This document shows positions 1 through 64,000 of a DNA stretch of 64,000 bases, piece by piece. Both the position numbers and the translations under genes were made by a program. Within the stretch, counting starts at the first letter, position 1, and each line of letters begins with the position of its first letter. The stretch comes from Candidatus Uhrbacteria bacterium. GTDB taxonomy: Bacteria > Patescibacteriota > Patescibacteriia > GWA2-47-26. The notes under the pieces were generated by a model that saw only the letters and a program-made list of their open reading frames with translations, made no database searches and was not told the origin of the DNA. Location of the stretch: contig JACPJN010000007.1 of assembly GCA_016187515.1 (NCBI GenBank), positions 228,778 to 292,777 of the forward strand, in the 5' to 3' direction.

Positions 1-391
1 GAAATGTCTTTATTGCGCCCATAACTGTCTCAAAAGTAACGCGATGATCCGAATGAATATCGGATCGATTGGGAAGATAGATGGTTGTCGGTTGGACTTC
101 CTTCACCACTTTAGATACCGCGGCCATTAACTCCCGTCTCGGCACAGTATCAAGCATTGTAGTTGCATACTGCAGCGGAAATACCTTTTCAAAATGATAT
201 GCCTCTACCACTTTTTTAATCTCCTCCTCCCGTATGCTAATCTGCTCCGCGCTATAACCGACCACGGGCGACATCTTGGTCATTATCAACCAATACACCT
301 GATCCCCATGGCCCGCATGTTTTAAAAGTGTTCCTCCGCAACCAAGCGTTTCGTCGTCAGGATGAGGGGCTACTACGAGTATTGTGGCCAT
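1..391 (-). CDS. PIG-L/LmbE family deacetylase, N-terminal part only (gene runs off window start)
   Basis: Manual minus-strand translation from ATG at 391: MATILVVAPHPDDETLGCGGTLLKHAGHGDQVYWLIMTKMSPVVGYS... HPDDE and GCGG motifs of PIG-L/LmbE zinc deacetylases. Absent from ORF track because no stop lies inside the window. Confidence 0.6.
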   Translation of the reverse strand, partial: MATILVVAPHPDDETLGCGGTLLKHAGHGDQVYWLIMTKMSPVVGYSAEQISIREEEIKKVVEAYHFEKVFPLQYATTMLDTVPRRELMAAVSKVVKEVQPTTIYLPNRSDIHSDHRVTFETVMGAIKTF

Positions 392-404
392 ATAAGCGAT
401 TAAA

Positions 405-474
405 TCCCCCCTCTTTCCGCCCGAGGCGGATCCGCCTTGGGAGGAAAGGTAAGAGGGGTAGGGGGAGTTATGAG
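405..474. repeat. GC-rich palindromic element (family P), intergenic copy
   Basis: CCCCCCTCTTTCC...GGAAAGGTAAGAGGGGTAGGGGGAGTTATGAG. Shares the ...GGTAAGAGGGG(G)TAGGGGGAGTTATGAG tail with the copy at 19141..19226. Confidence 0.7.
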
Positions 475-1649
475 ATACCGACAAGATTCTTTTTAATTAG
501 CCATTGCTTATCGCTTAGATCTATTGATCGTAGCACATCTCTAATTTTTTCTGAAGTATAACCATTACCGAACGGATTTTTCAGTTCTGCCACTTTTGCC
601 CGATATTCTTCATCTGTGCATGCTTTGTGGATAGCCTGTGTGATACTTTGCAGATCATCCGGCACAAACTCAACATTTCCGGCATTTAATCGTCCCTGTT
701 GTCTATTTCCTACATTAACAACCGGAAGTTTATAAAATGGCGCCTCCAGAAGACCCATGCTGGAATTTCCAACAAGCGCTCTGGCGTGCCGCATAACATT
801 AACAAATATCTCCCGCTCAAGGTTTTTGTAAAATTTAATAAACGGCTTATCCTTATACGACTGAATCGCCTCTACAATGTCGTGCGCGCCCGGATCGGTA
901 TTGGGATGAATGGCCACTACTTTGTAGCCGGATTCTTTAGAGAATCTCTCCAGCGCTTGAAGATTAATATGCATTTGTCGTCCGGCATCCTGCCATTCTG
1001 AAGAAAGTGGATTTCGAATAAACACAACATAGTGTCCATCGGTAATATCAAATTTCAATATATTGCTTATCTCGCTTAAACTGCGCGCTGGGGTCGTCCG
1101 AATAGTATCTAAAGCCGGATCACCAACATTAAAAATCCGAAATTCTTCTTCACCAACCCGCTGCAAATTTTTTGCGTACGCGTCTGCCAGAGTAAAATGG
1201 ATGTGTGCCAATTTTGAAACCGCAAATCGTATGGGGTCGTCGGCATTCCCATATACCGGATCTCCTCCGCCAAGGTGCGCGACAGCGACATCCATATAAT
1301 TACCAACTAACGCGGCGGCGATACTCTCTTCTCTATCTCCGACCACAAAAATAACATCCGGCTTTTCTCTTTCCACTGTTTGCGCGAGCGCATAAGTCAA
1401 CATTCCAACCCCTTTGACGCGCTGGGTCGTCCGATTAGTCATTAACTGGCTATCGATTTTATCAACAACATGAAACCCGTCCGCTTCAATCTCCCGCAGA
1501 GTAAGTCCATGCCAGTCGGACAAATGCGCTCCGGAAACAACAACCCGAACGTCAAACTGCTCATCTTTCCGCAACGCATTAATGACTGGATATAGAATAT
1601 AATATTCGCTTCTGATGCCGGTTAACGCGAGAATTTTTTTTATTGCCAT
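468..1649 (-). CDS. UDP-N-acetylglucosamine 2-epimerase (NeuC/WecB family)
   Basis: 393 aa. ILALTGIRSEYYILYPV, DVRVVVSGAHLS and HLGGGD motifs of UDP-GlcNAc 2-epimerases. Lies in a cluster with a NeuB-type synthase. Confidence 0.85.
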   Translation of the reverse strand: MAIKKILALTGIRSEYYILYPVINALRKDEQFDVRVVVSGAHLSDWHGLTLREIEADGFHVVDKIDSQLMTNRTTQRVKGVGMLTYALAQTVEREKPDVIFVVGDREESIAAALVGNYMDVAVAHLGGGDPVYGNADDPIRFAVSKLAHIHFTLADAYAKNLQRVGEEEFRIFNVGDPALDTIRTTPARSLSEISNILKFDITDGHYVVFIRNPLSSEWQDAGRQMHINLQALERFSKESGYKVVAIHPNTDPGAHDIVEAIQSYKDKPFIKFYKNLEREIFVNVMRHARALVGNSSMGLLEAPFYKLPVVNVGNRQQGRLNAGNVEFVPDDLQSITQAIHKACTDEEYRAKVAELKNPFGNGYTSEKIRDVLRSIDLSDKQWLIKKNLVGIS

Positions 1650-2434
1650 AAATCATCTAATTCACTTTGATCCAATTCGGACTGGTCGGAAATGCCGCTC
1701 GGTATCTCTTGCGCACTCTCGGCGCCACTTTTTACGAGTTCTTCTCTTTGAATATTTCCTTCCATTAGAACTTCCAAACTCTTGCCGCCGCAATTGAATA
1801 GCAGATCGACAATGCTTAATTTCGAGACGAACTCTCCCCACTGTTGAGGATACTTTGGGTAATGATAGTCCTGAAAATACGGCTGGACGCCTGCGCCCTT
1901 GAAATCTTTTGTCTTGACATACCGCTTTCCAAACGCGCCAAAAATATAGGCATCGGCTCCAAGCTTTTTACACATATCCAGCACCAGCTCTGACCCTTTA
2001 CCCTCAAAATGCATTTCCGAGGCCTTAGAATACCTAACCTTGATATCAAGTTCTTTTAAAAACCAAAGTAGTATGTAGTCCGTCAGCTCTGAAAAATATT
2101 TCCAGTCGCGCTTATATACATCTTCAAAAAAATCAGCATAACTGCTCCAGAACGGAGCATGTTTGTAACTAACCATGAGCGACCTAAAATGTTTTGACCG
2201 CCAATCCGTTGAATTATCTATCTCCATCTGCCAGAGCTGTTTTTCTCTGTAACCGTGAGTTAATAGTGGTACCGTGAGAAAACAAGTCCCCTGCGCGGTT
2301 TTGATCGTATTTCTATTAAACCCGCGCCGCCGATACTGCGCAATATCGAAGGAACAAAACGCGTCGCTCAAAGCAATCTTGTGGAAAAACGCGAGCCAGG
2401 GAAGATAAGTTGGCTGATGCGCGGTAAGTATCAT
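1640..2434 (-). CDS. WbqC-like family protein (glycan-cluster protein of unknown function)
   Basis: 264 aa. N-terminus MILTAHQPTYLPWLAFFHKIA fits the WbqC-like family. Overlaps its neighbour by 10 nt (operon). C-terminal SELDQSELD direct repeat. Confidence 0.6.
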   Translation of the reverse strand: MILTAHQPTYLPWLAFFHKIALSDAFCSFDIAQYRRRGFNRNTIKTAQGTCFLTVPLLTHGYREKQLWQMEIDNSTDWRSKHFRSLMVSYKHAPFWSSYADFFEDVYKRDWKYFSELTDYILLWFLKELDIKVRYSKASEMHFEGKGSELVLDMCKKLGADAYIFGAFGKRYVKTKDFKGAGVQPYFQDYHYPKYPQQWGEFVSKLSIVDLLFNCGGKSLEVLMEGNIQREELVKSGAESAQEIPSGISDQSELDQSELDDLWQ

Positions 2435-3561
2435 AGTATTGCATCCTTAAACTGTCCGGCTATAAAGCGGGCTGCATCTTTACTAATCCCGAGATGAATC
2501 GGCAGGCAGATATGGCGCTGTGCCCGACTCTCCGCGTTTAGATATTGGCCGGCTTTTGTGCCATACATCCTCTGAAATGCCGGCTGAAGATGAATAAGCG
2601 GCTGATAAGGCCAGTCAATAACAATGTCTTTTTCTTTCATTCTTTCCCGCACCTTATCACGATTAACGCCGGATTGCAAGAATACAATAAACCGCCAGTA
2701 GGAATGCCGCACTGCATCTGGAAACTGCGAAAATGTAATCCGACCTTCTTTTTCAAACGAGCGCAATTCTTCTTGATATATTCGGGCAATCATATTGCGA
2801 TGCGCCACAAACTCATCCAGCCGTTTGAGCTGAAAGCGTCCTAAAATTCCTTGGAATTCCGTCATGCGCCGATTGCCGCCTATTTCTGAATACTGCTCAA
2901 GGGGCGCATCCACATCAATTCCGAGATGAATTAAACTACGGCACAGTTTCGCGACTGCCTCATTATTAGTCGTAATCATTCCGCCATCACCGGTGGTTAT
3001 TACTTTGGTAGAAAAAAAAGAAAAACATCCGGCGTCTCCGATCGCGCCGGCGCGCACGCCATTGATTTCCGCTCCGGACGCGTGCGCCGCGTCCTCAATC
3101 AATAATATATTACGCTCCTTAAGATAATCACGGATCGCAAAAATTTCTGGATGAATCAGTCCGGCAAAATGCACCATCACCACGGCTTTGGTCGCCGCGG
3201 TAATCTTTGCTTTCAAATCTTCAAACGAGAGAAGGAAATTATCATCCGTGTCGCAAAATATCGGACGGGCGCCAACCATAACCGCGCTTGAAGCGCTTGA
3301 AAAAAACGTCTGCACCGGAACAATTACCTCGTCTCCTGTTCCAATGCCATACGCACGCAACACGACTTCCAGCGCCGAGGTGCAAGAATTAGCAGCTACG
3401 GCATGCCGCACTCCGGTGTACGCGGCAAATTCCTTTTCAAATTCTTTTACCTGCGGGCCCTTGGTAAGCATTCCTTCGCCGGCAAGAATATTCTTGAATT
3501 CGCTTAAAATTCGTTCAATATCTTCTTTCGGGAAATAAGGAAACGCGGAATTATATTTCAT
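2431..3561 (-). CDS. DegT/DnrJ/EryC1/StrS family PLP-dependent sugar aminotransferase
   Basis: 376 aa. GDEVIVPVQTFFSSASSAV and FSFFSTKVITTGDGGMITTN segments typical of sugar-nucleotide aminotransferases (PseC/LegC/PglE-like). 4-nt overlaps on both sides. Confidence 0.85.
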   Translation of the reverse strand: MKYNSAFPYFPKEDIERILSEFKNILAGEGMLTKGPQVKEFEKEFAAYTGVRHAVAANSCTSALEVVLRAYGIGTGDEVIVPVQTFFSSASSAVMVGARPIFCDTDDNFLLSFEDLKAKITAATKAVVMVHFAGLIHPEIFAIRDYLKERNILLIEDAAHASGAEINGVRAGAIGDAGCFSFFSTKVITTGDGGMITTNNEAVAKLCRSLIHLGIDVDAPLEQYSEIGGNRRMTEFQGILGRFQLKRLDEFVAHRNMIARIYQEELRSFEKEGRITFSQFPDAVRHSYWRFIVFLQSGVNRDKVRERMKEKDIVIDWPYQPLIHLQPAFQRMYGTKAGQYLNAESRAQRHICLPIHLGISKDAARFIAGQFKDAIL

Positions 3562-4493
3562 ACAGGCGCGGGCATGCTCTCAATATATTTTTTTATGCCA
3601 TCTTCTAAAGTCATCGGACTAAAACCTAACCGCTGTTTTATTTTTCCAATATTCATATTTACATCCCAAGGAGGGGAAGATGGCTTGTCAATCAATACCA
3701 CCTTGGATGATGAATGTAAATAATCTCTTACATATTCTGCGATCCTGGCCATCGGCAAAGAATTGGCGCTTCCAACAAGAAATATCTCAAACGGCGTGAG
3801 AATCTCCTTTTTCTCGGCAACTCTGCACAGTGCGTCAATCGCGTCGTCAACATAAAGCGCGTTGCGAAGCGTCTCGCCACGACCGTAGACCTCAATCGGC
3901 TTTGCTTCTTTAGCCAGCTGATAGTAGGTATAGATCATCCCGCCCAAATGATTACGGCCGAAAAGCGATGGAAAACGCACTACCGTTGCCTGCACATTCG
4001 TTCGCTGCAGTTCAATCTCAATCAGCCGTTCGGCAATATATTTTGTAAGACCGTAATAATTGCTGGGGACAGCAGGCACATCTTCACTAAGCTCCTTATC
4101 AAAAACACCGCATACGGCAATGGTTGAGACATAAATGAGCTGACTGGCGGATTGTTTGGCTAGTGTGATGACATTACGCGTGGTTGAAACATTGCCTTTG
4201 TAAAAATCGTCAAAACTAAGTGCGGGCGAAGATGGCTGCTGGGCGGCAAGGTGAAAAATGGTCTCAATCTTATACTCTGAAAGCGCGGCGGTAACGTCTT
4301 GTGTGAGGTCGAGTTTACGCAAAATAAATTGGGGATCTTTTACTGCCCTAGCTGATAAAAATCCTTGGTCGCGCCGGCCAATGCCAATCACCCGCTTGCC
4401 ACGATCAAGAAGCGCCCCCGTAAGCGCGCTCCCTAAAAATCCGGTTGCTCCTGTAACCAGATATGTTTGCATACTAACTTGATTTTCTCGCAT
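3558..4493 (-). CDS. NAD-dependent epimerase/dehydratase (SDR) family protein
   Basis: 311 aa. Rossmann motif LVTGATGFLGSAL. True start may be the internal Met MQTYLV at 4472. Confidence 0.75.
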   Translation of the reverse strand: MRENQVSMQTYLVTGATGFLGSALTGALLDRGKRVIGIGRRDQGFLSARAVKDPQFILRKLDLTQDVTAALSEYKIETIFHLAAQQPSSPALSFDDFYKGNVSTTRNVITLAKQSASQLIYVSTIAVCGVFDKELSEDVPAVPSNYYGLTKYIAERLIEIELQRTNVQATVVRFPSLFGRNHLGGMIYTYYQLAKEAKPIEVYGRGETLRNALYVDDAIDALCRVAEKKEILTPFEIFLVGSANSLPMARIAEYVRDYLHSSSKVVLIDKPSSPPWDVNMNIGKIKQRLGFSPMTLEDGIKKYIESMPAPV

Positions 4494-5340
4494 TAATCAC
4501 AAGCGCGAACCCTGCCCATTGTCCAATCGCGCGCTCAAAACTGCTGGGGAGTATGACATCGGCGTCTCCTAAATGCACTCTGTGCCGTTTCCATACATGA
4601 TAAATTCCCGGAAACAGATCAGGCCAGTGAAAAGAATGTTTGCGCAAACTTACAATTTGAAATTTATTAAACAGCTGTTTCATCTGCCGGCCGGAATACA
4701 CTTTCGTCATTGGGTTTAATCTTTCTTCCTTTGTATGCCAAGCCAGTTCAGTAGTGTGCCCGAGCCAGTTGCGGCCATGCCGAAAAATTCCGCCGAGAAT
4801 AATTCCGCGCACCAAAAGTAAACTCACCAGATACTGAAAAGACCACTTTGCGTAGAGCATGACGACCGCATGTCCGCCCGGTTTGAGCACGCGATGTATT
4901 TCATCCACTGCCTTTTGAGTATTGGGCGTATGATGCAAAACGCCACTTGAAAACACTATATCAAAACTATTATCGGGAAACGGTAAATTCTCCGCGTCGG
5001 CCTGTACCGCGTTTCCGGCAAGACCGAGTAGTTCAAATTTCGCTTTAGTAATAGCGACCGCCTCATCCGTTAAATCCGAAGCGGTTACCTGCGCCCCATC
5101 CAGCGCAAAAATTATACTGCTCGTTCCTGCTCCGCAACCGACCTCTAACACTGTCTTATCACGCAGTCCGATATCCTTCATCTCGCGCACCTGTTCACTT
5201 TCTTGCATTTCCAGGAGCATCCGGATTGCGCCAAGTTCTTGAAGGTATCGCTCTTTGGTTTTAGTACTTCCATCATCTCGTCCGCGCTTTTCCCATCCTT
5301 TACCCCAAAATTCCTTCATTTCTTGTTTGAATGTATTCAT
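4474..5340 (-). CDS. class I SAM-dependent methyltransferase
   Basis: 288 aa. SAM-binding motif VLEVGCGAGTSS and DIVFSSGVLHH. Confidence 0.75.
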   Translation of the reverse strand: MNTFKQEMKEFWGKGWEKRGRDDGSTKTKERYLQELGAIRMLLEMQESEQVREMKDIGLRDKTVLEVGCGAGTSSIIFALDGAQVTASDLTDEAVAITKAKFELLGLAGNAVQADAENLPFPDNSFDIVFSSGVLHHTPNTQKAVDEIHRVLKPGGHAVVMLYAKWSFQYLVSLLLVRGIILGGIFRHGRNWLGHTTELAWHTKEERLNPMTKVYSGRQMKQLFNKFQIVSLRKHSFHWPDLFPGIYHVWKRHRVHLGDADVILPSSFERAIGQWAGFALVINARKSS

Positions 5341-5346
5341 ACCCGC

Positions 5347-5622
5347 CTAAGTTTTTGCACTTAATAAGTAGTGCTTTAATGCTTTATGCATATATCGGCG
5401 ACCCCAGCCAGTCTTAAAAAATTTCTCCCTTTGTTCGGCATCTTTTCGATGGGGATAAGCTTCATAGTAAATAAGCATAAATGGGGTGCGTGTTTTAGTG
5501 GCAAACGATAGTTTAGCATTATGTTCTCGTATTCTTTTCCGTAAATTATCCGTACATCCTATGTAGAATTTACCATCTTTGAGACTTCGTAGAATATACA
5601 CATACGAGAACATACGGTGCAA
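5347..5622 (-). CDS. GIY-YIG nuclease family small protein
   Basis: 91 aa. YVYILRSLKDGKFYIGCTDNLRKRIREHN is the GIY-YIG motif. Embedded inside the sugar operon. Confidence 0.7.
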   Translation of the reverse strand: MHRMFSYVYILRSLKDGKFYIGCTDNLRKRIREHNAKLSFATKTRTPFMLIYYEAYPHRKDAEQREKFFKTGWGRRYMHKALKHYLLSAKT

Positions 5623-5626
5623 AAAT

Positions 5627-7012
5627 TTAGGCGGGCGTACAAAAAGTCCTCACCTGCGGGTGATCTTTTGCTTCCTGCTCCATCTTATCAAGAGTCGCGT
5701 CAACCCGCGAATCTTTTAAACGATAAAAATCCCGCAAGGTGCGAAAATTACCGCGTTTATAAAAGCGATATTGATTCCTGAAATAATATGCAAGCGGCGC
5801 CAGCCATAGCGGCACTTTATGAGGAATAGGAAGGGCTTCTTTCCAAGTATCATTTTGGACTTCTTTAAAGTCAGCTAAATCCTTAAGCACATCATCCGCT
5901 ATAACTTCATGCGCGGCTTTTTGATAAGGCCAATTATAGAGATCGCTTAAAAGTCCTGCAACTTCTTCTTTTGATCTTGGCGCAACCGACAACTTCCCGT
6001 CCTGCGCGGCGCGGATTTGATCAAATAATTCGTCTTCGGTTTTCGGTAAATGAAAAGAGGCCACGAATTTTTCAAATCCGCCGGCAACTTTATCAACATG
6101 GCGAAACAAATGCTCCTGATCCATAGTCCCCACAATCGAGACCACTGGAATACCTTCAATATACGCCTCCAGCCCGGTTGTTGACCAAGAAGTCATGAGT
6201 AGATCAATTCTAGATAACCACTCCGATAGCGGCACATTTAACATCACTTTAACCCGCTTGGGGTAGCGCTTTTGCAAAAACATATATTCTTTTTCATCCT
6301 CAAACGGACTTGGCCGGAAAATAACCTTTCCGGGAAAATCTTCAAGAAAACGCTTTAAATATCGCATCGACAGTCGCAGTGTTGCCTGATCAAGCCAGCA
6401 CATATCTTCAAAATGCCGGCGTGGAGGCAACCAAGTAAAGGTTAAGTCCTTGTGAAAATCAAAAAGGGTTTGCGCGTAATGCGGTTCGCCATAGTAGGCG
6501 CTGGTGGTTTTTGCGGAAAATGCCACGCCAAGGGTAAATTCTTTTGAATCCTTCGGTAGTGTGCGCGTCCGCACATGGTGGCGATAAACATCCAGCCGGG
6601 GACTGCCCGCCACCGTCAGCTGATCTTCTCGAAACATGCCGGTTTCCAAAAGCGAATTACGAACATAGTCACTCCAAACATAACACCGGCGTACCCAGTC
6701 AACAGAATCAATGTGTTCGTAAGGATCTCCCTTAAAAACCGCCAGCATGCTTTCCTTAGTAAGATAGGCGCCCTCGGCCGGAAATACATAAATACGGGAG
6801 CACTTTGCCGCTGGCTTGGCAAAGTGCATGTTGGCCCGGTTGGCCATCACGCCGTGCGGTTTAAACCGCCGTAGATTCGGCACCATGTCCAAAAGCGTGG
6901 ATAGCCGCGCATCCGCTCCTTTTTTTAAAAACGCGCGCTGAAGCATGCGGGTCGCGATAAAATCCCGGCGAGCATTATCCGCGACTAAAAGAATTCTTTT
7001 TTTCATAGGCAA
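5627..7012 (-). CDS. hypothetical protein, possibly a glycosyl/nonulosonic-acid transferase or capsule-type polysaccharide biosynthesis protein
   Basis: 461 aa with no motif I can name with certainty. Operon context between sugar-modifying enzymes and the NeuB-type synthase. LLMTSWSTTGLEAYIEGIPVV weakly resembles the C-terminal region of TagB/TagF- or KpsC-like transferases. Confidence 0.35.
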   Translation of the reverse strand: MPMKKRILLVADNARRDFIATRMLQRAFLKKGADARLSTLLDMVPNLRRFKPHGVMANRANMHFAKPAAKCSRIYVFPAEGAYLTKESMLAVFKGDPYEHIDSVDWVRRCYVWSDYVRNSLLETGMFREDQLTVAGSPRLDVYRHHVRTRTLPKDSKEFTLGVAFSAKTTSAYYGEPHYAQTLFDFHKDLTFTWLPPRRHFEDMCWLDQATLRLSMRYLKRFLEDFPGKVIFRPSPFEDEKEYMFLQKRYPKRVKVMLNVPLSEWLSRIDLLMTSWSTTGLEAYIEGIPVVSIVGTMDQEHLFRHVDKVAGGFEKFVASFHLPKTEDELFDQIRAAQDGKLSVAPRSKEEVAGLLSDLYNWPYQKAAHEVIADDVLKDLADFKEVQNDTWKEALPIPHKVPLWLAPLAYYFRNQYRFYKRGNFRTLRDFYRLKDSRVDATLDKMEQEAKDHPQVRTFCTPA

Positions 7013-7018
7013 TTCAAT

Positions 7019-8017
7019 CTAAACATTGTAGATGTCATTTTTATAACGACTAAAATTTTCTGTTTTACGAAACCACTCAATAGTCCGGCGCAGTCCTTCT
7101 TGCAGAGTAACCTTCGGCGTCCACCCGGTCAATTCCTTGATAAGACGGCTATCGCATACGAGCCGCTCCACCTCGCTTCGCTCCGGACGCTGACGCACAT
7201 CGTCTTTTGCAATCATCACCTGAACCCCCATCAGTTCAAATATTTGTTTTGCAAGATCGCCAATCGAAATCTCCGTGCTTGATCCAATATTAACCTCTTT
7301 ACCCACTGCGCCATCGCAACTTCCAAGGGCCACTAACCCCCGACAGGTATCCTCAACATAGTTGAAGTCCCTGGTCGGAGTAAGCGAGCCAAGCTTGATC
7401 TCTTGTAAACCCGCGAGCACCTGGGTCACAATCGTAGGGATCACCGCGCGGGCTGATTGACGCGGACCATAAGTGTTAAACGGACGCGCAATCACCACAG
7501 GAGTTCCAAACGAACAGTAAAACGACTCGGCAAGACGATCTGCTCCCAGTTTCGCCGCGGCATACGGCGATTGCGTCTGAAACGGATGACGCTCGTCGAT
7601 TGGAACATATCGCGCGGTTCCATACACTTCGGAAGTGGACACAATGACAACGCGAGGTGTATTTAATTCACGACACGCCTGCAATACATTAAGCGCGCCT
7701 TTTACATTAGTGTCCACAAACGCATCGGGAGAATGATAAGAAAAAGGGATCGCAATAAGCGAAGCCAGGTGAAATACCGCGTCAACTCCCCTGACGGCGG
7801 CGCGGACCCCGTGCGGATCACGGATATCTCCGGCCACAACTTCTACTTGAGACAATATCTCCTTGGATAGCGTATCCAGCCAACCCCATGAATTAAAGGA
7901 GTTATAAAACACGAATGCGCGTACCCGACATCCTTCTTGGAGCAGATGTTCAACTAAGTGGCTCCCGATAAAACCGTCCGCGCCCGTAACGAGCACATTT
8001 TTCCCCTTGAGTTCCAT
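7019..8017 (-). CDS. NAD-dependent sugar-nucleotide dehydratase/epimerase (SDR)
   Basis: ORF 7019..8047. Probable start MELKGKNVLVTGADGFIGSHLVEHLL at 8017. Y-x3-K catalytic motif present (SPYAAAKLGAD). Confidence 0.8.
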   Translation of the reverse strand: MELKGKNVLVTGADGFIGSHLVEHLLQEGCRVRAFVFYNSFNSWGWLDTLSKEILSQVEVVAGDIRDPHGVRAAVRGVDAVFHLASLIAIPFSYHSPDAFVDTNVKGALNVLQACRELNTPRVVIVSTSEVYGTARYVPIDERHPFQTQSPYAAAKLGADRLAESFYCSFGTPVVIARPFNTYGPRQSARAVIPTIVTQVLAGLQEIKLGSLTPTRDFNYVEDTCRGLVALGSCDGAVGKEVNIGSSTEISIGDLAKQIFELMGVQVMIAKDDVRQRPERSEVERLVCDSRLIKELTGWTPKVTLQEGLRRTIEWFRKTENFSRYKNDIYNV

Positions 8018-8091
8018 AGATTTTACATTGTACTCCCTTCTAAACAAAAAGCAAGGGGGTATGCTCGTCAGAACAATACCCCATGGAACCG

Positions 8092-9093
8092 CTATACCTC
8101 GATCAATTCGTCAGCCCGGAAATCCCGCCTGGACTTTTGCCCAAGCACCCGATCCCACTGCATCGCGCTTATCCCGCTTCCCGGACGCTTGGTGGTCAGA
8201 TTATCTTCACTAAACATTTCGCCAGCGGCAATGTCGCGGGAAGCCACGATACTTTTACGACCAACTGCTTTAAGTACCAGCTCGCGCTCGGTCGGACGCT
8301 TTACTCCATCACCAAGTGCGGATTCCACATTGCGAATCGCGGCCACCATGGCGCTAAGTTCATCGGGTTCAAGCGAGGCCTTGTGATCCGGGCCCGGCAT
8401 ATTGCGATCCAGTGTAAAGTGTTTTTCAATCACGCTCGCGCCGAGCGCCACTGCCGCAATCGGAATCTCAATGCCTGGGGTGTGATCCGAGTAACCCACC
8501 TTAACACCTAAGGCGTCGCGCATAGTTAGCATCGCGCGCAAATTTACATCTTGCATTTGAGTCGGATAATCCGTATGGCAATGGAGCACTGTGATTTTCC
8601 CTTTTGGTGTGCCTGCCTGCACGAGCACATTTAGCGCCGCCTCCACTTCGTCCATGTTTGCCATACCGGTTGACATAATCACCTCACGTCCAAGCCCACC
8701 GATTTTGCGCAGAAGGGGAAGATTAGTAATTTCGCCAGAAGCAATCTTAAACACCGACATCCCAAGTCCTGCGAGAAAATCCACACTCTCCAGATCAAAC
8801 GGTGTGGACATAAACATGATGCCGGTCTGCGCGCAGTACGCAACAAGTTCGCGATGCGCTTCCGCGGACAACTCCAGTGCGCGCAACATCTCTGCCTGCG
8901 ATTCGTTCGTGCCGGTATTTTCTATCTGATACCCGGCTTTTACTGCGCTGGCTATTACCAACTGGTCCGCGCGGAAGGTCTGAAATTTCACCGCATCAGC
9001 GCCCGCGTCAACCGCCGCATCAACCAATTTTTTGGCAATTTCAAGATCGCCATTATGATTTACTCCGGCCTCGGCAATGATAAAGGTATGCAT
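8092..9093 (-). CDS. N-acetylneuraminate synthase family (NeuB/LegI/PseI) nonulosonic acid synthase
   Basis: ORF 8092..9138. Probable start MHTFIIAEAGVNHNGDLEIAKKLVDAAVDAGADAVKFQTF, the NeuB TIM-barrel N-terminus. C-terminal SAF domain (KRPGSGISAMQWDRVLG). Confidence 0.9.
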   Translation of the reverse strand: MHTFIIAEAGVNHNGDLEIAKKLVDAAVDAGADAVKFQTFRADQLVIASAVKAGYQIENTGTNESQAEMLRALELSAEAHRELVAYCAQTGIMFMSTPFDLESVDFLAGLGMSVFKIASGEITNLPLLRKIGGLGREVIMSTGMANMDEVEAALNVLVQAGTPKGKITVLHCHTDYPTQMQDVNLRAMLTMRDALGVKVGYSDHTPGIEIPIAAVALGASVIEKHFTLDRNMPGPDHKASLEPDELSAMVAAIRNVESALGDGVKRPTERELVLKAVGRKSIVASRDIAAGEMFSEDNLTTKRPGSGISAMQWDRVLGQKSRRDFRADELIEV

Positions 9094-9149
9094 AATAGAT
9101 GACCAGTATATCAGAAGCAAACGCGCGCGGCAAGGCACTGATCATCAAA

Positions 9150-9186
9150 GAAAAAAGTCCTACCCCGGATGGCCGGAAATAGGACT
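9150..9186 (-). terminator. rho-independent terminator of the GC-islet gene
   Basis: Minus-strand reads AGTCCTATTTCCGGCCATCCGGGGTAGGACT followed by TTTTTT. 7-bp stem AGTCCTA/TAGGACT. Confidence 0.55.
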
Positions 9187-9230
9187 GCTGACCTGGATCA
9201 GCTAGGAAAAAGGTTCATCGAGCAGAGGGA

Positions 9231-10229
9231 CTACAGGGTCTGGAGCAGGCGCGCCGCCACGGCCATCGGCACTCCGCCATCCACCCCGGTCCAGCTCGTC
9301 ACCTCGGTCAAGACCGCGCGGGCCTCGTCCGTTCTGCCGAGCGACTTGAGCGCCCGGGCCTTGTGGAGCTTGAGCGAGAGCACCACGTTGGCAAACGAGG
9401 TCAGGGTTACCTCCGGAGCAACGAGCGCCGCGTCCGCCGCCGCGATCTGCGTTTCCGGATCGGCGATCTCGGAGACCTGGAACAGCCGCTTCCAGCTAGC
9501 GTACGCCGTCGGGAAGGTACCGCTCCGCAGCTCGTTCCGATCGTCCTCGCGTTCGAGGTAGTCCCGCTCGGCCAAGAGGTGCGCGAACCAGATGTGCCAG
9601 GTCGCGTTCTCCTGCATCCAGAGCGGGTACTTCTCGGTCGTGGCGCGCACAAGCTCCCGCATCTGCCGCAGGTGGGCGAGCTGTACCGCGATCTCCGGGG
9701 AGCTGTCGCGCGTGATGGAGTCGGAGGTGTACTCGACCGCGACCAGGAAAAGGCCAACCGGCGCCTTCTCCTGCCGTCCGGCCGCCATGAAGTAGTTGGC
9801 CGAGGCGAGCTGGGAGTTTCCGGCCTCGCGGTAATGCCGCAAACCGCGAAGCACGATCCCGAGGTTGTAGCAGACGCTCGCTCCCAGCAGGTACTTGAAC
9901 TGACCGGACGGGAGATCCTGGATCAGGTCGTCCCTGATCCGGGCGTACGCCGTGGCTACGGTGTTGTGATCCGCGGCGTTGGGCGGGCGTCGGCGGCCAT
10001 TCCACTCCTCGACCCGGCAGGCGAGCCGCATTGCCGGATCGGTCGTGCGGTTGGAGGCGAGCTCAAACAGGTGGGCGTAGCGGGCCGGATCTTGCGGCGC
10101 GCCGTTTCTGCCGGAAAGCAAATCGCCCACCGGATGACCCATGAAGAAGTCCGCTCCCAACGGCTCGGCGACCAACCTGGCCGCGAGCGCTTCGTCAGAT
10201 GCTGTCCAATCCCAGGGTGTCGAATCCAT
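9231..10229 (-). CDS. hypothetical protein encoded on a GC-rich islet
   Basis: 332 aa minus-strand ORF with balanced composition. Local GC far above flanking genes. Overlapping plus-strand ORFs (9363..10277 and others) are Arg-rich antisense artefacts. Own hairpin + T-run terminator downstream (9150..9186). Confidence 0.5.
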   Translation of the reverse strand: MDSTPWDWTASDEALAARLVAEPLGADFFMGHPVGDLLSGRNGAPQDPARYAHLFELASNRTTDPAMRLACRVEEWNGRRRPPNAADHNTVATAYARIRDDLIQDLPSGQFKYLLGASVCYNLGIVLRGLRHYREAGNSQLASANYFMAAGRQEKAPVGLFLVAVEYTSDSITRDSSPEIAVQLAHLRQMRELVRATTEKYPLWMQENATWHIWFAHLLAERDYLEREDDRNELRSGTFPTAYASWKRLFQVSEIADPETQIAAADAALVAPEVTLTSFANVVLSLKLHKARALKSLGRTDEARAVLTEVTSWTGVDGGVPMAVAARLLQTL

Positions 10230-10335
10230 TGTTGCTTCTCCTCTTGTTTATCTGCCGGTTGCCTTGCCAACCGGTAGATATGATGGAACACTCTTGCACA
10301 AGGTACCTTATATATAACATGGCGGCTTAAAAATG

Positions 10336-10980
10336 TCAAGGCCGCATTTGTAAAATTTTCCTGGCCGGTATACCAACATAGGTACCCGGCTCCAGACAAT
10401 CTTTGGTTACTGCCGCGCCGGCGCCGACAGTACAATGGTCGCCAATAGTTTTATATTGCACCACTGTTGCGCCTACACCTATAAGAGAATGCGAGCCGAC
10501 TTTAACGCCGCCTGAAAAAGTTACCCCCGGCGCAATATGGGTAAAATCTCCGATCACGCAATCATGATCAATGGAAGCACGGGTGTTAATAATCGCGTAA
10601 CGCCCAATGCGCGTACCGGAATTGATGACCACCCCATCCATAACTACGGTACCCTCACCAATTTGTACATCTTCATTCACGACCGCAGTCGGCGATACAA
10701 TCGCCGGCATGGTAAACCCCAACCCGCGCAGTTTCTCAACCAGCCGCTCGCGTAAATCATCTTTGCCTAAATATCCCAGGCCGAGCACTGCCGCACACTC
10801 ACCATGCCGCGCTTTAATATCATGAAGAACATCATCAGTTCCAATATATGGCAAGTAAAGTAGTGGCCCTTGATTCTCGCGGTCGGTATAGCCAAGAATT
10901 TCAAAGGTGTTGAGTTTTTTCAGGATGCTGGTTACAACTTTCGCATGACCGCCACCGCCAATGACGACAATTTTCTGCAT
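10336..10980 (-). CDS. hexapeptide-repeat sugar acetyltransferase (NeuD/PglD-like)
   Basis: ORF 10336..11037. Probable start MQKIVVIGGGGHAKVV at 10980. C-terminal left-handed beta-helix repeats (IGDFTHIAPGVTFSGGVKVGSHSLIGVGATVV). Confidence 0.8.
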   Translation of the reverse strand: MQKIVVIGGGGHAKVVTSILKKLNTFEILGYTDRENQGPLLYLPYIGTDDVLHDIKARHGECAAVLGLGYLGKDDLRERLVEKLRGLGFTMPAIVSPTAVVNEDVQIGEGTVVMDGVVINSGTRIGRYAIINTRASIDHDCVIGDFTHIAPGVTFSGGVKVGSHSLIGVGATVVQYKTIGDHCTVGAGAAVTKDCLEPGTYVGIPARKILQMRP

Positions 10981-10987
10981 ACAATGG

Positions 10988-12151
10988 TTATGAAAAATAA
11001 TTCTTAATCGCGCCTGCCACTGTTTCAATCTGATCATTCGTGATATTCACACTGCAGGGAATATTCAGACATGTCTGCCAGGCATGCAGTGCGTGTGGTG
11101 TGGACTCACCGTAAACATTGCCGCCCTTATACATCGGCAATTCGTGAATTAGATTCCAAATCGGCCGCGCTTGAATCCCTTGGTCGATAAGATATTGCAT
11201 AAGCGGCTCTTTCGCGTTCGGATCAACTTGAATGGTGGAAAGCCAATAGTTGCTCTTGGCCCAAGAGGCCTCCTGCAAAACCTTCAGCTTCCCGCCGATA
11301 CCGGCAAAAAGTTCGCGGTAGCGCGCAGCAATTTCGCGTTTGCGTGTAACATACTCCTCCAATTTTTCCAGTTGGGCCACTCCGAGCGCGGCCTGGATAT
11401 TGGTCAGCCGATAATTGTAGCCGATCTCGTCATGGTCGTAGCGTAGCGGATCTTTTTTTGCTTGCGTACTCAAATGCCGTACACGTGCGGCCCACTCACC
11501 GTTATTTGTTACCAACATGCCTCCGCCGCCAGTAGTAATAATTTTATTGCCGTTAAACGATAGGCATCCGATATTGCCAAGCGCGCCGGCCTTTTTTCCT
11601 TTATATTCCGATCCCAAACTCTCGGTCGCGTCTTCAATCACGCATACCTTATACTGCCGACAAACTTCCATAAGCGCGTCCATGTCCGCCGGGTGTCCCA
11701 AAGCATTAACCGGAATTACCGCGCCGACGCGCTGTCCGGTCTTTTTATAGTAGGCCATCCCATCACCGCGTCTCTCGCATTCACGGCTTAAAAACTGCGC
11801 GATTTGATTTACATCCAAACAAAGCGTTTCCGGATCACAATCAAAAAATACCGGATATGCTCCGACATAACGCACGGTATTAACCGGAGCGATAAAAGTC
11901 AGGGTCGGCACTAGCACGATATCATCCTTTTTGACACCCGCGATAATAAGCGACAGGTGAAGCGCGGCAGTGCCGTTTACCACGGCCACGCCGTGCGCGA
12001 CCCCGAGATACTTGGCCATCTCCTCTTCAAAGCGATTAACAAAACTACCGACCGAAGAAACCCAGCCGGTATCTAGACACTCTTTTATGTAGCGCCACTC
12101 ATTTCCGGCGAGCACTGGTTCAGCAAGCGGTATCATATCGTCAATCGTCAT
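10988..12151 (-). CDS. DegT/DnrJ/EryC1/StrS family sugar aminotransferase (second copy)
   Basis: 387 aa. LAEPVLAGNEWRYIKECLDTGWVSSVGSFV and LSFNGNKIITTGGGGMLVTN segments; PLP-enzyme architecture of LegC/PglE-like aminotransferases. Confidence 0.85.
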   Translation of the reverse strand: MTIDDMIPLAEPVLAGNEWRYIKECLDTGWVSSVGSFVNRFEEEMAKYLGVAHGVAVVNGTAALHLSLIIAGVKKDDIVLVPTLTFIAPVNTVRYVGAYPVFFDCDPETLCLDVNQIAQFLSRECERRGDGMAYYKKTGQRVGAVIPVNALGHPADMDALMEVCRQYKVCVIEDATESLGSEYKGKKAGALGNIGCLSFNGNKIITTGGGGMLVTNNGEWAARVRHLSTQAKKDPLRYDHDEIGYNYRLTNIQAALGVAQLEKLEEYVTRKREIAARYRELFAGIGGKLKVLQEASWAKSNYWLSTIQVDPNAKEPLMQYLIDQGIQARPIWNLIHELPMYKGGNVYGESTPHALHAWQTCLNIPCSVNITNDQIETVAGAIKNYFS

Positions 12152-12187
12152 TCCCGCGGAAGCGGGAATCCAGTCAATACTTAATGC

Positions 12188-13021
12188 TCAATAGGATCTC
12201 AAATCCAAAAGATAGTGATTGGTCTCATGGAGTTTAAACCCGACTTTTTGATACAAACTATTGGCCGCGACGCGTTTGGGATTGGTCGTCAGCTCTACCA
12301 TCTCCACCCCTTGCGCTTTGGCCCAGCGTAAAAGATCATGGAGAATCTTTTCGCCTAGTCCTTTGCCGCGCTGTGCCGGATCAACAATCATATCCTCAAC
12401 TACGGCCTGCCGGCGGAGCATCGTTTGCCGCGGAAAAATCCAACCCATACCCATCAACTTATCGCCTTCGTAGACCATACTCACATACCCGTCCAGCATG
12501 GCTTTATAAAGCGACTGCTCGTCAACAACCGCAGTCGGATCGAGTTGAGCGACTAACTCGCGTACGCGGACGACATCATAATTAAAATGTTTTTTAAGAT
12601 AAGTCAGAATGTCCTGATTAGAATCAAACGCGATCGTGTTAAGTTCTTTAAGCGGGACCCAAGCCAGCTCGGAGTTTTCATGATTAAGCCGCGGCTCGCC
12701 CTGCAGTTCTGCCAGATAGGCAAAACTCAAAACTGGATATTTATGATCCTTATAAGAAGCCGTACCCGGAAACGCGCCAATAAGCGTCTCCGAGCGCACC
12801 CCGACACCCAACTCTTCCTTCAGCTCGCGGCGAAGCGCCTGCTCTGGAGTTTCTCCTTTATGCAAATACCCGCCTAAAAAATCCCACTGATCCTTAAAGG
12901 GCTCTTCGTTGCGTTTGGCCACGAGAATTTTACCGTCGCGTATTACAATGGCCGTGGCTGTCGGTTTTGGGTTTTCAAACGCGCAAAGTTCGCATGTGGT
13001 ATTGTCCATATCTACAAACAC
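12188..13021 (-). CDS. NUDIX hydrolase - GNAT acetyltransferase fusion protein
   Basis: 277 aa. N-terminal half has the NUDIX box GGYLHKGETPEQALRRELKEELGV. C-terminal half has the GNAT acetyl-CoA motif QRGKGLGEKILHDLLRWAKAQG. Start may be MDNTT at 13009, avoiding overlap with the upstream gene. Confidence 0.75.
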   Translation of the reverse strand: MFVDMDNTTCELCAFENPKPTATAIVIRDGKILVAKRNEEPFKDQWDFLGGYLHKGETPEQALRRELKEELGVGVRSETLIGAFPGTASYKDHKYPVLSFAYLAELQGEPRLNHENSELAWVPLKELNTIAFDSNQDILTYLKKHFNYDVVRVRELVAQLDPTAVVDEQSLYKAMLDGYVSMVYEGDKLMGMGWIFPRQTMLRRQAVVEDMIVDPAQRGKGLGEKILHDLLRWAKAQGVEMVELTTNPKRVAANSLYQKVGFKLHETNHYLLDLRSY

Positions 13022-14337
13022 TTATAGATAATGCTGTGCTTCAGCGTGTCGGACGCTTGCACAACAGGTAAAAACCAACTCTTCACATCCATAAGCACTC
13101 CTTTACCGTTGCCATTTCCATTATAGTATTGGATGAGATTTTCAAGTTTCATGTCCTTAAACTGTCGGTGCAATGTTGCAAGAATAATGCCGTCCACTTT
13201 TCCAATCTTTTCAAGATCAGCCACATATTCCACGCCGAACTTTTCTACCTCTTCTTGGTAAAGATTTGGATCATACGCCAAGGGTCGAACACCATATGAT
13301 TTTAGTTTCTTGATTGTATCTCCGATCTTTGAATTACGTGTATCACGAATGTCTTCTTTAAATGTAAGGCCCATGACCAAGACACGCGCGCCTTGCACAA
13401 CTTTACCGGCTTCCACCAGTCCTCGTATAGTGAGATCTGCCACATACTCCGGCATCCAGTCATTAATGCGCCGGCCAGCCAGAATTACTTCCGGATTATA
13501 GCCAAGCTCTTGCGCTTTGTGGGTCAGATAATACGGATCGACTGAAATGCAATGTCCCCCAACGAGCCCTGGCTGATATTTATGAAAATTCCATTTCGTG
13601 CCCGCTGCTTCAATGACATCACGAGTATTGATTCCAAGGCGGTGAAAAATGATCGAGAGTTCGTTCACCAGCGCGATATTCAAATCGCGTTGGGTATTTT
13701 CAATGACTTTTTCAGCTTCCGCCGTCTTGATATTGGGTGTTTTATGCACACCACCTTTGCAAATCTCGCCATACACCGCAGCAACCAATTCAAGCGTCTC
13801 GGTATCCATTCCGGACACCACCTTAACCGTGGTTTCAATCGTATGTTCTTTATCACCAGGATTCGTGCGTTCTGGAGAATATCCCACTTTAAAATCCGCT
13901 CCGCACTTCAACTCAGAATGTTTCTCAATGAGTGACGCGCAAACCTCTTCCGTAACTCCCGGATACACGGTGGACTCATAAACCACCACTGTTCCGGGCT
14001 TCAGATATTTTCCAATGGTTTCCGAGGCCTCAATTACGGGCGACAAATCCGGGGTTTTGGCCTGCGTAATCGGAGTCGGCACCGTAACAATGATAAAATT
14101 CGCGCGCGAAAGCACGCTCGGGTCAGGCGTATACTCCACCTTTGCTGCGGCCATTTCTTCATCGGTAATTTCACCGTTCGGATCATGGCCGGCTTTAAGC
14201 GAGTCAATCCGCGCTTGACTCTTATTCAATCCGATCACCGGCGCAAATCGGCTTTTCCCAAACGCCACCGCCAAAGGCAGTCCCACATAGCCCAACCCCA
14301 CCACTGCAATTTTTATATCTTCAAGTTTTGGTAACAT
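13012..14337 (-). CDS. UDP-N-acetyl-D-mannosamine/glucosamine dehydrogenase (UDP-glucose/GDP-mannose dehydrogenase family, WecC/WbpA/TviB-like)
   Basis: 441 aa. N-terminal IAVVGLGYVGLPLAVAF Rossmann fold and catalytic-Cys region GGHCISVDPYYL. Confidence 0.8.
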   Translation of the reverse strand: MLPKLEDIKIAVVGLGYVGLPLAVAFGKSRFAPVIGLNKSQARIDSLKAGHDPNGEITDEEMAAAKVEYTPDPSVLSRANFIIVTVPTPITQAKTPDLSPVIEASETIGKYLKPGTVVVYESTVYPGVTEEVCASLIEKHSELKCGADFKVGYSPERTNPGDKEHTIETTVKVVSGMDTETLELVAAVYGEICKGGVHKTPNIKTAEAEKVIENTQRDLNIALVNELSIIFHRLGINTRDVIEAAGTKWNFHKYQPGLVGGHCISVDPYYLTHKAQELGYNPEVILAGRRINDWMPEYVADLTIRGLVEAGKVVQGARVLVMGLTFKEDIRDTRNSKIGDTIKKLKSYGVRPLAYDPNLYQEEVEKFGVEYVADLEKIGKVDGIILATLHRQFKDMKLENLIQYYNGNGNGKGVLMDVKSWFLPVVQASDTLKHSIIYKCL

Positions 14338-14453
14338 AGATGAGTGTAATTGACCTAATTAACCTAAGTGCTCTAATTGACCTAAACAATAACCAATATT
14401 GGGATTTGGGACTTGTTTAGAATAATTAGGTTAATTAGAGTAATTAAAAATTC
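14338..14453. repeat. AT-rich intergenic palindromic element, family R subtype 1
   Basis: CTAATTGACCTAAACAATAACCAATATTGGGATTTGGGACTTGTTTAGAATAATTAGGTTAATTAGAG. Arms pair around a central ATTGGGATTT core. Fills the whole ugd-like/ahcY intergenic gap. Confidence 0.75.
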
Positions 14454-15917
14454 TCAAGTACCTTCCTCCCATGAACTCAAATACTTTCTTTGCTCCTCGG
14501 TTAATTCATCTTTGCGCACCTCCATTGCCTCAAGCTGCAACGCGGCAATGTCGTCATCTACTCTGGATGGTAACACATAGACCTTTGGCTCGAGTTTCCC
14601 CAGGTTCTCCACAAGATACGCACAAGCCAAAGCTTGCCCGCAAAATGAAAGCGACATCACCTCTGAAGGATGACCTTCTGCCGCGGCCAAATTCACCAGC
14701 CGCCCTTCGCCGGCGACATACAACACGCGGTCATCCGTCATCGGTTCACGGTTCACGGTTTGTGTTGATTTACTGTGAACTGTCGACTGTGAACTGTCGA
14801 CTGGCAAAGTATATTCATCCAGCATCGTCCGCACCGTCCGCACACCCTTTGCCATCTCCCGCAGTCCTTTCAAATCAATCTCCGCGTCAAAATGTCCGGA
14901 ATTGGCCAGAATCGCGCCGGATTTCATTTTAGAAAAATGCTCTGGACGCAAAACATGTTTGTCACCCGTAACCGTAATAAAAATATCGCCAAGCGTGGCG
15001 GCTTCCGCAAGCGGCATCACCCGAAATCCATCCATCACGGCTTGTAGTGCGCGAAACGCGTCAACTTCACACACAATCACATTTGATCCCATGCCGCGCG
15101 CGCGCAAAGCCACGCCTTTGCCGCAGGAACCGTAACCACACACGACCACGGTTTTGCCCGCCCACAAAATATTGGTCGCCCGCGTAATCCCATCCAGCGT
15201 GGATTGCCCGGTGCCATAGTAATTGTCCATCAGATGTTTGGTCTTATTGTCATTCACTGCTACAACCGGGTATTTAAGCGCGCCGTCGCGCTCCATCGCC
15301 CGCAAGCGGATAAGGCCTGTTGTGGTTTCCTCGGTCCCGCCAATTAAATTCGCAATAAACTCCGGGTGTTTTTTGTGAATTTCACCAACTAAATCCCCGC
15401 CATCGTCAATGGTGATCAAATTTCTCCCACCCCTCCTAGCCTCCCCTCGGGTCCCGGCTGCGGCCGAGGATCCTCGATTCTCGAGAATCGGGACAGGGGA
15501 GGAAATTGATTGTTCTCCCCCTCTTAGAGGGGGAGATTCAGAGGGGGTCCGAACCTCTACTTTCATGAACTCAATCACCCGATTTAGAAAATCGTAGTAT
15601 TCCTCATTACTCTCGCCCTTATGTGCAAATACGGCCACGCCTTCCTCCGCGAGCGCCGCCGCCACATCATCTTGAGTGGATAATGGATTACATCCGGTAA
15701 TCGCAACCTCGGCCCCGCCAGAGCGAAGCGTGCGCACCAGCACTGCGGTTTCTTTGGTCACATGCAAGGCCATACCGACAGTCACACCCGCCAATGGTTT
15801 TTCGCGCGCAAACCGCTTTCGCACTTCCAAAAGCGCGCCCATTCTACGTTCGGCTAATTCAATCTGCAGCCGCCCTTGCGGCGCAAGCGAAATGTCTTTT
15901 ACCTTGTATTGTTCCAT
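14454..15917 (-). CDS. ahcY: adenosylhomocysteinase carrying two in-frame repeat-element insertions
   Basis: ORF 14454..15947; probable start MEQYKVKDISLAPQGR. Conserved AhcY blocks (GCNPLSTQDDVAAAL, NAD site VVVCGYGSCGKGVA, HPSEVMSLSF). Inserted peptides SESPPLRGGEQSISSP...GEARRGG and PVDSSQSTVHSKSTQTVNREPM coincide with DNA repeat elements. Confidence 0.9.
   Translation of the reverse strand: MEQYKVKDISLAPQGRLQIELAERRMGALLEVRKRFAREKPLAGVTVGMALHVTKETAVLVRTLRSGGAEVAITGCNPLSTQDDVAAALAEEGVAVFAHKGESNEEYYDFLNRVIEFMKVEVRTPSESPPLRGGEQSISSPVPILENRGSSAAAGTRGEARRGGRNLITIDDGGDLVGEIHKKHPEFIANLIGGTEETTTGLIRLRAMERDGALKYPVVAVNDNKTKHLMDNYYGTGQSTLDGITRATNILWAGKTVVVCGYGSCGKGVALRARGMGSNVIVCEVDAFRALQAVMDGFRVMPLAEAATLGDIFITVTGDKHVLRPEHFSKMKSGAILANSGHFDAEIDLKGLREMAKGVRTVRTMLDEYTLPVDSSQSTVHSKSTQTVNREPMTDDRVLYVAGEGRLVNLAAAEGHPSEVMSLSFCGQALACAYLVENLGKLEPKVYVLPSRVDDDIAALQLEAMEVRKDELTEEQRKYLSSWEEGT
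14742..14802. repeat. CTGTGAACT-type tandem/inverted repeat (family Q) in-frame in ahcY
   Basis: CGGTTCACGGTTCACGG...CTGTGAACTGTCGACTGTGAACTGTCGAC. Encodes PVDSSQSTVHSKSTQTV. Confidence 0.75.
15425..15552. repeat. family P palindromic element inserted in-frame in ahcY
   Basis: ...CGATTCTCGAGAATCG (perfect palindrome) ...CCCCCTCTTAGAGGGGGAGATTCAGAGGGGGTCC. Encodes SESPPLRGGE...RGEARRGG inside AhcY. Confidence 0.75.
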
Positions 15918-15962
15918 AGTAAATAGTGAAGAAAATAATCCTAACAAATTATATGCCGAGCG

Positions 15963-16736
15963 TCAAAGTTTTTGAGCAATGAATTGCGGGAATTTCAACA
16001 CCCGTGCCCCTTGGTCCGGGCGAATCAACAACGGCTCAACTTCTTTGGCCAGCGCTTTAAAATCAAGTTTTCCGCAATAATCATACACTTGTTTAATCAA
16101 TTTGGAAACTGTCAAACCCATGGCCGCTTTTACATAATCTTCACTGGGTTGTGTAATTCCATACAAAAAACTCACATCATAAAAATCGCGTCCTTTTGTC
16201 CGCTTACGCTGTAAAATCGTGATTAATTTCTGCGCTAGCAAAATATCTTCCGGATTTACTAGCAGATCATAAAACAGATCAAATTTGTTGATGGTATGCG
16301 CACGCGGCGTAAACACTTTCTTTTGCGCCATACTCTCCATTTTAATAAGAATCTTTTCGCTCGCGTGATCACTTATTTTATGCTCATGCAGTAGATGGGG
16401 AAATTTGATGTAGCAATGATACGCGCCTTTTTCTAAAAATCTAAATTCAACCGTAAGGCCCTTACGTCTCATGTCGTCTATTACCTGGTTAAGCATGGCT
16501 TGAAATGCCGAAAAAGAAAGTCCAAAATTATCAAAATCAAGATCTTCGGAAAAGCGATTTCCTTGATAACATATCCGAATTGAGGTTCCGCCCATAAAAC
16601 TTAATTGCTCACTGCCTTTCTGTTTATACAGCGAATCCAGCAGTTCATATTGGAGATATTCAACCAGGACGCGGCGAGGCGAAATAAACTCTTCGTTTTT
16701 TGTATAGTGATCTTTTAACTGCGTGAAGGTGAACAT
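15963..16736 (-). CDS. nucleotidyltransferase AbiEii/AbiGii toxin family protein
   Basis: 257 aa. GGTSIRICYQGNRFSEDLDFD matches the AbiEii hG[GS]...DhD nucleotidyltransferase motif. Overlaps the upstream antitoxin gene by 22 nt. Confidence 0.8.
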   Translation of the reverse strand: MFTFTQLKDHYTKNEEFISPRRVLVEYLQYELLDSLYKQKGSEQLSFMGGTSIRICYQGNRFSEDLDFDNFGLSFSAFQAMLNQVIDDMRRKGLTVEFRFLEKGAYHCYIKFPHLLHEHKISDHASEKILIKMESMAQKKVFTPRAHTINKFDLFYDLLVNPEDILLAQKLITILQRKRTKGRDFYDVSFLYGITQPSEDYVKAAMGLTVSKLIKQVYDYCGKLDFKALAKEVEPLLIRPDQGARVLKFPQFIAQKL

Positions 16737-17335
16737 AGGGCAAGCAATTCGTTAACCAGCTGATCTAAACGCTTGGAGTGGAACTGCTTAACATATTTTT
16801 TAATCCGGGCGCGGTTTAAGGTGGTACTCATGGTTTCGTAATCAAACCGCATTCCCTCCAGGTCGTCGCGAGTCCGTATCGCGCGCGGGTTGAGATAAAA
16901 ATAATCCAGCAATGCTTTTTCAGGGTGCGCAAACAAATACTTACCATGCTTTGTCTCTATATCCCCATATCCCCAAAAAAGTTTGGGTACAATAGTACGG
17001 TAGCTAAACCTGCCAAATTGGTTCGCGATCGTCCGCGTTGGCCGCGTGGTTACCGAAGTGCACACTGCCACCATCTCTGGAATAAACCCATAGTGATGCA
17101 GCGCGTACTCTAAACTAATATAACTTGGTTCATACAGCAGAAACGCGACCTCCTCCGGTATCACCTCTTTCTTACGCGCGGTAAAGACAAAAATCCCGCG
17201 CTGAATTTTTTCAATATCACCCATGCCCTGCCAGCGCGAAAGTTGGTAATCCGGCACCTGGAGATTCCGAATACGCAATTCTGTCCTTGTAAAATAGGGC
17301 TTTTCTATGATTTTAGTAAATTCTCTATATTTCAT
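16715..17335 (-). CDS. type IV toxin-antitoxin system AbiEi family antitoxin
   Basis: 206 aa. Sits immediately upstream of and overlapping the AbiEii gene. N-terminal wHTH-like region (FTRTELRIRNLQVPDYQLSRW), the usual AbiEi architecture. Confidence 0.65.
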   Translation of the reverse strand: MKYREFTKIIEKPYFTRTELRIRNLQVPDYQLSRWQGMGDIEKIQRGIFVFTARKKEVIPEEVAFLLYEPSYISLEYALHHYGFIPEMVAVCTSVTTRPTRTIANQFGRFSYRTIVPKLFWGYGDIETKHGKYLFAHPEKALLDYFYLNPRAIRTRDDLEGMRFDYETMSTTLNRARIKKYVKQFHSKRLDQLVNELLALCSPSRS

Positions 17336-17675
17336 AAACTTAGCAAAAATGATAAGTTACTGAAATACTATAAAATTATCAAAGTCTTGTCAACTGTGGA
17401 TAAAAAAGCCGCCGTGGGGAATTAATCCCGTTGGCGGCAACGCGGCAGGTGCGTGCGACCTGTTATAGCTGTATGGCGGACTCACCCCGTCGGAGACCAC
17501 GAAAAACGGCGGGCGAATCAGTCGGGCATCCTCGCTCACCCGCGCTGACCCCAGATCAAAGAGCGATTCAATTCGCATTACGGCCTCCTTGACGATTGAA
17601 TAATCATCTGCTAACACCCTACCACTGCTCGCCTAAAATGTCAATGCATTGCACTCCCTACTCGACCTCTCCTCA

Positions 17676-18512
17676 CTACCAAATCAGTAACCCTATCCCC
17701 AATGCCAAAACGACAAAAGTCCCTAATTTAATGAGGAGATTTTTCTCATGAAAATATAAATTTCCGGAAAGTACGGACCAAAGTATTGCGGAAGCGCGTT
17801 TTACCGCGGTGATAATGGAAGCCGGAGCAAACACAAATGCAAAACTTTCGAGCGCCACCGCCACGCCCATACCCAGCGATTGCGCGATAAAAATCGGCTG
17901 ACGAAAAAAGCGGAACGGATTTTCATGGGCGCGATAATAGGCGTTTACGAAAAAATATGCCATCAGCACGAGCATAATTATCAACTGCTCAGCGACAACC
18001 GAGTTAAAATGAGTAATGTTGTACTTGTAAAGTGAGATGGTCGCCACGGCATTGACCGCGGTAAACAGCACATACCCGCGGCCTTCCCGCTCAATACCGT
18101 GATTAGCAAACAAAAATAGCAGCGTAATTACAATCAATCCAAGACCGGCGATTTGCGATAAAGACAGCGCATAGCCAAGAAAGACATCCACAACCAAAAG
18201 CAGGGGGATGGTCAGTGAGCGGATAAAACTAAAGGTACTGCGTGCGGCCAGCGCCGCGGCTTTAACCGTCAGATGCGCCTGCGCTACTTCAAGAACCAGC
18301 CGTGGAATAAAAGTAGCGAGCGAAGCGGCGACAAATCGAAAACTGCCCGGCACCAATAACGCGACAGCGAAAAAAGCCAGCACGACCCAGAAAAGATCCA
18401 GAAAGCCCCAGGTAAAAATGCTTTCCTGCCGCTCCGTAACTTTTTTCTTGCCAATCAGCTTGGAACATTCATCAAACAAAGTTCCCAAAGAAGCCAGTAA
18501 AATACCGATCAT
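17676..18512 (-). CDS. EamA/DMT-like multi-pass membrane protein
   Basis: 278 aa, about 9 hydrophobic helices, duplicated-half organisation typical of drug/metabolite transporters. Family call is tentative. Confidence 0.45.
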   Translation of the reverse strand: MIGILLASLGTLFDECSKLIGKKKVTERQESIFTWGFLDLFWVVLAFFAVALLVPGSFRFVAASLATFIPRLVLEVAQAHLTVKAAALAARSTFSFIRSLTIPLLLVVDVFLGYALSLSQIAGLGLIVITLLFLFANHGIEREGRGYVLFTAVNAVATISLYKYNITHFNSVVAEQLIIMLVLMAYFFVNAYYRAHENPFRFFRQPIFIAQSLGMGVAVALESFAFVFAPASIITAVKRASAILWSVLSGNLYFHEKNLLIKLGTFVVLALGIGLLIW

Positions 18513-19804
18513 AATTTTGAAATTAACCGCGTAAGATCCGCTGCGTAGGCCGGCGCGCCGGTGGCTCCGGGAGAGTTATAATTGAGGATGTGGAGCGAGC
18601 GCGGAGTTTGCGCTTCTACAACTTCCGGCACAAATCTGCCGTTGCGATCGATAAGCGAGGCGCGCACGCCGGCAGTGCCGCGCGCCACACAATCCGCCAC
18701 GCGAAGATCGGGCAAGAATTTCTGCACCCGCGCGACCATTGCGTCCTTTGATAAGGCGCTGCGCCACTCCTTACCGCACAAACGTAAAAATTCCGGATTG
18801 CGGAGTAATCGCAATTTGTTGGCCAGTGGTTTTTCAGTGAGCTTGCCAAGCACATTACCCACTCCGCGATAGGCATACGACCCAAACACCGGCACCGCGG
18901 ACGGACCAATTTCCACGCGCCCGTCCACGCGCACCACATAGTGCGGGTCAAGAAACGGAAAATCTGTGTGCCGTGGCACAGAGTACACATTACGCAATGC
19001 CAATCGTGCGCTCTCTCCTTCCACAATCAAATACTCCCCGCGAAAATTCAGATCCGCAAACTCTCGCGCCACTCCCATCAGGTGGGCGATCTTCAGCGCG
19101 GCTCCTCCGGCGCAATTCACCATATAGTGCGCTCGTAACCCCTCCTCGCCTCCCCTTACCCTAAGGGGAGGAACCTCGGCAAAATTCCCCCTCTTAAGGT
19201 AAGAGGGGGTAGGGGGAGTTATGAGTCGTTGATATAAAATATCCACTCCGTCCTTCTTCTCTACGATCTTTTTCACCTCACACCCAAACAAAAATTTCAC
19301 TCCTCTTTCTTCGGCATCATCCCGCAACGCTCGTGTGAATGCACCAAAATCTACGGCCGTATCTGTTGTGCAAAGTAAAGCACCTGCACACCAAGCGCTG
19401 GGTTCAATCTCGCGCACTTCTTCCGCACTCAAAAGCCGCACCTCGCTATCTCCCATCCCATTTTGAAGAGACCAAGCTTTATACTTCTTCAGCCGCGCGA
19501 GCTGCGCCTCATCAAGCGCCACCTCCAGCGTTCCCACCTCGCGCCAGGGCAAACCCTTGCGCGCCGCATACTCTTTCCAAAACTCGTACGACTCTTGCGC
19601 GCAGCGCGCAAACTTCCCCTTGCTGATCGGATCAAGATAAAACGGGCGGTGAATCACGCCCGTGTTTCTACTGCTGGTATGCCGCGCGACACCCTCTTCT
19701 TTTTCCACGACCACAATTCTCTCGCCTGGAATATGTTTGGACAACTGATAGGCAAGCGCTGTCCCCAAAATCCCCCCGCCAACAATAACAATATCATACT
19801 CCAT
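18509..19804 (-). CDS. FAD-dependent oxidoreductase (L-2-hydroxyglutarate oxidase/GlpA-like) with in-frame GC palindromic element insertion
   Basis: 431 aa. DIVIVGGGILGTALAYQL dinucleotide-binding motif. Inserted peptide TPPTPSYLKRGNFAEVPPLRVRGGEEG corresponds to the element at 19141..19226. Confidence 0.7.
   Translation of the reverse strand: MEYDIVIVGGGILGTALAYQLSKHIPGERIVVVEKEEGVARHTSSRNTGVIHRPFYLDPISKGKFARCAQESYEFWKEYAARKGLPWREVGTLEVALDEAQLARLKKYKAWSLQNGMGDSEVRLLSAEEVREIEPSAWCAGALLCTTDTAVDFGAFTRALRDDAEERGVKFLFGCEVKKIVEKKDGVDILYQRLITPPTPSYLKRGNFAEVPPLRVRGGEEGLRAHYMVNCAGGAALKIAHLMGVAREFADLNFRGEYLIVEGESARLALRNVYSVPRHTDFPFLDPHYVVRVDGRVEIGPSAVPVFGSYAYRGVGNVLGKLTEKPLANKLRLLRNPEFLRLCGKEWRSALSKDAMVARVQKFLPDLRVADCVARGTAGVRASLIDRNGRFVPEVVEAQTPRSLHILNYNSPGATGAPAYAADLTRLISKL
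19141..19226. repeat. family P palindromic element inserted in-frame in FAD oxidoreductase gene
   Basis: CTCCCCTTACCCTAAGGGGAG ... CCCCCTCTTAAGGTAAGAGGGGGTAGGGGGAGTTATGAG. Confidence 0.75.
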
Positions 19805-19823
19805 ATAATCCGTGTTCTATCCG

Positions 19824-20753
19824 TTATCTATCTGTGTCCTTCCGTGTCATGGTCTCATACCATTCCATGGTTCTTTTCAATCCTTCTTCAAACTCCACCT
19901 CCGGTTCCCACCCTAAAAGTTCTTTGGCGCGGGAAATATCCGCCAGAGTGTCATGCGGTTCAACTCTGGGCGGGATGTGCGTAGTTGGCCCGCCAATAAG
20001 TTTCGCCACCTGATTAACGCTGTAATTTACACCGGTCCCGATATTGATTGCCTCTCCGCTGCCTACGCTACTGGAATCCATGGCTAGTAAATTTGCGCGC
20101 ACAACATCGTCAACATGGGTAAAATCCCGCGTCTGGGTGCCATCACTGGTAATCGTCATTTCATAACCTTGCGCTTTTTGATCTAAAAAAATAGGAATCA
20201 CTAGTTTATAGGCGCCTTGAAGTGGCATCCGTGGGCCATAGACATTGAAATAACGCAGTGAAACTGTTTGTAATCCCCAAAAAATCGTGGCGAGTTTCAG
20301 ATATCCTTCTCCCACATATTTTTGCAACGCGTAGGGGCTTTTTGGATTGGGAAGAACATTCTCGGGTGTCGGTAGTATCAAGGTATCGCCATAGATTGAT
20401 GACGAGGAGGAAAACACTATGCGCCGGACCCCGGCGCGGGAAGAGGCCTGAATCACGTTAAGGGTGCCGGTAATATTGGCTTCATTCGATTCGAACGGAT
20501 TGTCAATAGATTCCTGCACGCGCGCGAGCGCTGCCGTATGAAATACTCCATCAATCCCATTAAAGGCCTTGGCCATTTTTTTTAGATCAGTAATACTGGC
20601 CTCAAACAACTCCGCTCCCGCGGGCACATTGCCGGGTTTACCGGTTGAAAAATTATCTAACACTCTGACTTTATCCCCACGCTTCAAAAGCGTCTCTGCG
20701 ATATGCGACCCGATAAACCCCGCACCGCCGGTTACCAAATATTGCTTCGCCAT
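19824..20753 (-). CDS. NAD-dependent epimerase/dehydratase family (UDP-sugar 4-epimerase-like)
   Basis: 309 aa. LVTGGAGFIGSHIAETLL Rossmann motif and YALQKYVGE catalytic Y-x3-K. Confidence 0.8.
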   Translation of the reverse strand: MAKQYLVTGGAGFIGSHIAETLLKRGDKVRVLDNFSTGKPGNVPAGAELFEASITDLKKMAKAFNGIDGVFHTAALARVQESIDNPFESNEANITGTLNVIQASSRAGVRRIVFSSSSSIYGDTLILPTPENVLPNPKSPYALQKYVGEGYLKLATIFWGLQTVSLRYFNVYGPRMPLQGAYKLVIPIFLDQKAQGYEMTITSDGTQTRDFTHVDDVVRANLLAMDSSSVGSGEAINIGTGVNYSVNQVAKLIGGPTTHIPPRVEPHDTLADISRAKELLGWEPEVEFEEGLKRTMEWYETMTRKDTDR

Positions 20754-20892
20754 ATTTGAAAAATTCCAATAAACAAGTTACAGATTACAAACAAATCCAA
20801 AATCCCAATATTCAATGTCCAAACTTGTAATTTGGAGATTGTGATTTCCTTGTAATTTGGTGCTTGGGATTTGGAATTTAAATCTTGCCATT
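20754..20892. repeat. AT-rich intergenic palindromic element, family R subtype 2
   Basis: ACAAACAAATCCAAAATCCCAATATTC...CTTGTAATTTGGAGATTGTGATTTCCTTGTAATTTGGTGCTTGGGATTTGGAATTT. Confidence 0.75.
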
Positions 20893-21849
<957 letters not shown>

Positions 21850-21851
21850 AT

Positions 21852-21940
21852 TGGGTAAATCAGGTGAATCAAGTAAATCATGCAAGTCAAGCTCTTGATT
21901 TACTTATCTCGCTTGCTTTACTTGATTTACTTCAATTAAG
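21852..21940. repeat. AATCAAGTAAAT / ATTTACTTGATT hairpin element, family S
   Basis: GTGAATCAAGTAAATCATGCAAGTCAAGCTCTTGATTTACTTATCTCGCTTGCTTTACTTGATTTACTTC. Creates a spurious N-terminal ORF extension of the kinase gene. Confidence 0.75.
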
Positions 21941-22042
21941 GTCTTCCAACTGAAATATAAGTAAAGCCCAACTCCCGCATCTTTTTAGGATCAAGAGGAT
22001 TGTTGCCGTCCACGACCACGGGATTGCGCATGCGGGCTTTTT

Positions 22043-23428
22043 TTATACCATTAACCTATCTTTCTCAACCAGCAGTACTTTTTCCTCGCGCGCGATTTTT
22101 TTCATATCCGCGGTAAAGCCGCTCTTGCTAAACAAAATATACCGCTCTTCCCTGCCCTCCAATCCCCAATCTACCAGTTGCGCTTTCTTTTTTAGCGACT
22201 CATAAATGTTCGTACCGACCGGCTTCTCTGACCACTTACACTCGCCTAAAAGAATTTGGTTTTCACGCTGATTGATTGCCACCACATCTATTTCTTCATT
22301 TTTATCCCACCATTTTCCAACCCGCTCGAAAGGAAATAACTGATCCTGCCAGGTAGGCGCTAATTCACGGCACACCTCCTCATATGCAATCGCAGTGAGC
22401 ATATTAAATTGCTCGCGGAATTTGCGTAGCACCTCATTATGCCGCCCGATTTCCAAATCGCTTTTATAGGGAAATACGTATTGAAACCAAAACCGGAAAA
22501 AATTATCGCAGAGACGATATAATCCTTTGCGGGATTTTACCGGATTTTTTTCCGTAACGGGTAATTCGCGCTCCACGATTAAAAGCTGGGCAAGCGTATG
22601 GAGATACTTATTGACGAGTGTTCTATCGATGCCGGTTTCATTGACAATTTCTCCGAGTTTGCGCTTGCCGAATGAAATGGCGCGCAGAATGGAAAGGTAA
22701 TTTTTCGGTTCGCGCAACTCTTCCTTGAGTACGAATTCTATTTCATTGTATAAAAATTCCGTTTTCGGTAACACATGCGCAACGAGATTTTCCTCCGCAC
22801 TCAAGAGCCCTTCCATCTGCATCAAGTATGCCGGCATACCGCCCACGACCGCATAGAATTCGAGGAAATCGACAAATGACATCTTGGGGAAAAATTGCCA
22901 ACTCTGAGAAAAGGAAAGGGGTTGCAAAAGCAGCTGCCCGGTCCTGCGCCCAAAAAGCGGCGCTTTCTGAATCAAGGTTTCCGATTCCATCATGGCAATG
23001 CTTGACCCCATCAATATCAACATACTCTGCTGTGCGCGCAAGTATTCATCCCACCCCTTTTGAAATACAGAACTTGCGGCCGAATCAACTTCTGCCAAAT
23101 ACGGAAATTCATCCACCACCAGGATGCAACGCTTCTTGCTGTTTCGTTGCAAGTACCGAAATACCTCCAGCCAATCGCCAAAACCCTGCTTCTCAATGAG
23201 GGGGTCGCCGAATGCCTCCCCTACTAAACGACTCACCTCGCGTAACTGGTCAATCATAGTGCGCTTATCCGCTAAAAAGTATATAGCCGGTTTTCCTTGA
23301 ATGAATTTTTTTACCAGTTCGGTTTTGCCTACACGCCGTTTGCCATACACGATAAAAAGTTCCGGTTTTCCGGACTTCCAGCGTTTTTCCAGATCAGCGA
23401 GTTCATTGGTGCGGTTAATGAAATTCAT
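22043..23428 (-). CDS. AAA+ ATP-binding protein (archaeal-ATPase/DUF234-type)
   Basis: 461 aa. Walker A YGKRRVGKTELV. Architecture typical of the stand-alone ATPase family often called 'ATP-binding protein'. Confidence 0.7.
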   Translation of the reverse strand: MNFINRTNELADLEKRWKSGKPELFIVYGKRRVGKTELVKKFIQGKPAIYFLADKRTMIDQLREVSRLVGEAFGDPLIEKQGFGDWLEVFRYLQRNSKKRCILVVDEFPYLAEVDSAASSVFQKGWDEYLRAQQSMLILMGSSIAMMESETLIQKAPLFGRRTGQLLLQPLSFSQSWQFFPKMSFVDFLEFYAVVGGMPAYLMQMEGLLSAEENLVAHVLPKTEFLYNEIEFVLKEELREPKNYLSILRAISFGKRKLGEIVNETGIDRTLVNKYLHTLAQLLIVERELPVTEKNPVKSRKGLYRLCDNFFRFWFQYVFPYKSDLEIGRHNEVLRKFREQFNMLTAIAYEEVCRELAPTWQDQLFPFERVGKWWDKNEEIDVVAINQRENQILLGECKWSEKPVGTNIYESLKKKAQLVDWGLEGREERYILFSKSGFTADMKKIAREEKVLLVEKDRLMV

Positions 23429-23488
23429 AGTTACCTTTTTACCTAGATAATTGTGCCGGAAAGGCCTTATTTGGCATCATAATTAATA

Positions 23489-23510
23489 GTATACTTGTGA
23501 GTATACTATT
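23489..23510. promoter_or_regulatory. candidate operator: perfect 9-bp dyad TAGTATACT-tgtg-AGTATACTA upstream of the AAA ATPase gene
   Basis: Seen directly at ...aattaaTAGTATACTtgtgAGTATACTAtttgtc..., 60-80 nt upstream of the minus-strand ATG at 23428. Confidence 0.35.
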
Positions 23511-23590
23511 TGTCAATGGGCCCCAAACCGGGGTATTTACAATGAAGAAATCCCTCGCCAGCTTTTTCCTCACATACGCCGCGTCCGCAG

Positions 23591-24979
23591 TCAAGGCCGG
23601 CCGACTGAAATGTATTGAAAACCCAGTAAACGCATCTTTTTTGCGTCAAGGAGATTGCGGCCGTCAAAAATAAACGGCTGGCGCATTTTTGTTTTCATTT
23701 CTGCCCACGGCAGATCGCGAAACTGCGGCCATTCGGTAAGCACAAGCACTGCATCGGCGCCTTCAGTGACTTCTTCGGGTGTTGGACATGTCACAAGCTC
23801 GGTGATCTCATGCCTTGCATTGGATTCTGCCTGATAATCAAATGCTTTTATTATCGCGCCTTCTTTCATGAGCAATCGTGTAATATCCAGAGCGGTTGAT
23901 TCCCGCACATCATCAGTATTATTTTTAAACGCCAGTCCCAGCACGCCAATCGTCTTGCCTTCCAGGGCACCAAGTATATCCCGCACACGGCGCACAAAGC
24001 GATGCCGCTGTTCCTGATTGACTTCGATCACGGCCTTGAGCAATTTAAAATCATAATCATGATTTAATGCGATATTGTGCAACGCCCGGGTATCTTTCGG
24101 AAAACACGATCCTGAATATCCTGTCCCGGCCTTGAGGAAGTGTGGGCCAATGCGGGGATCCATACCCATTCCGCGGGCTACTTCGTCTACATTCGCGCCG
24201 ACTTCGTCGCAGACATTGGCAATCTCATTGATAAAGGAAATTTTCGTGGCCAAAAACGCATTGCTGGCGTATTTAATCATTTCCGCAGTCGCAATATCCG
24301 TGACCACGCGCTCACCCGGCAATCCCTCATGCACTTTCAAAAGCGCGTCGCGCGCGCGATCCGAGTCCACCCCGATCACCACACGATCCGGATTCATGGT
24401 GTCATGCACGGCCGACCCTTCGCGCAAAAACTCCGGACAAGACGCCACGTCAAACTCAACCTGTGAACTGTGAACTGACGTCTGTGAACTAATCAATTTG
24501 CGCACTTTCTCCGCGGTCCCCACCGGAACCGTGCTTTTATCCGCGATAACTTTGTATCCCCCTCCCCTAACCCCTCCCACAAGGGGAGGGGGATTGCCGT
24601 TTACTTCCCCTCCCTCGATGGGAGGGGATTGAGGGGAGGGTGAGGGTCCCCAATTTTCCGCCACCTCACGCGCCGCGGCAAACACCTGGCTTAAATCCGC
24701 TTCGCCAGAAGGCAACGGCGGCGTGCCCACGCACAAGAAAATCACCTCGGCATTGGGCACGGCCTCGGCATACGACGTCGTGGGAATGAGCCGGCCGCTA
24801 ACCACGCCTTCGCGCACAAGTTCGGGCAGTCCGGGCTCATAAAACGGTACTTCTCCGCGACGGAGCTTCTTCACCTTGTCCGCATCTTTGCGCACGGCAT
24901 AAACCGTGTGCCCCAACTTGGCATACACTGCCGCAGAAGTAAGGCCAACGTAGCCCGCGCCGATAATCGCAATGCGCAT
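23591..24979 (-). CDS. ugd: UDP-glucose 6-dehydrogenase with two in-frame repeat insertions
   Basis: 462 aa. MRIAIIGAGYVGLTSAAVYAKLGH N-terminus and catalytic GGSCFPKD-like motif (GYSGSCFPKDTRAL). Inserts GPSPSPQSPPIEGGEVNGNPPPLVGGVRGGGYK (element 24556..24650) and SSQTSVHSSQ (24461..24490). Confidence 0.85.
   Translation of the reverse strand: MRIAIIGAGYVGLTSAAVYAKLGHTVYAVRKDADKVKKLRRGEVPFYEPGLPELVREGVVSGRLIPTTSYAEAVPNAEVIFLCVGTPPLPSGEADLSQVFAAAREVAENWGPSPSPQSPPIEGGEVNGNPPPLVGGVRGGGYKVIADKSTVPVGTAEKVRKLISSQTSVHSSQVEFDVASCPEFLREGSAVHDTMNPDRVVIGVDSDRARDALLKVHEGLPGERVVTDIATAEMIKYASNAFLATKISFINEIANVCDEVGANVDEVARGMGMDPRIGPHFLKAGTGYSGSCFPKDTRALHNIALNHDYDFKLLKAVIEVNQEQRHRFVRRVRDILGALEGKTIGVLGLAFKNNTDDVRESTALDITRLLMKEGAIIKAFDYQAESNARHEITELVTCPTPEEVTEGADAVLVLTEWPQFRDLPWAEMKTKMRQPFIFDGRNLLDAKKMRLLGFQYISVGRP
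24461..24490. repeat. family Q repeat in-frame in ugd
   Basis: CTGTGAACTGTGAACTGACGTCTGTGAACT. Encodes SSQTSVHSSQ. Confidence 0.75.
24556..24650. repeat. family P palindromic element inserted in-frame in ugd
   Basis: CCCCTCCCACAAGGGGAGGGG ... CCCCTCCCTCGATGGGAGGGGATTGAGGGGAGGGTGAGGGTCC. Confidence 0.75.
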
Positions 24980-24980
24980 A

Positions 24981-26660
24981 TTACCTAACCGCGTTACTTT
25001 GCTTACCCTCTTCTCGCATAATGGTTTCTATCTCGTCGTATTCCAGTTCTTCTTTCCGAATTAACTCTTGCGCAAAACGATCCAGTAGTTTCTCCTCTTT
25101 CTTCAGTAACTGCTCCACCGCCTGGAGGCAGTCCTGTAAAATTGCCTCGGTGTCGCGGTTGAGTTTCTCTTTTACCGATTCCGCGACTTTATCCTCGCTG
25201 GACTCACCCCGAAAACGCGCCTGCCCAACCAGCAGCTCATAGTCGCCAATCAGTCCCGACGGCCCCATCCCGTATTTCCAGACCATGTTGTGCGCCTGCG
25301 CCATCGCGTTGCGGAAGTCCTGGGCCACCCCGTCGGAAGTTGATTCAAATTTCAACTTTTCCGCCCCGTAACCCCCCAGCGCGACCTTCACGTTCGCTAA
25401 AATCCGGTCGCGGGAAGAAGTAAAGATTTCTTCGCGCGGCTGATGAAACACCATTCCTAAAGCGTCGCGGCGTGAAATGATCGAGGCCTTAAACACATCA
25501 TCTGTGGGATGCAAAAAGTAAGTCACGATCAAATGCCCGGACTCGTGATAGGCCACGCGCTTTTTCTCATCCGCGGTAAGCCGCCGGTGGTGTTTGAATC
25601 CCAGATCAATTCTCTCCATGGCTTCGGACATATCGCGCATCTCCAGGCGCTCCCGTTTATGCCGCGCGGCAATCAGCGCCGCCTCTTTCACCAGATTTTC
25701 AATATCCGCCGGGGACTTCCAAACCGCGCGCCGCGCTAACTTTCCCACGTCCACACTTTCCTCGTGCGCTACCTTTTTAAGATAATGCGCGAAAAGTTGC
25801 GCCCGATCTTCCAGCGTCGGCAGATCCACGTAAATTTTGCGATCAAACCGGCCCGGACGCAAAAGCGCGGCGTCCAGAGCGGACTCGGAGGCATTGGTGG
25901 CGCCAATTACAATCACATCCGCGCCTTTCTCTTGAATGCCATCCATCTCCACTAGCAGCTGATTGACGGTGTTATTCGCTTCGGTACGCGCGCCAAAGCC
26001 CAGGTCGGTCTTCCGCTCGGTTCCGACCGCGTCAAGCTCATCAATAAAAACAATGCAGGCCCCGTGCATTTGCGAAAGTTGGCGCGCCTGTTTAAACAAT
26101 TTGCGCACCCTGGAAGGCCCCACGCCGACAAAAATCTCCACAAATTCGGAGCCGGAAACCGAAATAAACGGAATGCCGGCCTCGGTCGCGATGGCTTTGG
26201 CCAAGTAGGTTTTTCCGCATCCGGGCGGGCCGGTCAAAAGAATGCCGCGCAAAATTTTACCGCCAATGCGCGCGGTCAGCGTCCTGTCCTTGAGCAATTC
26301 GACAACTTCCCACGCTTCCATCTTGGCCTCTTTCAACCCAATCACCTCCTCCCATTTTACATTTACAAATTCCGCCTTCACTTTGGACTTGCCCCATTTC
26401 ATGAATCCGCCGCCGTGATGCAGCCACCACAGTCCAATGATAAAAGTAGCGGCCGAAAGCGTTGACCACATCGGGACCGTAGAGAGTTGGGCCAGATAGC
26501 CCAGGCGCTGCAGTTCATCCAGTTTGCGGTAAATCACGAGCGGCTGGGCGATCGTCAAAATCCAAAAAATGATCGGCAGTACCGTTACGGCTAGAAATAT
26601 GCCGCCCACATATTTTCCCCAATGAAACCGAAAATGCCATTTTAGTTTGTTCCAGGACAT
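24981..26660 (-). CDS. FtsH-family AAA metalloprotease paralog (divergent N-terminus)
   Basis: 559 aa. Walker A GPPGCGKT, second region of homology, M41 zinc site AYHESGHLIV. N-terminal membrane region unlike canonical FtsH. Confidence 0.75.
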   Translation of the reverse strand: MSWNKLKWHFRFHWGKYVGGIFLAVTVLPIIFWILTIAQPLVIYRKLDELQRLGYLAQLSTVPMWSTLSAATFIIGLWWLHHGGGFMKWGKSKVKAEFVNVKWEEVIGLKEAKMEAWEVVELLKDRTLTARIGGKILRGILLTGPPGCGKTYLAKAIATEAGIPFISVSGSEFVEIFVGVGPSRVRKLFKQARQLSQMHGACIVFIDELDAVGTERKTDLGFGARTEANNTVNQLLVEMDGIQEKGADVIVIGATNASESALDAALLRPGRFDRKIYVDLPTLEDRAQLFAHYLKKVAHEESVDVGKLARRAVWKSPADIENLVKEAALIAARHKRERLEMRDMSEAMERIDLGFKHHRRLTADEKKRVAYHESGHLIVTYFLHPTDDVFKASIISRRDALGMVFHQPREEIFTSSRDRILANVKVALGGYGAEKLKFESTSDGVAQDFRNAMAQAHNMVWKYGMGPSGLIGDYELLVGQARFRGESSEDKVAESVKEKLNRDTEAILQDCLQAVEQLLKKEEKLLDRFAQELIRKEELEYDEIETIMREEGKQSNAVR

Positions 26661-26800
26661 AAGAAAAACAGGGAAAAATTCACCTAATTATCCTAATTGA
26701 CCTAATTATTCTAAACAATACCCAAACCCAAAATCCCAATTTTGGTGATTGGAAATTAGGATTTGTTTAGATCAATTAGAGTAATTAGGGCAATTAGAAA
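26661..26800. repeat. AT-rich intergenic palindromic element, family R subtype 1
   Basis: CACCTAATTATCCTAATTGACCTAATTATTCTAAACAATACCCAAACCCAAAATCCCAATTTTGGTGATTGGAAATTAGGATTTGTTTAGATCAATTAGAGTAATTAGGGCAATTAGAAATT. Abuts the hup stop and the FtsH-paralog start. Confidence 0.8.
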
Positions 26801-27079
26801 TTACGCGCGAAGCGCGTCTTTTAAGGTTTTCCCGGCTTTAAATTTGGGAGTTCTGACCGGGGGGATTTCGATTGGTGCTTTGGTCTGCGGATTAATTCCG
26901 GTTCTGCCCTTTCTCATCTTGGCCAAAAACGCGCCGAATCCGGAGAGCGTAACTTCGCCGCCGCCTTTAATCGTCTCGGTAATCACCCCGGTCATGGTCT
27001 CCAGAATCTCCAAAACCTTGGCTTTGGGCACGTCCGCGACCTTTTGAGAAATTACTTCCGCGAGTTCTACTTTGTTCAT
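26801..27079 (-). CDS. hup: HU family DNA-binding protein
   Basis: 92 aa. MNKVELAEVISQK...GFGAF...RTGINPQT matches the HU/IHF fold signature. Confidence 0.85.
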   Translation of the reverse strand: MNKVELAEVISQKVADVPKAKVLEILETMTGVITETIKGGGEVTLSGFGAFLAKMRKGRTGINPQTKAPIEIPPVRTPKFKAGKTLKDALRA

Positions 27080-27080
27080 A

Positions 27081-27170
27081 TTGGTGAGTTATTTAGTTAT
27101 TGGGTTATTAGTTATTAGTTATTAGTTATTTCTGCGCCAATTTTAATAACTTAATCACTTAATAACTTAA
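27081..27170. repeat. palindromic tandem heptamer element (GTTATTA)n / (AATAACTTAATCACTT)n
   Basis: GTTATTGGGTTATTAGTTATTAGTTATTAGTTATTtctgcgccaattttAATAACTTAATCACTTAATAACTTAATCACT, between ymdB stop and hup start. Confidence 0.8.
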
Positions 27171-28001
27171 TCACTCGATCACGATTTGCTCATCAATTCT
27201 TTTTATCGACTTTGCTAATTTAGTGGTTTCATTAATCTCCACCAGCACCGCGCTGATTTGACACAACCCGGTTTCCACTGGCGTGTGCTTGAATGGCTGT
27301 TGCAGTAGGAATGAGCGGATAATCCCATTTTTTTCTTCACCTAAAATTGAATCCACGGCTTGCACTCCGCCCACTTCGGTTACATACGCGGTGCCGCTGG
27401 GCAAAATGCGGGTGTCCGTCGTGCCCATCGAGGTATGCGTGCCCAGCACGGCGGAAACCCGGCCATCAGCGTAATTGCCCAAAGCATTAGCTTCGGAAGT
27501 GGCTTCACAGTGAAAGTCCACCAGAATGCCATTCAATTCTCCCCCTCTTAGGTTAAGAGGGGGCGGGGGGGAGTTATGATACCTCGCCAAAATCTCATCC
27601 AGCTTCCGAAATGGATCATCATACTGCGACTGAAAAAACACCCGGCCCATTAAGTTTACCACCAGCAGCCGAATTTTTCCATCTTTGCTTTCCACTACCA
27701 TATCGCCGCGTCCCGGCAAACCCGGCGGAAAATTGGCTGGCCGCACCAGCGGTAAATCTCCGCGAGCCATCAGCTTGGCCCCTTCGGCCTTAAACGAATG
27801 GTTGCCGCCCGTTACGCAATCCACTCCGGCATCCAAAAGTTCGCGCACGGTTTTTTCAGTCATGCCTACGCCATGCGCCAGATTTTCTCCATTGCCAATT
27901 ACAAAATCCGGCTTGTATTTCTTGCGCCAGCGCGGCAAGACCTCGGCCACGGCCCGCCGCCCGATTTTTCCGAAGATGTCGCCGATGAATATGATGCGCA
28001 T
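27171..28001 (-). CDS. ymdB: YmdB-family metallophosphoesterase (2',3'-cyclic-nucleotide phosphodiesterase) with in-frame palindromic insert
   Basis: 276 aa. MRIIFIGDIFGKIGRRAV...DFVIGNGENLAHGVG metallophosphatase motifs. Adjacent to rny. Inserted SPPPPLNLRGGE coincides with the element at 27541..27578. Confidence 0.8.
   Translation of the reverse strand: MRIIFIGDIFGKIGRRAVAEVLPRWRKKYKPDFVIGNGENLAHGVGMTEKTVRELLDAGVDCVTGGNHSFKAEGAKLMARGDLPLVRPANFPPGLPGRGDMVVESKDGKIRLLVVNLMGRVFFQSQYDDPFRKLDEILARYHNSPPPPLNLRGGELNGILVDFHCEATSEANALGNYADGRVSAVLGTHTSMGTTDTRILPSGTAYVTEVGGVQAVDSILGEEKNGIIRSFLLQQPFKHTPVETGLCQISAVLVEINETTKLAKSIKRIDEQIVIE
27541..27578. repeat. family P palindromic element (short copy) inserted in-frame in ymdB
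   Basis: CCCCCTCTTAGGTTAAGAGGGGGCGGGGGGGAGTTATGAT. Confidence 0.7.
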
Positions 28002-28244
28002 AAGTAAATAAGTTGTAAGTAGTAAGTAGTAAGTAGTGGTAAGTTACTTTTGAATTTTCTTCCAGCCATTGATTAGTTTAGCAGTTTCTTCTGTAACTTG
28101 GTACACCTCCAATGTCAATTCATGAGCTCTCTGCCATGCAATAATTTCACGAAATGTCTTGACCAATATAACTTACAACTTACTCACTTACTCACTTACT
28201 CACTTACTCACTTACTCACTTACTCACTTACTCACTTACTCACT
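28002..28244. repeat. palindromic tandem octamer element: (GTAAGTAG)n ... (CTTACTCA)x9
   Basis: 28003-28050 GTAAGTAGTAAGTAGTAAGTAGTGGTAAGTTAC and 28161-28244 TAACTTACAACTTACTCA(CTTACTCA)n. The two blocks are reverse complements. Spans the whole rny-ymdB intergenic region and generates spurious ORF 28098..28349. Confidence 0.8.
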
Positions 28245-29768
28245 TTAGCGCGCATACTCCACCACCCGCGTCTCCCGAATCACGTTAACCTTCACCTCGC
28301 CGGGATATTGCATCTCGGCTTCGATCCGTTTCGCCACATTTTTGGCTAACTCATAGGCCGACAGGTCGTCAATCTCCTGGGGCTTGACAAAGACCCGCAG
28401 CTCGCGGCCGGCCTGAATCGCGTAGGCATGTTCAACGCCGGGAAAGGCAGTGGCAATTTTTTCCAAATCCTCCAGGCGTTTGACATAGTCCTCGGCGGAT
28501 TCGCGCCGCGCGCCCGGCCTGGAACCGGAGATCGCGTCAGCCACTTTTACGATAATCCCTTCCAGCGTCTTCGGATTGTCTTCATGGTGGGCAATGGCCA
28601 TGTACGCGATATTTTCCGGAAAATTGAATTTCTTCATCAGCTCATAGCCCAAGTGCGTGTGCGCGCCTTTCATGTCCTGATCAATCGCTTTGCCGATATC
28701 ATGGAACAGTCCGCCTTTTTTACAAATGCTCACATCCGCGCCCAGCTCCTCGGCTAAAAGCGTGGCGAGATAGCCCACTTCGGTGGAATGCACTAGGACA
28801 TTTTGACCATAACTCGTGCGATATTTAAGGCGGCCCAGGATGGAGACCATCTTCGGATCAATTCCGGTAATCCCCATTTCATAAAGTACGTCGTCGCCGG
28901 CTTTACGAATGTCCAGCGCGAGTTCCTGGCGGGCTTCTTCCACTTTCTCTTCAATGCGCGCCGGATGAATCCGTCCATCCGCGATGAGTTTATCCAAAGC
29001 GCGCTTGGCCACTTGCCGGCGGATCGGCGAAAATCCGGAAACCGTCAAGGCATTCGGGGTCTCATCAATAATCACGTCAATTCCGGTCAACCGCTCCAGG
29101 GTCTTGATATTCCGGCCTTCTTTTCCAATAATGCGCCCTTTCATTTCATCGGAGGGCAGCGGCACGACGGTAGTGTTAATATCGGAGGCGTGGGAGGCCG
29201 CGATACGCTGGACCGCGGTGGCGACCATGGTCCGGGCTTGGCGATCCAGCTCTTCTTGAGTAGTCCCCTGCAGTTTGCGAATCCGGGTTATCAATTCTTC
29301 TTGGCTATCCTCTTCCACTTTCTTTAAAAGCTCGGCAACGGCTTGCTCGCGGGTCAGTCCGGCCACGGTTTGCAGCCGCTCGATCGCTTGCTGGCGCACT
29401 TGTTCGATCTGCGCTTTAACCCCCTCCACCTGCTTTAATTTTTCTTGCAGTTTTTCTTGCTTATCTTCAAGCTCCAGGAGTTTTTTATCAAACGTTCCCT
29501 CGCGGTCAACCAACCGCTGCTTCTCCACCCGCAACTCTTTGCGTACGGTCTCTTCTTCGGCCTTGGCTTTATCAATAATGACAATACTCTTCTCCCGGGC
29601 TTGAAGAAGAATCTCCTGCTCTTTGGACTTGGCCTCCGCGACGATTTTTTCGGCTTTGGCTTCGGCGCTATGCGCGAGCGTCGCGGCGCGGCTCTTGCGC
29701 AGATACCAGCCGATGGCGGCGCCGATGGCCAGCGCCCCGAGTGTCGAAAGAATGGTAATCAATGACAT
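28245..29768 (-). CDS. rny: ribonuclease Y
   Basis: ORF 28245..29804. Probable start MSLITILSTLGALAIG (N-terminal TM anchor) at 29768. Long coiled-coil, KH domain (GRIIGKEGRNIKTLE), HD domain (HSTEVGYLA...HDIGKA). Confidence 0.9.
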   Translation of the reverse strand: MSLITILSTLGALAIGAAIGWYLRKSRAATLAHSAEAKAEKIVAEAKSKEQEILLQAREKSIVIIDKAKAEEETVRKELRVEKQRLVDREGTFDKKLLELEDKQEKLQEKLKQVEGVKAQIEQVRQQAIERLQTVAGLTREQAVAELLKKVEEDSQEELITRIRKLQGTTQEELDRQARTMVATAVQRIAASHASDINTTVVPLPSDEMKGRIIGKEGRNIKTLERLTGIDVIIDETPNALTVSGFSPIRRQVAKRALDKLIADGRIHPARIEEKVEEARQELALDIRKAGDDVLYEMGITGIDPKMVSILGRLKYRTSYGQNVLVHSTEVGYLATLLAEELGADVSICKKGGLFHDIGKAIDQDMKGAHTHLGYELMKKFNFPENIAYMAIAHHEDNPKTLEGIIVKVADAISGSRPGARRESAEDYVKRLEDLEKIATAFPGVEHAYAIQAGRELRVFVKPQEIDDLSAYELAKNVAKRIEAEMQYPGEVKVNVIRETRVVEYAR

Positions 29769-29810
29769 AGGACTGGGAGGGACGGGATAGTATTGCAACA
29801 CCACAAGAAT

Positions 29811-29858
29811 CTCTCCCCCTTAGGATAAGGGGGAGCAAGAGGGGGTTACGAACCCTCA
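29811..29858. repeat. family P palindromic element in rny 5' region
   Basis: TCCCCCTTAGGATAAGGGGGAGCAAGAGGGGGTTACGAACCC, about 40 nt upstream of the rny start codon. Confidence 0.65.
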
Positions 29859-29990
29859 TGCGGTGTGCCTGCCCCGCACCGAGCTTGCTCTGGTGCTGGG
29901 TTGCGTAATACGTGTTACGTGAATCCATACTATTCCATCCAAATTTACCTGATTTAAGCTATGCTTCTATCCTACCATAGGCCAAAAAGC

Positions 29991-30025
29991 TTGACAAGAG
30001 TTGAAAAATATGCTAGTATAAAGGG
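29991..30025 (+). promoter_or_regulatory. putative sigma70-type promoter and strong SD for the GC-islet gene
   Basis: cTTGACAagagttgaaaaatatgcTAGTATaaa, followed at 30071-30088 by gggagAAAGGAGctggcaATG. Confidence 0.35.
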
Positions 30026-30088
30026 TCCCTTGACAATGGGTTCCCATACCCAAAAACCCCCGTTATATACGGGAGAAAGGAGCTGGCA

Positions 30089-31222
30089 ATGGAAAAGTGC
30101 ATACACGGAATGCGACCCGAGTTTTGCGCTCGCTGCCGGCCCCAAGACCCCCAAAAGAGTCAGCCGGGCAGCAGCGAACCATCTCGCGCCAAGGCAGGGA
30201 CTCTTGATCAGCAATATCGCGAACTTCTAGCTGAACGCCGGCGCGCCCAAGTTGTGGTGCGCAAGGATGCGCGCGCGGCTCTGGAAACCGGATACGTGAG
30301 GATCTGTACTCAGGGAGGAGGACGCCGCCATCACAGCTTCAACGACCTCGACGTGCGCACTCGGGTTGTGCACATCAATGGCTACCCGTTTCTGTGGGCA
30401 ATCGAGCTGATCCTGGAGCGGGCTCCCAACGTGAGTCGGATCGAGGTCATCCCGAGCATGCTCGCTAAACTCCAAGCTATGCAGAGCAGCAGGGCGTTGG
30501 CACTGTGTCGCGAGCGCGCAGTTGAACTGGTGGCGGGTCACGACCGCCCGGACACGGCCTGGGAAGGCAAGGAAAACCGCTCGCCTACCTACGACAAGCA
30601 GCGCGCTTTCCTCGTCGGCCTCGCCGGGACACAAAAGGCGCGCTGGGAAGAGTTGCTCGCCATGGAGTTCGAGGCCGCGCAGCTCACCGCGCGCTACTTC
30701 TGTCTCCGCGGAGAAGAATACCGTTCGCAGAGGATCTTGGGTGAGGACTACGGGATCGCTCAAAGCATGGACCATATGGTCTCGATGCGGATTACCGCGA
30801 TCCTGTACTACCTTGATCCGTCGTTCAAGATCAGTGCGCGATCCAAGCAGTTCGCGGGAATGATGGAACGACGCGCCGCTCGTTTGCGGCCATTTCTCAC
30901 CGATGCAAGGTTGCGGGAAAAACTTGCCACGCAGCTGGGCATCCCTGCCCTTCCCTCTGGCTTGCCACTCAGCAGGCTAGAGGTCTACGACGCCCTGCTT
31001 CAGGCCCGCCAGGACGGGCGACTGGACCGGCTCGCCAAGGACCACGAGAACGCTCACTGCGCGCTTGCGTTGCGCTTTGGCCTGGACAAGCTTGATGCCC
31101 CGGCGTATCTCACTCTGGAGGCAGTTGGTCAGCTCATGGGTGAGGGAGGAGTCACGCGTGAGCGGATCCGTCAGCTCGAAGAACGGGCGCTGGAGCTTCT
31201 CGGAATCCAGGAAGACGAATAG
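30089..31222 (+). CDS. GC-rich ORFan with N-terminal Cys cluster and C-terminal sigma-70 region 4-like HTH
   Basis: 377 aa. N-terminus MEKCIHGMRPEFCARC. C-terminus YLTLEAVGQLMGEGGVTRERIRQLEERALELLG closely matches sigma-70 region 4.2 (LTLEEVG..VTRERIRQIE.KAL.KL). No sigma region 2 recognisable. GC much higher than neighbours. Confidence 0.6.
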   Translation: MEKCIHGMRPEFCARCRPQDPQKSQPGSSEPSRAKAGTLDQQYRELLAERRRAQVVVRKDARAALETGYVRICTQGGGRRHHSFNDLDVRTRVVHINGYPFLWAIELILERAPNVSRIEVIPSMLAKLQAMQSSRALALCRERAVELVAGHDRPDTAWEGKENRSPTYDKQRAFLVGLAGTQKARWEELLAMEFEAAQLTARYFCLRGEEYRSQRILGEDYGIAQSMDHMVSMRITAILYYLDPSFKISARSKQFAGMMERRAARLRPFLTDARLREKLATQLGIPALPSGLPLSRLEVYDALLQARQDGRLDRLAKDHENAHCALALRFGLDKLDAPAYLTLEAVGQLMGEGGVTRERIRQLEERALELLGIQEDE

Positions 31223-31299
31223 CACCCTCCCAATGTCCCGCCGGTCATAACGGCGGGAAAGACGCCCTTCATCCACTGAAGGACGCTGCGAAAAACGCA

Positions 31300-31331
31300 G
31301 AGCCCCACGGCAACGTCGGGGCTCGTTTTTT
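31300..31331. terminator. bidirectional rho-independent terminator
   Basis: GAGCCCCacggcaacgtcGGGGCTC followed by TTTTTT on plus strand. Lies between convergent genes ending at 31222 (+) and 31338 (-). Confidence 0.6.
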
Positions 31332-31337
31332 AAAAAT

Positions 31338-31937
31338 TTATGGCAATTGGGCTAGGATTTTGCGCTTGAGGCGGGAGAATTGATGAGCGTTAAGGTTGAG
31401 CTCGGGTACTTCTATTGTCTTTTGCAATAATTCGCGCAGACGCTCCGTGTGCGAGGTCAAATTGTGGGCCTTAACGAGCTTCGCGTATAAGCTCCAATCA
31501 ATGCCGGTATTAAGCAATCCGATAATGTCCACGCGATCTTTCTCACCTTTTAAACTATGCCCACGATCGTGCCAGGCATGTTGCTTGAGAATAAGTAAGA
31601 CGGCTTTTCGCGGCAGAGTAAATCCTTCCACCTGCGCAGTATGTTTCTGCACCGTCTCAATCGGGAGTCCCAGATCGGAAAAATACGGGACATAAACATC
31701 CACATCAATTTCTTCAAGATGAATCTCGTATTTCTTTAGTCGATCGTTTTTAAAAAGCTCGTGTTCTTTGCGTAAGCGTTCCAACTCGCCATACGCTACA
31801 ATCACATCAATATCTTTTGATTTCAATTGTTTGGTATATAAATATACTGCCCATCCGCCAATTAAAATAAATTGATGCTGACGTTTGAGGTCTTGAAGCA
31901 TCCTCCAGCTTTTTTCAGTAATGAGCTCATGATACAT
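31338..31937 (-). CDS. minimal nucleotidyltransferase-fold protein (candidate toxin)
   Basis: 199 aa. FILIGGWAVYLYTKQLKSKDIDVIV fits the hG[GS]-x(9-13)-DhD Pol-beta-type NTase motif. Immediately downstream (4 nt) of an HTH protein gene. Confidence 0.45.
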   Translation of the reverse strand: MYHELITEKSWRMLQDLKRQHQFILIGGWAVYLYTKQLKSKDIDVIVAYGELERLRKEHELFKNDRLKKYEIHLEEIDVDVYVPYFSDLGLPIETVQKHTAQVEGFTLPRKAVLLILKQHAWHDRGHSLKGEKDRVDIIGLLNTGIDWSLYAKLVKAHNLTSHTERLRELLQKTIEVPELNLNAHQFSRLKRKILAQLP

Positions 31938-31940
31938 ATC

Positions 31941-32582
31941 TCACAGTTTCATTTTTTCTTTTAGCGCTTCGAGAAATTCTTTGGCATACCAATGCGGGGT
32001 ATTCCAGATATCCACGAAGGTTTGCGCGTCGGACGTCAGGTGCGGCTCCGGCGCGCCCAGAGCATCGGGTTTTAAGACCACCAGATTTTCATAGCCCCTG
32101 GTTTTCGGAAAACGCGCTCTGATCGCGTCCACATCAGGGGCATACACATACACCACGTCATAATCCGCCGGCGCGTCCTTGTAGCGCAGGCGATAGGCGC
32201 TGAAGGCCGCAAAGATCGCGCCGGGAACCATCGCCCCCTCGATTTTTTGTACGGATGCGTCAACGTGGGTGGCATAAAGAATGTCGCGCTTGAGGTTACG
32301 CTGCGTTGCCCAAAGATAAAGCAGTTTTTCCGGATCACGCAGGCGAAAAAATCGTCCGGTTACCTCCACCGCGCCGATCTTGCGCGGGATATCCAGGGCG
32401 TGGTGTACGGTGCTCAAAGAAAACCGAAAGCGCCGCGCCAGCTCTTTTTGCGTAAAGGTTGGCAACTTTTTTGGGCTGGCCGTGTCCAAAATATGGCGCC
32501 AAATTAGCTCTTTTTTGGTCATACCCGGTTTCGATTTCTTTACCCTATTTATAGCTTCATTTCTATTATAATCGAAACTCAA
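31941..32582 (-). CDS. winged-HTH DNA-binding protein (candidate antitoxin/regulator partner of the NTase)
   Basis: 213 aa. N-terminal TQKELARRFRFSLSTVHHAL helix-turn-helix. Gene order HTH then NTase mirrors AbiEi-AbiEii modules. Confidence 0.4.
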   Translation of the reverse strand: MSFDYNRNEAINRVKKSKPGMTKKELIWRHILDTASPKKLPTFTQKELARRFRFSLSTVHHALDIPRKIGAVEVTGRFFRLRDPEKLLYLWATQRNLKRDILYATHVDASVQKIEGAMVPGAIFAAFSAYRLRYKDAPADYDVVYVYAPDVDAIRARFPKTRGYENLVVLKPDALGAPEPHLTSDAQTFVDIWNTPHWYAKEFLEALKEKMKL

Positions 32583-32614
32583 TTTTTTGTCAACCCTGAC
32601 CCATCAGAGCCTGT

Positions 32615-35600
32615 TTACGCGCTATTTTTGCTCTTGCGCGTGATAAGAAACCAAGCCGCGCGGGTTCCGGAGACAAAGAGTTTCCGCCGGCGCAGCGCGG
32701 CCGCGGCCGCCACCGCGCCTCCTCCGGCCGCCGTGGCGGTAGTATAGGGAGAGGGTTCGGCGGTTGATGCTCCGTCTTTTTCTGTCTCCGCGCCAGTTGC
32801 GCCCAACAATTCATCTTTACTCAAAATCTCAATATCTTCGGTAAACCTGGGCATGAGTTGATACCCGTTTTTGGTCTGTCCTAAAATACCCGTAACCGCG
32901 ACTCTAAATCCCGGGACAAGCTCGGTCATCTTAATATCGGTCGTATTCTTTACCGCCACATAAACTTCCCCGGCCGCATCCTCCAAAGTAAATCCGGAGT
33001 TTTTTATATCAATAATCGTGCCTTCCATCTTAATTAACGCGGCCTCGGTTTCCTCACCAACTTCATCGCTTAAAACCTGGCGCGGAATTGGCGCTTTTCC
33101 TTTCTTAATAAATCCAACGTCTTCCTTATCTTTAACGCGAATCCGATACTCGCCGCCGGCCTGACCCAGTACGCCTTGAACGGTAACCACATCGCCAATC
33201 TCAAGCGCCGGAAACGCTTTTTTGCTGGAATAAACCTGCAAACCTGATTCCCGGCTTTGCCGAGGATCCTCGGTAGTAAAGCTACCGGGACCGAATAAAT
33301 AAAAAATCTGCGCGCCGAGCATTCCGGGCGGCGCGGAAACCACTCCTTGCACGCGGACTTTTGTACCCAGCTCAAGATCACGCACTTCGGAAAGCGGTAC
33401 TTCCTGCGCGGCGTAAGACCCCTCCTCCGCTCCGCGCGGGAGAGGAGGGGGTGAGGACGATTCAATCACATTTTTCGCGCCCGGTGTTAACTTCCCGGTC
33501 CATCCCCACTGACCGTTTTGCGTCCGCGCGTAACTGTGTCCCTCACGCGCTTCTTCATACTCCACACTATCGATCAGCCGACCGACCGGATCAAACAAGC
33601 GCACCGCGTCCGTTGTATTGTTGAGCGTAAGCCGCGTTTTTGATTTGGGGAAAAGCGCGTAGCTGTGCGGCGCGGCTTTAACCGCCTCAATCGTATGGGC
33701 CGGACTCCCGCCTTCGATGTCATCCAGTTTAAATCCGGCCAGATCCAATTCTTCAGCGCCATCCCAAAACAGTTCAAGCCATTCTCCCTCATCAGATCCC
33801 TCCGGATCAGGAATAAATTCCGAGATGAAAAGTTTATCTCGCACATCAGAAATCCCCTCACCCCCACCCTCTCCCGCAGGGGGCGAGGGAGTACGATTGG
33901 CTTCCTCCCCCTTGATGGGGGAGGATTGAGGAGGGGGTGGTAATTTTGTGTTATCTGTGTCGATTTTCTGTGATTCTTCAATCACGTTTCCCTGCCCTTT
34001 CGTCACCTTCGCCGTTACCGCAAAATCCTTCTGATCATTAGCGGTGTCTTGCCCGTCTACCCGTCGGGCAACCGAATGGGGGTCTTGAGCGGCTGGCGCG
34101 TTATCCGAAGGTATGCCATCCTCCCACACGCCATAGGCCACGCGATCCACTACTGCGTTTTTATCATTTTTTAGCCGAATGATGTCGCCCTTGTTGTTGA
34201 GATTGCCTTTGATTGTCTCCACCACCAAAAACATTCCGGGAACAATGGTGCCTTGCAATTTGGTCTTACTTTCCGCGCCTTCTTCTAAAAACCAACCTTG
34301 AAGATCAACCGCGACCTCGCCGGAGTTAAAAAGTTCAACCCACTCCTCGCCGTCTTCCGGATCAGACACGAATTCGTTGATCACTATTTCCGCGGAAGGA
34401 ATGTTCGATGGCGCGGATACAACATCTGTGCCTCCGCGAGTAACGGTTTCAGTAATAACTTTGATTGCGGTAATGGTATTGGCCGAACCCTTGGTTGGGG
34501 TAGATGAAACCGCAAAATCGACGTTATCTATTCCAGTATCCGCGCCATTGCTTTTGCGCGCCACCGCGTGTCCGGGAGTATCGGGCGCCGGGGCATTGTC
34601 GGAAATGTTTCCATCGTTCCAATCGCCATAAGCGGCTTTATCGAGAAGCAACCCCGCGGCCGACTTCAGTTCAATAACGTCGCCGCTATTGTTGAGCCGC
34701 GCGGACGAAACTTCAAAAACCAAAAAGCCGCGCGCCGAAATTGTGCCCGTAAGCGATTTTATGGAATTGCCGGTGCCGTCATAAATTCTCCACCCGGCCA
34801 AATCAATCGGGAGATTAGTATTGTTGTAAAGTTCAATCCACTCCACGCTGTCGGTCGGATTGGGAACAAACTCATTGATAACCACCTCTCCCGCGCCAAC
34901 CACCCCTTCCTCCCCTCCTGCCAAAGGAGGGGGAAGCGGATCGTTTTCCTCCCCTGCCGGAGGAGGGTCGCCTTCCTCGCTTTCTCCCCCTTCTGAAGGG
35001 GGAGATTCAGAGGGGGTCCCAAGCTCCGGCCGTACCGCACTTACGCTATTTCGCGGATCCGCGCTTGCCCGTAACACAAAATCCGCGACATTGTTATTGG
35101 TATCCGCGCCGTTACCTTCCGCGCCGCCCGGAAGACGCTCAATACTTTCGCCCGCGCCCGGATTTGCCGCGAAAACTGTCCCTTCCACAAAAGCGTTTGC
35201 CGCCGTACCCCAGCCGACCGCGTCAATGATCTCGCCGGTATTTTCCGGGCCGCGGCGAAGGGCGATCCCGTTGTCCGGAGCAATCGTGCCTACGGTGGTT
35301 TCATCCGGCGTAACCGCGATAGCCGTAAACCCGCTATTGGCCCAAAGATAATAGCCGTGGGATGGCACTAGCGCCGCTTCGGTCCAGGATTTCAGAGTAG
35401 TGTCGCTGGTGCCCGTGGCGGTTCGCTTCACCAGCCGTATCCCATTCAAATCTACGGCCGCGGCCGTGGGATTGTAAAGCTCCACAAAATCATTCGTAGT
35501 TTTTCCCGCCCCGCCGGTGATCTGCACTTGGGAAATTAGCAGTCCGGTACCATGCGCGGCCGAGGCAAGGTTCCCCAAATAAAAAAATCCCCCCACTACT

Positions 35601-35635
35601 ACTAAAAATATAGAAATCCTTCGGTAAAACACCAT
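32615..35635 (-). CDS. large cell-surface protein with four lamin-tail domains (LTD) and repeat-element-derived P/G/E-rich linkers
   Basis: ORF 32615..35788; probable start MVFYRRISIFLVVVGGFFYLGNLASA (signal/TM) at 35635, because the longer ORF would run through tRNA-Leu. Four repeats of the LTD pattern, e.g. INEFVPNPTDSVEWIELYNNTNLPIDLAGWRIYDG. Linkers PPSEGGESEEGDPPPAGEENDPLPPPLAGGEEG coincide with GC palindromic elements. Confidence 0.7.
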   Translation of the reverse strand: MVFYRRISIFLVVVGGFFYLGNLASAAHGTGLLISQVQITGGAGKTTNDFVELYNPTAAAVDLNGIRLVKRTATGTSDTTLKSWTEAALVPSHGYYLWANSGFTAIAVTPDETTVGTIAPDNGIALRRGPENTGEIIDAVGWGTAANAFVEGTVFAANPGAGESIERLPGGAEGNGADTNNNVADFVLRASADPRNSVSAVRPELGTPSESPPSEGGESEEGDPPPAGEENDPLPPPLAGGEEGVVGAGEVVINEFVPNPTDSVEWIELYNNTNLPIDLAGWRIYDGTGNSIKSLTGTISARGFLVFEVSSARLNNSGDVIELKSAAGLLLDKAAYGDWNDGNISDNAPAPDTPGHAVARKSNGADTGIDNVDFAVSSTPTKGSANTITAIKVITETVTRGGTDVVSAPSNIPSAEIVINEFVSDPEDGEEWVELFNSGEVAVDLQGWFLEEGAESKTKLQGTIVPGMFLVVETIKGNLNNKGDIIRLKNDKNAVVDRVAYGVWEDGIPSDNAPAAQDPHSVARRVDGQDTANDQKDFAVTAKVTKGQGNVIEESQKIDTDNTKLPPPPQSSPIKGEEANRTPSPPAGEGGGEGISDVRDKLFISEFIPDPEGSDEGEWLELFWDGAEELDLAGFKLDDIEGGSPAHTIEAVKAAPHSYALFPKSKTRLTLNNTTDAVRLFDPVGRLIDSVEYEEAREGHSYARTQNGQWGWTGKLTPGAKNVIESSSPPPLPRGAEEGSYAAQEVPLSEVRDLELGTKVRVQGVVSAPPGMLGAQIFYLFGPGSFTTEDPRQSRESGLQVYSSKKAFPALEIGDVVTVQGVLGQAGGEYRIRVKDKEDVGFIKKGKAPIPRQVLSDEVGEETEAALIKMEGTIIDIKNSGFTLEDAAGEVYVAVKNTTDIKMTELVPGFRVAVTGILGQTKNGYQLMPRFTEDIEILSKDELLGATGAETEKDGASTAEPSPYTTATAAGGGAVAAAAALRRRKLFVSGTRAAWFLITRKSKNSA
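33420..33460. repeat. family P-like palindrome inside LTD surface protein gene
   Basis: CCTCCTCCGCTCCGCGCGGGAGAGGAGGGGGTGAGGACGATTC. Encodes SSPPPLPRGAEEG. Confidence 0.55.
33853..33945. repeat. family P palindromic element inside LTD surface protein gene
   Basis: ...CTCCCCCTTGATGGGGGAGGATTGAGGAGGGGGTGG; the GATTGAGG tail is shared with the ugd copy. Confidence 0.7.
34902..35017. repeat. family P palindromic element (composite) inside LTD surface protein gene
   Basis: ...CCCCTTCTGAAGGGGGAGATTCAGAGGGGGTCCC; the AGATTCAGAGGGGGTCC tail is identical to the ahcY copy. Confidence 0.75.
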
Positions 35636-35728
35636 GGTATTGAAAAACTTTCGGTATTCTGCTATATTATAACATACGCGCCGCGGTGGTGAAATGGCAA
35701 ATTTACCCCGTAAGCTCTTGCCCAGATG

Positions 35729-35750
35729 GCGGAACTGGAATACACAGCCC
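35729..35750 (+). other. degenerate partial copy of tRNA-Leu 5' end
   Basis: GCCCAGATGGCGGAACTGGA versus tRNA 5' GCCGAGATGGCGGAATTGGC, 17/20 identical, lying about 30 nt upstream of the intact tRNA. Confidence 0.5.
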
Positions 35751-35760
35751 TCCAAAATTT

Positions 35761-35844
35761 GCCGAGATGGCGGAATTGGCAGACGCACTGGGTTTAGGAC
35801 CCAGCGATCGCAAGATCATGGGAGTTCAAATCTCCCTCTCGGCA
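35761..35844 (+). tRNA. tRNA-Leu (anticodon TAG)
   Basis: GCCGAGATGGCGGAATTGGCAGACGCACTGGGTTTAGGACCCAGCGATCGCAAGATCATGGGAGTTCAAATCTCCCTCTCGGCA. 7-bp acceptor stem, anticodon loop TTTAGGA, long variable arm, T-arm GGAGTTCAAATCTCC. No encoded CCA. Confidence 0.85.
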
Positions 35845-35910
35845 AATTTAGGCGGGCCAATATAACTTAAACAAACTTAATCTTGACAATCCCGGCTCCG
35901 GATGGTAGGT

Positions 35911-36120
35911 TTAAGGGGACTGTTGCGCAGTGCGCTTTCGTAGCGAAAGGTAAGAATTTCGAGCGAGCCGAAGCAAAAATTATGAAGCATATACGGAGTA
36001 TCTGTTGAGTAATTTTTGCAAAGGCGCAGCCGAAATTCTTACCTTGCAGTAGAAATTTGCAAAGGCGCAGCCGAAATTCTTACCTTGCAGTAGAAATGGC
36101 ACTGCGCAACAGTCCCCTAA
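35911..36120. mobile_element. MITE-like structured element: 19-bp perfect terminal inverted repeats (GGGGACTGTTGCGCAGTGC) enclosing two tandem 42-bp hairpin units
   Basis: TIRs at 35911-35929 and 36099-36120. Internal direct repeat TTGCAAAGGCGCAGCCGAAATTCTTACCTTGCAGTAGAAAT x2 (about 36011-36097); each unit is itself a hairpin. A third solo copy of TTTAAGGGACTGTTGCGCAGTGC lies at 40880-40903. Confidence 0.55.
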
Positions 36121-36145
36121 AGAACTAGGCAATCCCGCCTGGTTT

Positions 36146-36655
36146 ATGGAGGAAGTTATGCCGAAGCAGCGCCAGTCCGGTGCGCGAACCTTCAATCCTG
36201 CCGACGTCTTGAAAATTGCCAGGGAGGCCCTGCGTGATGTCTGCGGAGCCGCCGATACCGACGGCCGGGCCGGCGGATACTTTGGCCTGTTTCCCAAAGA
36301 CCGCTTCCGCCGAAACGGTTTTCCCGCGATTCTGGAGCCCATCGGGAGAATCAAGCCCGGAAAACGCGCCCTGGCCAAAAGGCGCGCGCAGGAAAAGCCC
36401 CGCCGCTTGAGCAGACACCCGGATCATGTGAGCAGCCACCAGAGCCGCGATGAAAAACGCGACCGTTGGGGCGGCGCGATCGCCGCCCAAGAATACTACT
36501 TGTCCTTTTCCGGCCTGCCGGAGCTGTGCGACGAAACGCTGTCCCTCATTGTCGCCCGCAAGCTTGGGCTGTTGACCGATAAGCAAGCCAGACGAATCGC
36601 CGGCATCAGCGGCAACCGGCTCTTCAGAGAATGGGCCGCTACCCATCGCGTCTGA
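36146..36655 (+). CDS. GC-rich hypothetical protein
   Basis: 169 aa; the start may be MPKQ at 36158, preceded by GGAGGAAG. High GC. Basic and Arg-rich. Followed by hairpin CTCCCCGCAGTACTGCGGGGAG (36661-36682) and a T-run. Confidence 0.45.
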   Translation: MEEVMPKQRQSGARTFNPADVLKIAREALRDVCGAADTDGRAGGYFGLFPKDRFRRNGFPAILEPIGRIKPGKRALAKRRAQEKPRRLSRHPDHVSSHQSRDEKRDRWGGAIAAQEYYLSFSGLPELCDETLSLIVARKLGLLTDKQARRIAGISGNRLFREWAATHRV

Positions 36656-36737
36656 ACCCACTCCCCGCAGTACTGCGGGGAGGTCGAAAAGGGTTCTCTT
36701 TTTTTACCGTACCACGGTATGATAGGATTCCACCCGT

Positions 36738-37238
36738 ATGACTCGCTTCACTCTTAAGAATGAACAACAAACTCTTGCGCTGGCCCGCCGCCTTGCCCGT
36801 ACGCTCCGCGGCGGGGACGTCTTGTTATTGCAAGGCGAGCTTGGCGCGGGCAAAACCACTTTTGTCCGCGGCTTGGCCCGCGCGCTTGGCGTGCGCAGCC
36901 GCATCAAAAGCCCGACTTTTACGCTAATACATGTGCATGAATTGGCTAAGGGCAAAGAGCATAGGGCTAAGGGCACTTTGCACAAAACTCTAAGCTCTAA
37001 GCTCTACGCTCTACGCTACCTCGTGCATTGCGATGCTTATCGGATAAAGCGCGCGCGCGAATTACGCGATGCGGGCCTCATGGACTGGCTTGGCCGACCC
37101 GACACGCTCGTGGTCGTAGAGTGGGGAGAAAAAATAAAACCGCTTCTTAAGGGGCGGCGATATATCCTGATCAAATTTGAGCATGGAGAACAAGGGAACC
37201 AGAGAATCATCAAAATGATGGCCTCTCTGCAGAGTTAG
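36738..37238 (+). CDS. tsaE: tRNA threonylcarbamoyladenosine biosynthesis protein TsaE (YjeE P-loop ATPase) with in-frame tandem-repeat insertion
   Basis: 166 aa. [22 protein letters not shown] Walker A and SPTFTL block. About 25 extra residues ([25 protein letters not shown]) encoded by tandem DNA repeats at 36941-37020 (gctaagggca / ctctaagctctacgct). Confidence 0.8.
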
Positions 37239-37294
37239 TTGACAGGTGCCTCTCGTTATGCTACAGTGGTATCGATCGCGGCACAGATGCCGTA

Positions 37295-39031
37295 TTGATC
37301 ACAACCCTGGTTTTCGAAGAAAGGAATGGTGCTAAAATGGCATTCATTGCCCCGAAGTTCCGACGTGAATCGTGGTACGGGCGACTGTACCTGCGCGCGT
37401 ACGGCGAGGATCGCGGGTGGCTCGTCCGCCTCAAGCTGGCGGGCTCGATCGGGTTCGACTACGCGCCGTGCCCGGAGTTCCCCGCCGATGTCCCCGAGGC
37501 CGAGCGCATCGGTGCGGCCGTTGACTGGCGCAGGCGGAGCGACGAAGCACATCAGCGCTCGCTCGCGTTCCTCATGATGCCGCCAGCGGTCCAGCCGTTC
37601 GTCGAGACGGGCCCGAAGGTTTCGATCTGTCCGACGTTCTGGAAGATCGTGTTCGCGATGCTCGTGTACTGTCCGATCGTCGCGCTGCGCGCGATGAGAC
37701 GGGCGATCCGCGATGCGGCGCGGGCGGCGCTCGCGGCGATCGCCTCCGCGTTCCGGTGGACCGGCCGTCGGTTCGGTCGGCCGCTCGCGTGGATGACCGC
37801 CGGCGCGTTCGTACTTGCCAGCTACGGCATGGGCGTCTACATGATCGCAGCGGTGTCGTACGGCGTGACCGGCTATCTCATGGGTCGTGCCGGCATCAGT
37901 CCGGAGGAAGCGCTGCTGCAAGTGGTGGAGGCGCAGACGCGTGCCGAACGCGAGCAGCTTCGCCAGGACTACCTCAAGGAGTGCGCCGCGAGCATCCGAG
38001 CCGAAGCGGAGAGGACCGTTGAGTCCTACCCGGAGTGCGATACGTTCGTTCTCATTGGCGGGATGTCGCACGAAGAGCAGGCGAAGCGGTGCGTCGGCCG
38101 CGACGAGCGGTATCTCTCCGAGATCAAGGCAGTCGAGGGCGGCGACCACGACTGCGTGGTGCAGGAGATGTATGGTTGGAGAGGTCTTGTCTTCGCGCGT
38201 CTGTTCCCCGGTGAGGCCGAACGAAAGGAGCTCGCAACATGGCTCGCGGCAAAGCTCCGCGAGCGGTTCGCGAAGGAGGTGCAGGCCGGTCTCGACTCGC
38301 GCGAGCGGCGGATCGCCGAGGCGCGCAAGGAGGACGCGAAGGTCGTCGGCGCCGCGGTCGCGAAGCTCGTCCCGATGCAGCATGATCCTCGCAAGCTCTA
38401 CGAGCAGTTCACGGCCAACTGTCGGTACGAGGAGTACGACAAGCGGTGGGTCGCGAGGTATGGGCACGGTGTCGTCTCGAACGCGACCTGTGCGACGCTC
38501 GCCGGACTGTTCGGCCCGCAGATCGAGGACGCGCAGTTCACGATCCGGTGGCAGGAGAGGAGAACAGCGCTCCGACAGTACGGGCCGGGCGTCGGGAAGG
38601 GGATCGGGTTCGTGGTCGGTGTCGTGTTCCTTCTCGCACTGCTCGTCGTGCTCCTGGACAGGTACATCCGCGCAATCGGTCGCGCGCTCGCGTGGTTTTT
38701 AGACAGGATTGTCTGGCCAGTCGGCAAATGGACCGTGATCATCGCGACCGCGCCGATCTGGATGCCGGTGCGGTACCTCGTCTGGCCGGCGCTCTGTCTG
38801 GTCGGGCGGAGTTTCCGGTCCGTCGGGCTCGCGTTCGGGCTCGCGTTCTGGAACGTCTGGCTCGTACGCACGGTTCGCTCCGCGTTCGTCTCCGTGTTCA
38901 CCGGCATCGCCTCCGGCATCCGCCGGTTCGCTGCCGCGACGCGGCAGGTCCTCGCGGACACCTGGCACCTCATCCGCGCCTTCGCGTCCGCGAAGTGGGA
39001 ACGCCTCTGCCCGTTCATCGAGTGGTCGTAA
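37295..39031 (+). CDS. GC-rich hypothetical polytopic membrane protein
   Basis: 578 aa; start possibly MAFIAPKF at 37337. Multiple hydrophobic helices at both ends and a central soluble Cys-containing domain. Local GC very high, so several long antisense ORFs appear (37256..38467- and others). Confidence 0.5.
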   Translation: MITTLVFEERNGAKMAFIAPKFRRESWYGRLYLRAYGEDRGWLVRLKLAGSIGFDYAPCPEFPADVPEAERIGAAVDWRRRSDEAHQRSLAFLMMPPAVQPFVETGPKVSICPTFWKIVFAMLVYCPIVALRAMRRAIRDAARAALAAIASAFRWTGRRFGRPLAWMTAGAFVLASYGMGVYMIAAVSYGVTGYLMGRAGISPEEALLQVVEAQTRAEREQLRQDYLKECAASIRAEAERTVESYPECDTFVLIGGMSHEEQAKRCVGRDERYLSEIKAVEGGDHDCVVQEMYGWRGLVFARLFPGEAERKELATWLAAKLRERFAKEVQAGLDSRERRIAEARKEDAKVVGAAVAKLVPMQHDPRKLYEQFTANCRYEEYDKRWVARYGHGVVSNATCATLAGLFGPQIEDAQFTIRWQERRTALRQYGPGVGKGIGFVVGVVFLLALLVVLLDRYIRAIGRALAWFLDRIVWPVGKWTVIIATAPIWMPVRYLVWPALCLVGRSFRSVGLAFGLAFWNVWLVRTVRSAFVSVFTGIASGIRRFAAATRQVLADTWHLIRAFASAKWERLCPFIEWS

Positions 39032-39062
39032 GAGAGCAGATCTTGATCATTCTTGCCCCGTA

Positions 39063-39125
39063 CAGGTTTCCGGCATCACGCCGGGGGCTCGCACGGGGCG
39101 TTTTTCTTTTAAAATCCCCGCTGCT
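39063..39125 (+). terminator. putative rho-independent terminator after GC-islet membrane protein gene
   Basis: GCCCCGTACAGG...CTCGCACGGGGCGTTTTTCTTTT; GC stem CCCCGT(a)C / G(c)ACGGGG with a T-run. Confidence 0.4.
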
Positions 39126-39147
39126 CTTTTAAGTCGTATAAGACCTA

Positions 39148-40866
39148 TCATTCTGCCACTCGGAAGACCTCTTCCACCGTCGTAATCCCGTCTAAGGCCT
39201 TGAGCAGGCCGTCTTGAACCATGGTGATCATGCCGGCTTTGACCGCAATTTCCTGCAGGGTATATTCGGAGATTTTTCCGGCCAGCACCACCTCTTCAAT
39301 TTCTTTATTCATCATCATTACCTCAAAAATACCCACCTGTCCTTTGTAGCCCAGATCAAAACAGCGCGCGCAGCCCCGGCCGCGGTAGAATTTTAAGGCG
39401 GCTAACGGCTGACGGTCCCGGCTTTGCCGAGGACTCTCGGTTTGACCGGAGCTTACCGCGGACTGCTCTTTGGGAAGCGCCGCGAGTATTTCTTTCACGC
39501 GCTTAAGCGTCTCCTCCTCCAATTTCACCTCTTCTTTGCACTCCTCGTGAATCCGGCGAACCAACCGCTGGGCCATTACCGCGTTAAGCGCGGGAGCCAG
39601 CAGAAACGGTTTAGCCCCCAACGCTAAAAACCGCGGAATCGCGCCGGAGGCGGAATTAGTATGGACGGTGGAAAGCACCAAATGTCCGGTAAGCGCGGCT
39701 TGGATCGCGATATCCACGGTTTCCAGGTCGCGGATCTCGCCGACCATAATCACATCCGGGTCTTGGCGCAAAATCGAACGCAGCCCTTCGGCAAAGGAAT
39801 AATGCTTGGCCGTATCAATTTGGCTTTGCGCGATGCCGGGAAGTTTGTACTCGATGGGATCCTCCAGGGTAATGATCTTGGTCTCCGGATTATTGAGTTT
39901 ATGCAAAGCCGCGTAAAGCGTGGTGGTTTTCCCCGAGCCGGTCGGCCCGGTCGTGATAATCATGCCGTTGGGACGCTTAATTTCCGCCATCAGTCGCTCA
40001 AACGGCTTGCCCCGCAACCCCAATTCTTCAAAGTTAAGCCCCTTGGAAATTGGTTTCAAAATACGAATCACCACGGACTCTCCCTCGGAAGTGGGAATAG
40101 TGGAGACGCGCACCTCCACATTTCCCTCTTTTACAAAAATAGTAAACCGCCCGTCTTGGGGACGATCGGTAACATTAATCTTTAGCCCGGAGATTAACTT
40201 GATCCGCGAAACAACCTTGGGCCACTCGGATTTATCAAGCTTGGCGACTTGATGAAGGACCCCATCAATGCGAAAGCGCACCACAATAGCGGCGCTTTCG
40301 GCTTCAATATGAATATCGGAAGAATTGGCCCGCAAGGCCGAGGCGACCAGCAGGGTGACCAGATCGGTAACCGCTGCGCCTTTGAGCCGCGCCTGGAGCT
40401 CGTCAAACGAATGAAATTCTTCTTTAAAATTCGCCAAATCCTCGGCCTTAATTTCCACGCCTTTGACGGACGGCTTAAGGCGAGGCAGTTTCGCGTATAA
40501 CTTAAGCGCGTGATCTAAAGAATCATCCGAGATCATGTAAATCAACCCGCGGGCCTTAATCCGCTCCTGAATTTGATATAGCAGTTCGTGGAGCGCGGGA
40601 TTTTCCGGACGCGGACTCCCTATCCTAAACTCGTCTCCAATATAAAAAAAACACACTACGGATAGCTGCCGGGCCTGCTCCTCCGGGATAATCCGCAGCG
40701 CCTCCGTACTAATCGGAAACTTTACCAACTGAATATAGGGAATGGCGGCGCGCGAGGCGGCCTGTTCAATGTCATGTTCCTTGCCGCGCAAGTTCAGCTC
40801 CTTCATCTTTTCTTCAAACTCCTGCCGGGCCTCTTTGGAACTGATGCGCGGAAACTGATTGTCCAT
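39148..40866 (-). CDS. type II/IV secretion system ATPase (GspE/PilB family)
   Basis: 572 aa. Walker A GPTGSGKTTTLYAAL; GEIRD and tetracysteine motif (GCARCFDLGYKG) typical of PilB/GspE. Confidence 0.85.
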   Translation of the reverse strand: MDNQFPRISSKEARQEFEEKMKELNLRGKEHDIEQAASRAAIPYIQLVKFPISTEALRIIPEEQARQLSVVCFFYIGDEFRIGSPRPENPALHELLYQIQERIKARGLIYMISDDSLDHALKLYAKLPRLKPSVKGVEIKAEDLANFKEEFHSFDELQARLKGAAVTDLVTLLVASALRANSSDIHIEAESAAIVVRFRIDGVLHQVAKLDKSEWPKVVSRIKLISGLKINVTDRPQDGRFTIFVKEGNVEVRVSTIPTSEGESVVIRILKPISKGLNFEELGLRGKPFERLMAEIKRPNGMIITTGPTGSGKTTTLYAALHKLNNPETKIITLEDPIEYKLPGIAQSQIDTAKHYSFAEGLRSILRQDPDVIMVGEIRDLETVDIAIQAALTGHLVLSTVHTNSASGAIPRFLALGAKPFLLAPALNAVMAQRLVRRIHEECKEEVKLEEETLKRVKEILAALPKEQSAVSSGQTESPRQSRDRQPLAALKFYRGRGCARCFDLGYKGQVGIFEVMMMNKEIEEVVLAGKISEYTLQEIAVKAGMITMVQDGLLKALDGITTVEEVFRVAE

Positions 40867-40879
40867 ATTCCCGCGTGGC

Positions 40880-40903
40880 TTTAAGGGACTGTTGCGCAGT
40901 GCC
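40880..40903. repeat. solo copy of the MITE-like terminal repeat TTTAAGGGACTGTTGCGCAGTGC
   Basis: Identical 23-mer to 35907-35929 (the left TIR of the tRNA-Leu-adjacent element). Lies between pilB start and the downstream membrane-protein gene. Confidence 0.65.
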
Positions 40904-40905
40904 GT

Positions 40906-41877
40906 TTAGATTACTTTGCGATGCAGGAGATGACCAAACCGGGAAGTAAGACGGATAATCTTGGCGGTGGCGCCTTCCTCACGCAGGCGCATAAACAGCA
41001 GCACCCAGGAAGCGTATTGAAAAGTCACAAACGCGGAACCGATCAGCAAGAGCGCCGCCAAATACGCGGCCGCCCCGACTGCCACGATTACCCAAAGCAG
41101 CGCCGGAACATTCAAAAACACCGCGATTGAACCCGCCAGCAGCAGCGGTATTCCCAAAGCGAACATGGCGAGCAGAACGCCGACCCCGACCAAAAGCGTG
41201 ATAAAGTAAAGAATCAGCGCCAGCTCGATGGAGACCAGCCAGTGCTGCGCGAAAATTGAAAACGCTTCCCGCAGTGATTGTAAGAAGGTGTGTCCATCAA
41301 GAATAACCAGCACCGCGGCGTAGATGCCCAGAAAAGATAAGATCAGTGAAAGTAAGGTGACTAAAACAAAGGCGAGCAAGAACAGCGTAAAGGTGAGCGG
41401 AGACGGCCCTTGCGCGACTAAAGGATTGATCAAGAACCAATACAGCAGAATGTCCAGCCGCGTCAGCAGGCCAATCCCCAGCAGCGGAAAAAAAGCGCGC
41501 GCTCCGCGCTTTAAAAGCGCCGGAATACTTTCTTTTCGCCCAGGACTAGCGGTCTTCGCCAGCGCCCAAATCAGTCCGCCGCGAGCGGCCGTCACCAAAA
41601 CGAGCAGAGCCGCCATTACGGCAAGCGCAATAAACGAGAGGCCCAAAAGGACGGCGAATTGCCAAAAATTCAGACCGGCAAACGGCAAGAGCAAAGAGCT
41701 TGCTCCGGCAAGAAAGCCGGGTCCTGGCAGGCGTTCCAGGGCTTGGTTAAAGGTCTGGTAGGCGCCCAGATCACCCCAGAATACGGCCAAAAGCCCCAGC
41801 GCCCAAAACCGCTTATAATTCCAGGTCGTTTTCCAGGCCTCCCGCAAAATGTGCCGATAAAGCGTATCCTCCTGCAT
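40906..41877 (-). CDS. hypothetical multi-pass membrane protein
   Basis: ORF 40906..41922. Probable start MQEDTLYRHILREAWK at 41877, since the N-terminal extension is encoded by an intergenic hairpin repeat. About 6 TM helices. Confidence 0.45.
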   Translation of the reverse strand: MQEDTLYRHILREAWKTTWNYKRFWALGLLAVFWGDLGAYQTFNQALERLPGPGFLAGASSLLLPFAGLNFWQFAVLLGLSFIALAVMAALLVLVTAARGGLIWALAKTASPGRKESIPALLKRGARAFFPLLGIGLLTRLDILLYWFLINPLVAQGPSPLTFTLFLLAFVLVTLLSLILSFLGIYAAVLVILDGHTFLQSLREAFSIFAQHWLVSIELALILYFITLLVGVGVLLAMFALGIPLLLAGSIAVFLNVPALLWVIVAVGAAAYLAALLLIGSAFVTFQYASWVLLFMRLREEGATAKIIRLTSRFGHLLHRKVI

Positions 41878-41886
41878 ATTTATGGA

Positions 41887-41970
41887 GTGAATCAAGTAAA
41901 TCAAGCGAGGCATGTAAATCAAGGGCCTGATTTACCTGATTTACCTGATTTACTTATCTTACTTAATTTA
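41887..41970. repeat. family S hairpin element
   Basis: GTGAATCAAGTAAATCAAGCGAGGCATGTAAATCAAGGGCCTGATTTACCTGATTTACCTGATTTACTTATCTTACTTAATTTAC. Confidence 0.75.
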
Positions 41971-41978
41971 CACCACCA

Positions 41979-43895
41979 TTATACCATCGAAGGGCCCAGT
42001 TGGGGAAGTATTCTGGTTGGAACGCGTTCTTTCTTAACCGGCTTCACGGTTCCGCTTGGCGCTTTAGGGCGCCCCTTGGTCTTGACGGTAAAAAGCGCTT
42101 CAAATTCCTCGCGTTCAAGAGTTTCCTTTTCAAGCAGGTGTTCCGCGATCTGATCTAAGATCGGACGCTGCTCTTTAATTATTTTTGTCGCGACATCCCG
42201 AGCATTACCAATGATGCGATCCATCTCCGCGTCAATGGCCTTGGCAATATCTTCGGAATAATTACGCTGCTCGGTAATCTCGCGGCCCAAAAATATCAAG
42301 TCCTCATGATCCCCAAAAGTGCGCGGTCCCAGTTTATCCGACATCCCGTATTCCACGACCAGTTTTCGCGCGAGTTGGGTCGCCACCTTAAGATCGTTGG
42401 ACGCGCCGGTCGTAATATCGCCGAACACTTCTTTTTCGGCGACGTATCCGCCCAGAAGCGCGGCGAGCTCATCCAAAAATTCCGCGCGCGTCTTCAAATG
42501 CCGGTCTTCGGAGGGGAGCTTTAGCGTATAGCCCGCGGCGCGGCCGCGCGAGATAATCGATACTTTATGCACCGGATCGGCGCCGGGCAGCTCATGACCA
42601 ACGAGGGCGTGCCCTCCTTCATGATACGCGGTAACCTTCCGCTCATTTAACGACAGTAAATGGCTCTTGCGTTCCGGACCAAGCATCACCTTCTCAATTG
42701 ATTCAACCAGTTCAGCCATCCCGACCTCTTTTTTGTTTCGCCGGGCGGTCAAAATTGCCGCCTCATTCATCAGATTCGCCAGATCCGCGCCGGAAAATCC
42801 CGGCGTCCGCTCGGCAATTATCCTAACTTTTACCCCGTGGCCGATCGGCTTGCCCTGGGCATGAATCTGCAGGACCGCTTCGCGGTCGTTAATGTCCGGA
42901 AGTTCTAAAATAATCCGCCGATCAAAGCGCCCGGGACGCAGGAGCGCCGGATCCAAAATATCCGGGCGATTGGTCGCCGCCATAATTATTACCCCCAGAT
43001 TGGGATCAAAGCCGTCCATCTCCACCAGAATTTGGTTCAGCGTCTGTTCCCGCTCGTCATGGCTCCCCCCCAGTCCGGCGCCGCGCTGGCGCCCGACCGC
43101 GTCAATCTCATCCACAAACAAAATGCAGGGAGCCGCTTTTTTGGCCTTGCGAAACAGATCGCGCACGCGCGCCGCCCCCACGCCAACAAACATCTCCACA
43201 AACTCGGACCCGGAGATATGGAAAAATGGGACATTGGCTTCCCCGGCAACCGCGCGGGCGAGCATGGTTTTGCCGGTGCCCGGCGCCCCCATCAGCAGGA
43301 CGCCTTTGGGAATTTTCGCGCCGACCGCCGTAAACTTCTTGGGGTTTTTAAGAAACTCCACAATCTCATTAAGTTCTTCTTTCGACTCCTTAAGGCCGGC
43401 CACGTCTTTAAAGGTCACCTTATCTTTGTCATTGGGCGCGGCTTGTCTGGCGCCGGCCTGACCAAAGGACATCGCGCGAGAATTCACCCCCTGGACCTGG
43501 CGCATCATAAAAAATATCACCAGGCCAATGAGCACGAAGGGGATAAGAAAGGGCAGCAATGCCGAGAGCCAGTAGCCGACTCCGCTTTCCCGCTTGACTT
43601 CAATCTGCACCCCCTGCAGCACCGGGGACTCTATTCCATAGTTCTTCAATAAATTGGAAAATGACTCGCCCGGCTCTTTTTGAGTGGTGAGCTGCTTTCC
43701 GTCCTTAAGCGTCGTATGGATAATATCTCCGCGCACTTCAATCTTGGATACTTCGCCGCCGCGCACATGTCCCAGCAGCGTCCCCACATCAATACGATCG
43801 GGACGCGCCTCCGGAAAGCGCACCGAGGACAATACTCCCGCGATAACCAAAAGACCCAAAAGAAAAATGAAAAAATTACGGAACAAACTGGACAT
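41979..43895 (-). CDS. ftsH: ATP-dependent zinc metalloprotease FtsH
   Basis: 638 aa. N-terminal TM, Walker [19 protein letters not shown] zinc site. Confidence 0.9.
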
Positions 43896-43922
43896 GTGTT
43901 TTGTAGGTTAAGAACTAGGTAA

Positions 43923-43978
43923 AATAAGTAAAGCAAGCAGCTTAATTCACTTAATTTACTTAACCACTTGATTTACTG
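43923..43978. repeat. family S-related short element
   Basis: AATAAGTAAAGCAAGCAGCTTAATTCACTTAATTTACTTAACCACTTGATTTACTG, between rpsA start and ftsH stop. Confidence 0.55.
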
Positions 43979-43980
43979 TT

Positions 43981-45180
43981 TCATTGTACCACATCCGATG
44001 CCGGGATACTAGGCGGGGCCTCAACCAGCTCCGACTTCTTCACCTCTTCTGTGGGTTCTGTGTCGGTTTTCTGTGGTTCGGCTTTGGCCTTTTTTTCGGA
44101 AAGGCCCAACCGATGATGTTCGGATTCAATGGAAACCACCTTAAATTCTCGCGTATCCCCGGGCTTGACTTGCTCTTCCACCGGAATACCCGGCGTGATG
44201 TCCAGCTCTGAAACATGCGCCAAGCCGTGGATCTCGGGATCGAGCTCCACAAAAAGTCCAAAGGGATTGACTTTCAAAATCTTGCCTTTAACTACCTGCC
44301 CCACGGCATACCGGCTTTCCACTTGCTTCCAAGGATCCCCAATCAGGACGCGAATGGAAAGGAAGATCTTTGACCCTTGAATGTTTAAGACCTGCGCCCG
44401 AACCGTATCGCCCACCTTGACGACTTGCGAAGGATGATCCAGGCGCTGCCAAGCAATTTCAGAAATATGCACTAAGCCCTCGAGGCCATCAAAACCGACA
44501 AATACTCCGAAGTCCGCGACCGCCGTAACTTGACCCTCAACAATATCGCCGACTTTATACTTCGAGATAAGATCTTTCTGTTCTTCTTCCCAAAGCGTCT
44601 TTTCCGAGAAAATCAATTTATTCTCGTGCGGCACGCAATCCAGCACGCGCAGGCGAAAATTAGTTCCGACAAACGACCGCAGCCGTTCCAAAATTTTGCC
44701 CTTATCGCCCCCGGGCACGCGCGGATAATGCTCCGGCGCCAGTTGTGATACCGGAAGAAACCCGGCCATGCCCAGCCAGGTCACCATCAGTCCTCCGCGA
44801 TTCGCCTCCACGACCTTGCCTTCAACAATAGTATTTTTCGTTTTGGCTTCAATCGCCTTTTCCCAGCCGCGCAGTTCTCCCGCGAACTGAAAAGAGAGTT
44901 CCACTTGTCCTTCTTCGTTTTCCAGCTCGGTAACCGTGGCCTCCACCGGATCGCCGATTTTAAGGTTGGGGTAGACCTGGCTTAACTCTTTCATCTCCAG
45001 GCCCCGCACGATTCCGGTTTTAAATCCGGGAATGTCCACGAGAATTTCGCGCGAGGACAAGGCAATCACCGTACCTTTGACCACGTCCCCTTCTTTGGGA
45101 ACGGTAATGTAAGTTTTATCAGATAATAACCTTTTAAGCTCCGAGTCGTTGGCAGTACTGGCAGTAACCGCTGTTGACAT
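43981..45180 (-). CDS. rpsA: 30S ribosomal protein S1 (short 4 x S1-domain form)
   Basis: 399 aa. Repeated S1 domains (GDVVKGTVIALSSREILVDI, GDIVEGQVTAVADFGVFVGF, GQVVKGKILKVNPFGLFVEL). Confidence 0.75.
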   Translation of the reverse strand: MSTAVTASTANDSELKRLLSDKTYITVPKEGDVVKGTVIALSSREILVDIPGFKTGIVRGLEMKELSQVYPNLKIGDPVEATVTELENEEGQVELSFQFAGELRGWEKAIEAKTKNTIVEGKVVEANRGGLMVTWLGMAGFLPVSQLAPEHYPRVPGGDKGKILERLRSFVGTNFRLRVLDCVPHENKLIFSEKTLWEEEQKDLISKYKVGDIVEGQVTAVADFGVFVGFDGLEGLVHISEIAWQRLDHPSQVVKVGDTVRAQVLNIQGSKIFLSIRVLIGDPWKQVESRYAVGQVVKGKILKVNPFGLFVELDPEIHGLAHVSELDITPGIPVEEQVKPGDTREFKVVSIESEHHRLGLSEKKAKAEPQKTDTEPTEEVKKSELVEAPPSIPASDVVQ

Positions 45181-45303
45181 ACGATTATGAATTAAATTAT
45201 GAATTAAATAAGCAAAGACAGTATATCAGAACGCGAATTGCTTGACAAGGGGGTCACCTTGGAGTAAGGTAAATAGGCCGAAAAGGCATGAAAGTGAGGA
45301 ATC

Positions 45304-45885
45304 ATGAAGACGTTCGTTCTTTGTACAGCAGTTCTGGCCGGATGCCATGCACCCACTCGCGGTACCACGCCCGTCCGCATCAAGGCAGCGCCTTCGCAGT
45401 ATACCTGCCGCGATCTCGCCAGAGACACGGCATCGTATCCGGGAGAGGAAAACGAGAGGCCTTCACCGCGCGTATTCTCTTGCCATGACGATACGTGCTG
45501 TTCGACGGATGTGCTCCATGTGACCCCCATGGTCGAAGAGATGATTGCGGTTGAGGGGTCGTGGGAAAGCGCCGTGTTGATTCCCCATGACTCAAACGGA
45601 GAAATGATCCAGCTGGGCATCCTCTTTCGAGCAGGAGAGCTGGAGGTAGAGCCGGGACTCAAGGTAACGTTGTTCAAGTTCACCTACCCCTCCTTCATGG
45701 CGCTCGAGAATGGCGGAACGCTCACCGCATTCATCACCACCTCCGCAAGCAACATTAAGGCTGGACCGGATGGTCGTCTCCCTTTGCGGGACAGTGGGTG
45801 TCGTGACGTGCGCATCATCCTCGCACCTTCCACGCCGGTTCCTCTACGTCCTGCGGTCCCATCGGAACCGGCACAGTCGATCTGA
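45304..45885 (+). CDS. GC-rich putative lipoprotein
   Basis: 193 aa. Signal peptide with lipobox MKTFVLCTAVLAGC. Elevated GC. Cys-rich. Hairpin + T-run (CCGGTGTCGCG...CGCGACCCGG CCTTTTTTTT) downstream at about 45905-45960. Confidence 0.5.
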   Translation: MKTFVLCTAVLAGCHAPTRGTTPVRIKAAPSQYTCRDLARDTASYPGEENERPSPRVFSCHDDTCCSTDVLHVTPMVEEMIAVEGSWESAVLIPHDSNGEMIQLGILFRAGELEVEPGLKVTLFKFTYPSFMALENGGTLTAFITTSASNIKAGPDGRLPLRDSGCRDVRIILAPSTPVPLRPAVPSEPAQSI

Positions 45886-46025
45886 GATCCGTAGTACCTT
45901 CCCGTCCGGTGTCGCGTGCATATCCTTACCGGATGCACCCCTCGCGACCCGGCCTTTTTTTATTTGCAAAAAGGTGTCCATGATCAGACACCGTCGCTGT
46001 TCGGTTATTTGAACACTGTCTTTGT

Positions 46026-46574
46026 TTATATGTCCAACACTCTGATGCCAGGAATCTTTTGAAATCTTTCAACATCGTAGGTGTAGAGTCGGGCTACACC
46101 ATTGCTAAGCATAGTTGCCGCCAGGACTACATCATAAATATGTTTGCTTCCAAACCCGAGTTGTCTCATCAAGTTAATCACATTGTCGTGTACATTCATC
46201 GGCGGCGTAATGAGGGAAAGAGAATCGGCGAGTTTTGTCATTTCGTCCAGCGCCTCGGTAGGTGTAATAGGTTTTGCCACTCGCGCAGGATTGGTTACTA
46301 CTGCGAAAAATTCAAAAAGAATTTGTGGCGCAAGGCAAGCATTCAGTTCACCCTTAGTCGCACGATCAAGTAGTGCGCGACATGTAGTATGATACTCGCT
46401 GTCCGCATTATATGCGTATACGAGTATGTTCGTATCCAACAAAGCAGTATCCGGAGCAATTCCAGATACTGCAGTCGCATTGACCGTTGTGTTCAACCCA
46501 AGGAAAGGTGGGGCCATTCCGCTAGTAAATGTAGTGAATGCAACACTAGCCGAGGGATCAAATGAGCTCTCCAT
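46026..46574 (-). CDS. vapC: PIN-domain ribonuclease, type II toxin VapC
   Basis: ALLDTNILVYAYN first acidic PIN residue, later DVVLAATMLSNG. ORF track start 46586 overlaps the antitoxin. The true start is uncertain: MESS at 46574, or a non-ATG codon nearer LLDTNIL. Confidence 0.65.
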   Translation of the reverse strand: MESSFDPSASVAFTTFTSGMAPPFLGLNTTVNATAVSGIAPDTALLDTNILVYAYNADSEYHTTCRALLDRATKGELNACLAPQILFEFFAVVTNPARVAKPITPTEALDEMTKLADSLSLITPPMNVHDNVINLMRQLGFGSKHIYDVVLAATMLSNGVARLYTYDVERFQKIPGIRVLDI

Positions 46575-46776
46575 AGATCTCGTCACGTGTCAAACGTCCC
46601 TTAAGAGCCCCAAGATGCCAAACCCCAAGCCGGTACTTCTTTTTTGGAAGCACTGTGTTTATCGTAGTAATAGTGACATTAAGGGGCTGTCCCTCGGGGA
46701 GGTCCACTCGTTCCAGTGGTTCAAACACCCCCCCACGAACTTGTACGCGAATTGTCTTAGTTAATGTAGTTGCCAT
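46558..46776 (-). CDS. vapB: VapB-type antitoxin (DUF104-like, IxAxYENGV...LPEG family)
   Basis: ORF 46558..46797; probable start MATTLTKTIRVQVRGGVFEPLERVDLPEGQPLNVTI. Directly upstream of and overlapping the PIN gene. Confidence 0.55.
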   Translation of the reverse strand: MATTLTKTIRVQVRGGVFEPLERVDLPEGQPLNVTITTINTVLPKKKYRLGVWHLGALKGRLTRDEIYGELI

Positions 46777-46836
46777 ACAAGATATATGATACATCAACAG
46801 TGCAAAATTGACAAGTCGTTTTTCAGCAACTAAACC

Positions 46837-47568
46837 GTGACTTGTCGACTAGCTAAAGATGCGCTACACTATCTTCATATGCTCCATCCCCATCATTATA
46901 CCCTTTCCTTACTTCAGCATCTGCTGGCTAAAGCCGACCATACTCTTTTTCCGCCGGACCGCTTGGCGGAGATGAAAAAAGAATACGCCCGGACCATGGG
47001 CGACCACGAGGTTCCCCAAGTGCAGGTTGAACAAATGGCCAGTAAGTTCGGGCGGGAAATTTGGCCTTACCACGAAGCCCTGGAAGAACTCTATCGCCGA
47101 CATGGCAAGAGTCAAGAAGAAGAGCGGGTGCGCCAAGAACTTAATCCGCAACTTAAAGAAAAATATGAGCGCTTCCTGGCCGGCGGCGGCAGTTTAAATG
47201 ATTTCCGCCGCGGCGCGGAGGTGGAGACGTATTTTACTCCGGAGGAAAAATTCGAACTCGGCTCCGCGGTAGTGGATGCTCATCACGCCGTATTGCAAGA
47301 AATCGCCTCCGGCTGCCGGCTGGATCTTCGACCAGAATGTGAAGAAGTCATCAACGACCATAAACAAAAAATCGAGCGCATCGAGAAAAAGCTCGTCATC
47401 CTAAAAAACCTGGCTTCCCGTTCGGAAAAATGGCGTCCGGAAATTGAAGACAAAGTAAAAACCTTGGAAGAGGCCTTTGGGTACCTGGAACGCACTTTTC
47501 ACGAATCCGATCTGGATGGCGCGATTGACTACTACGAAGGCGTGATTGAGAGTCCGGAATTTGGATAA
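46837..47568 (+). CDS. hypothetical protein
   Basis: 243 aa, helical, charged. No recognisable motif. Confidence 0.4.
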   Translation: MTCRLAKDALHYLHMLHPHHYTLSLLQHLLAKADHTLFPPDRLAEMKKEYARTMGDHEVPQVQVEQMASKFGREIWPYHEALEELYRRHGKSQEEERVRQELNPQLKEKYERFLAGGGSLNDFRRGAEVETYFTPEEKFELGSAVVDAHHAVLQEIASGCRLDLRPECEEVINDHKQKIERIEKKLVILKNLASRSEKWRPEIEDKVKTLEEAFGYLERTFHESDLDGAIDYYEGVIESPEFG

Positions 47569-47679
47569 ATCACAAATCACAAATCACAAACAAATTCAAA
47601 ATCACAATATCCAAACTTTGTAATTTGGAATTTGTAATTTCCTTGTAATTTGTTGCTTGAGATTTGGAATTTTCACCGC
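47569..47679. repeat. AT-rich intergenic palindromic element, family R subtype 2, with (AATCACA)n tandem arm
   Basis: AAATCACAAATCACAAATCACAAACAAATTCAAAATCACAATATCCAAACTTTGTAATTTGGAATTTGTAATTTCCTTGTAATTTGTTGCTTGAGATTTGGAATTTT. Confidence 0.8.
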
Positions 47680-48552
47680 ATGTCCACGGCTATCCAGTTG
47701 TTTATCAACATCCTCATCCAAACCACCCTGCTTGGACTTGTCGCCGCAGGGTTTAGTGTATTTTATTCCGTCTCTAAAGTACAGCACCTGGCCCACGGCG
47801 CGATTATCACCGGATCCGGCTACATTTTTCTGGCCTTGCTAAAGGCCGGATTGGGCATTCCGCTGGCCCTTGGCGGCGCGCTTGGCGGCGCGATCGTTGC
47901 CGGCTTACTTTGCAATTTTTTACTTTATGAGCGGCTGCAAAGGCGGCGCTGGTTTTCCGGCCTGGTCGCGCTGATCGCTTCACTCATCTTGCTTTCCGGA
48001 CTCCAGAGCATGCTTTTAATTATTTGGGGATCGCAGCCGCGAGTTATCCCGCTCGAAGGGACCCACGAACGCCTGGACCTTTGGGGGGCCTCGCTCACGC
48101 CGCTCCAAATCCTCATCATGGCCTTGTCGCTATTTTTAATTGGCATTTTTTACCTATATCTTAAACGCTCCCGCCTGGGAGTGGCGATCCGAGCCGCTGC
48201 GGATAATCCCGAAATGGCGGAAATTATCGGAATCAGCACTCGCGCCGTGCGTTATCGCACCATGGCGTTAATTTCTTTGCTTGGCGGAGTTGCCGGGGTG
48301 CTGATCGCTCTGGAATACAATCTTGATCCCTACTCCTCTACGCTGCATGCCGTACGCATGTTTGCGCGCACGATTGTGGCCGGGGTTGGTTCGGTGCCCG
48401 GAGTAATCGCTTCCGGACTGCTGATTGACGGCGCGGAAAATCTGGGCGGATACTTTATTTCCAGTTCGTTCAAAGATGCCTACTCCTTTCTCTTGGTTTT
48501 CTTATTTTTATTGCTGCGTCCGCGGGGATTATTTGGCCCAAAAAAAGATTAG
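47680..48552 (+). CDS. livH: branched-chain amino acid ABC transporter permease (LivH-type)
   Basis: ORF 47650..48552; probable start MSTAIQLFINILIQTTLLGLVAAGF. Confidence 0.8.
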   Translation: MSTAIQLFINILIQTTLLGLVAAGFSVFYSVSKVQHLAHGAIITGSGYIFLALLKAGLGIPLALGGALGGAIVAGLLCNFLLYERLQRRRWFSGLVALIASLILLSGLQSMLLIIWGSQPRVIPLEGTHERLDLWGASLTPLQILIMALSLFLIGIFYLYLKRSRLGVAIRAAADNPEMAEIIGISTRAVRYRTMALISLLGGVAGVLIALEYNLDPYSSTLHAVRMFARTIVAGVGSVPGVIASGLLIDGAENLGGYFISSSFKDAYSFLLVFLFLLLRPRGLFGPKKD

Positions 48553-48558
48553 GAGAGT

Positions 48559-49422
48559 ATGTTCAATTCCGGCTACATCATCTATCTAGTCAATCTGGTG
48601 GCTCTGTTTGCCATCCTGGGACTTTCATATAATCTGCTGGTCGGCTTTACCGGTCTGGGCAATCTTGGGCATCCGGCTTTTTTTCTGGTCGGGGCCTATA
48701 CTACCGCTCTGCTTACTGTAAAAGCGGGTTGGCCATTGCCGGTTGCCTGGGCTTTGGGAACGCTAGCGGGTATGATCACGGGCGCGCTGCTTTCGCTGGT
48801 TACCCGCAAAGCGCGCGGGGATGTGGTTTCGGTGCTGACTTTATTTTTTCTCATCACCGTGATTACGGTTACCCTAAATTGGACTACGGTCACCCGCGGA
48901 GCCCTGGGCATCCCGGGAATTCCCCGGCCAACCGCTTTTCAAACTCCGGAACAATTCCTGCTGCTAACCGTGTTTGCTTTTATTCTAGTGTATGGCATAG
49001 TTTGGAAAATTACCCGCAGTCCGTTTGGCCGGGTCTTGGGAGCAGTCCGCGATGATGAACTCGCCGCCGCGACTCTGGGCAAAAACGTATTCAAAGCGCG
49101 AGTGGTTGCCTTTTTGATTGCCGGGGCGCTCGCGGGTTTTGGCGGCGGACTGTTTGGTATGTTTTTTCGATTTGTTGATCCGGGGAGTTTTTATTTTCCA
49201 ATGCTGATCTCGGTTTTAACCATCGTCTATATCGGCGGGCTGGCTTCGCTTCCGGGCACCATCCTTGGCGCGGTGGTGGTCATCTTGCTTCCGGAAATTT
49301 TGCGCTTTCTTCCGCTAAACCCCGAGGTCGTCGGCGCCCTGCGCCAAATTATCTTCTCCGCGCTGGTGCTGATCGTAATCATTTGGAGACCCAAAGGGAT
49401 GCTGGGTAAAGTGGAGTTATAG
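48559..49422 (+). CDS. livM: branched-chain amino acid ABC transporter permease (LivM-type)
   Basis: 287 aa; hydrophobic, LivM-like order after LivH. Confidence 0.75.
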   Translation: MFNSGYIIYLVNLVALFAILGLSYNLLVGFTGLGNLGHPAFFLVGAYTTALLTVKAGWPLPVAWALGTLAGMITGALLSLVTRKARGDVVSVLTLFFLITVITVTLNWTTVTRGALGIPGIPRPTAFQTPEQFLLLTVFAFILVYGIVWKITRSPFGRVLGAVRDDELAAATLGKNVFKARVVAFLIAGALAGFGGGLFGMFFRFVDPGSFYFPMLISVLTIVYIGGLASLPGTILGAVVVILLPEILRFLPLNPEVVGALRQIIFSALVLIVIIWRPKGMLGKVEL

Positions 49423-49424
49423 TT

Positions 49425-50159
49425 ATGCTGGGAGTTCAAAATCTTAAAAAAAACTTCGGCGGCATCCAGGCCGTTGACAACTGTACTTTTAGCGTTGAAC
49501 CGCGGCGGATCACCGCGCTTATTGGTCCCAATGGCGCCGGAAAAACCACACTCTTTAATGTGGTGGCCGGGGTGGTTCCATCGGATGGCGGCACGGTGCG
49601 CCTGGGGGGGCATGACCTCACGCGTCTGCCAATCCACCTCCGGGCTCGGCTCGGGATCTCGCGAACCTTCCAAACCGTCCGCAATTTTTCCAACCTGAGT
49701 TTGGAAGAAAATCTGCGGCTGGCGGCCGAGCCGCGGGATCAGCATTTTTGGCAATCAATTTTTATTCCACGGAGCGCTCCCAAAAACCAACTGCTCGAGA
49801 TATTGAAGCGTGTCGGTCTAGAACAACCGCTTAATTACCCGTCCAAAGATCTTTCCTACGGGCAGAGTAAACTACTGTCGCTGGCCCGCGCGCTCTTAAT
49901 GCCGCACAAAATTCTGATGTTGGATGAGCCGGTCGCCGGAGTCGCTCCAACCTTGCGCGAGCAGTTTAAAGAGTTGTTGCCTGATCTTCAAGCGCGCGGC
50001 GAAACCATCTTTTTTATCGAGCACGATATGGATTTTGTCCGCGCCGTCGCCGACACGGTGATTGTCATGGATCAAGGCCGGGTGCTTACGGAAGGAACAC
50101 CCAATGAGGTACTTCGCGACCAGCGTGTACTTGATGCCTATCTTGGGGAACAACTCTAA
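49425..50159 (+). CDS. livG: ABC transporter ATP-binding protein (LivG-type)
   Basis: 244 aa. Walker A GPNGAGKTTLFN; signature LSYGQSKLL; Walker B ILMLDEP. Confidence 0.85.
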   Translation: MLGVQNLKKNFGGIQAVDNCTFSVEPRRITALIGPNGAGKTTLFNVVAGVVPSDGGTVRLGGHDLTRLPIHLRARLGISRTFQTVRNFSNLSLEENLRLAAEPRDQHFWQSIFIPRSAPKNQLLEILKRVGLEQPLNYPSKDLSYGQSKLLSLARALLMPHKILMLDEPVAGVAPTLREQFKELLPDLQARGETIFFIEHDMDFVRAVADTVIVMDQGRVLTEGTPNEVLRDQRVLDAYLGEQL

Positions 50160-50283
50160 AATTTCTAATTCACCTAATTAACCTAATTATTCTAAACAAT
50201 GTCCAATTCTCAAGCCCCAATTTTGGTCATTGGATATTGGGATTTATTTAGGTCAATTAGAGCAGTTAGAATAATTAGAAATT
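50160..50283. repeat. AT-rich intergenic palindromic element, family R subtype 1
   Basis: AATTTCTAATTCACCTAATTAACCTAATTATTCTAAACAAT...ATTGGGATTTATTTAGGTCAATTAGAGCAGTTAGAATAATTAGAAATT. Ends immediately at the livF ATG. Confidence 0.8.
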
Positions 50284-50988
50284 ATGCTTCGTATAAGCAA
50301 TCTCACTTCCGGTTACTCCGGCAATGAAGTCCTGCACGATATTTCCCTGCATGTTGCGCCCGGAGAAATTGTGGGACTGATTGGCCCCAACGGCGCCGGA
50401 AAATCCACGGTGCTGCGCTCGATTTTTCAGTTGGCGCAGATCAAGCGCGGTGCGATCACGTTCAAGAAACATGACGTCACGCGCCTGCACACCCACGATC
50501 TGCTGGAGCTGGGGATTGGCTTTGTGCCCCAGGGCCGGCTAGTATTTTCCAATCTGACGGTGCAGGAAAATTTGCGCATGGGCGGGTTCCTGCTCAACAA
50601 CAAAGATGTGCTCACGCGCAACATGAACGATGTGCTGGCGCGCTTTCCAGTGCTGCGCGAGAAACTCCGCGACAAAGCCCGCAACCTTTCCGGCGGCCAA
50701 CAGCAAATGCTGGCCATTGGCCGGGCGCTCATGATGACCCCGCAACTGCTTTTGCTTGACGAGCCCTCGCTTGGGCTCTCACCAAAAATAATGGGTGAAA
50801 TTGTGGAGATTTTGAAACAGCTCAACGCCGCCGGCGCCACCCTTATGATTGTTGAACAAAACGTGCACCTGCTTTTGGAATTCGCCACCCGTCTTTACGT
50901 GCTGGCCGCCGGCCGCGTGGTTGCGGAAGGCCCGCCTGAACAATTTCACGATCCGGCCGTACTGCGAAAACTTTACTTTCAGGAATAA
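50284..50988 (+). CDS. livF: ABC transporter ATP-binding protein (LivF-type)
   Basis: 234 aa. GPNGAGKSTVL; LSGGQQQML; LLLLDEPS. Confidence 0.85.
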   Translation: MLRISNLTSGYSGNEVLHDISLHVAPGEIVGLIGPNGAGKSTVLRSIFQLAQIKRGAITFKKHDVTRLHTHDLLELGIGFVPQGRLVFSNLTVQENLRMGGFLLNNKDVLTRNMNDVLARFPVLREKLRDKARNLSGGQQQMLAIGRALMMTPQLLLLDEPSLGLSPKIMGEIVEILKQLNAAGATLMIVEQNVHLLLEFATRLYVLAAGRVVAEGPPEQFHDPAVLRKLYFQE

Positions 50989-51158
50989 AAAAGCAAATTT
51001 TTGCTCGATCAGCTAGGCGGCCTTGACCCAAAGATGAGCGCAAGGGCGCCCAAATAGAAGAAGCCGATCCTTCGATGAAGGATCGGCACGGAAGAACAGC
51101 TGGATGCGGCGACGCTACATGCCGCGCGCGAGCACGCTGATCGCGCACATCTGGGTCG

Positions 51159-51608
51159 TCAGCGACGGTCCCGCGCCTGCGTCATGACATCTCGGGTCGC
51201 CTTGAGCTCGCCCTGGAGTGCCGCAACCTCCGGCCGGAGGTTGTTGACGGTCTCCCGGAGGTTGTTGACGGTCTCCGTAAGGTGCTGAACGCTCTCATCG
51301 AGCTTGGTGACCTTCTCGCCGAAGGGCTCGATGGCCCGCGAGACCCTGTCCTCGAGGCCCTTGACCGTCGTCCACGCGGTACCTGCGGAAATCATGGCTA
51401 CGGCGACGATCACCGTCGCAAGCCACCACCAGGATGGGCGCGAATCTCGCGTTCCCTTGAATTCCCGACGTTGTAAGTCCACGACGACCGCTCTGAATTC
51501 TGTGATCGCCTGCAACATCACCGCACGTTCTGGCCGCAGCGCTTCCAGAATCTCTCTGACGTCCGACTTGGTAGCCGGCGTTGGCTCGGCCGGTGGCAGA
51601 GGATCCAT
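51159..51608 (-). CDS. GC-rich hypothetical membrane-anchored coiled-coil protein
   Basis: 149 aa. Central TM WWWLATVIVAVAMISAG. C-terminal tandem peptide repeat TETVNNLRETVNNLR. GC well above neighbours. Perfect 11-bp-stem hairpin GCCGATCCTTCgatgAAGGATCGGC downstream at 51061-51086. Confidence 0.5.
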   Translation of the reverse strand: MDPLPPAEPTPATKSDVREILEALRPERAVMLQAITEFRAVVVDLQRREFKGTRDSRPSWWWLATVIVAVAMISAGTAWTTVKGLEDRVSRAIEPFGEKVTKLDESVQHLTETVNNLRETVNNLRPEVAALQGELKATRDVMTQARDRR

Positions 51609-51764
51609 GGGTGCCGTCCTGTCTTGGCGCTGGTCCTCACCTGACCACCAGGGCGCCGTGCCTACTGGTCATGGCGCGGACCCCCGCCGACCACCTCTCC
51701 TTCTATTCAACCACACCGGCAGGATCCGTCAAGGACGCATAAGTTAAGATACATCTTGCACTCC

Positions 51765-51793
51765 TTGTCAAAATGAGAAAATTGTGGTATACT
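51765..51793 (+). promoter_or_regulatory. near-consensus sigma70 promoter giving a leaderless transcript
   Basis: TTGTCA-17nt-TGgTATACT (-35 at 51765-51770, -10 at 51788-51793). ATG of the small protein at 51803, only about 3 nt past the predicted start site. Confidence 0.6.
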
Positions 51794-51802
51794 ATTATTG
51801 TT

Positions 51803-52060
51803 ATGACCATCAATGACTTTATAAAACAGCGCCCGCATCTGATTTGGTATACCAAGAATTATGCCGGTCTTAATGCGGAGGCAATTGTCGAGGCAACGCT
51901 CAATTACGGAAATTGGAAGGACGTACAAACGCTGATAAAAATTATGGGGGTGAAGGAGGTGGCACGCGTCTTTACTACCTACGCGAACCGGCCAAGATGC
52001 AATTATCGTCCTGATATTAAGCATTTTTTTACTCTTTACTTTAAGCGCCATGCCCCGTAG
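51803..52060 (+). CDS. small AbiEi-like wHTH protein (candidate antitoxin), cassette 1
   Basis: ORF 51773..52060, but its first ATG lies inside the promoter spacer, so the start is taken as MTINDFIKQRP. Homologous to the small protein at 54709 (shared L[YW]Y...YG[ND][WL]K..Q...G......R.....YR pattern). Confidence 0.5.
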   Translation: MTINDFIKQRPHLIWYTKNYAGLNAEAIVEATLNYGNWKDVQTLIKIMGVKEVARVFTTYANRPRCNYRPDIKHFFTLYFKRHAP

Positions 52061-52067
52061 TGAAACC

Positions 52068-52679
52068 ATGCATAAAGAAATTCTTACTTCCGAGCAAGTT
52101 GAGCTCTTGCCGCTGGTTGGCTCGTTTTCCAAAGAGTTTGGTTTGGTAGGCGGTACGGCGGTTGCCCTTCAGCTTGGCCACCGGCGTTCCATTGACTTTG
52201 ATCTTTTTTCTTTTAAGGGCTTCAATAATTTAAGCATCAAGCAAAAAATATCGCGGAAACGTAAGATTGATGAAATTTATGTGAACAGAAAAGGGGAGTT
52301 TACTTTTCTGATGAATGGGGTTAAGGTAACTTTTTTTCACTATCCTTTCGAGCTTGATTTTTCAGAGCGGTTTGACCGCGTAATCCGCATGCCGGACCTG
52401 CTGACCCTTGCCGCAATGAAGGCCTATACATTGGGGCAAAGAGCCAAATGGAAAGATTATGTAGATCTGTATTTTATCATGCAAAAATATCATGGCATCT
52501 CGGCAATCGCCGAGAAAGCCGAGACACTCTTCGGCAATGAGTTTAATGAAAAATTATTCCGCACCCAGCTCACATTTTTTCAAGATATTAACTATGCGGA
52601 AAAAGTTGAGTATCTGCCGGGGTTTGAGGTTGAACAACATACCATTGAAAAAGCGCTTGAAAACTACAGCGTAAGTTAG
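52068..52679 (+). CDS. AbiEii/AbiGii-family nucleotidyltransferase (candidate toxin), cassette 1
   Basis: ORF 52050..52679. Start MHKEILTSEQVELLPL at 52068 aligns with the paralog's MHHETIEKK. GLVGGTAVALQLGHRRSIDFDLF NTase motif. Confidence 0.7.
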   Translation: MHKEILTSEQVELLPLVGSFSKEFGLVGGTAVALQLGHRRSIDFDLFSFKGFNNLSIKQKISRKRKIDEIYVNRKGEFTFLMNGVKVTFFHYPFELDFSERFDRVIRMPDLLTLAAMKAYTLGQRAKWKDYVDLYFIMQKYHGISAIAEKAETLFGNEFNEKLFRTQLTFFQDINYAEKVEYLPGFEVEQHTIEKALENYSVS

Positions 52680-52683
52680 GACT

Positions 52684-54216
52684 ATGTCAACTAAAGTTCT
52701 CTCGGTCGCGCTGGTGGGGCTGGAAGCGGCGCAAGTGGAGGTGGAAGCCGGCATTACCTCGGCCCTTACCGCGTTTACGATTGTGGGACTGCCGGATACC
52801 GCGGTTCAAGAAGCGCGTGAGCGCGTGCGTCTCGCCATTAAATCCAGCGATCTGAATTTTCCAACGACTAAAACCACGGTTAACCTCGCGCCGGCGGACG
52901 TAAAAAAGGAAGGGCCAAAGTATGATTTGCCGGTCGCGCTTTCGGTCTTGCTGGCGCACGAAGAATTAAAGCCCGCGGCCGGCCTGGGCCCGAATTTTTT
53001 CGGGCGTTTTTTATTTTTGGGCGAACTCGCGCTTGACGGCCGTTTGCGCCCGGTTTCCGGCGTGCTCCCCGCGGCGCTTTTTGCGGCCGCGCGCGGACTG
53101 GAAGGAATGTTTGTGCCGGAGCAAAACGCGGCCGAAGCCGCGATTATTAAAAAGATCAAAGTGTATCCGGTACGCGATCTGCGCGAACTGGTGGAGCACA
53201 TCCAATGCAATGAACAAATTGAACCGGCGCCGCCCACAGAAGTGGAGCGTGAGCGCGGCCAAATCGAAGTGGATATGGCCTATATTGCCGGGCAAGAGCA
53301 TGCCAAGCGCGCGCTTGAGATTGCCGCGGCCGGACACCATAATGTGCTCATGCACGGGCCGCCCGGATCCGGCAAAACGCTGATGGCCAAGGCCACCGCC
53401 GGACTGCTCCCGCGTCCGTCTTTAGATGAGATGATTGATGTGACGCGGATTTATTCGGTGGCGGGATTGCTTCCGCCCGGAGTGCCGTTAATTACGGAGC
53501 GCCCCTATCGCGCGCCGCACCACAGCGCCTCATCTGCCGCGCTGGTCGGCGGAGGTACCGCGGTCAAGCCCGGGGAGATTACGCTGGCGCACCGCGGCGT
53601 GCTCTTTTTGGATGAACTGGTGGAGTTTCATCGCGACGTGCTGGAATCGCTGCGGGAGCCCTTAGAGAACGGCGCGATTACGATTTCCCGCGCCGCCGGA
53701 TCGCTGCGTTTTCCCGCGAAGTTTATGCTCATTGCCGCGTGCAATCCGTGCCCGTGCGGTTATCTGGGCGACCGGGAAAAACAGTGCGTGTGTATGCCCG
53801 GGGCTGTTGCAAAATATCGGAAAAAACTTTCCGGTCCAATTCAGGATCGCATTGACTTGCATGTGGAAGTGCCGCGGCTTAAATTTGATAAATTAACCTC
53901 GGAGGCAGTGGCCGAGCCATCGGAAACAATCCGCGCGCGCATTGAGAAGGCGCGCGAAATTCAGCGCGCTAGATTTGCGGAGCGCGGGTATGCCGTAAAC
54001 GCCGAAATGCCGGTGCAAGACATAAAAAAATTCTGCGCGGTGGACGCCCAAACGCAAGATGTACTTCGAAACGCCGTAGATCGCCTGCATCTTTCCGCCC
54101 GCGCTTATCACCGCGTGCTCAAACTCTCCCGCACCATTGCCGATCTTGCCGGGGCCGAGCGTATTGAACAGAATCACGTTGCCGAGGCGATAAATTATAG
54201 ACCCAAGAGTGACTGA
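52684..54216 (+). CDS. comM: YifB/ComM family Mg-chelatase-like AAA+ ATPase
   Basis: 510 aa. N-terminal Lon-like domain (VLSVALVGLEAAQVEVEA), Walker A GPPGSGKTLMA, C-terminal zinc motif CNPCPCGY...C. Confidence 0.85.
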   Translation: MSTKVLSVALVGLEAAQVEVEAGITSALTAFTIVGLPDTAVQEARERVRLAIKSSDLNFPTTKTTVNLAPADVKKEGPKYDLPVALSVLLAHEELKPAAGLGPNFFGRFLFLGELALDGRLRPVSGVLPAALFAAARGLEGMFVPEQNAAEAAIIKKIKVYPVRDLRELVEHIQCNEQIEPAPPTEVERERGQIEVDMAYIAGQEHAKRALEIAAAGHHNVLMHGPPGSGKTLMAKATAGLLPRPSLDEMIDVTRIYSVAGLLPPGVPLITERPYRAPHHSASSAALVGGGTAVKPGEITLAHRGVLFLDELVEFHRDVLESLREPLENGAITISRAAGSLRFPAKFMLIAACNPCPCGYLGDREKQCVCMPGAVAKYRKKLSGPIQDRIDLHVEVPRLKFDKLTSEAVAEPSETIRARIEKAREIQRARFAERGYAVNAEMPVQDIKKFCAVDAQTQDVLRNAVDRLHLSARAYHRVLKLSRTIADLAGAERIEQNHVAEAINYRPKSD

Positions 54217-54313
54217 ATCATGCCTGTCTGACAAATCGGGTATGGCCTGAATATAGGCGAGCCCAGCGAGTTGTAGTCAAAAGCCCATATTCTGTATTCT
54301 GTGGCCCATATTC

Positions 54314-54349
54314 TGTCCCAAAATCTCACGGCCGTGAGATTTTGGGACA
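54314..54349. repeat. 36-nt perfect palindrome TGTCCCAAAATCTCACGGCCGTGAGATTTTGGGACA (copy 1)
   Basis: Identical copy at 60673..60708. Both lie just downstream of plus-strand genes. Preceded by a direct repeat GCCCATATTCTGT x2. Confidence 0.8.
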
Positions 54350-54669
54350 ATTTTGAAATGTGTAAAAGTACCGGTTCACTTATGCAACACGAAGACTAAG
54401 CTTCCGGAAAAGTATGGCTGTTGGCAATACAATGCGCGGGACAAGCATCTTTATTATTACCCAAATTTTAAATCACAGACATCGAGGTAACCCTCTCTTC
54501 CGTCATTTCGACCGAGGATCCGACCGCGGTCGGATCGAAGTGGAGAAATCCCACCCCCTGCCATAATGCAAGAGGAATTTTGCAAGCAGTAACAACCCGC
54601 CGCGTCTGCCGGTGCCACAGCACCGAAGCGAAGCGGAGGCATGTGCGTCGGTGGGAGAGGCGGGTCTTT

Positions 54670-54698
54670 TTGACAAACCCGCGATTTTGTGATATCAT
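54670..54698 (+). promoter_or_regulatory. consensus sigma70 promoter giving a leaderless transcript (cassette 2)
   Basis: TTGACA-17nt-TATCAT with TG extension (tgTGaTATCAT). ATG at 54709. Confidence 0.6.
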
Positions 54699-54708
54699 AT
54701 TGTGTAGT

Positions 54709-55029
54709 ATGAAGACCAAACTTCCCAAATCCCTCTACCGTTATTTTTGGGATATTGAACCGGAGAAACTTGACGTGCGCCAATACTCCACCTATGTAAT
54801 TTCACGATTGTTTGAGTACGGTGATCTCAAGTCGATTCAATGGATGCGTAAGACATACCGCACACCGACACTCCGTGCTGCCCTGACCCGACGAGGTCTT
54901 TCACTTAGATCCCGGCACTATTTTGCCCTCCTGTTTGATCAAAAACTTCATAAAATTTTATGCACCACGAAACCATCGAAAAGAAAACTCGCGCTGCTCT
55001 CGAGCTTTTGGGATCGTCGCGACTCCTAA
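54709..55029 (+). CDS. small AbiEi-like wHTH protein (candidate antitoxin), cassette 2
   Basis: ORF 54580..55029, trimmed to MKTKLPKSLYRYFWDIEPEKLDVRQ... directly after the promoter. Its 3' end overlaps the NTase start by about 70 nt (possibly a frameshifted or extended tail). Confidence 0.45.
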   Translation: MKTKLPKSLYRYFWDIEPEKLDVRQYSTYVISRLFEYGDLKSIQWMRKTYRTPTLRAALTRRGLSLRSRHYFALLFDQKLHKILCTTKPSKRKLALLSSFWDRRDS

Positions 55030-55574
55030 ACGATTTTTATCTTGCCGGCGGCACCGGACTTGCGCTCCATCTTGGCCATCGTCTTTCCTACGATCTTGAT
55101 TTTTTTTCTCCCAAAGAGTTCTCACCCCAATCGATGATCATTAAACTTCGAAAGGCGGGACATTTTGCTCTTGACAGTAAAGACAAGGGAACCGTGCACG
55201 GACAATTTGGGGGCGCCAAATTGAGTCTTCTACGCTATCCCTACCCGCTTCTTTTTCGTCCCGCACAATGGTTGGGTATCGCAATCGCGGATCCGCGCGA
55301 TATCGGCTGCATGAAACTTGACGCGATATCCTCCCGTGGCACAAGAAAAGATTTTATTGATCTCTTTTTCCTCCTCAAAACAATCTCATTAAAAGACCTG
55401 CTCGCATTATTTGAGAAAAAATATCGTCGCGTCAGTTATAATCTTGCGCATGTATTAAAAAGCATTGTGTACTTTGAGGATGCGCGGTCAGAGCCGGAAC
55501 CCACTATGCTTCTTCCATACTCCTGGGAAAAAATTGAACGCCTGCTTGAACAGCAAATAAAAACAACCCTATAA
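54960..55574 (+). CDS. AbiEii/AbiGii-family nucleotidyltransferase (candidate toxin), cassette 2
   Basis: 204 aa. FYLAGGTGLALHLGHRLSYDLDFF NTase motif. Paralog of 52068..52679. Confidence 0.7.
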   Translation: MHHETIEKKTRAALELLGSSRLLNDFYLAGGTGLALHLGHRLSYDLDFFSPKEFSPQSMIIKLRKAGHFALDSKDKGTVHGQFGGAKLSLLRYPYPLLFRPAQWLGIAIADPRDIGCMKLDAISSRGTRKDFIDLFFLLKTISLKDLLALFEKKYRRVSYNLAHVLKSIVYFEDARSEPEPTMLLPYSWEKIERLLEQQIKTTL

Positions 55575-55610
55575 ATGGTCGCATTTATCCGCCCGCGCTT
55601 AGCGCGCGGC

Positions 55611-55639
55611 TTGACCTCTGATTTGCAATGTGATAAACT
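55611..55639 (+). promoter_or_regulatory. sigma70-type promoter for the zinc-ribbon miniprotein
   Basis: TTGACC-17nt-TAAACT. AGGAGG Shine-Dalgarno 8 nt before ATG 55660. Confidence 0.45.
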
Positions 55640-55659
55640 GCTGATCAGGAGGTACATCC

Positions 55660-55857
55660 ATGTCCAAAATCGCTCCCCCATTGCCATGGAAAGAGGGTGA
55701 TGCTGACCGGAATCCTGACGAGCTTCAGGAAAGAGGAACCCGGGTCTGCTTCAACTGCGGTGAACCTCGGGTGGTCGGGCAACCGCATCGCTGCGGCGAG
55801 CTGGATGCGCTGGCAAGACCGCGCGAAAAAGCGCCCCCGCAACCCAAGCGGAAGTGA
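55660..55857 (+). CDS. small zinc-ribbon-like protein
   Basis: 65 aa. CFNCGEPRVVGQPHRCGE gives a C-x2-C...H-x-C cluster. Strong RBS and promoter. GC-rich. Confidence 0.4.
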   Translation: MSKIAPPLPWKEGDADRNPDELQERGTRVCFNCGEPRVVGQPHRCGELDALARPREKAPPQPKRK

Positions 55858-55959
55858 CTATTCGGCTCTTTTCAATACTCTCTCAAATCCCTGCGACCGC
55901 TCCGGCGGTCTTTTTTTATTTCGAGCAATTGACCTGATTGACAGGACATGATACAGTAC

Positions 55960-56050
55960 TGTGTACGAATTACGAATCTTGTCCGAATGTTACGAATACA
56001 TTGATTAATGCAAATTCGTAGTATTCGCAGCGTCATTCGTAATTCGTATA
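55960..56050. repeat. long imperfect palindrome of TACGAAT / ATTCGTA heptamer repeats in the infB 5' region
   Basis: gtgTACGAATTACGAATcttgtccgaatgtTACGAATacattgattaatgcaaATTCGTAgtattcgcagcgtcATTCGTAATTCGTAtac. Also a 10-nt perfect palindrome ACAGTACTGT at 55953-55962. Confidence 0.7.
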
Positions 56051-56054
56051 CAAT

Positions 56055-59000
56055 ATGAACGTTACTGAACTCGCTCGTCGGCTTAAAGTGTCTCCGCAAG
56101 AGCTTCGGGAAATGCTCCCGGCGCTTGGTTTTGATATTGGCATGCGCGCGGTTAAAGTTGACGATCGGACGGCCTGGCGCATTATTGAGCAGTGGCCGCA
56201 ATTGCGCCGCCAATGGCAGACCCTGAAGCAAAAAGAAGACGTGGCCAAAGTCGCCGAGGTGGCCAAGGCCGCCCAGGAGGTAGAGCTTCCCGCGATGATG
56301 ACTGTCCGCGAATATGCCGCCTATCTGGGACTCCCGATTGCCCGAGTGATCTCCGAACTGATGAAAAACGGGATTTTGGCGGCCATGAATGAACGCCTGG
56401 ACTTTACAACGGCTTCCATCATCGCGCAGGATTTGGGCTTCAAGATCAAAGAAAAAACCAAACCAACCTCCATCGAGGAAGAGGTAATCTCCGATGTAAT
56501 CCGTGAGCGGCTCGGTCAAGAGACCGCCGAGCAGCTTAAAGAGCGTCCGCCGGTAGTGGTCGTTATGGGCCATGTTGATCACGGCAAGTGTATTACCGGC
56601 GATACTGAAATTGTGTTGGGGAATGGTGAATTAAAAACGGCTCAGGCATTTTGGGAGGAAGAAACTGCCACGCAATCTCCAATTGCTTCACCTGATGGTG
56701 AAGGTGAATTTGTTGCGCCTCGCTCAAATATCAGCACCATGAGTTATGACCCAGACAGCCATACCATGAAAGCTTCTAAAATTGAGGCGCTGTGGAGGAT
56801 GCCAGCGCCTCAAGCGCTTACTGAAATTAGGCTGCGCTCGGGTGATAAAGTAACGACCACGCCAGAGCACCCCTTCTTTGTGACAGACCTTTCGGGCGAC
56901 ATCAGGCAAGTACCAGCCCAAAATATCTCTGAGGGGCAGTTTGTGATTATTCCTCAAAAATTACCCACGCACAATACTCTCGAAAAATTAGCTCATGAAA
57001 TCATAGAAAGACTTGGCAAGAGCAAAGATTTACTTATTCTTCTTCACAAAACACGGGGTAAAGACTTTCTCACGCGCCTGGAATCAGCCAATAAACAAGA
57101 ATTGTTACGCCAAGGTATACTTTCTACAAAACCACGTTCAAAACAGTATGGACTAAGGAGATTGCGCGCCAGGGATTATATTCTTCTTGGTCGTAAGTGG
57201 CGCTACTGCGACTATGAACTGTGGGAAAGTGTTGAAGCCATAAAACATGCTTCAGAAAAACAAAGAGCATCTCACAAGAGCTTCTTTATACGCTTTCCTC
57301 AACCCAGTGATGACTTACGACAACTCGGATATATTATGGGATGCCTGGCTGGTGATGGTCATATTCCAACAATGCAACTTTCCAATAACGACGGTGATAT
57401 TCAAGAAGCCTATAAGGAAGCGCTGGAAACAATCTTTGGCATCACGACTACCAAATACTCCTACGCAGGCGCGTGTGATACTATCGTCACAACTGGCGGC
57501 GAATCTTTAGCTCGATTCATGTTCGAGATAGCGGGCTTTCCCAGAAAGCAAAAAAGCGCTACTATCACCCTCCCTGTAATCGCACAAATAAATTCGGATA
57601 TCTTTCGCGGCTTCATCGAAGGGTGGTTCGATACTGACGGATATGTATCACCGTTTAATTGGTGGGTAGAAATCACCAGCAAAAGTCACGCGCTGGTACA
57701 ACAATGCGCCACACTCTTACTGCAGGATGAAATTCATAGTGTGATTGCTGAAAAGAAGGGGTTTTTTACCTTGCGGATTGCCAACGAACCTTATCTTTCC
57801 AAGTTTGCCTCTGTCTATCACCCTTGCTGCATGAGAAAAGTCTCCAGATTGGCAGATGCCGTGCACCATGCGGGCACGAGCCGTATTTTTGATCTGACGC
57901 CACTCTCCGGGGGTAGTCTTTTATCTCAAATCAACGTACGAGGGGGTAATAAGACGGTGCCTTTCTTAAGTCGCTATCGAGATTATAGTCAACTGTCACG
58001 GCCATTTTTGCAAGGCTTATTGCCCAACGTCACTCCTCAGAGTGTCGCGGTACTGGACAGAATTAAACCCTGGCTGACAAGCGAGATAAGTTTAGTTCCT
58101 GTCATATCAGTCAGACAGGTGCCGCCCGGTGATGCTTTTGTCTATGATTTCACCGTACATAAAACTCATACCTTTATTGGAAATAGGATTGTACTCCATA
58201 ACACCAAATTGCTCGATGCCATTCGCAAAACTAATGTCGTGGCTACGGAAGCCGGCGGAATTACCCAGCATATCGGCGCTTATCAAACCGTCCGGCACAA
58301 CCGCAAAATTACCTTCATTGATACCCCCGGACACGAGGCCTTTACCACCATGCGCAGCCGCGGGGCGCGGGTGGCGGATGTCGCTATTTTAGTGGTGGCG
58401 GCCGACGATGGGGTCCAGCCGCAAACCGTGGAAGCGCTAAACATCATCAACGCCGCGAAAGTTCCGTTTGTGGTCGCCGTGAATAAAATGGACAAACCGG
58501 AGGCCAGCGCAGACAAAGTAAAACGCGAACTTTCGGAAAAAGGAGTAATCCCGGAGGATTGGGGCGGCAAAACTCCTTTCGCACCCATCTCGGCGAAATC
58601 CGGCCTGGGGATTGACGCGCTTCTGGATGTCATCCTCTTGGTCGCCGACCTGGAGAAAGAAAAAATCACGGCCAATCCGGAGGCGCGAGCGCTCGGCACC
58701 ATTATTGAGGCCCACGTTTCCCCGGGCGAGGGCGCGGTCGCGACTATGCTGGTCCAAAACGGAACTTTAAAAGTCGGCGATGCGCTGGCTGTGGGCCACT
58801 CACTCTACGGCAAAGTCCGCGCGATGAAGGCCTGGGACGGCGCGCTGGTTAAAACCGCCCCGCCCGGAATGCCGGTGCGCATCCTGGGGTTCAAGGTTGC
58901 TCCGGAAGTCGGAGACATCGCGGAGGTGCCGGAAAATCCCAAACTGCTCGAACTTAAAAAAGCCCGTCCAACTTTTGAAAAACTGGTGATTAGTCCTTTC

Positions 59001-59651
59001 AACACCCGGACGGAAGAAGAAATTAAGGCCCAAACCCTGATTAATGTGGTAATCAAGACCGACGTGCTTGGCTCGCTGGAGGCCATCCTGGCGAAATTGG
59101 AGCAACTGCAGACCCCGGAGGTCGCGGTAAAAGTCGTGGCTAAAGGACTGGGTAACATTACGGAAGCCGAGATTCTCCAGGCCGAGTCCTCCAAAGCCAT
59201 TGTCTATGGCTTTCAGGTGATCGCCCCGCCGGCCGTCCTGGAACTCGCGCGAGAAAAAAGCGTGGAGATTCAAATGTATAAAATTATTTACGAACTGCTT
59301 GACGACATTAAAGGCCGCTTGGAGGTGCTGCTGAAACCGGAAATTCTGCGCATTGCTTTGGGGAAACTAAAAGTCCTGGCGGTGTTTCGAAAAGAGCGGC
59401 ATCATGCTATTATAGGAGGACGGGTGGAGGAGGGCAAAGCCGTTAAAAAAGCCAGGGTAACGATCATGCGCGCGGGCGCCGAGGCCGGAGGCGGCGAGAT
59501 TACGGAATTGCAATCCGCTAAACAGGCGGTCTTGGAAGTGCCCGGCGGTTCGCAGTGCGGTCTGAAAATCAACACCAAAGCTGAAATTCAGGAAGGGGAC
59601 GTGCTCGAGCTGTACCGCGAAGAGAAAAAAGAGCGCAAACTTGCGCTTTGA
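56055..59651 (+). CDS. infB: translation initiation factor IF-2 precursor interrupted by an intein in the GTPase P-loop
   Basis: 1198 aa. G1 motif GHVDHGK split after K178 by CITGDTEIVL...FIGNRIVLHN, then TKLLDAIRKTNV resumes IF-2. Downstream G motifs DTPGHEAF and NKMDK. C-terminal IF-2 domains present. Extein about 660 aa. Confidence 0.9.
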   Translation: MNVTELARRLKVSPQELREMLPALGFDIGMRAVKVDDRTAWRIIEQWPQLRRQWQTLKQKEDVAKVAEVAKAAQEVELPAMMTVREYAAYLGLPIARVISELMKNGILAAMNERLDFTTASIIAQDLGFKIKEKTKPTSIEEEVISDVIRERLGQETAEQLKERPPVVVVMGHVDHGKCITGDTEIVLGNGELKTAQAFWEEETATQSPIASPDGEGEFVAPRSNISTMSYDPDSHTMKASKIEALWRMPAPQALTEIRLRSGDKVTTTPEHPFFVTDLSGDIRQVPAQNISEGQFVIIPQKLPTHNTLEKLAHEIIERLGKSKDLLILLHKTRGKDFLTRLESANKQELLRQGILSTKPRSKQYGLRRLRARDYILLGRKWRYCDYELWESVEAIKHASEKQRASHKSFFIRFPQPSDDLRQLGYIMGCLAGDGHIPTMQLSNNDGDIQEAYKEALETIFGITTTKYSYAGACDTIVTTGGESLARFMFEIAGFPRKQKSATITLPVIAQINSDIFRGFIEGWFDTDGYVSPFNWWVEITSKSHALVQQCATLLLQDEIHSVIAEKKGFFTLRIANEPYLSKFASVYHPCCMRKVSRLADAVHHAGTSRIFDLTPLSGGSLLSQINVRGGNKTVPFLSRYRDYSQLSRPFLQGLLPNVTPQSVAVLDRIKPWLTSEISLVPVISVRQVPPGDAFVYDFTVHKTHTFIGNRIVLHNTKLLDAIRKTNVVATEAGGITQHIGAYQTVRHNRKITFIDTPGHEAFTTMRSRGARVADVAILVVAADDGVQPQTVEALNIINAAKVPFVVAVNKMDKPEASADKVKRELSEKGVIPEDWGGKTPFAPISAKSGLGIDALLDVILLVADLEKEKITANPEARALGTIIEAHVSPGEGAVATMLVQNGTLKVGDALAVGHSLYGKVRAMKAWDGALVKTAPPGMPVRILGFKVAPEVGDIAEVPENPKLLELKKARPTFEKLVISPFNTRTEEEIKAQTLINVVIKTDVLGSLEAILAKLEQLQTPEVAVKVVAKGLGNITEAEILQAESSKAIVYGFQVIAPPAVLELAREKSVEIQMYKIIYELLDDIKGRLEVLLKPEILRIALGKLKVLAVFRKERHHAIIGGRVEEGKAVKKARVTIMRAGAEAGGGEITELQSAKQAVLEVPGGSQCGLKINTKAEIQEGDVLELYREEKKERKLAL
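56589..58202 (+). mobile_element. intein (538 aa) with double-motif LAGLIDADG homing endonuclease
   Basis: Begins with Cys (block A CITGDTEIVLGNG), block B TTPEHPFFV, ends VLHN before extein +1 Thr. LAGLIDADG motifs YIMGCLAGDGHI and GFIEGWFDTDGYV. Confidence 0.85.
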
Positions 59652-59683
59652 AATTTCTTTAGATATTTTCAAATCTAGCTAGT

Positions 59684-59941
59684 ATGACCATTCCGCTTTG
59701 GTTCATCCTTGTCCTCTGGGGAATCTTTATCGGCTTTACCGTACTTTTATCACTGGTCAATCTTTTTCATATCCTGCATTACGGCTTTTGGACTTTCAAG
59801 TCCGCGCTGTTTTCGCTCTTTTATTACGGAGCTGTAATCATTATTCTGTATTGGGCTTGGACCGAGCTCGGCAGTTTTAATTGGAATCAACCGCTCGTTA
59901 CGTTTGGCATACCGGCTTTTAGCATACCCGCTTCTTTATGA
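59684..59941 (+). CDS. small hydrophobic membrane protein
   Basis: 85 aa, three predicted TM helices (WFILVLWGIFIGFTVLLSLV...). Confidence 0.4.
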   Translation: MTIPLWFILVLWGIFIGFTVLLSLVNLFHILHYGFWTFKSALFSLFYYGAVIIILYWAWTELGSFNWNQPLVTFGIPAFSIPASL

Positions 59942-60045
59942 GTAAATCAAGTAAATAAGGTAAATCAAGCTCTTGATTTACTTGCCCCGTAGTAGAGCGA
60001 AGCTTCACTACAGGGCTTGCCTCGCTTGATTTACTTGCTTTACTT
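59942..60045. repeat. family S hairpin element with nested GC hairpin
   Basis: GTAAATCAAGTAAATAAGGTAAATCAAGCTCTTGATTTACTTGCCCCGTAGTAGAGCGAAGCTTCACTACAGGGCTTGCCTCGCTTGATTTACTTGCTTTACTTC. Confidence 0.75.
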
Positions 60046-60052
60046 CAATAAT

Positions 60053-60661
60053 ATGGATTTTTCAAAAATTCTTAAAAAACTGCTGCCGGTCCCCAAGGAA
60101 TACGAAAAACTGGCCGTCATTGTCAAGCGGCACTGGGTCACTTTTATTCCGTATGCGGCCCTGTTTTTACTGCTCGCCGCTCTGCCGGCGGGCGGGTATT
60201 TCTTTGCCAAAACCTACGAGCCGCAGCTTTTGGCCACTGTCTGGCTCCCGCTGATTTTTGTGCTGGGCGGCAGCGCTTGGTATCTTTTCGCGCTGCTTTT
60301 ATTTTTCACGCACTTCACGGATTTTTTTCTGGACGTCTGGATTGTTACCAACGAGCGCGTCATCGCGATTGTGCAAAAGGGTCTGTTCCATCGGGAGGTC
60401 TCCCAAGCGCGGCTGTATCAAGTTCAGGATGTCCGCGCGATCGTTAAAGGCCCGATCCAAATGATTTTTGGACTGGGAGATTTGCGGGTGGAGACGGCCG
60501 GACTGGGGCATGGCGAATTCCATTTTGACAATATCCCGGCGCCAAACGAAGTAGCCCGTCGAATTATGGAGCTCGTCGAAGGCGACCGCAAATATCATGA
60601 GGAAAAAATTCGTTTGCTCAAAATTGAAGAAACGCCCAGAATTATTGATTCCGGAGCGTAG
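60053..60661 (+). CDS. membrane protein with bacterial PH (YdbS/YdbT-like, DUF304) domain
   Basis: ORF 60017..60661; start MDFSKILKK. The upstream extension is encoded by a hairpin repeat. Two TM helices, then a PH-like region (DVWIVTNERVIAIVQKGLFHREVSQARLYQVQDV). Confidence 0.5.
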   Translation: MDFSKILKKLLPVPKEYEKLAVIVKRHWVTFIPYAALFLLLAALPAGGYFFAKTYEPQLLATVWLPLIFVLGGSAWYLFALLLFFTHFTDFFLDVWIVTNERVIAIVQKGLFHREVSQARLYQVQDVRAIVKGPIQMIFGLGDLRVETAGLGHGEFHFDNIPAPNEVARRIMELVEGDRKYHEEKIRLLKIEETPRIIDSGA

Positions 60662-60672
60662 TGGTGTTATAT

Positions 60673-60708
60673 TGTCCCAAAATCTCACGGCCGTGAGATT
60701 TTGGGACA
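60673..60708. repeat. 36-nt perfect palindrome TGTCCCAAAATCTCACGGCCGTGAGATTTTGGGACA (copy 2)
   Basis: Identical to 54314..54349. Confidence 0.8.
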
Positions 60709-60802
60709 GAATGGACGGGGTAGTTGCCGACGGCGGTTTCCAGGAAAATCAGAAAATCAGTGGTCTCCAGAAAAATTTAGAAGAATTGTACGAATCATTC
60801 TC

Positions 60803-63800
60803 CTACTTCACCCACTCTCCGATTTTCTTGTAGTTTTGAACTGCCCACTGACCGACCGACATTTTTGGATTGGCCTCATGAAGTTCCATGGCCTGGGCCA
60901 GCTTATAATGCGCATCATTTTCCGCTGAAAATAATCGAGCCGGACTAAATCGTGCCGGGGCATCTTCGATGAAATCCTTAACTGGCATATCATCCCACGC
61001 CATAAACCATCTTTCCGGAATCGCAAATTCGCCAAAGTGCAGCTTACCGTCCGCCGCTCGAAGTCCCCCTTCGTCAATCGGCCGCGTCAGCGCGCGCGCG
61101 TCGCGTGGAACCTGTACTCCCGCCTCATCAGGTGCTGGCGCCTCAACTGCTCCGCCTTCTGGCGCGACTGCGACCGCTGCGGCCTCGGCTTTTCCTCCAA
61201 ATTCTTTAATCGCGGACGTATAGGCCTTATCCAGCGCTTGTGCTAATTCATCTCCGGCATAGGGGTGGTCAAGATCAATGGGCGCGTCCAGTGCATGCGT
61301 ATATTCCTGCCCTTGCCAAGCCGCCGTGATTTTGTGAATAACGCCGTTTTCAACCGGCACAACATTATTTCCAAGATGCGCCGCGTAGTTATGCTCATCC
61401 GCCACATCTTCCGGCCTGACTTCTAATCCCGGAATGCCGGTAGTTTGGGCTTCATATTGCGCCACTTGTATTTCTGCTTTATGCACGGCTGGGCTCTTGT
61501 CAAAATCATCCACTATAATCTTTATACCAGTGCCATGTGCACGCGCGTCCATAATGCCCTGTGAGATACTTCGTTTCGTATTATTAAGGTAGGCCATCAT
61601 GGAAACATTGTATTTATCCGCCATGTGTTCAAGCTCCGGCATCAATGTTTTAAACTTGTCCACATCTTCAACAACAAGATCGCCATGGTCATCAAGGTGC
61701 ACTACATCCTTGGCTTTTGCAAGAAGCGCGTCTATTTTTGCTTGATCAAAATCTTTTGCAAACCACTGCGCGTGCAACCGCTCGTGATGCACCGTATGCG
61801 TCAATATTTTAATAATTTTCTCCGCGCGGTCCATTTCAATATCGGTTAAGTGATCACCTTTAACATCAAGATCCTGCAATATCACGCGCCGGAGCCCTTG
61901 CTGCACTTCTTCAAACCCATGCGCGCGATCACCAAGCGGAATTGTCAAACGATGACCATCAAGAACAGCCCGGTGCTCTTCCACAAGCGATTTAATCACC
62001 CCATGCTTGCTCAAAAATTCTTCCGGTGTCTCCACAGGCGGTGCTTCCGCCGCAGGGACCCCTGCGATAGCAGCGGGTTTCACTGGATGTACTTCCGAAT
62101 GCGTTTGTAGCGTTTCCTGTCCGCGCTCGCCGCCAAAGACAAGATGCCAAGCGCCCTTCATTCCTTTCCAAACCCGCTCTGGATAGCGCACAAAACTATT
62201 CCCAATCGCCGTAAATGGGCCATCTTTATCCCATTGATCCTGAAATTCCTGAACATTGCGCCGGATCGCTTCGGTTACTCCGCCATGATCCCATTGTGAA
62301 TACGCAGAAAATCCAATAGAAGCATAGCGCGCAGTAATGAGCAGTGCTTTTAATTTGTCCATTCCTTTCCCAGCCCAAAGCATGCCATATTCTTTCACGC
62401 CTTCCGCAATGGTTCGCTTGGCCACCACTTCCCACGCTTTTTCCAAAACTCCCGGCTCCAGCGCTTCTCCCTCACGCAAGGCCTTGGCGCGCAAATCCAG
62501 TTCATATTCTTTTTTCTGTTTAAGCGCGCGTTCAATCGGACCCATGGCAAAAAGAGCCAGACCGCGTGCAAGATACTGTTGGGTGACAAAAAGACCAGTA
62601 TTCACTGCCTCCTTTGCCAATGTAAAACCAGTTACTTTTTTAATTAAATAATCATCGACAATCCGGTCTCCGTCTTTTATTACCTGTTCGGTTGGAGCAT
62701 CGAATTCTTTTGCGCGCTTACTTAATGTATCCGCAATTTCTCCCAGTATTTGATCACGCCGTTTTGCCGATAATTTTCCATCTGAAACAAGCTGATTAAC
62801 TTGCGTCCGCAAGGTTTCCACTTTTTGGTCAAATACTTGGCGCTGATCTTCTGGCAGTGCAAAAAACCATAACGGCTCGTTTTCGCGGGTAAGTTTTCTC
62901 GCCTCCTGGGTAAACAGCTGGTCAATTTCTTTCATGATATTTCCCACGTTCTCGCCCACTGATTTCCGTGTCTTGCTTTCTTGCCTGCGTAGCGCAATGG
63001 CAAGCGGCAAATTTGCCCCAAATGCTTTAGTCAAGTTGTCAATTACAGTATTGTTAAGCAGTTTTTCAAATAATCTTCTTTTTGCCTTGCCTGGCTCTCG
63101 GGGCAATTGTTCAGTCGCGGCTTCGGCCGGCGGCGGTTCTACAAGTCGTGGGGTCTCCGGGACTGAAGGCGCTTCACGGGTCTCTGGAGTCACAGCAGGC
63201 GGGGCTGCTTCTGGCACGACCTCCGGCGCGGCCTGGCGAATCTCCTCGTCGGTTGCGCCTAGCCGCTCTTTAGCATCGCGGGCGGCTTTATCAAGTTCAT
63301 CACGCAAGCGAACAATTTCATCAAATCTCTGGGTTTGCAGTTCTTGAAGTGTACTTTGAAGGTCCGGGGGAATATCCGGCAAATCCAGAGCTGCTTGCGC
63401 ATTTATCGCTCCAAGTTGGTCAACAAGCTGACGATATTCTCGTGCTTCAGCGGGCTGTTTTTGAAAGCGCTGGCGACGGGCTTTAGGTGAAAGATCAAGA
63501 TAAGGACGCAACTTATCCAAAATACTTTGGGCCACAATTTTCAAATCCGCGATTTGCCCAGCGTAGGATTCCACCTCTTTTAGCGCATCTGCCTTGGCTG
63601 CCCGCGGACGGTACGGCACCACTGGCCCGCGCTCTAATTTCCGGGGAGAGATTTCTCCAGCGACAGCAAGACGCTCCCGCGCGCCTTCCGGCGGCGGGAT
63701 GACTGCTGGTCTGGTGTCTGGAAGCCCGGCGCCTGGCTCTACGCCAACTTCAGCCGGGGATGCGCGCTTAGCCGCAATCTCCCGGCCAATCGCAACACGC

Positions 63801-63859
63801 TCTGCATCGCTAAGCCGAGCGGCATTCGGCACTTCAAATTTTATCCGTGGTCTTGCCAT
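60803..63859 (-). CDS. large hypothetical protein (1018 aa ORFan)
   Basis: Single long minus-strand ORF, moderately GC-rich. P/A/E-rich N-terminal third, no nameable catalytic motif. Start overlaps/abuts the upstream partial gene. Confidence 0.5.
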   Translation of the reverse strand: MARPRIKFEVPNAARLSDAERVAIGREIAAKRASPAEVGVEPGAGLPDTRPAVIPPPEGARERLAVAGEISPRKLERGPVVPYRPRAAKADALKEVESYAGQIADLKIVAQSILDKLRPYLDLSPKARRQRFQKQPAEAREYRQLVDQLGAINAQAALDLPDIPPDLQSTLQELQTQRFDEIVRLRDELDKAARDAKERLGATDEEIRQAAPEVVPEAAPPAVTPETREAPSVPETPRLVEPPPAEAATEQLPREPGKAKRRLFEKLLNNTVIDNLTKAFGANLPLAIALRRQESKTRKSVGENVGNIMKEIDQLFTQEARKLTRENEPLWFFALPEDQRQVFDQKVETLRTQVNQLVSDGKLSAKRRDQILGEIADTLSKRAKEFDAPTEQVIKDGDRIVDDYLIKKVTGFTLAKEAVNTGLFVTQQYLARGLALFAMGPIERALKQKKEYELDLRAKALREGEALEPGVLEKAWEVVAKRTIAEGVKEYGMLWAGKGMDKLKALLITARYASIGFSAYSQWDHGGVTEAIRRNVQEFQDQWDKDGPFTAIGNSFVRYPERVWKGMKGAWHLVFGGERGQETLQTHSEVHPVKPAAIAGVPAAEAPPVETPEEFLSKHGVIKSLVEEHRAVLDGHRLTIPLGDRAHGFEEVQQGLRRVILQDLDVKGDHLTDIEMDRAEKIIKILTHTVHHERLHAQWFAKDFDQAKIDALLAKAKDVVHLDDHGDLVVEDVDKFKTLMPELEHMADKYNVSMMAYLNNTKRSISQGIMDARAHGTGIKIIVDDFDKSPAVHKAEIQVAQYEAQTTGIPGLEVRPEDVADEHNYAAHLGNNVVPVENGVIHKITAAWQGQEYTHALDAPIDLDHPYAGDELAQALDKAYTSAIKEFGGKAEAAAVAVAPEGGAVEAPAPDEAGVQVPRDARALTRPIDEGGLRAADGKLHFGEFAIPERWFMAWDDMPVKDFIEDAPARFSPARLFSAENDAHYKLAQAMELHEANPKMSVGQWAVQNYKKIGEWVK

Positions 63860-63865
63860 ACTGGT

Positions 63866-64000
63866 TAAGTCCTATTTTTCTTGCGCGGACGCACTTTGAC
63901 CCATTCCACAAACTCCGGCAATTGCTTAACATAGTCCGGCAGGTAGGTGACCAGAACATGGTTGGGGCAACTCACCTCCTCCGGGGAAACGCCGGATTGT
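63866..64000 (-). CDS. hypothetical protein, C-terminal fragment only (gene starts beyond window end)
   Basis: Manual translation of minus strand: ...QSGVSPEEVSCPNHVLVTYLPDYVKQLPEFVEWVKVRPRKKNRT, stop at 63866-63868. Confidence 0.3.

Follow-up and report, generated by a model that had tools for sequence, protein, structure and literature searches.

At least five, and possibly six, single genes in a chromosomal segment of a groundwater bacterium of Candidatus Uhrbacteria (CPR/Patescibacteria) are, with a probability that we put at about two in three, recent horizontal imports from lineages of ~60-68% GC. The segment, here called the window, is the whole 64,000-nucleotide stretch of DNA that was analyzed; its mean GC is 0.511, in a genome of 51% GC. 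Five of the genes most likely arrived singly, with uncultured microbes of higher GC as their source. Their foreign composition and codon usage, together with homologues that have high-GC homes, therefore support horizontal import, and the repeated acquisition of single-gene cassettes from higher-GC sources proposed in a preliminary description of this DNA is upheld by codon usage and by reproduced junctions. While the transfer is of an ordinary kind, its direction and its host are unusual. Foreign or mobile DNA is usually lower in GC than its host, whereas the islets described here, unlike known genomic islets and phage morons, deviate upward by 12-17 points and reside in a reduced CPR genome.

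Base composition and codon usage of the islets

The 48 non-islet genes of the window, against which all z scores were computed, have a GC of 0.493 ± 0.045 and a GC3 of 0.524 ± 0.074. Seven high-GC islets had been proposed, and five of them are clear outliers, with GC of 0.61-0.67 and GC3 of 0.70-0.86, exceeding the background by 2.6-3.9 standard deviations in GC and 2.4-4.5 in GC3. These are islet 1 (9231-10229, minus strand; a 332-aa, all-alpha TPR-like protein; GC 0.666, GC3 0.86, z 3.8), islet 3 (30089-31222, plus strand; 377 aa; GC 0.612, GC3 0.70, z 2.6), islet 4 (36158-36655, plus strand; a basic, Arg-rich protein of 165 aa; GC 0.622, GC3 0.72 and z 2.8 for 36146-36655), islet 5 (37337-39031, plus strand; a predicted multi-pass membrane protein of 564 aa; GC 0.667, GC3 0.85, z 3.9), and islet 7 (51159-51608, minus strand; 149 aa with one transmembrane helix and a coiled coil; GC 0.629, GC3 0.76, z 3.0). 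All five follow the order GC3 > GC1 > GC2, the pattern of real high-GC coding sequence, and all five are enriched in Ala+Arg (z 2.5-4.1).

The other two proposed islets are not established by composition alone, and neither has the Ala+Arg richness that had been ascribed to the whole set. The ORF at 45304-45885 (plus strand; islet 6), which encodes a 193-aa putative lipoprotein with an LAGC lipobox, is marginal (GC 0.582, z 2.0) and has the same GC as the housekeeping gene comM (52684-54216); its synonymous codon use is atypical (z -2.8). The 75-aa ORF at 17390-17617 (minus strand; proposed islet 2) is not a compositional outlier (GC 0.557, z 1.4; Ala+Arg z 0.5), and family searches with it gave no match.

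Relative synonymous codon usage (RSCU) of the islets tracks high-GC genomes that carry homologues (L016, L018, L022), not the host. The correlations with high-GC genomes versus the host are 0.93/0.94 versus 0.29 for islet 5, 0.81/0.82 versus 0.42 for islet 1, 0.77/0.81 versus 0.20 for islet 7, 0.68/0.64 versus 0.33 for islet 3, and 0.58-0.66 versus 0.20 for islet 6. Islet codons are thus unlike those of the host, and the comparison did not refute import.

Two start sites were revised. Islet 5, previously read as 578 aa, most likely begins at the ATG at 37337 (564 aa), because every homologue begins MAFI or MALI. The islet 4 ORF is open for 169 aa from 36146, as first described, but the start is more probably at 36158, behind GGAGGA, and gene callers give 165 aa. 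Most independent assemblies call islet 4 on the plus strand, with a single call on the minus strand; it is a predicted gene whose coding status is the weakest among the five strong islets.

Islet junctions in independent assemblies

Abrupt compositional steps in a metagenome-assembled genome could also arise if high-GC fragments of another genome had been joined to a CPR contig during assembly or binning. Such chimerism, named in the preliminary description as the alternative, is effectively excluded. Twenty-five Logan contigs, assembled separately for each of more than ten sequencing runs, match the window at 100.000% identity and bridge both junctions of islets 1, 3, 5, 6 and 7, those of islet 7 being present in 11 independent contigs. 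Islet 4 is spanned on its right side only, because the contigs there all begin at 36092. The contigs break at tandem-repeat spacers and not at islet borders, the GC steps match ORF ends exactly and give way to host-like AT-rich promoter and terminator flanks, and it is not believable that 11 or more chimeric joins would all fall precisely between genes. The junctions are real, and this check on the boundaries likewise left import unrefuted.

Gene layout and insertion sites

Each islet is a single ORF set between unrelated genes, and the neighbors named earlier (neuB, rny, tsaE, rpsA and livF) were confirmed. Islet 1 lies between a pglD-like acetyltransferase gene and neuB inside a glycan-biosynthesis cluster, islet 5 has tsaE on one side and a pilB-type ATPase gene on the other, islet 6 adjoins a PIN/AF2212-like toxin-antitoxin pair, and islet 7 is flanked by livF and an AbiEi/AbiEii pair. 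In 60-nt windows the high GC ends at the ORF borders, with flanking spacers at 0.37-0.60.

The claim that each gene has its own promoter or terminator holds for terminators in all six ORFs folded, each of which has a hairpin and U-run at its 3' side, and for strong sigma-70-like promoters in three. Downstream of islet 1, between its ORF and neuB, a terminator-like hairpin (9150-9186, minus strand) folds as AGUCCUAUUUCCGGCCAUCCGGGGUAGGACU and is followed by UUUUUU. Predicted terminators also lie near 31300-31332 (islet 3, plus strand), at ~36660-36705 (islet 4, plus strand), at 39053-39110 (islet 5, plus strand) and at 51087-51063 (islet 7, minus strand). A consensus scan placed promoters upstream of islet 3 (TTGACA-17-TAGTAT, 29991-30019, plus strand) and islet 5 (TTGACA-17-TACAGT, 37239-37267, plus strand); that of islet 1 (TTGACA-17-TATATA, 10312-10340, minus strand) was read by eye and was not listed by the scanner. 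An AGGAG Shine-Dalgarno sequence stands ~8 nt ahead of the islet 1 ATG.

The compositional boundaries are sharp. The earlier claim that they fall on intergenic repeats is mostly wrong; it holds only for the left side of islet 4. There, a MITE-like nested hairpin (35908-36125, no strand assigned) lies between tRNA-Leu and islet 4 and is the sole repeated element touching an islet border. It folds at -107 kcal/mol (z -11.5), contains an exact 41-nt tandem duplication and a 25-nt motif that occurs 3 times versus 0 expected, and has no match in Rfam. Tandem arrays of 8-9 nt occupy spacers other than islet borders. The further suggestion that the insertion points lie at repeat families or at the tRNA found no support: the window holds no att-like copy of the tRNA end, no direct repeats longer than 8 nt flank the islets, and none of them is accompanied by an integrase, a transposase, an att repeat or a target-site duplication. 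Islets 4 and 5 resemble classical tRNA-linked genomic islands in sitting 0.3-1.5 kb downstream of tRNA-Leu, with the MITE-like element separating the tRNA from islet 4. They differ in that an integrase, a direct repeat of the tRNA 3' end and a multi-gene island are all absent, and in that tsaE, a housekeeping gene of host-like GC, stands between them.

The 564-aa family in a high-GC lineage

The islets are not ORFans in the strict sense in which they had been described, since homologues exist for all three families searched, those of islets 1, 3 and 5. These are small, conserved families known only from metagenomes, and two of the three have a composition native to high-GC genomes or viral contigs.

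The 564-aa family of islet 5 aligns over ten members with 118 invariant columns and strongly conserved N- and C-terminal blocks. In three contigs of uniformly 62-65% GC (L016, L018 and L045) the gene occurs in the order groEL-X-pyk and has a GC of 0.655-0.674, native there. The family is native to a 62-65% GC lineage (GCA_030649845.1 and GCA_964585225.1). The window copy has another context (tsaE-X-pilB), yet it groups with the groEL-X-pyk copies, to which its synonymous-site similarity is 0.45-0.49, compared to 0.495 among those copies themselves.

That this home lineage is a 62-65% GC organism without a CPR label could suggest that the donor was a high-GC host of an episymbiont and that the islets are traces of transfer from host to symbiont. 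CPR bacteria are regarded as episymbionts, and according to He et al. 2021 (PMC7906910) an Uhrbacteria organism occurs together with Betaproteobacteria and Ignavibacteria in the groundwater of an agricultural site. Of the two records for the lineage, however, one is labeled only 'bacterium', and the 'Gammaproteobacteria' label of the other is doubtful, as the GroEL encoded beside the 564-aa gene scores lower against E. coli GroEL (619 bits) than against Thermus or Mycobacterium GroEL (654-678 bits). Homologues were found in no named non-CPR organism, the sole homologue-bearing genome named by its source is that of a Patescibacteria bacterium, and genes that belong to common high-GC hosts would not be expected to form tiny families seen solely in metagenomes. 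We regard a host donor as very improbable. The earlier proposal of a host or phage donor accordingly gained nothing that points to a host organism, while its phage part finds a counterpart in the 377-aa family.

The 377-aa family and a possible phage origin

Twenty-two homologues were found for islet 3, and GC in this family follows that of the resident genome: 0.479 in a 48% GC genome, among ruvA, a murein ligase gene and rpoB (L042); 0.609 where a Patescibacteria genome (L022) has ~60% GC; and 0.669 in a 68% GC viral contig (L026). The family is thus not intrinsically GC-rich, and the window copy, with a GC of 0.61 versus 0.49-0.55, bears a foreign signature.

That this family occurs both in viral contigs and in a Patescibacteria genome, all of high GC, raises the question of whether the islets are phage or mobile-element remnants, such as morons or decayed prophage genes, and not genes from cellular donors. 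A full-length homologue (38% identity) lies on a 163-kb, 68% GC IMG/VR contig, a partial one lies on a 31-kb contig with a phage-type DNA polymerase and a methyltransferase, and the L022 homologue has a Phage_30_3 gene, an AbiEii gene and a recombinase in its vicinity. The succession of promoter, gene and terminator is the one seen in morons, and the only family similarities of islet 7, both weak, are to DUF2730 and Rz-like spanins. Yet PHROG families match none of islets 1, 3, 4, 5 and 6, IMG/VR pattern scans were empty for the 564-aa and 332-aa families and for islets 4 and 7, and tblastn against GenBank phages and PLSDB plasmids was empty for islets 1, 3 and 5. Neither a phage structural gene nor an integrase occurs in the window, the home lineage of the 564-aa gene carries it on the chromosome in conserved synteny, and the usual GC-poorness of mobile DNA also speaks against this origin, which appears improbable for the set. 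Like morons and genomic islets, the islets are lone ORFs with their own promoter and intrinsic terminator, depart from the host in base composition and codon usage, and stand beside other accessory genes (toxin-antitoxin modules); unlike either, they have no mobility gene or repeat scar, and unlike phage morons they are chromosomal, between housekeeping genes and outside any prophage.

The 332-aa family and the age of the islets

A profile search placed the 332-aa family of islet 1 in 98 representative clusters, whose amino-acid composition ranges from low-GC to high-GC types. One copy, on an Uhrbacteria-like contig (L023; AhcY 83-86% identical), adjoins ahcY too, in a different slot, and is also GC-elevated (0.635 versus 0.52-0.56). 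Synonymous similarity between the window and this contig is 0.32 for the 332-aa gene and 0.20 for AhcY, with no statistical difference. The gene may thus have been acquired before the two genomes diverged, although such an early acquisition is hard to square with an unameliorated GC3 of 0.86.

Both the GC elevation of the L023 copy near ahcY and a synonymous similarity within error of AhcY would also fit islet genes that are old residents of the Uhrbacteria clade, with a force that acts on the individual genes keeping their GC high. Such a force could be selection on synonymous sites, or homologous replacement or gene conversion that recurs with high-GC relatives as the source. The 564-aa family offers some agreement, in that its synonymous conservation is 0.45-0.50 versus 0.14-0.28 in syntenic neighbors (L016-L018), despite a protein identity of only 65%, and is concentrated in the conserved terminal blocks; GC-rich amino-acid composition is found in all ten known members. 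Long residence is nonetheless unlikely. In a genome of 48% GC, the GC of the 377-aa family is unremarkable, so high GC is no property of that family, many 332-aa members have an AT-type amino-acid composition, the 332-aa slot differs between the window and L023, and islet codon use closely matches high-GC genomes. No process is known to keep a handful of unrelated accessory genes at a GC3 of 0.85 within a genome of 51% GC.

For recent import, we infer the direction and recency of transfer. Searches found no donor with a near-identical copy of islets 1, 3 or 5 (closest homologues 60%, 75% and 62% identical, respectively), so that recency is judged by composition alone, and no relative with an 'empty site' at the islet positions was recovered. 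The likeliest donors would be Patescibacteria-like bacteria of high GC, with their phages as a possible source of islet 3.

A possible route of import and its cargo

The imports may have settled in short gaps between core genes or operons. Islets 3, 6 and 7 share their slots with low-GC toxin-antitoxin modules, so these gaps look like accessory-gene slots. Since the sequence shows no trace of an integrase, an att site or a target duplication, insertion would have been by illegitimate recombination. Each import could have kept or gained its own predicted sigma-70-type promoter, Shine-Dalgarno sequence and intrinsic terminator, which, if the promoters function as their sequences suggest, would allow it to be transcribed alone and leave its neighbors undisturbed.

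The cargo would be proteins of accessory function. One would be a binding scaffold of TPR type, another would bind DNA and has a helix-turn-helix of sigma region 4, a third would cross the membrane several times, and the remaining two would be a small basic protein and a coiled-coil protein anchored in the membrane. The islet 3 protein carries a Cys-rich motif (CxHG...CxxC) in its N-terminal part, a central domain that is conserved (ARYFCLxGEE) and, at its C-terminus, a helix-turn-helix of sigma-70 region 4, where the last ~50 residues match Pfam Sigma70_r4 (E 1.6e-5). This C-terminus aligns to the ends of the RpoD, RpoS and MzaA models, and one homologue is named 'sigma factor-like helix-turn-helix DNA-binding protein' by NCBI. 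Unlike sigma-70 family members, the protein has no region 2 or region 3, and its other ~320 residues form the family-specific Cys-rich N-terminus and central domain, which have no known relatives. The islet 1 protein, in turn, was compared with the TPR sensor domains of the RRNPP peptide receptors (Rap, NprR, PlcR and AimR) and with MalT domain III.

Composition and borders of the high-GC segments

The preliminary description proposed a chain of seven high-GC islets (I1-I7), each holding a single gene. Measured against a background of 48 non-islet genes of the window (GC 0.493 ± 0.045, GC3 0.524 ± 0.074; window mean GC 0.511), five of the seven are strong outliers, with z-scores of 2.6-3.9 for GC and 2.4-4.5 for GC3. 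These are I1 (9231-10229, minus strand; GC 0.666, GC3 0.86), I3 (30089-31222, plus strand; GC 0.612, GC3 0.70), I4 (36146-36655, plus strand; GC 0.622, GC3 0.72), I5 (37337-39031, plus strand; GC 0.667, GC3 0.85) and I7 (51159-51608, minus strand; GC 0.629, GC3 0.76). I6 (45304-45885) is borderline, its GC z-score of 2.0 equaling that of the housekeeping gene comM, although its codon choice is atypical. I2 (17390-17617), a 75-aa ORF, is not a compositional outlier against the same background (z 1.4).

In the five strong islets GC3 exceeds GC1, which in turn exceeds GC2, the pattern expected for real coding sequence of a GC-rich genome. The products of these five are also enriched in Ala and Arg (z 2.5-4.1), so the Arg/Ala-rich character claimed for the islet proteins holds for them. 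Codon usage, a check proposed at the outset, sets I1, I3, I5, I6 and I7 apart from the host: their relative synonymous codon usage (RSCU) correlates at r of about 0.64-0.94 with high-GC genomes and at 0.20-0.42 with host genes, while that of I4 is ambiguous between the two. High GC starts and ends at the ORF borders, with spacers of 0.37-0.60 GC in 60-nt windows. As to the claim that each islet has its own promoter or terminator, a stable hairpin with a U-run lies 3′ of every ORF that was folded, good sigma-70-like promoters were found upstream of I3 and I5, and direct reading of the sequence gives one for I1 as well.

A free-standing GIY-YIG nuclease gene (5347-5622; 91 aa), located within a glycan-biosynthesis cluster (neuB, degT, a pglD-like gene and an epimerase gene, from Pfam scans and precomputed annotations), is the GC-poorest gene of the window (0.37, z −2.7). 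Presence or absence of this gene among contigs was considered and rejected, as gene callers differ at this place and the DNA is identical.

Independent assemblies reproduce the islet junctions

Metagenome chimerism had been put forward as the alternative origin of the islets. It is excluded by 25 Logan contigs, per-run assemblies from different sequencing runs, which match the window at 100.000% identity and reproduce the islet junctions independently. Both sides of I1, I3, I5, I6 and I7 are bridged by such contigs, as is the right side of I4; the left side of I4 is not, because all contigs there begin at 36092, 54 bases upstream of the ORF. The contigs break at tandem-repeat spacers (14445, 28216, 36092, 50159-50163 and 54339), away from the islet borders. 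The high-GC islet genes are demonstrably part of the chromosome. Foreign DNA is usually AT-rich, and the upward deviation seen here is the reverse, so that genes of this kind are easily dismissed as contamination in the curation of metagenome-assembled genomes (MAGs).

Family and defence searches

Strict ORFan status, claimed for the islet genes, does not survive for the three families that were searched, the 332-aa (I1), 377-aa (I3) and 564-aa (I5) proteins: all three have homologues, and since every known member is a metagenome sequence, these genes are family-poor rather than orphan. Searches of Pfam, NCBIfam, PHROGs and PADLOC were uninformative for the islets beyond Sigma70_r4, weak TPR matches and coiled-coil noise, and curated families cover no islet protein apart from the C-terminal Sigma70_r4 of the 377-aa protein. 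In PHROGs, I1-I6 are without a match and I7 has weak coiled-coil matches only. Local and viral scans returned no match for I4, whose product is small and Arg-rich, for I6, which encodes a protein with a lipoprotein signal, or for I7, whose single-pass coiled-coil product gave weak DUF2730 and spanin-like matches. I1, I3 and I5 have no match among GenBank phages or PLSDB plasmids, and the I3 family alone has relatives in IMG/VR. Five islet proteins have no match to PADLOC defence models; for the I3 protein the single match is a weak one over ~40 residues of a type II restriction enzyme model (E 4.7e-4), and among the scanned neighbours only the AbiEii gene is matched clearly.

The 377-aa family tracks the GC of its resident genomes

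The 22 relatives of the 377-aa protein share a Cys-rich N-terminus, a central ARYFCLxGEE domain and a helix-turn-helix. The latter is a Sigma70_r4 match at the C-terminus (residues 340-369); no region 2 was detected, and NCBIfam matches are confined to the C-terminal ends of sigma models, far below cut-offs. Assignment as a sigma-70 factor was rejected because region 4 stands alone, without the region 2 that binds the −10 element and core RNA polymerase. Judged from its domains, I3 appears to encode a DNA-binding protein bearing sigma region 4 only, not a sigma factor.

The GC of family members follows that of the genome in which they reside. One copy (GC 0.479, GC3 0.39) lies with ruvA, femAB, a murein ligase gene, def and rpoB on a contig of 48% GC; a second (GC 0.609) in a stretch of ~60% GC within a complete Patescibacteria genome of 1.17 Mb; and a third (GC 0.669, GC3 0.87) on a 163-kb, 68% GC IMG/VR contig. 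A partial copy is found on a 31-kb phage-like contig. High GC is thus no inherent trait of this family, and the copy in the window bears the signature of a higher-GC source.

The 564-aa family is native to 62-65% GC genomes

The I5 protein is a conserved, helical multi-pass protein with several predicted membrane segments. Its nine relatives are 51-62% identical and share 118 invariant columns, including the blocks MAFIxPKFRRESWYGRLYLRAYG and DTWHLIRAFASAKWERLCPFIEW. The structure model is poor (pLDDT 59), and a fold search from it is meaningless. In assembly GCA_030649845.1 and in contig CAZPCZ010000044.1, the GroELs of which are 90% identical, the gene lies between groEL and pyk, and on a third contig it precedes pyk. 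These groEL-X-pyk contigs are uniformly of 62-65% GC, and there the 564-aa gene, at 0.655-0.674 GC, is ordinary. The window copy groups with these copies from genomes of a conserved but different synteny, its own context being tsaE-X-pilB, and its RSCU correlates at 0.93 and 0.94 with two groEL-X-pyk genomes versus 0.29 with window genes.

The protein is 60-65% identical between genomes (contig L016, 10001-11695; CAZPCZ010000044.1, listed as L018, 4773-6464; window, 37337-39031). At its four-fold sites the composition-corrected similarity is 0.45-0.50 among all three genomes, compared with 0.14-0.28 between L016 and L018 for the neighbouring groEL, pyk, mgtC and a fast-evolving hypothetical gene; a neighbour evolving as fast as the 564-aa gene has a synonymous similarity of only 0.18. 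This synonymous conservation peaks in the conserved N- and C-terminal blocks. It fits either exchange outpacing genome divergence or a constraint at the nucleotide level; recent exchange, nucleotide-level constraint and an overlapping feature are all possible causes. Dual coding was among the explanations considered; long antisense open frames are present in the gene, but they are to be expected of 66% GC DNA.

Another copy of the family (contig L046, 6-1565) breaks off after about residue 215, and the ORF that comes next, of 325 aa, lies on the other strand; the copy may have been disrupted by an insertion sequence, the ORF being, at a guess, a transposase. CAZPCZ010000044.1 (L018/L025; 11 kb, 65% GC) comes from a MAG titled 'uncultured Gammaproteobacteria bacterium'. 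The GroEL encoded on the contig scores 619 bits against that of E. coli versus 654-678 bits against those of Thermus or Mycobacterium, and is 90% identical to that of an unclassified 'bacterium' MAG. This contig is probably mis-binned or mislabelled.

The 332-aa protein is predicted to form a TPR-like superhelix

While a word-indexed search returned three relatives of the 332-aa protein, a HMMER profile search recovered 98 representative clusters, nearly all of 320-350 aa. The model of the I1 protein is very confident (pLDDT 94.9, pTM 0.92) and predicts a TPR-like superhelix of 17 helices. As modelled, the protein would thus share with RRNPP receptors a TPR superhelical peptide-binding domain; unlike those receptors, it is not accompanied by an adjacent ORF for a secreted propeptide. 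No plausible small propeptide ORF was found in the spacers downstream of the 332-aa gene in the window or in two further contigs with homologues (L023 and L024), and the spacers of the window and L023 contain terminators. RRNPP receptors also have an effector module at the N-terminus, either a helix-turn-helix or a Rap-type 3-helix bundle with phosphatase activity. For the I1 protein neither Pfam nor NCBIfam gave a helix-turn-helix family, and the model is all-helical from residue 12. Because neither an adjoining peptide gene nor a helix-turn-helix was found, we file the I1 product as a putative protein- or peptide-binding scaffold and not as an RRNPP member. A search of the BFVD viral structures with the TPR model returned generic repeat proteins only.

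The organism behind contig L023 is related to that of the window (AhcY identity 83-86% for the protein and 75% for the DNA). The 332-aa copy of L023 (60% identity; GC 0.635 versus 0.52-0.56) lies directly upstream of ahcY, whereas that of the window lies 4.2 kb away on the other side of ahcY. Between window and L023, the four-fold sites of the islet gene have a composition-corrected identity of 0.32, compared with 0.20 for those of AhcY, a difference that is not significant. Either the two genomes acquired the gene separately or it was present before their split; with the latter, a GC3 of 0.86 is difficult to explain. In L024, a contig of just 1.8 kb, the homologue (GC3 0.86) stands beside an AbiEi-like gene with a GC3 of 0.33.

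Origin of the islets

Horizontal transfer is the best-supported reading of the islets, with a probability that we put at about 0.68. Repeated acquisition from a high-GC source, as originally proposed, agrees with the foreign GC and GC3, the codon use, the reproduced junctions and the existence of homologues native to high-GC genomes. The donor was probably a higher-GC, Patescibacteria-like uncultured lineage. The donor had been envisaged as a host organism or a phage; the phage connection applies to the 377-aa family only, and an origin from a host seems improbable. An active gene-exchange network between the mid-GC Uhrbacteria population and one 62-65% GC groEL-X-pyk lineage seems to us improbable. 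Were it real, that lineage could be a physical partner or host, or could share phages with the Uhrbacteria; the 564-aa membrane protein and the Rap/AimR-like TPR protein would be fast-evolving interaction factors, and their genes could be used as markers for matching a CPR symbiont to its partner.

The islets add a further example to a phenomenon that is already known and do not amount to a new type of system; notable are the upward shift in GC, the recipient, a CPR bacterium, and the families, which are uncharacterised. For most CPR/Patescibacteria lineages, to our knowledge, neither hosts nor partners in gene flow are known. Genes that are foreign, intact and probably transcribed separately point toward particular high-GC lineages and viral contigs as partners of this Uhrbacteria population in DNA exchange, and offer a handle for tracing donors, be they phages, sibling CPR bacteria or hosts. 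They also bring to light uncharacterised families confined to uncultured organisms, with a TPR receptor-like fold, a sigma-r4 DNA-binding protein and a multi-pass membrane protein.

Insertion sites, repeats and neighbouring genes

Pfam scans and precomputed Pfam hits, covering nearly every gene of the window, gave no integrase, recombinase or transposase, and exact flanking repeats longer than 8 nt are absent at the islet borders. The islets thereby differ from classical genomic islands, which have an integrase and flanking or att repeats. Integration targeted to a tRNA, which the preliminary description had proposed to check, was rejected because the tRNA-Leu 3′ end has no second (att) copy. 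Phage morons have the same promoter-gene-terminator layout, but the islets are not located in a prophage, and the phage searches described above gave no homology beyond the weak I7 matches and the IMG/VR relatives of I3. Searches for slots lacking an islet recovered none: the pilB-type ATPase as an anchor gave no hit, the source genome included, and the contexts returned for exact matches to TsaE all hold I4 and I5 already.

Exact-protein look-ups and homologue searches assign the window to a 318-kb contig labelled Candidatus Uhrbacteria bacterium at NCBI (locus tags HYW17_). Besides the islets, Pfam scans and existing annotations place in it ahcY, two ftsH genes, ymdB, rny, tRNA-Leu, tsaE, a pilB-type ATPase, rpsA, a liv ABC transporter, comM and an infB gene that contains an intein. 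Within its 64 kb are five toxin-antitoxin-type modules (15963-17335, 31338-32582, 46026-46797, 51773-52679 and 54960-55574), namely three AbiEii modules, a DUF6036 nucleotidyltransferase pair and a PIN/AF2212-like pair, whose GC of 0.40-0.52 is below that of their neighbours. I3, I6 and I7 share slots with low-GC toxin-antitoxin pairs, although with seven cases this adjacency is not statistically compelling, and where L023 has the TPR gene, upstream of ahcY, the window has an AbiE pair. This arrangement suggests recurrent accessory-gene turnover at a few permissive gaps, such that even a small symbiont genome keeps slots for it.

The borders of the islets had also been said to coincide with intergenic repeat families. 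They do not: arrays of 8-9-nt tandem units occupy other spacers, and only I4 abuts a repeated element. Many intergenic spacers hold such arrays (ACTTACTC in 8-10 copies, GTAAATCAA-type and TAATTGACC-type), at 14347-14459, 20762-20879, 21850-21938, 26676-26806, 27141-27180, 28170-28257, 41875-41967, 47618-47672, 50153-50287 and 59942-60058. Related arrays occur in both orientations across the window, and the independent assemblies break at several of them.

Between tRNA-Leu and I4 (the ORF of which probably starts at 36158) lies a nested hairpin of ~215 nt (35908-36125; −107 kcal/mol, z −11.5). A 25-29-nt motif, GGCACTGCGCAACAGTCCCCTAAAG, forms the arms as inverted copies, with TAA next to each copy, and the hairpin holds an exact 41-nt tandem duplication. 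A solo third copy of the motif stands at 40879-40903, in a 39-nt spacer just upstream of pilB. Rfam gives no match for the hairpin, which resembles a MITE or a structured RNA. A 1057-aa protein with four lamin-tail domains and an OB-fold is encoded at 32615-35788. As the longest ORF for it extends into the start of tRNA-Leu, on the opposite strand, translation probably begins at a more internal position.

A perfect 42-nt palindrome, ATTCTGTCCCAAAATCTCACGGCCGTGAGATTTTGGGACAAT, occurs twice (54310-54351 and 60671-60712), 6.3 kb apart and flanking the infB region, and one assembly break falls on the first copy. The IF-2 gene itself (56055-59651) is split by an intein with a LAGLIDADG homing-endonuclease domain, which matches Intein_splicing and LAGLIDADG_3 and lies between the IF2_N and GTPase regions.

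What the first reader, a model, noticed from the sequence alone, without database searches (positions are those of the whole stretch)
14338..60045. Three families of intergenic hairpin elements that fill gene gaps and generate false N-terminal ORF extensions
Family R is AT-rich, ~110-140 bp, with an ATTGGGATTT-type core. Subtype 1 lies at 14338-14453, 26661-26800 and 50160-50283. Subtype 2 lies at 20754-20892 and 47569-47679, the latter with an (AATCACA)n arm. Family S (AATCAAGTAAAT/ATTTACTTGATT arms) lies at 21852-21940, 41887-41970, 43923-43978 and 59942-60045. Palindromic tandem-oligomer elements lie at 27081-27170 ((GTTATTA)n) and 28002-28244 ((GTAAGTAG)n...(CTTACTCA)x9). Each element occupies the entire space between one gene's stop and the next gene's start (for example hup stop to FtsH-paralog start, and ending exactly at the livF ATG). 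They probably supply both terminator hairpins and promoter/UTR sequence. Three annotated ORF starts (20893..21885, 40906..41922, 60017..60661) are artificially extended into these repeats. This is a REP/BIME/MITE-like system specific to this lineage.
Basis: seen in the sequence. Interest (0 to 1): 0.55.

Follow-up and report, generated by a model that had tools for sequence, protein, structure and literature searches.

The report
Selfish hairpin repeats filling gene gaps
The AT-rich hairpins between genes in this ultra-small (CPR, Uhrbacteria) bacterium are real, and the main family is a gene-less miniature of a small gene cassette (an rRNA-intervening-sequence-type 'four-helix-bundle' protein gene flanked by the same repeat arms) that occurs across many CPR lineages, so they look like selfish mobile DNA rather than lineage-specific control signals.

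Summary
All 11 listed elements exist at the stated coordinates, recur far above chance, and mostly fold into long interrupted hairpins. One more element, (TACGAAT)n at 55952-56054, was missed. Each is built from inverted arrays of tandem 7-9-nt units, and together they make up 2.3% of the window.

Family R1 is not lineage-specific. Its signature CTAATTNNNCTAATTNNNCTAAACAA hit more than 117 loci, mostly CPR MAGs of many classes. [quoted passage not shown] Its ATG follows CTAAACA directly. The window's R1 copies align at 81-85% to such a cassette with the ORF deleted.

R2-like and P1-like arms flank other subtypes of this gene elsewhere, and P2 still holds an internally deleted remnant. The same rny-ymdB-hup-ftsH sites are empty (1-26 nt) in relatives with 73-75% identical YmdB. 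I found no canonical terminator or promoter signal and no sense-strand folding bias.

Best reading: MITE-like, ORF-less derivatives of IVS-type cassettes. How they move is unknown. The N-terminal ORF extensions are real but come from mechanical ORF calling.

The parts
14338..14453 (.). R1a. Miniature R1 hairpin: (CTAATTNNN)n - CTAAACAA - heptamers - loop - TTGTTTAG - (NNNAATTAG)n. Lies between the AdoHcyase stop and the UDP-glucose dehydrogenase ATG.
   Evidence: Sense-RNA z -4.7. 85% identical to the ORF-deleted L014 cassette.
26661..26800 (.). R1b. Miniature R1 hairpin between the hup stop and the start of the FtsH paralogue.
   Evidence: z -5.3. Aligns to L014 cassette positions 0-79 and 439-507, that is, the cassette with its ORF cleanly deleted, at 81% identity. 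The site is 1-4 nt in relatives L126, L127 and L261.
50160..50283 (.). R1c. Miniature R1 hairpin filling the space from the livG stop to the livF ATG. It keeps CTAAACAATG, the cassette's start-codon context.
   Evidence: z -4.7. 84% identical to the ORF-deleted cassette.
20754..20892 (.). R2a. Hairpin of inverted heptamer arrays (AAATCNC / GNGATTT type), between the PfkB stop and the epimerase ATG.
   Evidence: (D8, D13). Similar arms flank a second 4HB gene subtype in L052 (73% identity, low-complexity sequence).
47569..47679 (.). R2b. The same family, with an (AAATCAC)x6 left arm. Runs from the stop at 47566-47568 to the true livH ATG at 47680.
   Evidence: 82% identity to the L052 cassette ends.
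21850..21940 (.). S-a. Hairpin of inverted 9-mers (GTAAATCAA)n / (TTGATTTAC)n, ending at the true PfkB ATG (21849, minus strand).
   Evidence: z -4.4. Homologue N-termini.
41878..41978 (.). S-b. The same family, between the FtsH stop (41979) and the true ATG at 41877 (minus strand).
   Evidence: z -4.3.
43896..43980 (.). S-c. A degenerate S copy (core 43923-43978) between the S1-domain gene stop and the FtsH ATG.
   Evidence: Weak fold, z -1.5.
59942..60052 (.). S-d. An S copy with a nested GC-rich hairpin (about 59985-60015), ending at the true ATG at 60053.
   Evidence: z -5.9.
27080..27170 (.). P1. (AGTTATT)n ... (TTAATAAC)n hairpin between the ymdB stop and the hup ATG.
   Evidence: (CAATAAC)n / (GTTATTG)n arms of the same type flank a third 4HB gene subtype in L252 750-1091. 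The site is 6-26 nt in relatives.
28002..28244 (.). P2. (GTAAGTA)n ... (ACTTACTC)x8.5 arms enclosing about 140 nt, between the rny stop and the ymdB ATG.
   Evidence: z -5.6. Short-read Logan assemblies of the same population all break in the right arm. The site is 1-2 nt in L127 and L261.
28044..28166 (-). Internally deleted remnant of a four-helix-bundle (PF05635-type) ORF inside P2 (MVKTFREIIAWQRAHELTLEVYQVTEE|TAKLINGWKKIQK).
   Evidence: The N-terminus matches positions 2-27 of three models in register: PF05635 E=0.004, NF008911 E=0.001 and NF008912 E=0.033. All three are below their curated cut-offs because only 40 aa remain.
55952..56054 (.). T. (TACGAAT)n inverted-array hairpin from the upstream stop to the infB ATG.
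   Evidence: z -6.6. (TACGAAT)n arrays also occur in CPR loci L063, L064 and L091.

Best explanation
The AT-rich intergenic hairpins are miniature, ORF-less derivatives (MITE-like) of a class of small selfish cassettes. [quoted passage not shown]

Shown:
1. The window's R1 copies are 81-85% identical to such a cassette from a Doudnabacteria MAG once its ORF is removed.
2. The cassette's ATG follows the left-arm junction CTAAACA directly. Its first codons (MTN..NPN) are encoded by the inner heptamers that the miniatures retain.
3. The arm-gene association held in 3 of 3 loci picked through the protein alone.
4. Other arm types in the window have counterparts flanking other subtypes of the same gene (R2-like, P1-like), or still hold a remnant of it (P2).
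5. The occupied sites are empty in relatives.

Inferred:
- The elements spread at the DNA level into the very short AT-rich spacers of compact CPR operons. They persist there because spacers are the only tolerated targets.
- They are co-transcribed with their neighbours and fold into stems of 6-bp helices interrupted by small loops.
- By analogy with rRNA IVSs, the stem may be cut by RNase III. That would release the enclosed ORF mRNA in full copies and would merely split the operon transcript at miniature copies.

The transposition or homing chemistry, and whether the four-helix-bundle protein takes part in it, are unknown. The S and T families are assigned to the same class on architecture alone.
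For: Distribution:
- The R1 signature gave more than 117 loci in one-genome-per-species contigs, with only about 1 expected by chance for 20 specified bases (my estimate). Most are CPR MAGs of many classes.
- The architecture is conserved across these loci.
- There are 87 arm pairs, and most inter-arm gaps are 33-143 nt.

Link to the gene:
- Nine of those loci hold an intact 4HB gene between or beside the arms. Family assignment: PF05635 E=1.7e-13, TIGR02436 E=8e-21. The closest solved structure is 2rld.
- R1b maps to cassette positions 0-79 and 439-507. Identities to the ORF-deleted cassette are 85%, 81% and 84%.
- Check not selected through the R1 DNA pattern: P0235, P0187 and P0132 all sit behind ...CTAATT...CTAAACA|ATG and ahead of ...TTTAG(NNNAATTAG)n.
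- The 4HB subfamily is very large and conserved. At least 7,994 clusters reached E<=1e-5 (the candidate list was saturated), and the top 120 are 73-83% identical. The few that carry a source name come from several CPR lineages and one Omnitrophica-labelled MAG.

Other arm types:
- L052 has a second subtype with R2-like heptamer arms.
- L252 750-1091 has a third subtype with P1-like arms.

Presence or absence at the same sites:
- The rny-ymdB-hup-ftsH spacers are 243/91/140 nt here. They are 1/26/2 nt in L261, 2/6/4 nt in L127 and 52/7/1 nt in L126. L124 and L128 hold different hairpins at these sites.

Precedent from the literature:
- The Coxiella IVS has a 28-bp terminal inverted-repeat stem, RNase III excision, and tandem heptamers directly upstream of the S23p ATG (PMC4990558).
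- 23S_rRNA_IVP ORFs and many short ORF-less insertions occur in CPR rRNA genes (PMC11270868).
Against: - No target-site duplication could be recognised, and the termini (AATT...AATT) are ambiguous.
- No known transposase, RAYT or reverse transcriptase was seen in cassettes or among the roughly 40 window ORFs scanned.
- A four-helix-bundle protein has no known catalytic activity.
- No gene-bearing S or T copy was found.
- The R2 and P1 links rest on low-complexity similarity.
- The empty sites are in relatives with only about 70-75% protein identity, so a precise insertion or excision event has not been seen.
- The window itself holds no intact 4HB gene.
Confidence: 0.65

Rival explanations
1. 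Host regulatory punctuation. The hairpins act as transcription terminators, attenuators, mRNA-stabilising or processing sites, and as 5'-UTR or promoter sequence for the next gene, in the manner of REP/BIME elements.
For: - They lie exactly between a stop and the next start, and fold significantly.
- R1b and R2a are followed by short T runs on the sense strand.
- All S copies end 3-10 nt before an ATG.
- Exaptation of repeats is well known for REP/BIME (established knowledge).
Against: - No element passes a GC-stem plus T-tract scan, while canonical GC-rich terminators exist elsewhere in the window (for example 31223-31337 and 39032-39147). Promoter-like hits are at chance level.
- Several elements lie inside operons that have 1-26-nt spacers in relatives and between livG and livF.
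- The orientation classes of R1 neighbours match the background: 57 of 70 between co-directional genes against 75% background, with no convergent enrichment.
- There is no sense/antisense stability bias (n=58, p=0.66).
- The full forms carry a gene of their own.
Confidence: 0.15
2. Local, non-mobile origin. Each hairpin grew in place by replication slippage of short tandem units and hairpin-templated strand switching. The families are convergent low-complexity products.
For: - Unit sequences differ between elements, the two arms can have different periods (P2: 7 vs 8 nt), and copy numbers vary.
- Different hairpins occupy the same sites in different relatives.
- Heptamer slippage is a recognised source of intergenic arrays in Xanthomonas and Nostoc (PMC4692102).
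Against: - R1 has a defined, asymmetric sequence of over 100 nt. It is conserved across CPR classes and 81-85% identical to cassette ends from a different candidate phylum.
- S copies share the loop AAGCTCTT with a copy in another metagenome.
- Slippage may well change arm length, but it does not explain dispersal.
Confidence: 0.1
3. Protein-binding arrays. The 9-bp-spaced CTAATT units, 3-5 per arm and inverted between arms, are binding sites for a DNA- or RNA-binding protein. That could be the pentameric four-helix-bundle protein or a host factor. The hairpin potential would then be secondary.
For: - The hexamer is invariant, while the 3-nt spacers vary and are less complementary between mirrored units than chance: 10 identical against 20.7 +/- 4.1 expected, and 0.78 against 1.29 +/- 0.08 Watson-Crick pairs per spacer.
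- The build resembles transposon ends with multiple subterminal binding sites (established knowledge of Tn7 and Mu ends).
Against: - No binding data exist.
- Other families use unrelated units.
- The anti-complementarity could equally reflect inherited asymmetry of the element, or selection against long perfect palindromes.
Confidence: 0.1

Closest known systems
23S rRNA intervening sequences (IVS) that encode S23p/PF05635 proteins (Coxiella, Leptospira, Brucella and Haemophilus; ORF-less IVSs occur in Salmonella; similar insertions occur in CPR rRNA genes)
   Same: - The same protein family sits in the loop.
- Terminal inverted repeats form a long stem.
- Tandem heptamers lie directly upstream of the ORF start.
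- ORF decay and ORF-less versions occur.
- Distribution is sporadic, which suggests horizontal transfer.
- Function and mobility are unknown (PMC4990558, PMC11270868).
   Different: - These elements lie in spacers between protein-coding genes, not in rRNA helices.
- The arms are arrays of 3-5 tandem 7-9-mers with a conserved CTAATT core, not a unique inverted repeat.
- The miniature forms are multicopy within one genome.
- RNase III processing has not been tested.
Bacterial MITEs (for example Correia, ERIC, Nezha, RUP)
   Same: - Small, non-coding, inverted ends, multicopy, intergenic.
- Related by internal deletion to a longer gene-bearing element.
- Present at some orthologous sites and absent at others.
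   Different: - The gene-bearing partner encodes a 4-helix-bundle protein, not a recognised transposase.
- No target-site duplication was found.
- The ends are tandem-oligomer arrays.
REP/BIME/REPIN elements with RAYT transposases
   Same: Intergenic palindromic repeats that can be co-transcribed and sometimes exapted.
   Different: - REPs are 20-40-nt GC-rich imperfect palindromes mobilised by a Y1 RAYT.
- These elements are 85-240 nt, about 28% GC, built of tandem units, and no RAYT was seen.
Intergenic heptamer arrays of Xanthomonas (GGGAATC, about 70 convergent pairs) and cyanobacterial heptanucleotide tandem repeats (STRR: name from my own knowledge)
   Same: - Tandem 7-mers in intergenic regions.
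- Often paired in inverted orientation.
- Close to the upstream ORF.
- Mostly between co-directional genes (PMC4692102).
   Different: - Different units and different phyla.
- No link to a PF05635 cassette is reported in the passages I read.
- G-rich and quadruplex-forming rather than AT-rich.
DGR accessory protein Avd
   Same: The PF05635 family covers DGR-associated proteins (PMC10053308 holds both 'PF05635' and '23S rRNA-intervening sequence protein', paper not opened). That this protein is Avd, a nucleic-acid-binding pentamer, rests on my own knowledge. DGRs are reported to be common in CPR (my own knowledge, not checked here).
   Different: No reverse transcriptase, template repeat or variable repeat was seen next to the cassettes examined.

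Membership tests
S23p/PF05635-type intervening sequence (IVS) | Loop encodes a PF05635/TIGR02436 four-helix-bundle protein (or a decayed copy) | tested here: met
   - Full R1 cassettes in L014, L077, L049, L082, L074, L030, L063, L031, L252, L254 and L257.
- In the window only a 40-aa remnant remains, in P2.
- R1, R2, S, P1 and T are ORF-less.
S23p/PF05635-type intervening sequence (IVS) | Terminal inverted repeats that form a long stem around the loop | tested here: met
S23p/PF05635-type intervening sequence (IVS) | Inserted in a 23S (or 16S) rRNA helix | tested here: not met
   - All window copies lie between protein-coding genes.
- The one R1 copy near an rRNA gene (L019) lies about 420 nt upstream of the 23S 5' end, not inside it.
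S23p/PF05635-type intervening sequence (IVS) | Excised from the transcript by RNase III | not testable with these tools
   Needs RNA end-mapping or an in-vitro RNase III assay.
MITE | Short, non-coding, multicopy, with terminal inverted repeats | tested here: met
MITE | Internal-deletion derivative of a longer gene-bearing element that shares the ends | tested here: met
   R1 only. Suggestive for R2 and P1. A remnant is present for P2. Not found for S or T.
MITE | Partner element encodes a transposase | tested here: not met
   - The partner encodes only a 4HB protein.
- The extra 227-aa ORF in L049 has no Pfam match.
MITE | Target-site duplication | tested here: inconclusive
   No direct repeat was evident beyond the AATT termini, and the boundaries are ambiguous.
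MITE | Presence/absence at orthologous sites | tested here: met
   but only in relatives with about 70-75% protein identity.
REP/BIME/REPIN | 20-40-nt GC-rich imperfect palindrome, with an associated RAYT gene in the genome | tested here: not met
   - The elements are 85-240 nt, 23-40% GC, and built of tandem units.
- No RAYT-type gene was seen among the roughly 40 window ORFs scanned.
- The rest of the genome was not available.
Intrinsic (Rho-independent) terminator | GC-rich stem followed directly by a T-tract, in the orientation of the upstream gene | tested here: not met
   No listed element appears among the terminator-like sites. There is no sense-strand stability bias.
TIGR (tandem interspaced guide RNA) arrays of CPR and phages | 36-nt units with two 8-12-nt spacers, next to a Nop-domain Tas gene | tested here: not met
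   The units are 7-9 nt with 1-3 variable bases, the elements are dispersed, and no Tas gene is present. The definition is from PMC12045711.

The most novel reading that the evidence does not exclude
The PF05635 four-helix-bundle protein and its tandem-oligomer hairpin arms form a previously unrecognised autonomous mobile unit. In this reading, the pentameric protein recognises the 3-5 repeated units of each arm, as DNA hairpin or as RNA. It then recruits host machinery (RNase III, a replication-fork hairpin pathway, or a resident DGR-type reverse transcriptase) to copy the element into new AT-rich spacers and rRNA helices. The gene-less hairpins would be its non-autonomous parasites. That would explain both the origin of rRNA intervening sequences, open for about 35 years, and the function of a very large family of proteins of unknown function.
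Probability: 0.2. Interest if true: 0.85.

Novelty: new variant of a known kind. Interest (0 to 1): 0.6.

Why it matters
- It gives a concrete origin for the repeats that fill CPR intergenic spacers, break short-read assemblies, and mislead start-codon calling.
- It moves the 'rRNA intervening sequence' cassette out of rRNA. The same gene-plus-hairpin unit, and its gene-less miniatures, populate protein-coding operons across CPR. That supplies thousands of natural full, decayed and empty-site comparisons.
- With those comparisons, the function of PF05635 proteins and the mobility of IVSs can be addressed. Both were still described as unknown in the literature I read (PMC4990558).
- In practice, a simple DNA signature (CTAATT at 9-nt spacing next to CTAAACAA) marks these elements.

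Tried and rejected
- **Cyanobacterial origin.** The heptamer repeats suggested it, but it was rejected. HIP1 (GCGATCGC) is at chance level. RNase Y/YmdB synteny and the best hits point to Candidatus Uhrbacteria.
- **Rfam.** Only tRNA-Leu was found.
- **TIGR arrays.** The unit size is wrong and there is no Tas gene.
- **Canonical terminators and promoters at the elements.** None above chance.
- **Strand-specific RNA selection (G-U versus A-C).** Counts were 85 against 87. No difference between sense and antisense folding energy.
- **Target-site duplications.** None recognisable.
- **Strain polymorphism in Logan contigs of the same population.** All were 100% identical and simply truncated in the P2 arm.
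- **Gene-bearing S-type copy.**
  - Most of the 120 or more metagenome hits to the S pattern are plain tandem or coding repeats.
  - About five are true S hairpins.
  - None has a 4HB gene.
- **R1 inside rRNA.** The only nearby 23S gene (L019) has the element upstream of it, not inside.
- **Phage vector.** Only 2 viral contigs carry the R1 signature, and I did not examine them.
- **Fetching the NCBI contig through MBI2552462.1.** It is not in the index, so the rest of the 318-kb contig could not be surveyed.
- **Literature.** Searches for CPR intergenic repeats or MITEs and for PF05635 mobility found no prior description.

Full report
**1. What the window is**

Gene content points to a Patescibacteria/CPR genome. 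It includes RNase Y-YmdB-HU-FtsH, liv ABC transporter genes, IF-2 with a LAGLIDADG intein, and type IV pilus ATPase. The PfkB kinase is 100% identical to NCBI protein MBI2552462.1 of a 'Candidatus Uhrbacteria bacterium', recorded on a 318-kb contig. Coding DNA has about 50% GC. The elements in question have 23-40% GC.

**2.

All 11 listed elements are present.

- The R1 signature CTAATTNNNCTAATTNNNCTAAACAA finds all six R1 arms, with none expected.
- The S 9-mer pair finds 13 matches, all within the four S elements, against 0.02 expected.
- R1b and R1c are 82% identical over 123 nt. The R2a and R2b arms are 84-91% identical.
- Every arm is a tandem array of period 7-9.

So the common build is (unit)n - centre - (reverse-complement unit)n.

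Folded as sense-strand RNA, z-scores against dinucleotide shuffles are -4.3 to -5.9 for R1a-c, S-a, S-b, S-d and P2. They are weaker for R2a, R2b, P1 and S-c, at -1.5 to -2.6. R2a and P1 fold better on the other strand.

A twelfth element of the same build was missed: (TACGAAT)n at 55952-56054, z -6.6. It fills the gap before infB. Together the twelve make up 1,455 nt, or 2.3% of the window.

With corrected starts, the elements do run from a stop codon to within a few bases of the next ATG. The exception is S-a, which shares its gap with a GC-rich hairpin at 21941-22042.

**3. ORF extensions**

The starts at 21885, 41922 and 60017 are the first TTG of mechanically called ORFs, and they lie in repeat arms. 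An ATG follows each element directly, at 21849(-), 41877(-) and 60053(+). A fourth case is 47650, where the real start is ATG 47680.

For PfkB, all ten aligned homologues lack the 12-residue extension. These include the NCBI protein of this very genome. So the extension is an artefact of ORF calling. For this gene at least, it is not an error in the public annotation.

**4. R1 is not lineage-specific**

Of the 80 loci listed, at least 50 come from MAGs named as CPR lineages:

- Saccharibacteria, Doudna-, Zambryski-, Uhr-, Woese-, Falkow-, Magasanik-, Morani-, Jackson-, Terry-, Lipton- and Peribacteria, plus WWE3 and Paceibacterota.
- About 11 carry non-CPR labels: Bacteroidales (including a 5.3-Mb chromosome), Chlorobiota, Chlamydiota and 'Gammaproteobacteria'. 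At least one of these (L026, flanked by the C-terminal part of a tRNA-synthetase-like gene) looks to me like a CPR contig.

The architecture is conserved throughout:
AATT-(NNNCTAATT)3-5-NNN-CTAAACAA-(NNCCAAT-type heptamers)-loop-(ATTGGNN heptamers)-TT(A/G/T)TTTAG-(NNNAATTAG)3-5.

I found 87 arm pairs. The inter-arm distance is 33-143 nt in all but eight. One MAG (BP7.bin63) contributes at least nine loci among the 80 listed, and the copies I compared are near-identical, which suggests amplification within that genome.

**5. The full-length form carries a gene**

The arm pairs that are 395-1,240 nt apart, and several lone arms, enclose or adjoin an intact ~120-aa ORF. The ORF belongs to PF05635 '23S rRNA-intervening sequence protein' (E 1.7e-13) and TIGR02436 'four helix bundle protein' (E 8e-21). 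The closest solved structure is 2rld.

- The ATG follows the left junction directly (CTAAACA|ATGACCAAT...). So the inner heptamers of the miniature hairpins are the first codons of this gene, encoding MTN..NPN.
- R1b aligns to the L014 (Doudnabacteria) cassette as positions 0-79 plus 439-507. That is the cassette minus its ORF, with the junction AAAATCCCAAT|TTTGGTCATTGG.
- R1a, R1b and R1c are 85%, 81% and 84% identical to this virtual deletion. R1c still has CTAAACAATG.

As a check not selected through the R1 DNA pattern, I took three 4HB proteins from a protein search and fetched their contigs. They were P0235 (Omnitrophica-labelled), P0187 (Levybacteria) and P0132. All three have R1 arms on both sides.

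The subfamily is very large. At least 7,994 90%-identity clusters reached E<=1e-5, with the candidate list saturated. It is also unusually conserved: the top 120 are 73-83% identical, and the few that carry a source name come from several CPR lineages and one Omnitrophica-labelled MAG. Many hits lie on short contigs, as expected if assemblies break at the arms.

**6. The other families point the same way**

- **R2.** In L052, a second 4HB subtype (39% identical) is flanked by heptamer arms of the R2 type. Identity to R2a and R2b is 73-82%, but the sequence is low-complexity.
- **P1.** In L252, a third subtype (750-1091) is flanked by (CAATAAC)n / (GTTATTG)n, the P1 unit type.
- **P2.** The window's P2 encloses a 40-aa ORF that joins the N-terminal 27 and C-terminal 13 residues of such a protein. 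Its N-terminus matches PF05635, NF008911 and NF008912 in the same register. All three matches are below cut-off because of the short length.
- **S and T.** I found no gene-bearing copy.
  - True S hairpins with the same AAGCTCTT loop, and an ATG just downstream, occur in other groundwater metagenome contigs (L139, L248, L227, L151, L134). Most hits to the S pattern are ordinary tandem repeats.
  - (TACGAAT)n and (AGTTAAT)n arrays occur in other CPR loci.

**7. The elements are insertions into tight operons**

The order rny-ymdB-hup-ftsH is conserved in relatives.

| Locus (YmdB identity) | rny-ymdB | ymdB-hup | hup-ftsH |
|---|---|---|---|
| This window | 243 nt | 91 nt | 140 nt |
| L261 (75%) | 1 nt | 26 nt | 2 nt |
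| L127 (73%) | 2 nt | 6 nt | 4 nt |
| L126 (69%) | 52 nt | 7 nt | 1 nt |

L124 and L128 have other hairpins at these sites. These include (GTAGTAT)n and GTCA-type heptamer hairpins. So the elements are neither ancestral nor required for the operon.

Across CPR loci, R1 copies typically start 0-11 nt after the upstream stop and end 5-21 nt before the next start. Their neighbours have the same orientation mix as all gene pairs: 57 of 70 co-directional against 75% background. Convergent pairs are not enriched.

**8. Tests of an RNA-level host function**

- No element qualifies as a GC-stem plus T-tract terminator, although such terminators exist elsewhere in the window. Promoter-like hits are at chance level.
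- For 58 R1 copies between co-directional genes, the sense strand is no more stable than the antisense strand (27 against 31, p=0.66).
- G-U-type and A-C-type oppositions are equal, 85 against 87.

These results do not exclude processing or exaptation. They give no support to the idea that the hairpins exist to punctuate transcription.

**9. An unexplained detail**

The invariant part of the R1 arm is the hexamer CTAATT/AATTAG. The 3-nt spacers at mirrored positions are less complementary than chance:

- 10 identical against 20.7 +/- 4.1 expected.
- 0.78 against 1.29 +/- 0.08 Watson-Crick pairs per spacer.

The stem is therefore a ladder of 6-bp helices separated by small internal loops. This could reflect inherited asymmetry, avoidance of long perfect palindromes or double-stranded RNA, or a protein-binding array.

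**10. Comparison with what is known**

The nearest relatives are the 23S rRNA intervening sequences. The Coxiella IVS has the following features (PMC4990558):

- a 28-bp terminal inverted-repeat stem cut by RNase III;
- an S23p (PF05635) ORF in the loop;
- tandem heptamers (GACAGAT) directly upstream of the ATG, varying in number between strains;
- a decaying ORF;
- an origin the authors call unclear.

23S_rRNA_IVP ORFs, and many short ORF-less insertions at IVS sites, are reported in CPR rRNA genes (PMC11270868). The elements here share every structural feature except the defining location in rRNA. In addition, they have a multicopy miniature form.

They behave like MITEs, but the partner gene is not a known transposase and no target duplication was found. 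They are not REP/BIME elements, intrinsic terminators or TIGR arrays (see the membership table). Inverted pairs of intergenic heptamer arrays are also known in Xanthomonas, and heptamer arrays in Nostoc (PMC4692102). No cassette link is reported in the passages I read.

Searches of the held literature found no description of these CPR elements or of PF05635 cassettes in protein-coding operons. This is absence in that library only.

**11. Verdict**

- The best explanation is ORF-less, MITE-like derivatives of IVS-type four-helix-bundle cassettes, widespread in CPR.
- The derivation of R1 is shown. The same origin for R2, P1 and P2 is likely. For S and T it is inferred from architecture.
- The mode of spread and any RNA processing remain to be tested.
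- I rate it a new variant of a known kind, with interest 0.6.

Noticed in passing
window 27540-27570 (inside ymdB); also 19186-19216, 24556-24594, 29812-29842, 19133-19168, 452-487: A GC-rich palindrome family (TCCCCCTCTTAAGGTAAGAGGGGG...) occurs both in intergenic DNA and in frame inside genes. In YmdB it encodes a 10-residue insertion (SPPPPLNLRG) that five of six aligned homologues lack. This resembles the in-frame Rickettsia palindromic elements.
   Followed up: partly
window 14766-14811, 21454-21485, 24461-24492: The heptamer array (AGTTCAC/AGTCGAC)n lies in frame inside three unrelated enzymes (AdoHcyase, PfkB kinase, UDP-glucose dehydrogenase) and gives SSQSTVHSSQ-like peptides. In PfkB it falls in a loop that is hypervariable among homologues. 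Further in-ORF heptamer arrays lie at 21130-21161, 21584-21614 and 36988-37017.
   Followed up: partly
window 54310-54351 and 60671-60712: Two 100% identical copies of a 42-nt perfect palindrome (ATTCTGTCCCAAAATCTCACGGCCGTGAGATTTTGGGACAAT). In my greedy ORF model each sits between oppositely oriented ORFs. The neighbour 54457-54783(-) has no Pfam match, so the convergent arrangement is not established. This is a separate repeat family, possibly a bidirectional terminator.
   Followed up: no
window 35911-36121 and 40879-40907: Next to tRNA-Leu (35760-35845) lies a perfect 41-nt tandem duplication (36015-36097). It is enclosed by 29-nt inverted repeats, and a third copy of that arm lies at 40879-40907. 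The region folds very strongly (z -8.4).
   Followed up: no
R1 arms in loci L007-L123 and the window: Mirrored 3-nt spacers between CTAATT hexamers are significantly less complementary than chance (10 identical against 20.7 +/- 4.1). The stems are therefore ladders of 6-bp helices. Cause unknown.
   Followed up: partly
L030 5231-5900; L082 4135-4730; L049 2792-4086: Variant cassette layouts. In L030 (Chlorobiota-labelled) the 4HB gene lies between two complete miniature hairpins in direct orientation. L082 has a left arm, the gene, and then a whole hairpin. L049 carries an extra 227-aa ORF of unknown family inside the arms.
   Followed up: partly
L059 about 4560-4790 (OY820914.1, 5.3-Mb Bacteroidales chromosome): Three tandem R1-type right arms in a genome labelled non-CPR. 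R1 signatures also occur in MAGs labelled Chlamydiota, Gammaproteobacteria and Pseudomonadales. These could reflect mis-binning or real spread beyond CPR.
   Followed up: no
L001-L006 against window 24300-28260: Six independent short-read (Logan) assemblies of this population are 100% identical to the window, and all end inside the (ACTTACTC)n arm of P2. The repeat arms fragment assemblies.
   Followed up: yes
window 56055-59651: The IF-2 gene is interrupted by an intein with a LAGLIDADG homing-endonuclease domain (1,198 aa in total).
   Followed up: no
window 15963-16736, 52050-52679, 54960-55574: Three AbiEii-type nucleotidyltransferase (type IV toxin-antitoxin) genes within 64 kb of a small genome.
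   Followed up: no
window 59985-60015: A GC-rich hairpin (CCCCGTAGTAGAGCGAAGCTTCACTACAGGG) is nested inside S-d. This suggests elements insert into one another.
   Followed up: no
L130, L131 (IMG/VR contigs): Two viral contigs carry the R1 signature. They were not examined. Either could be a CPR phage or a misclassified contig.
   Followed up: no
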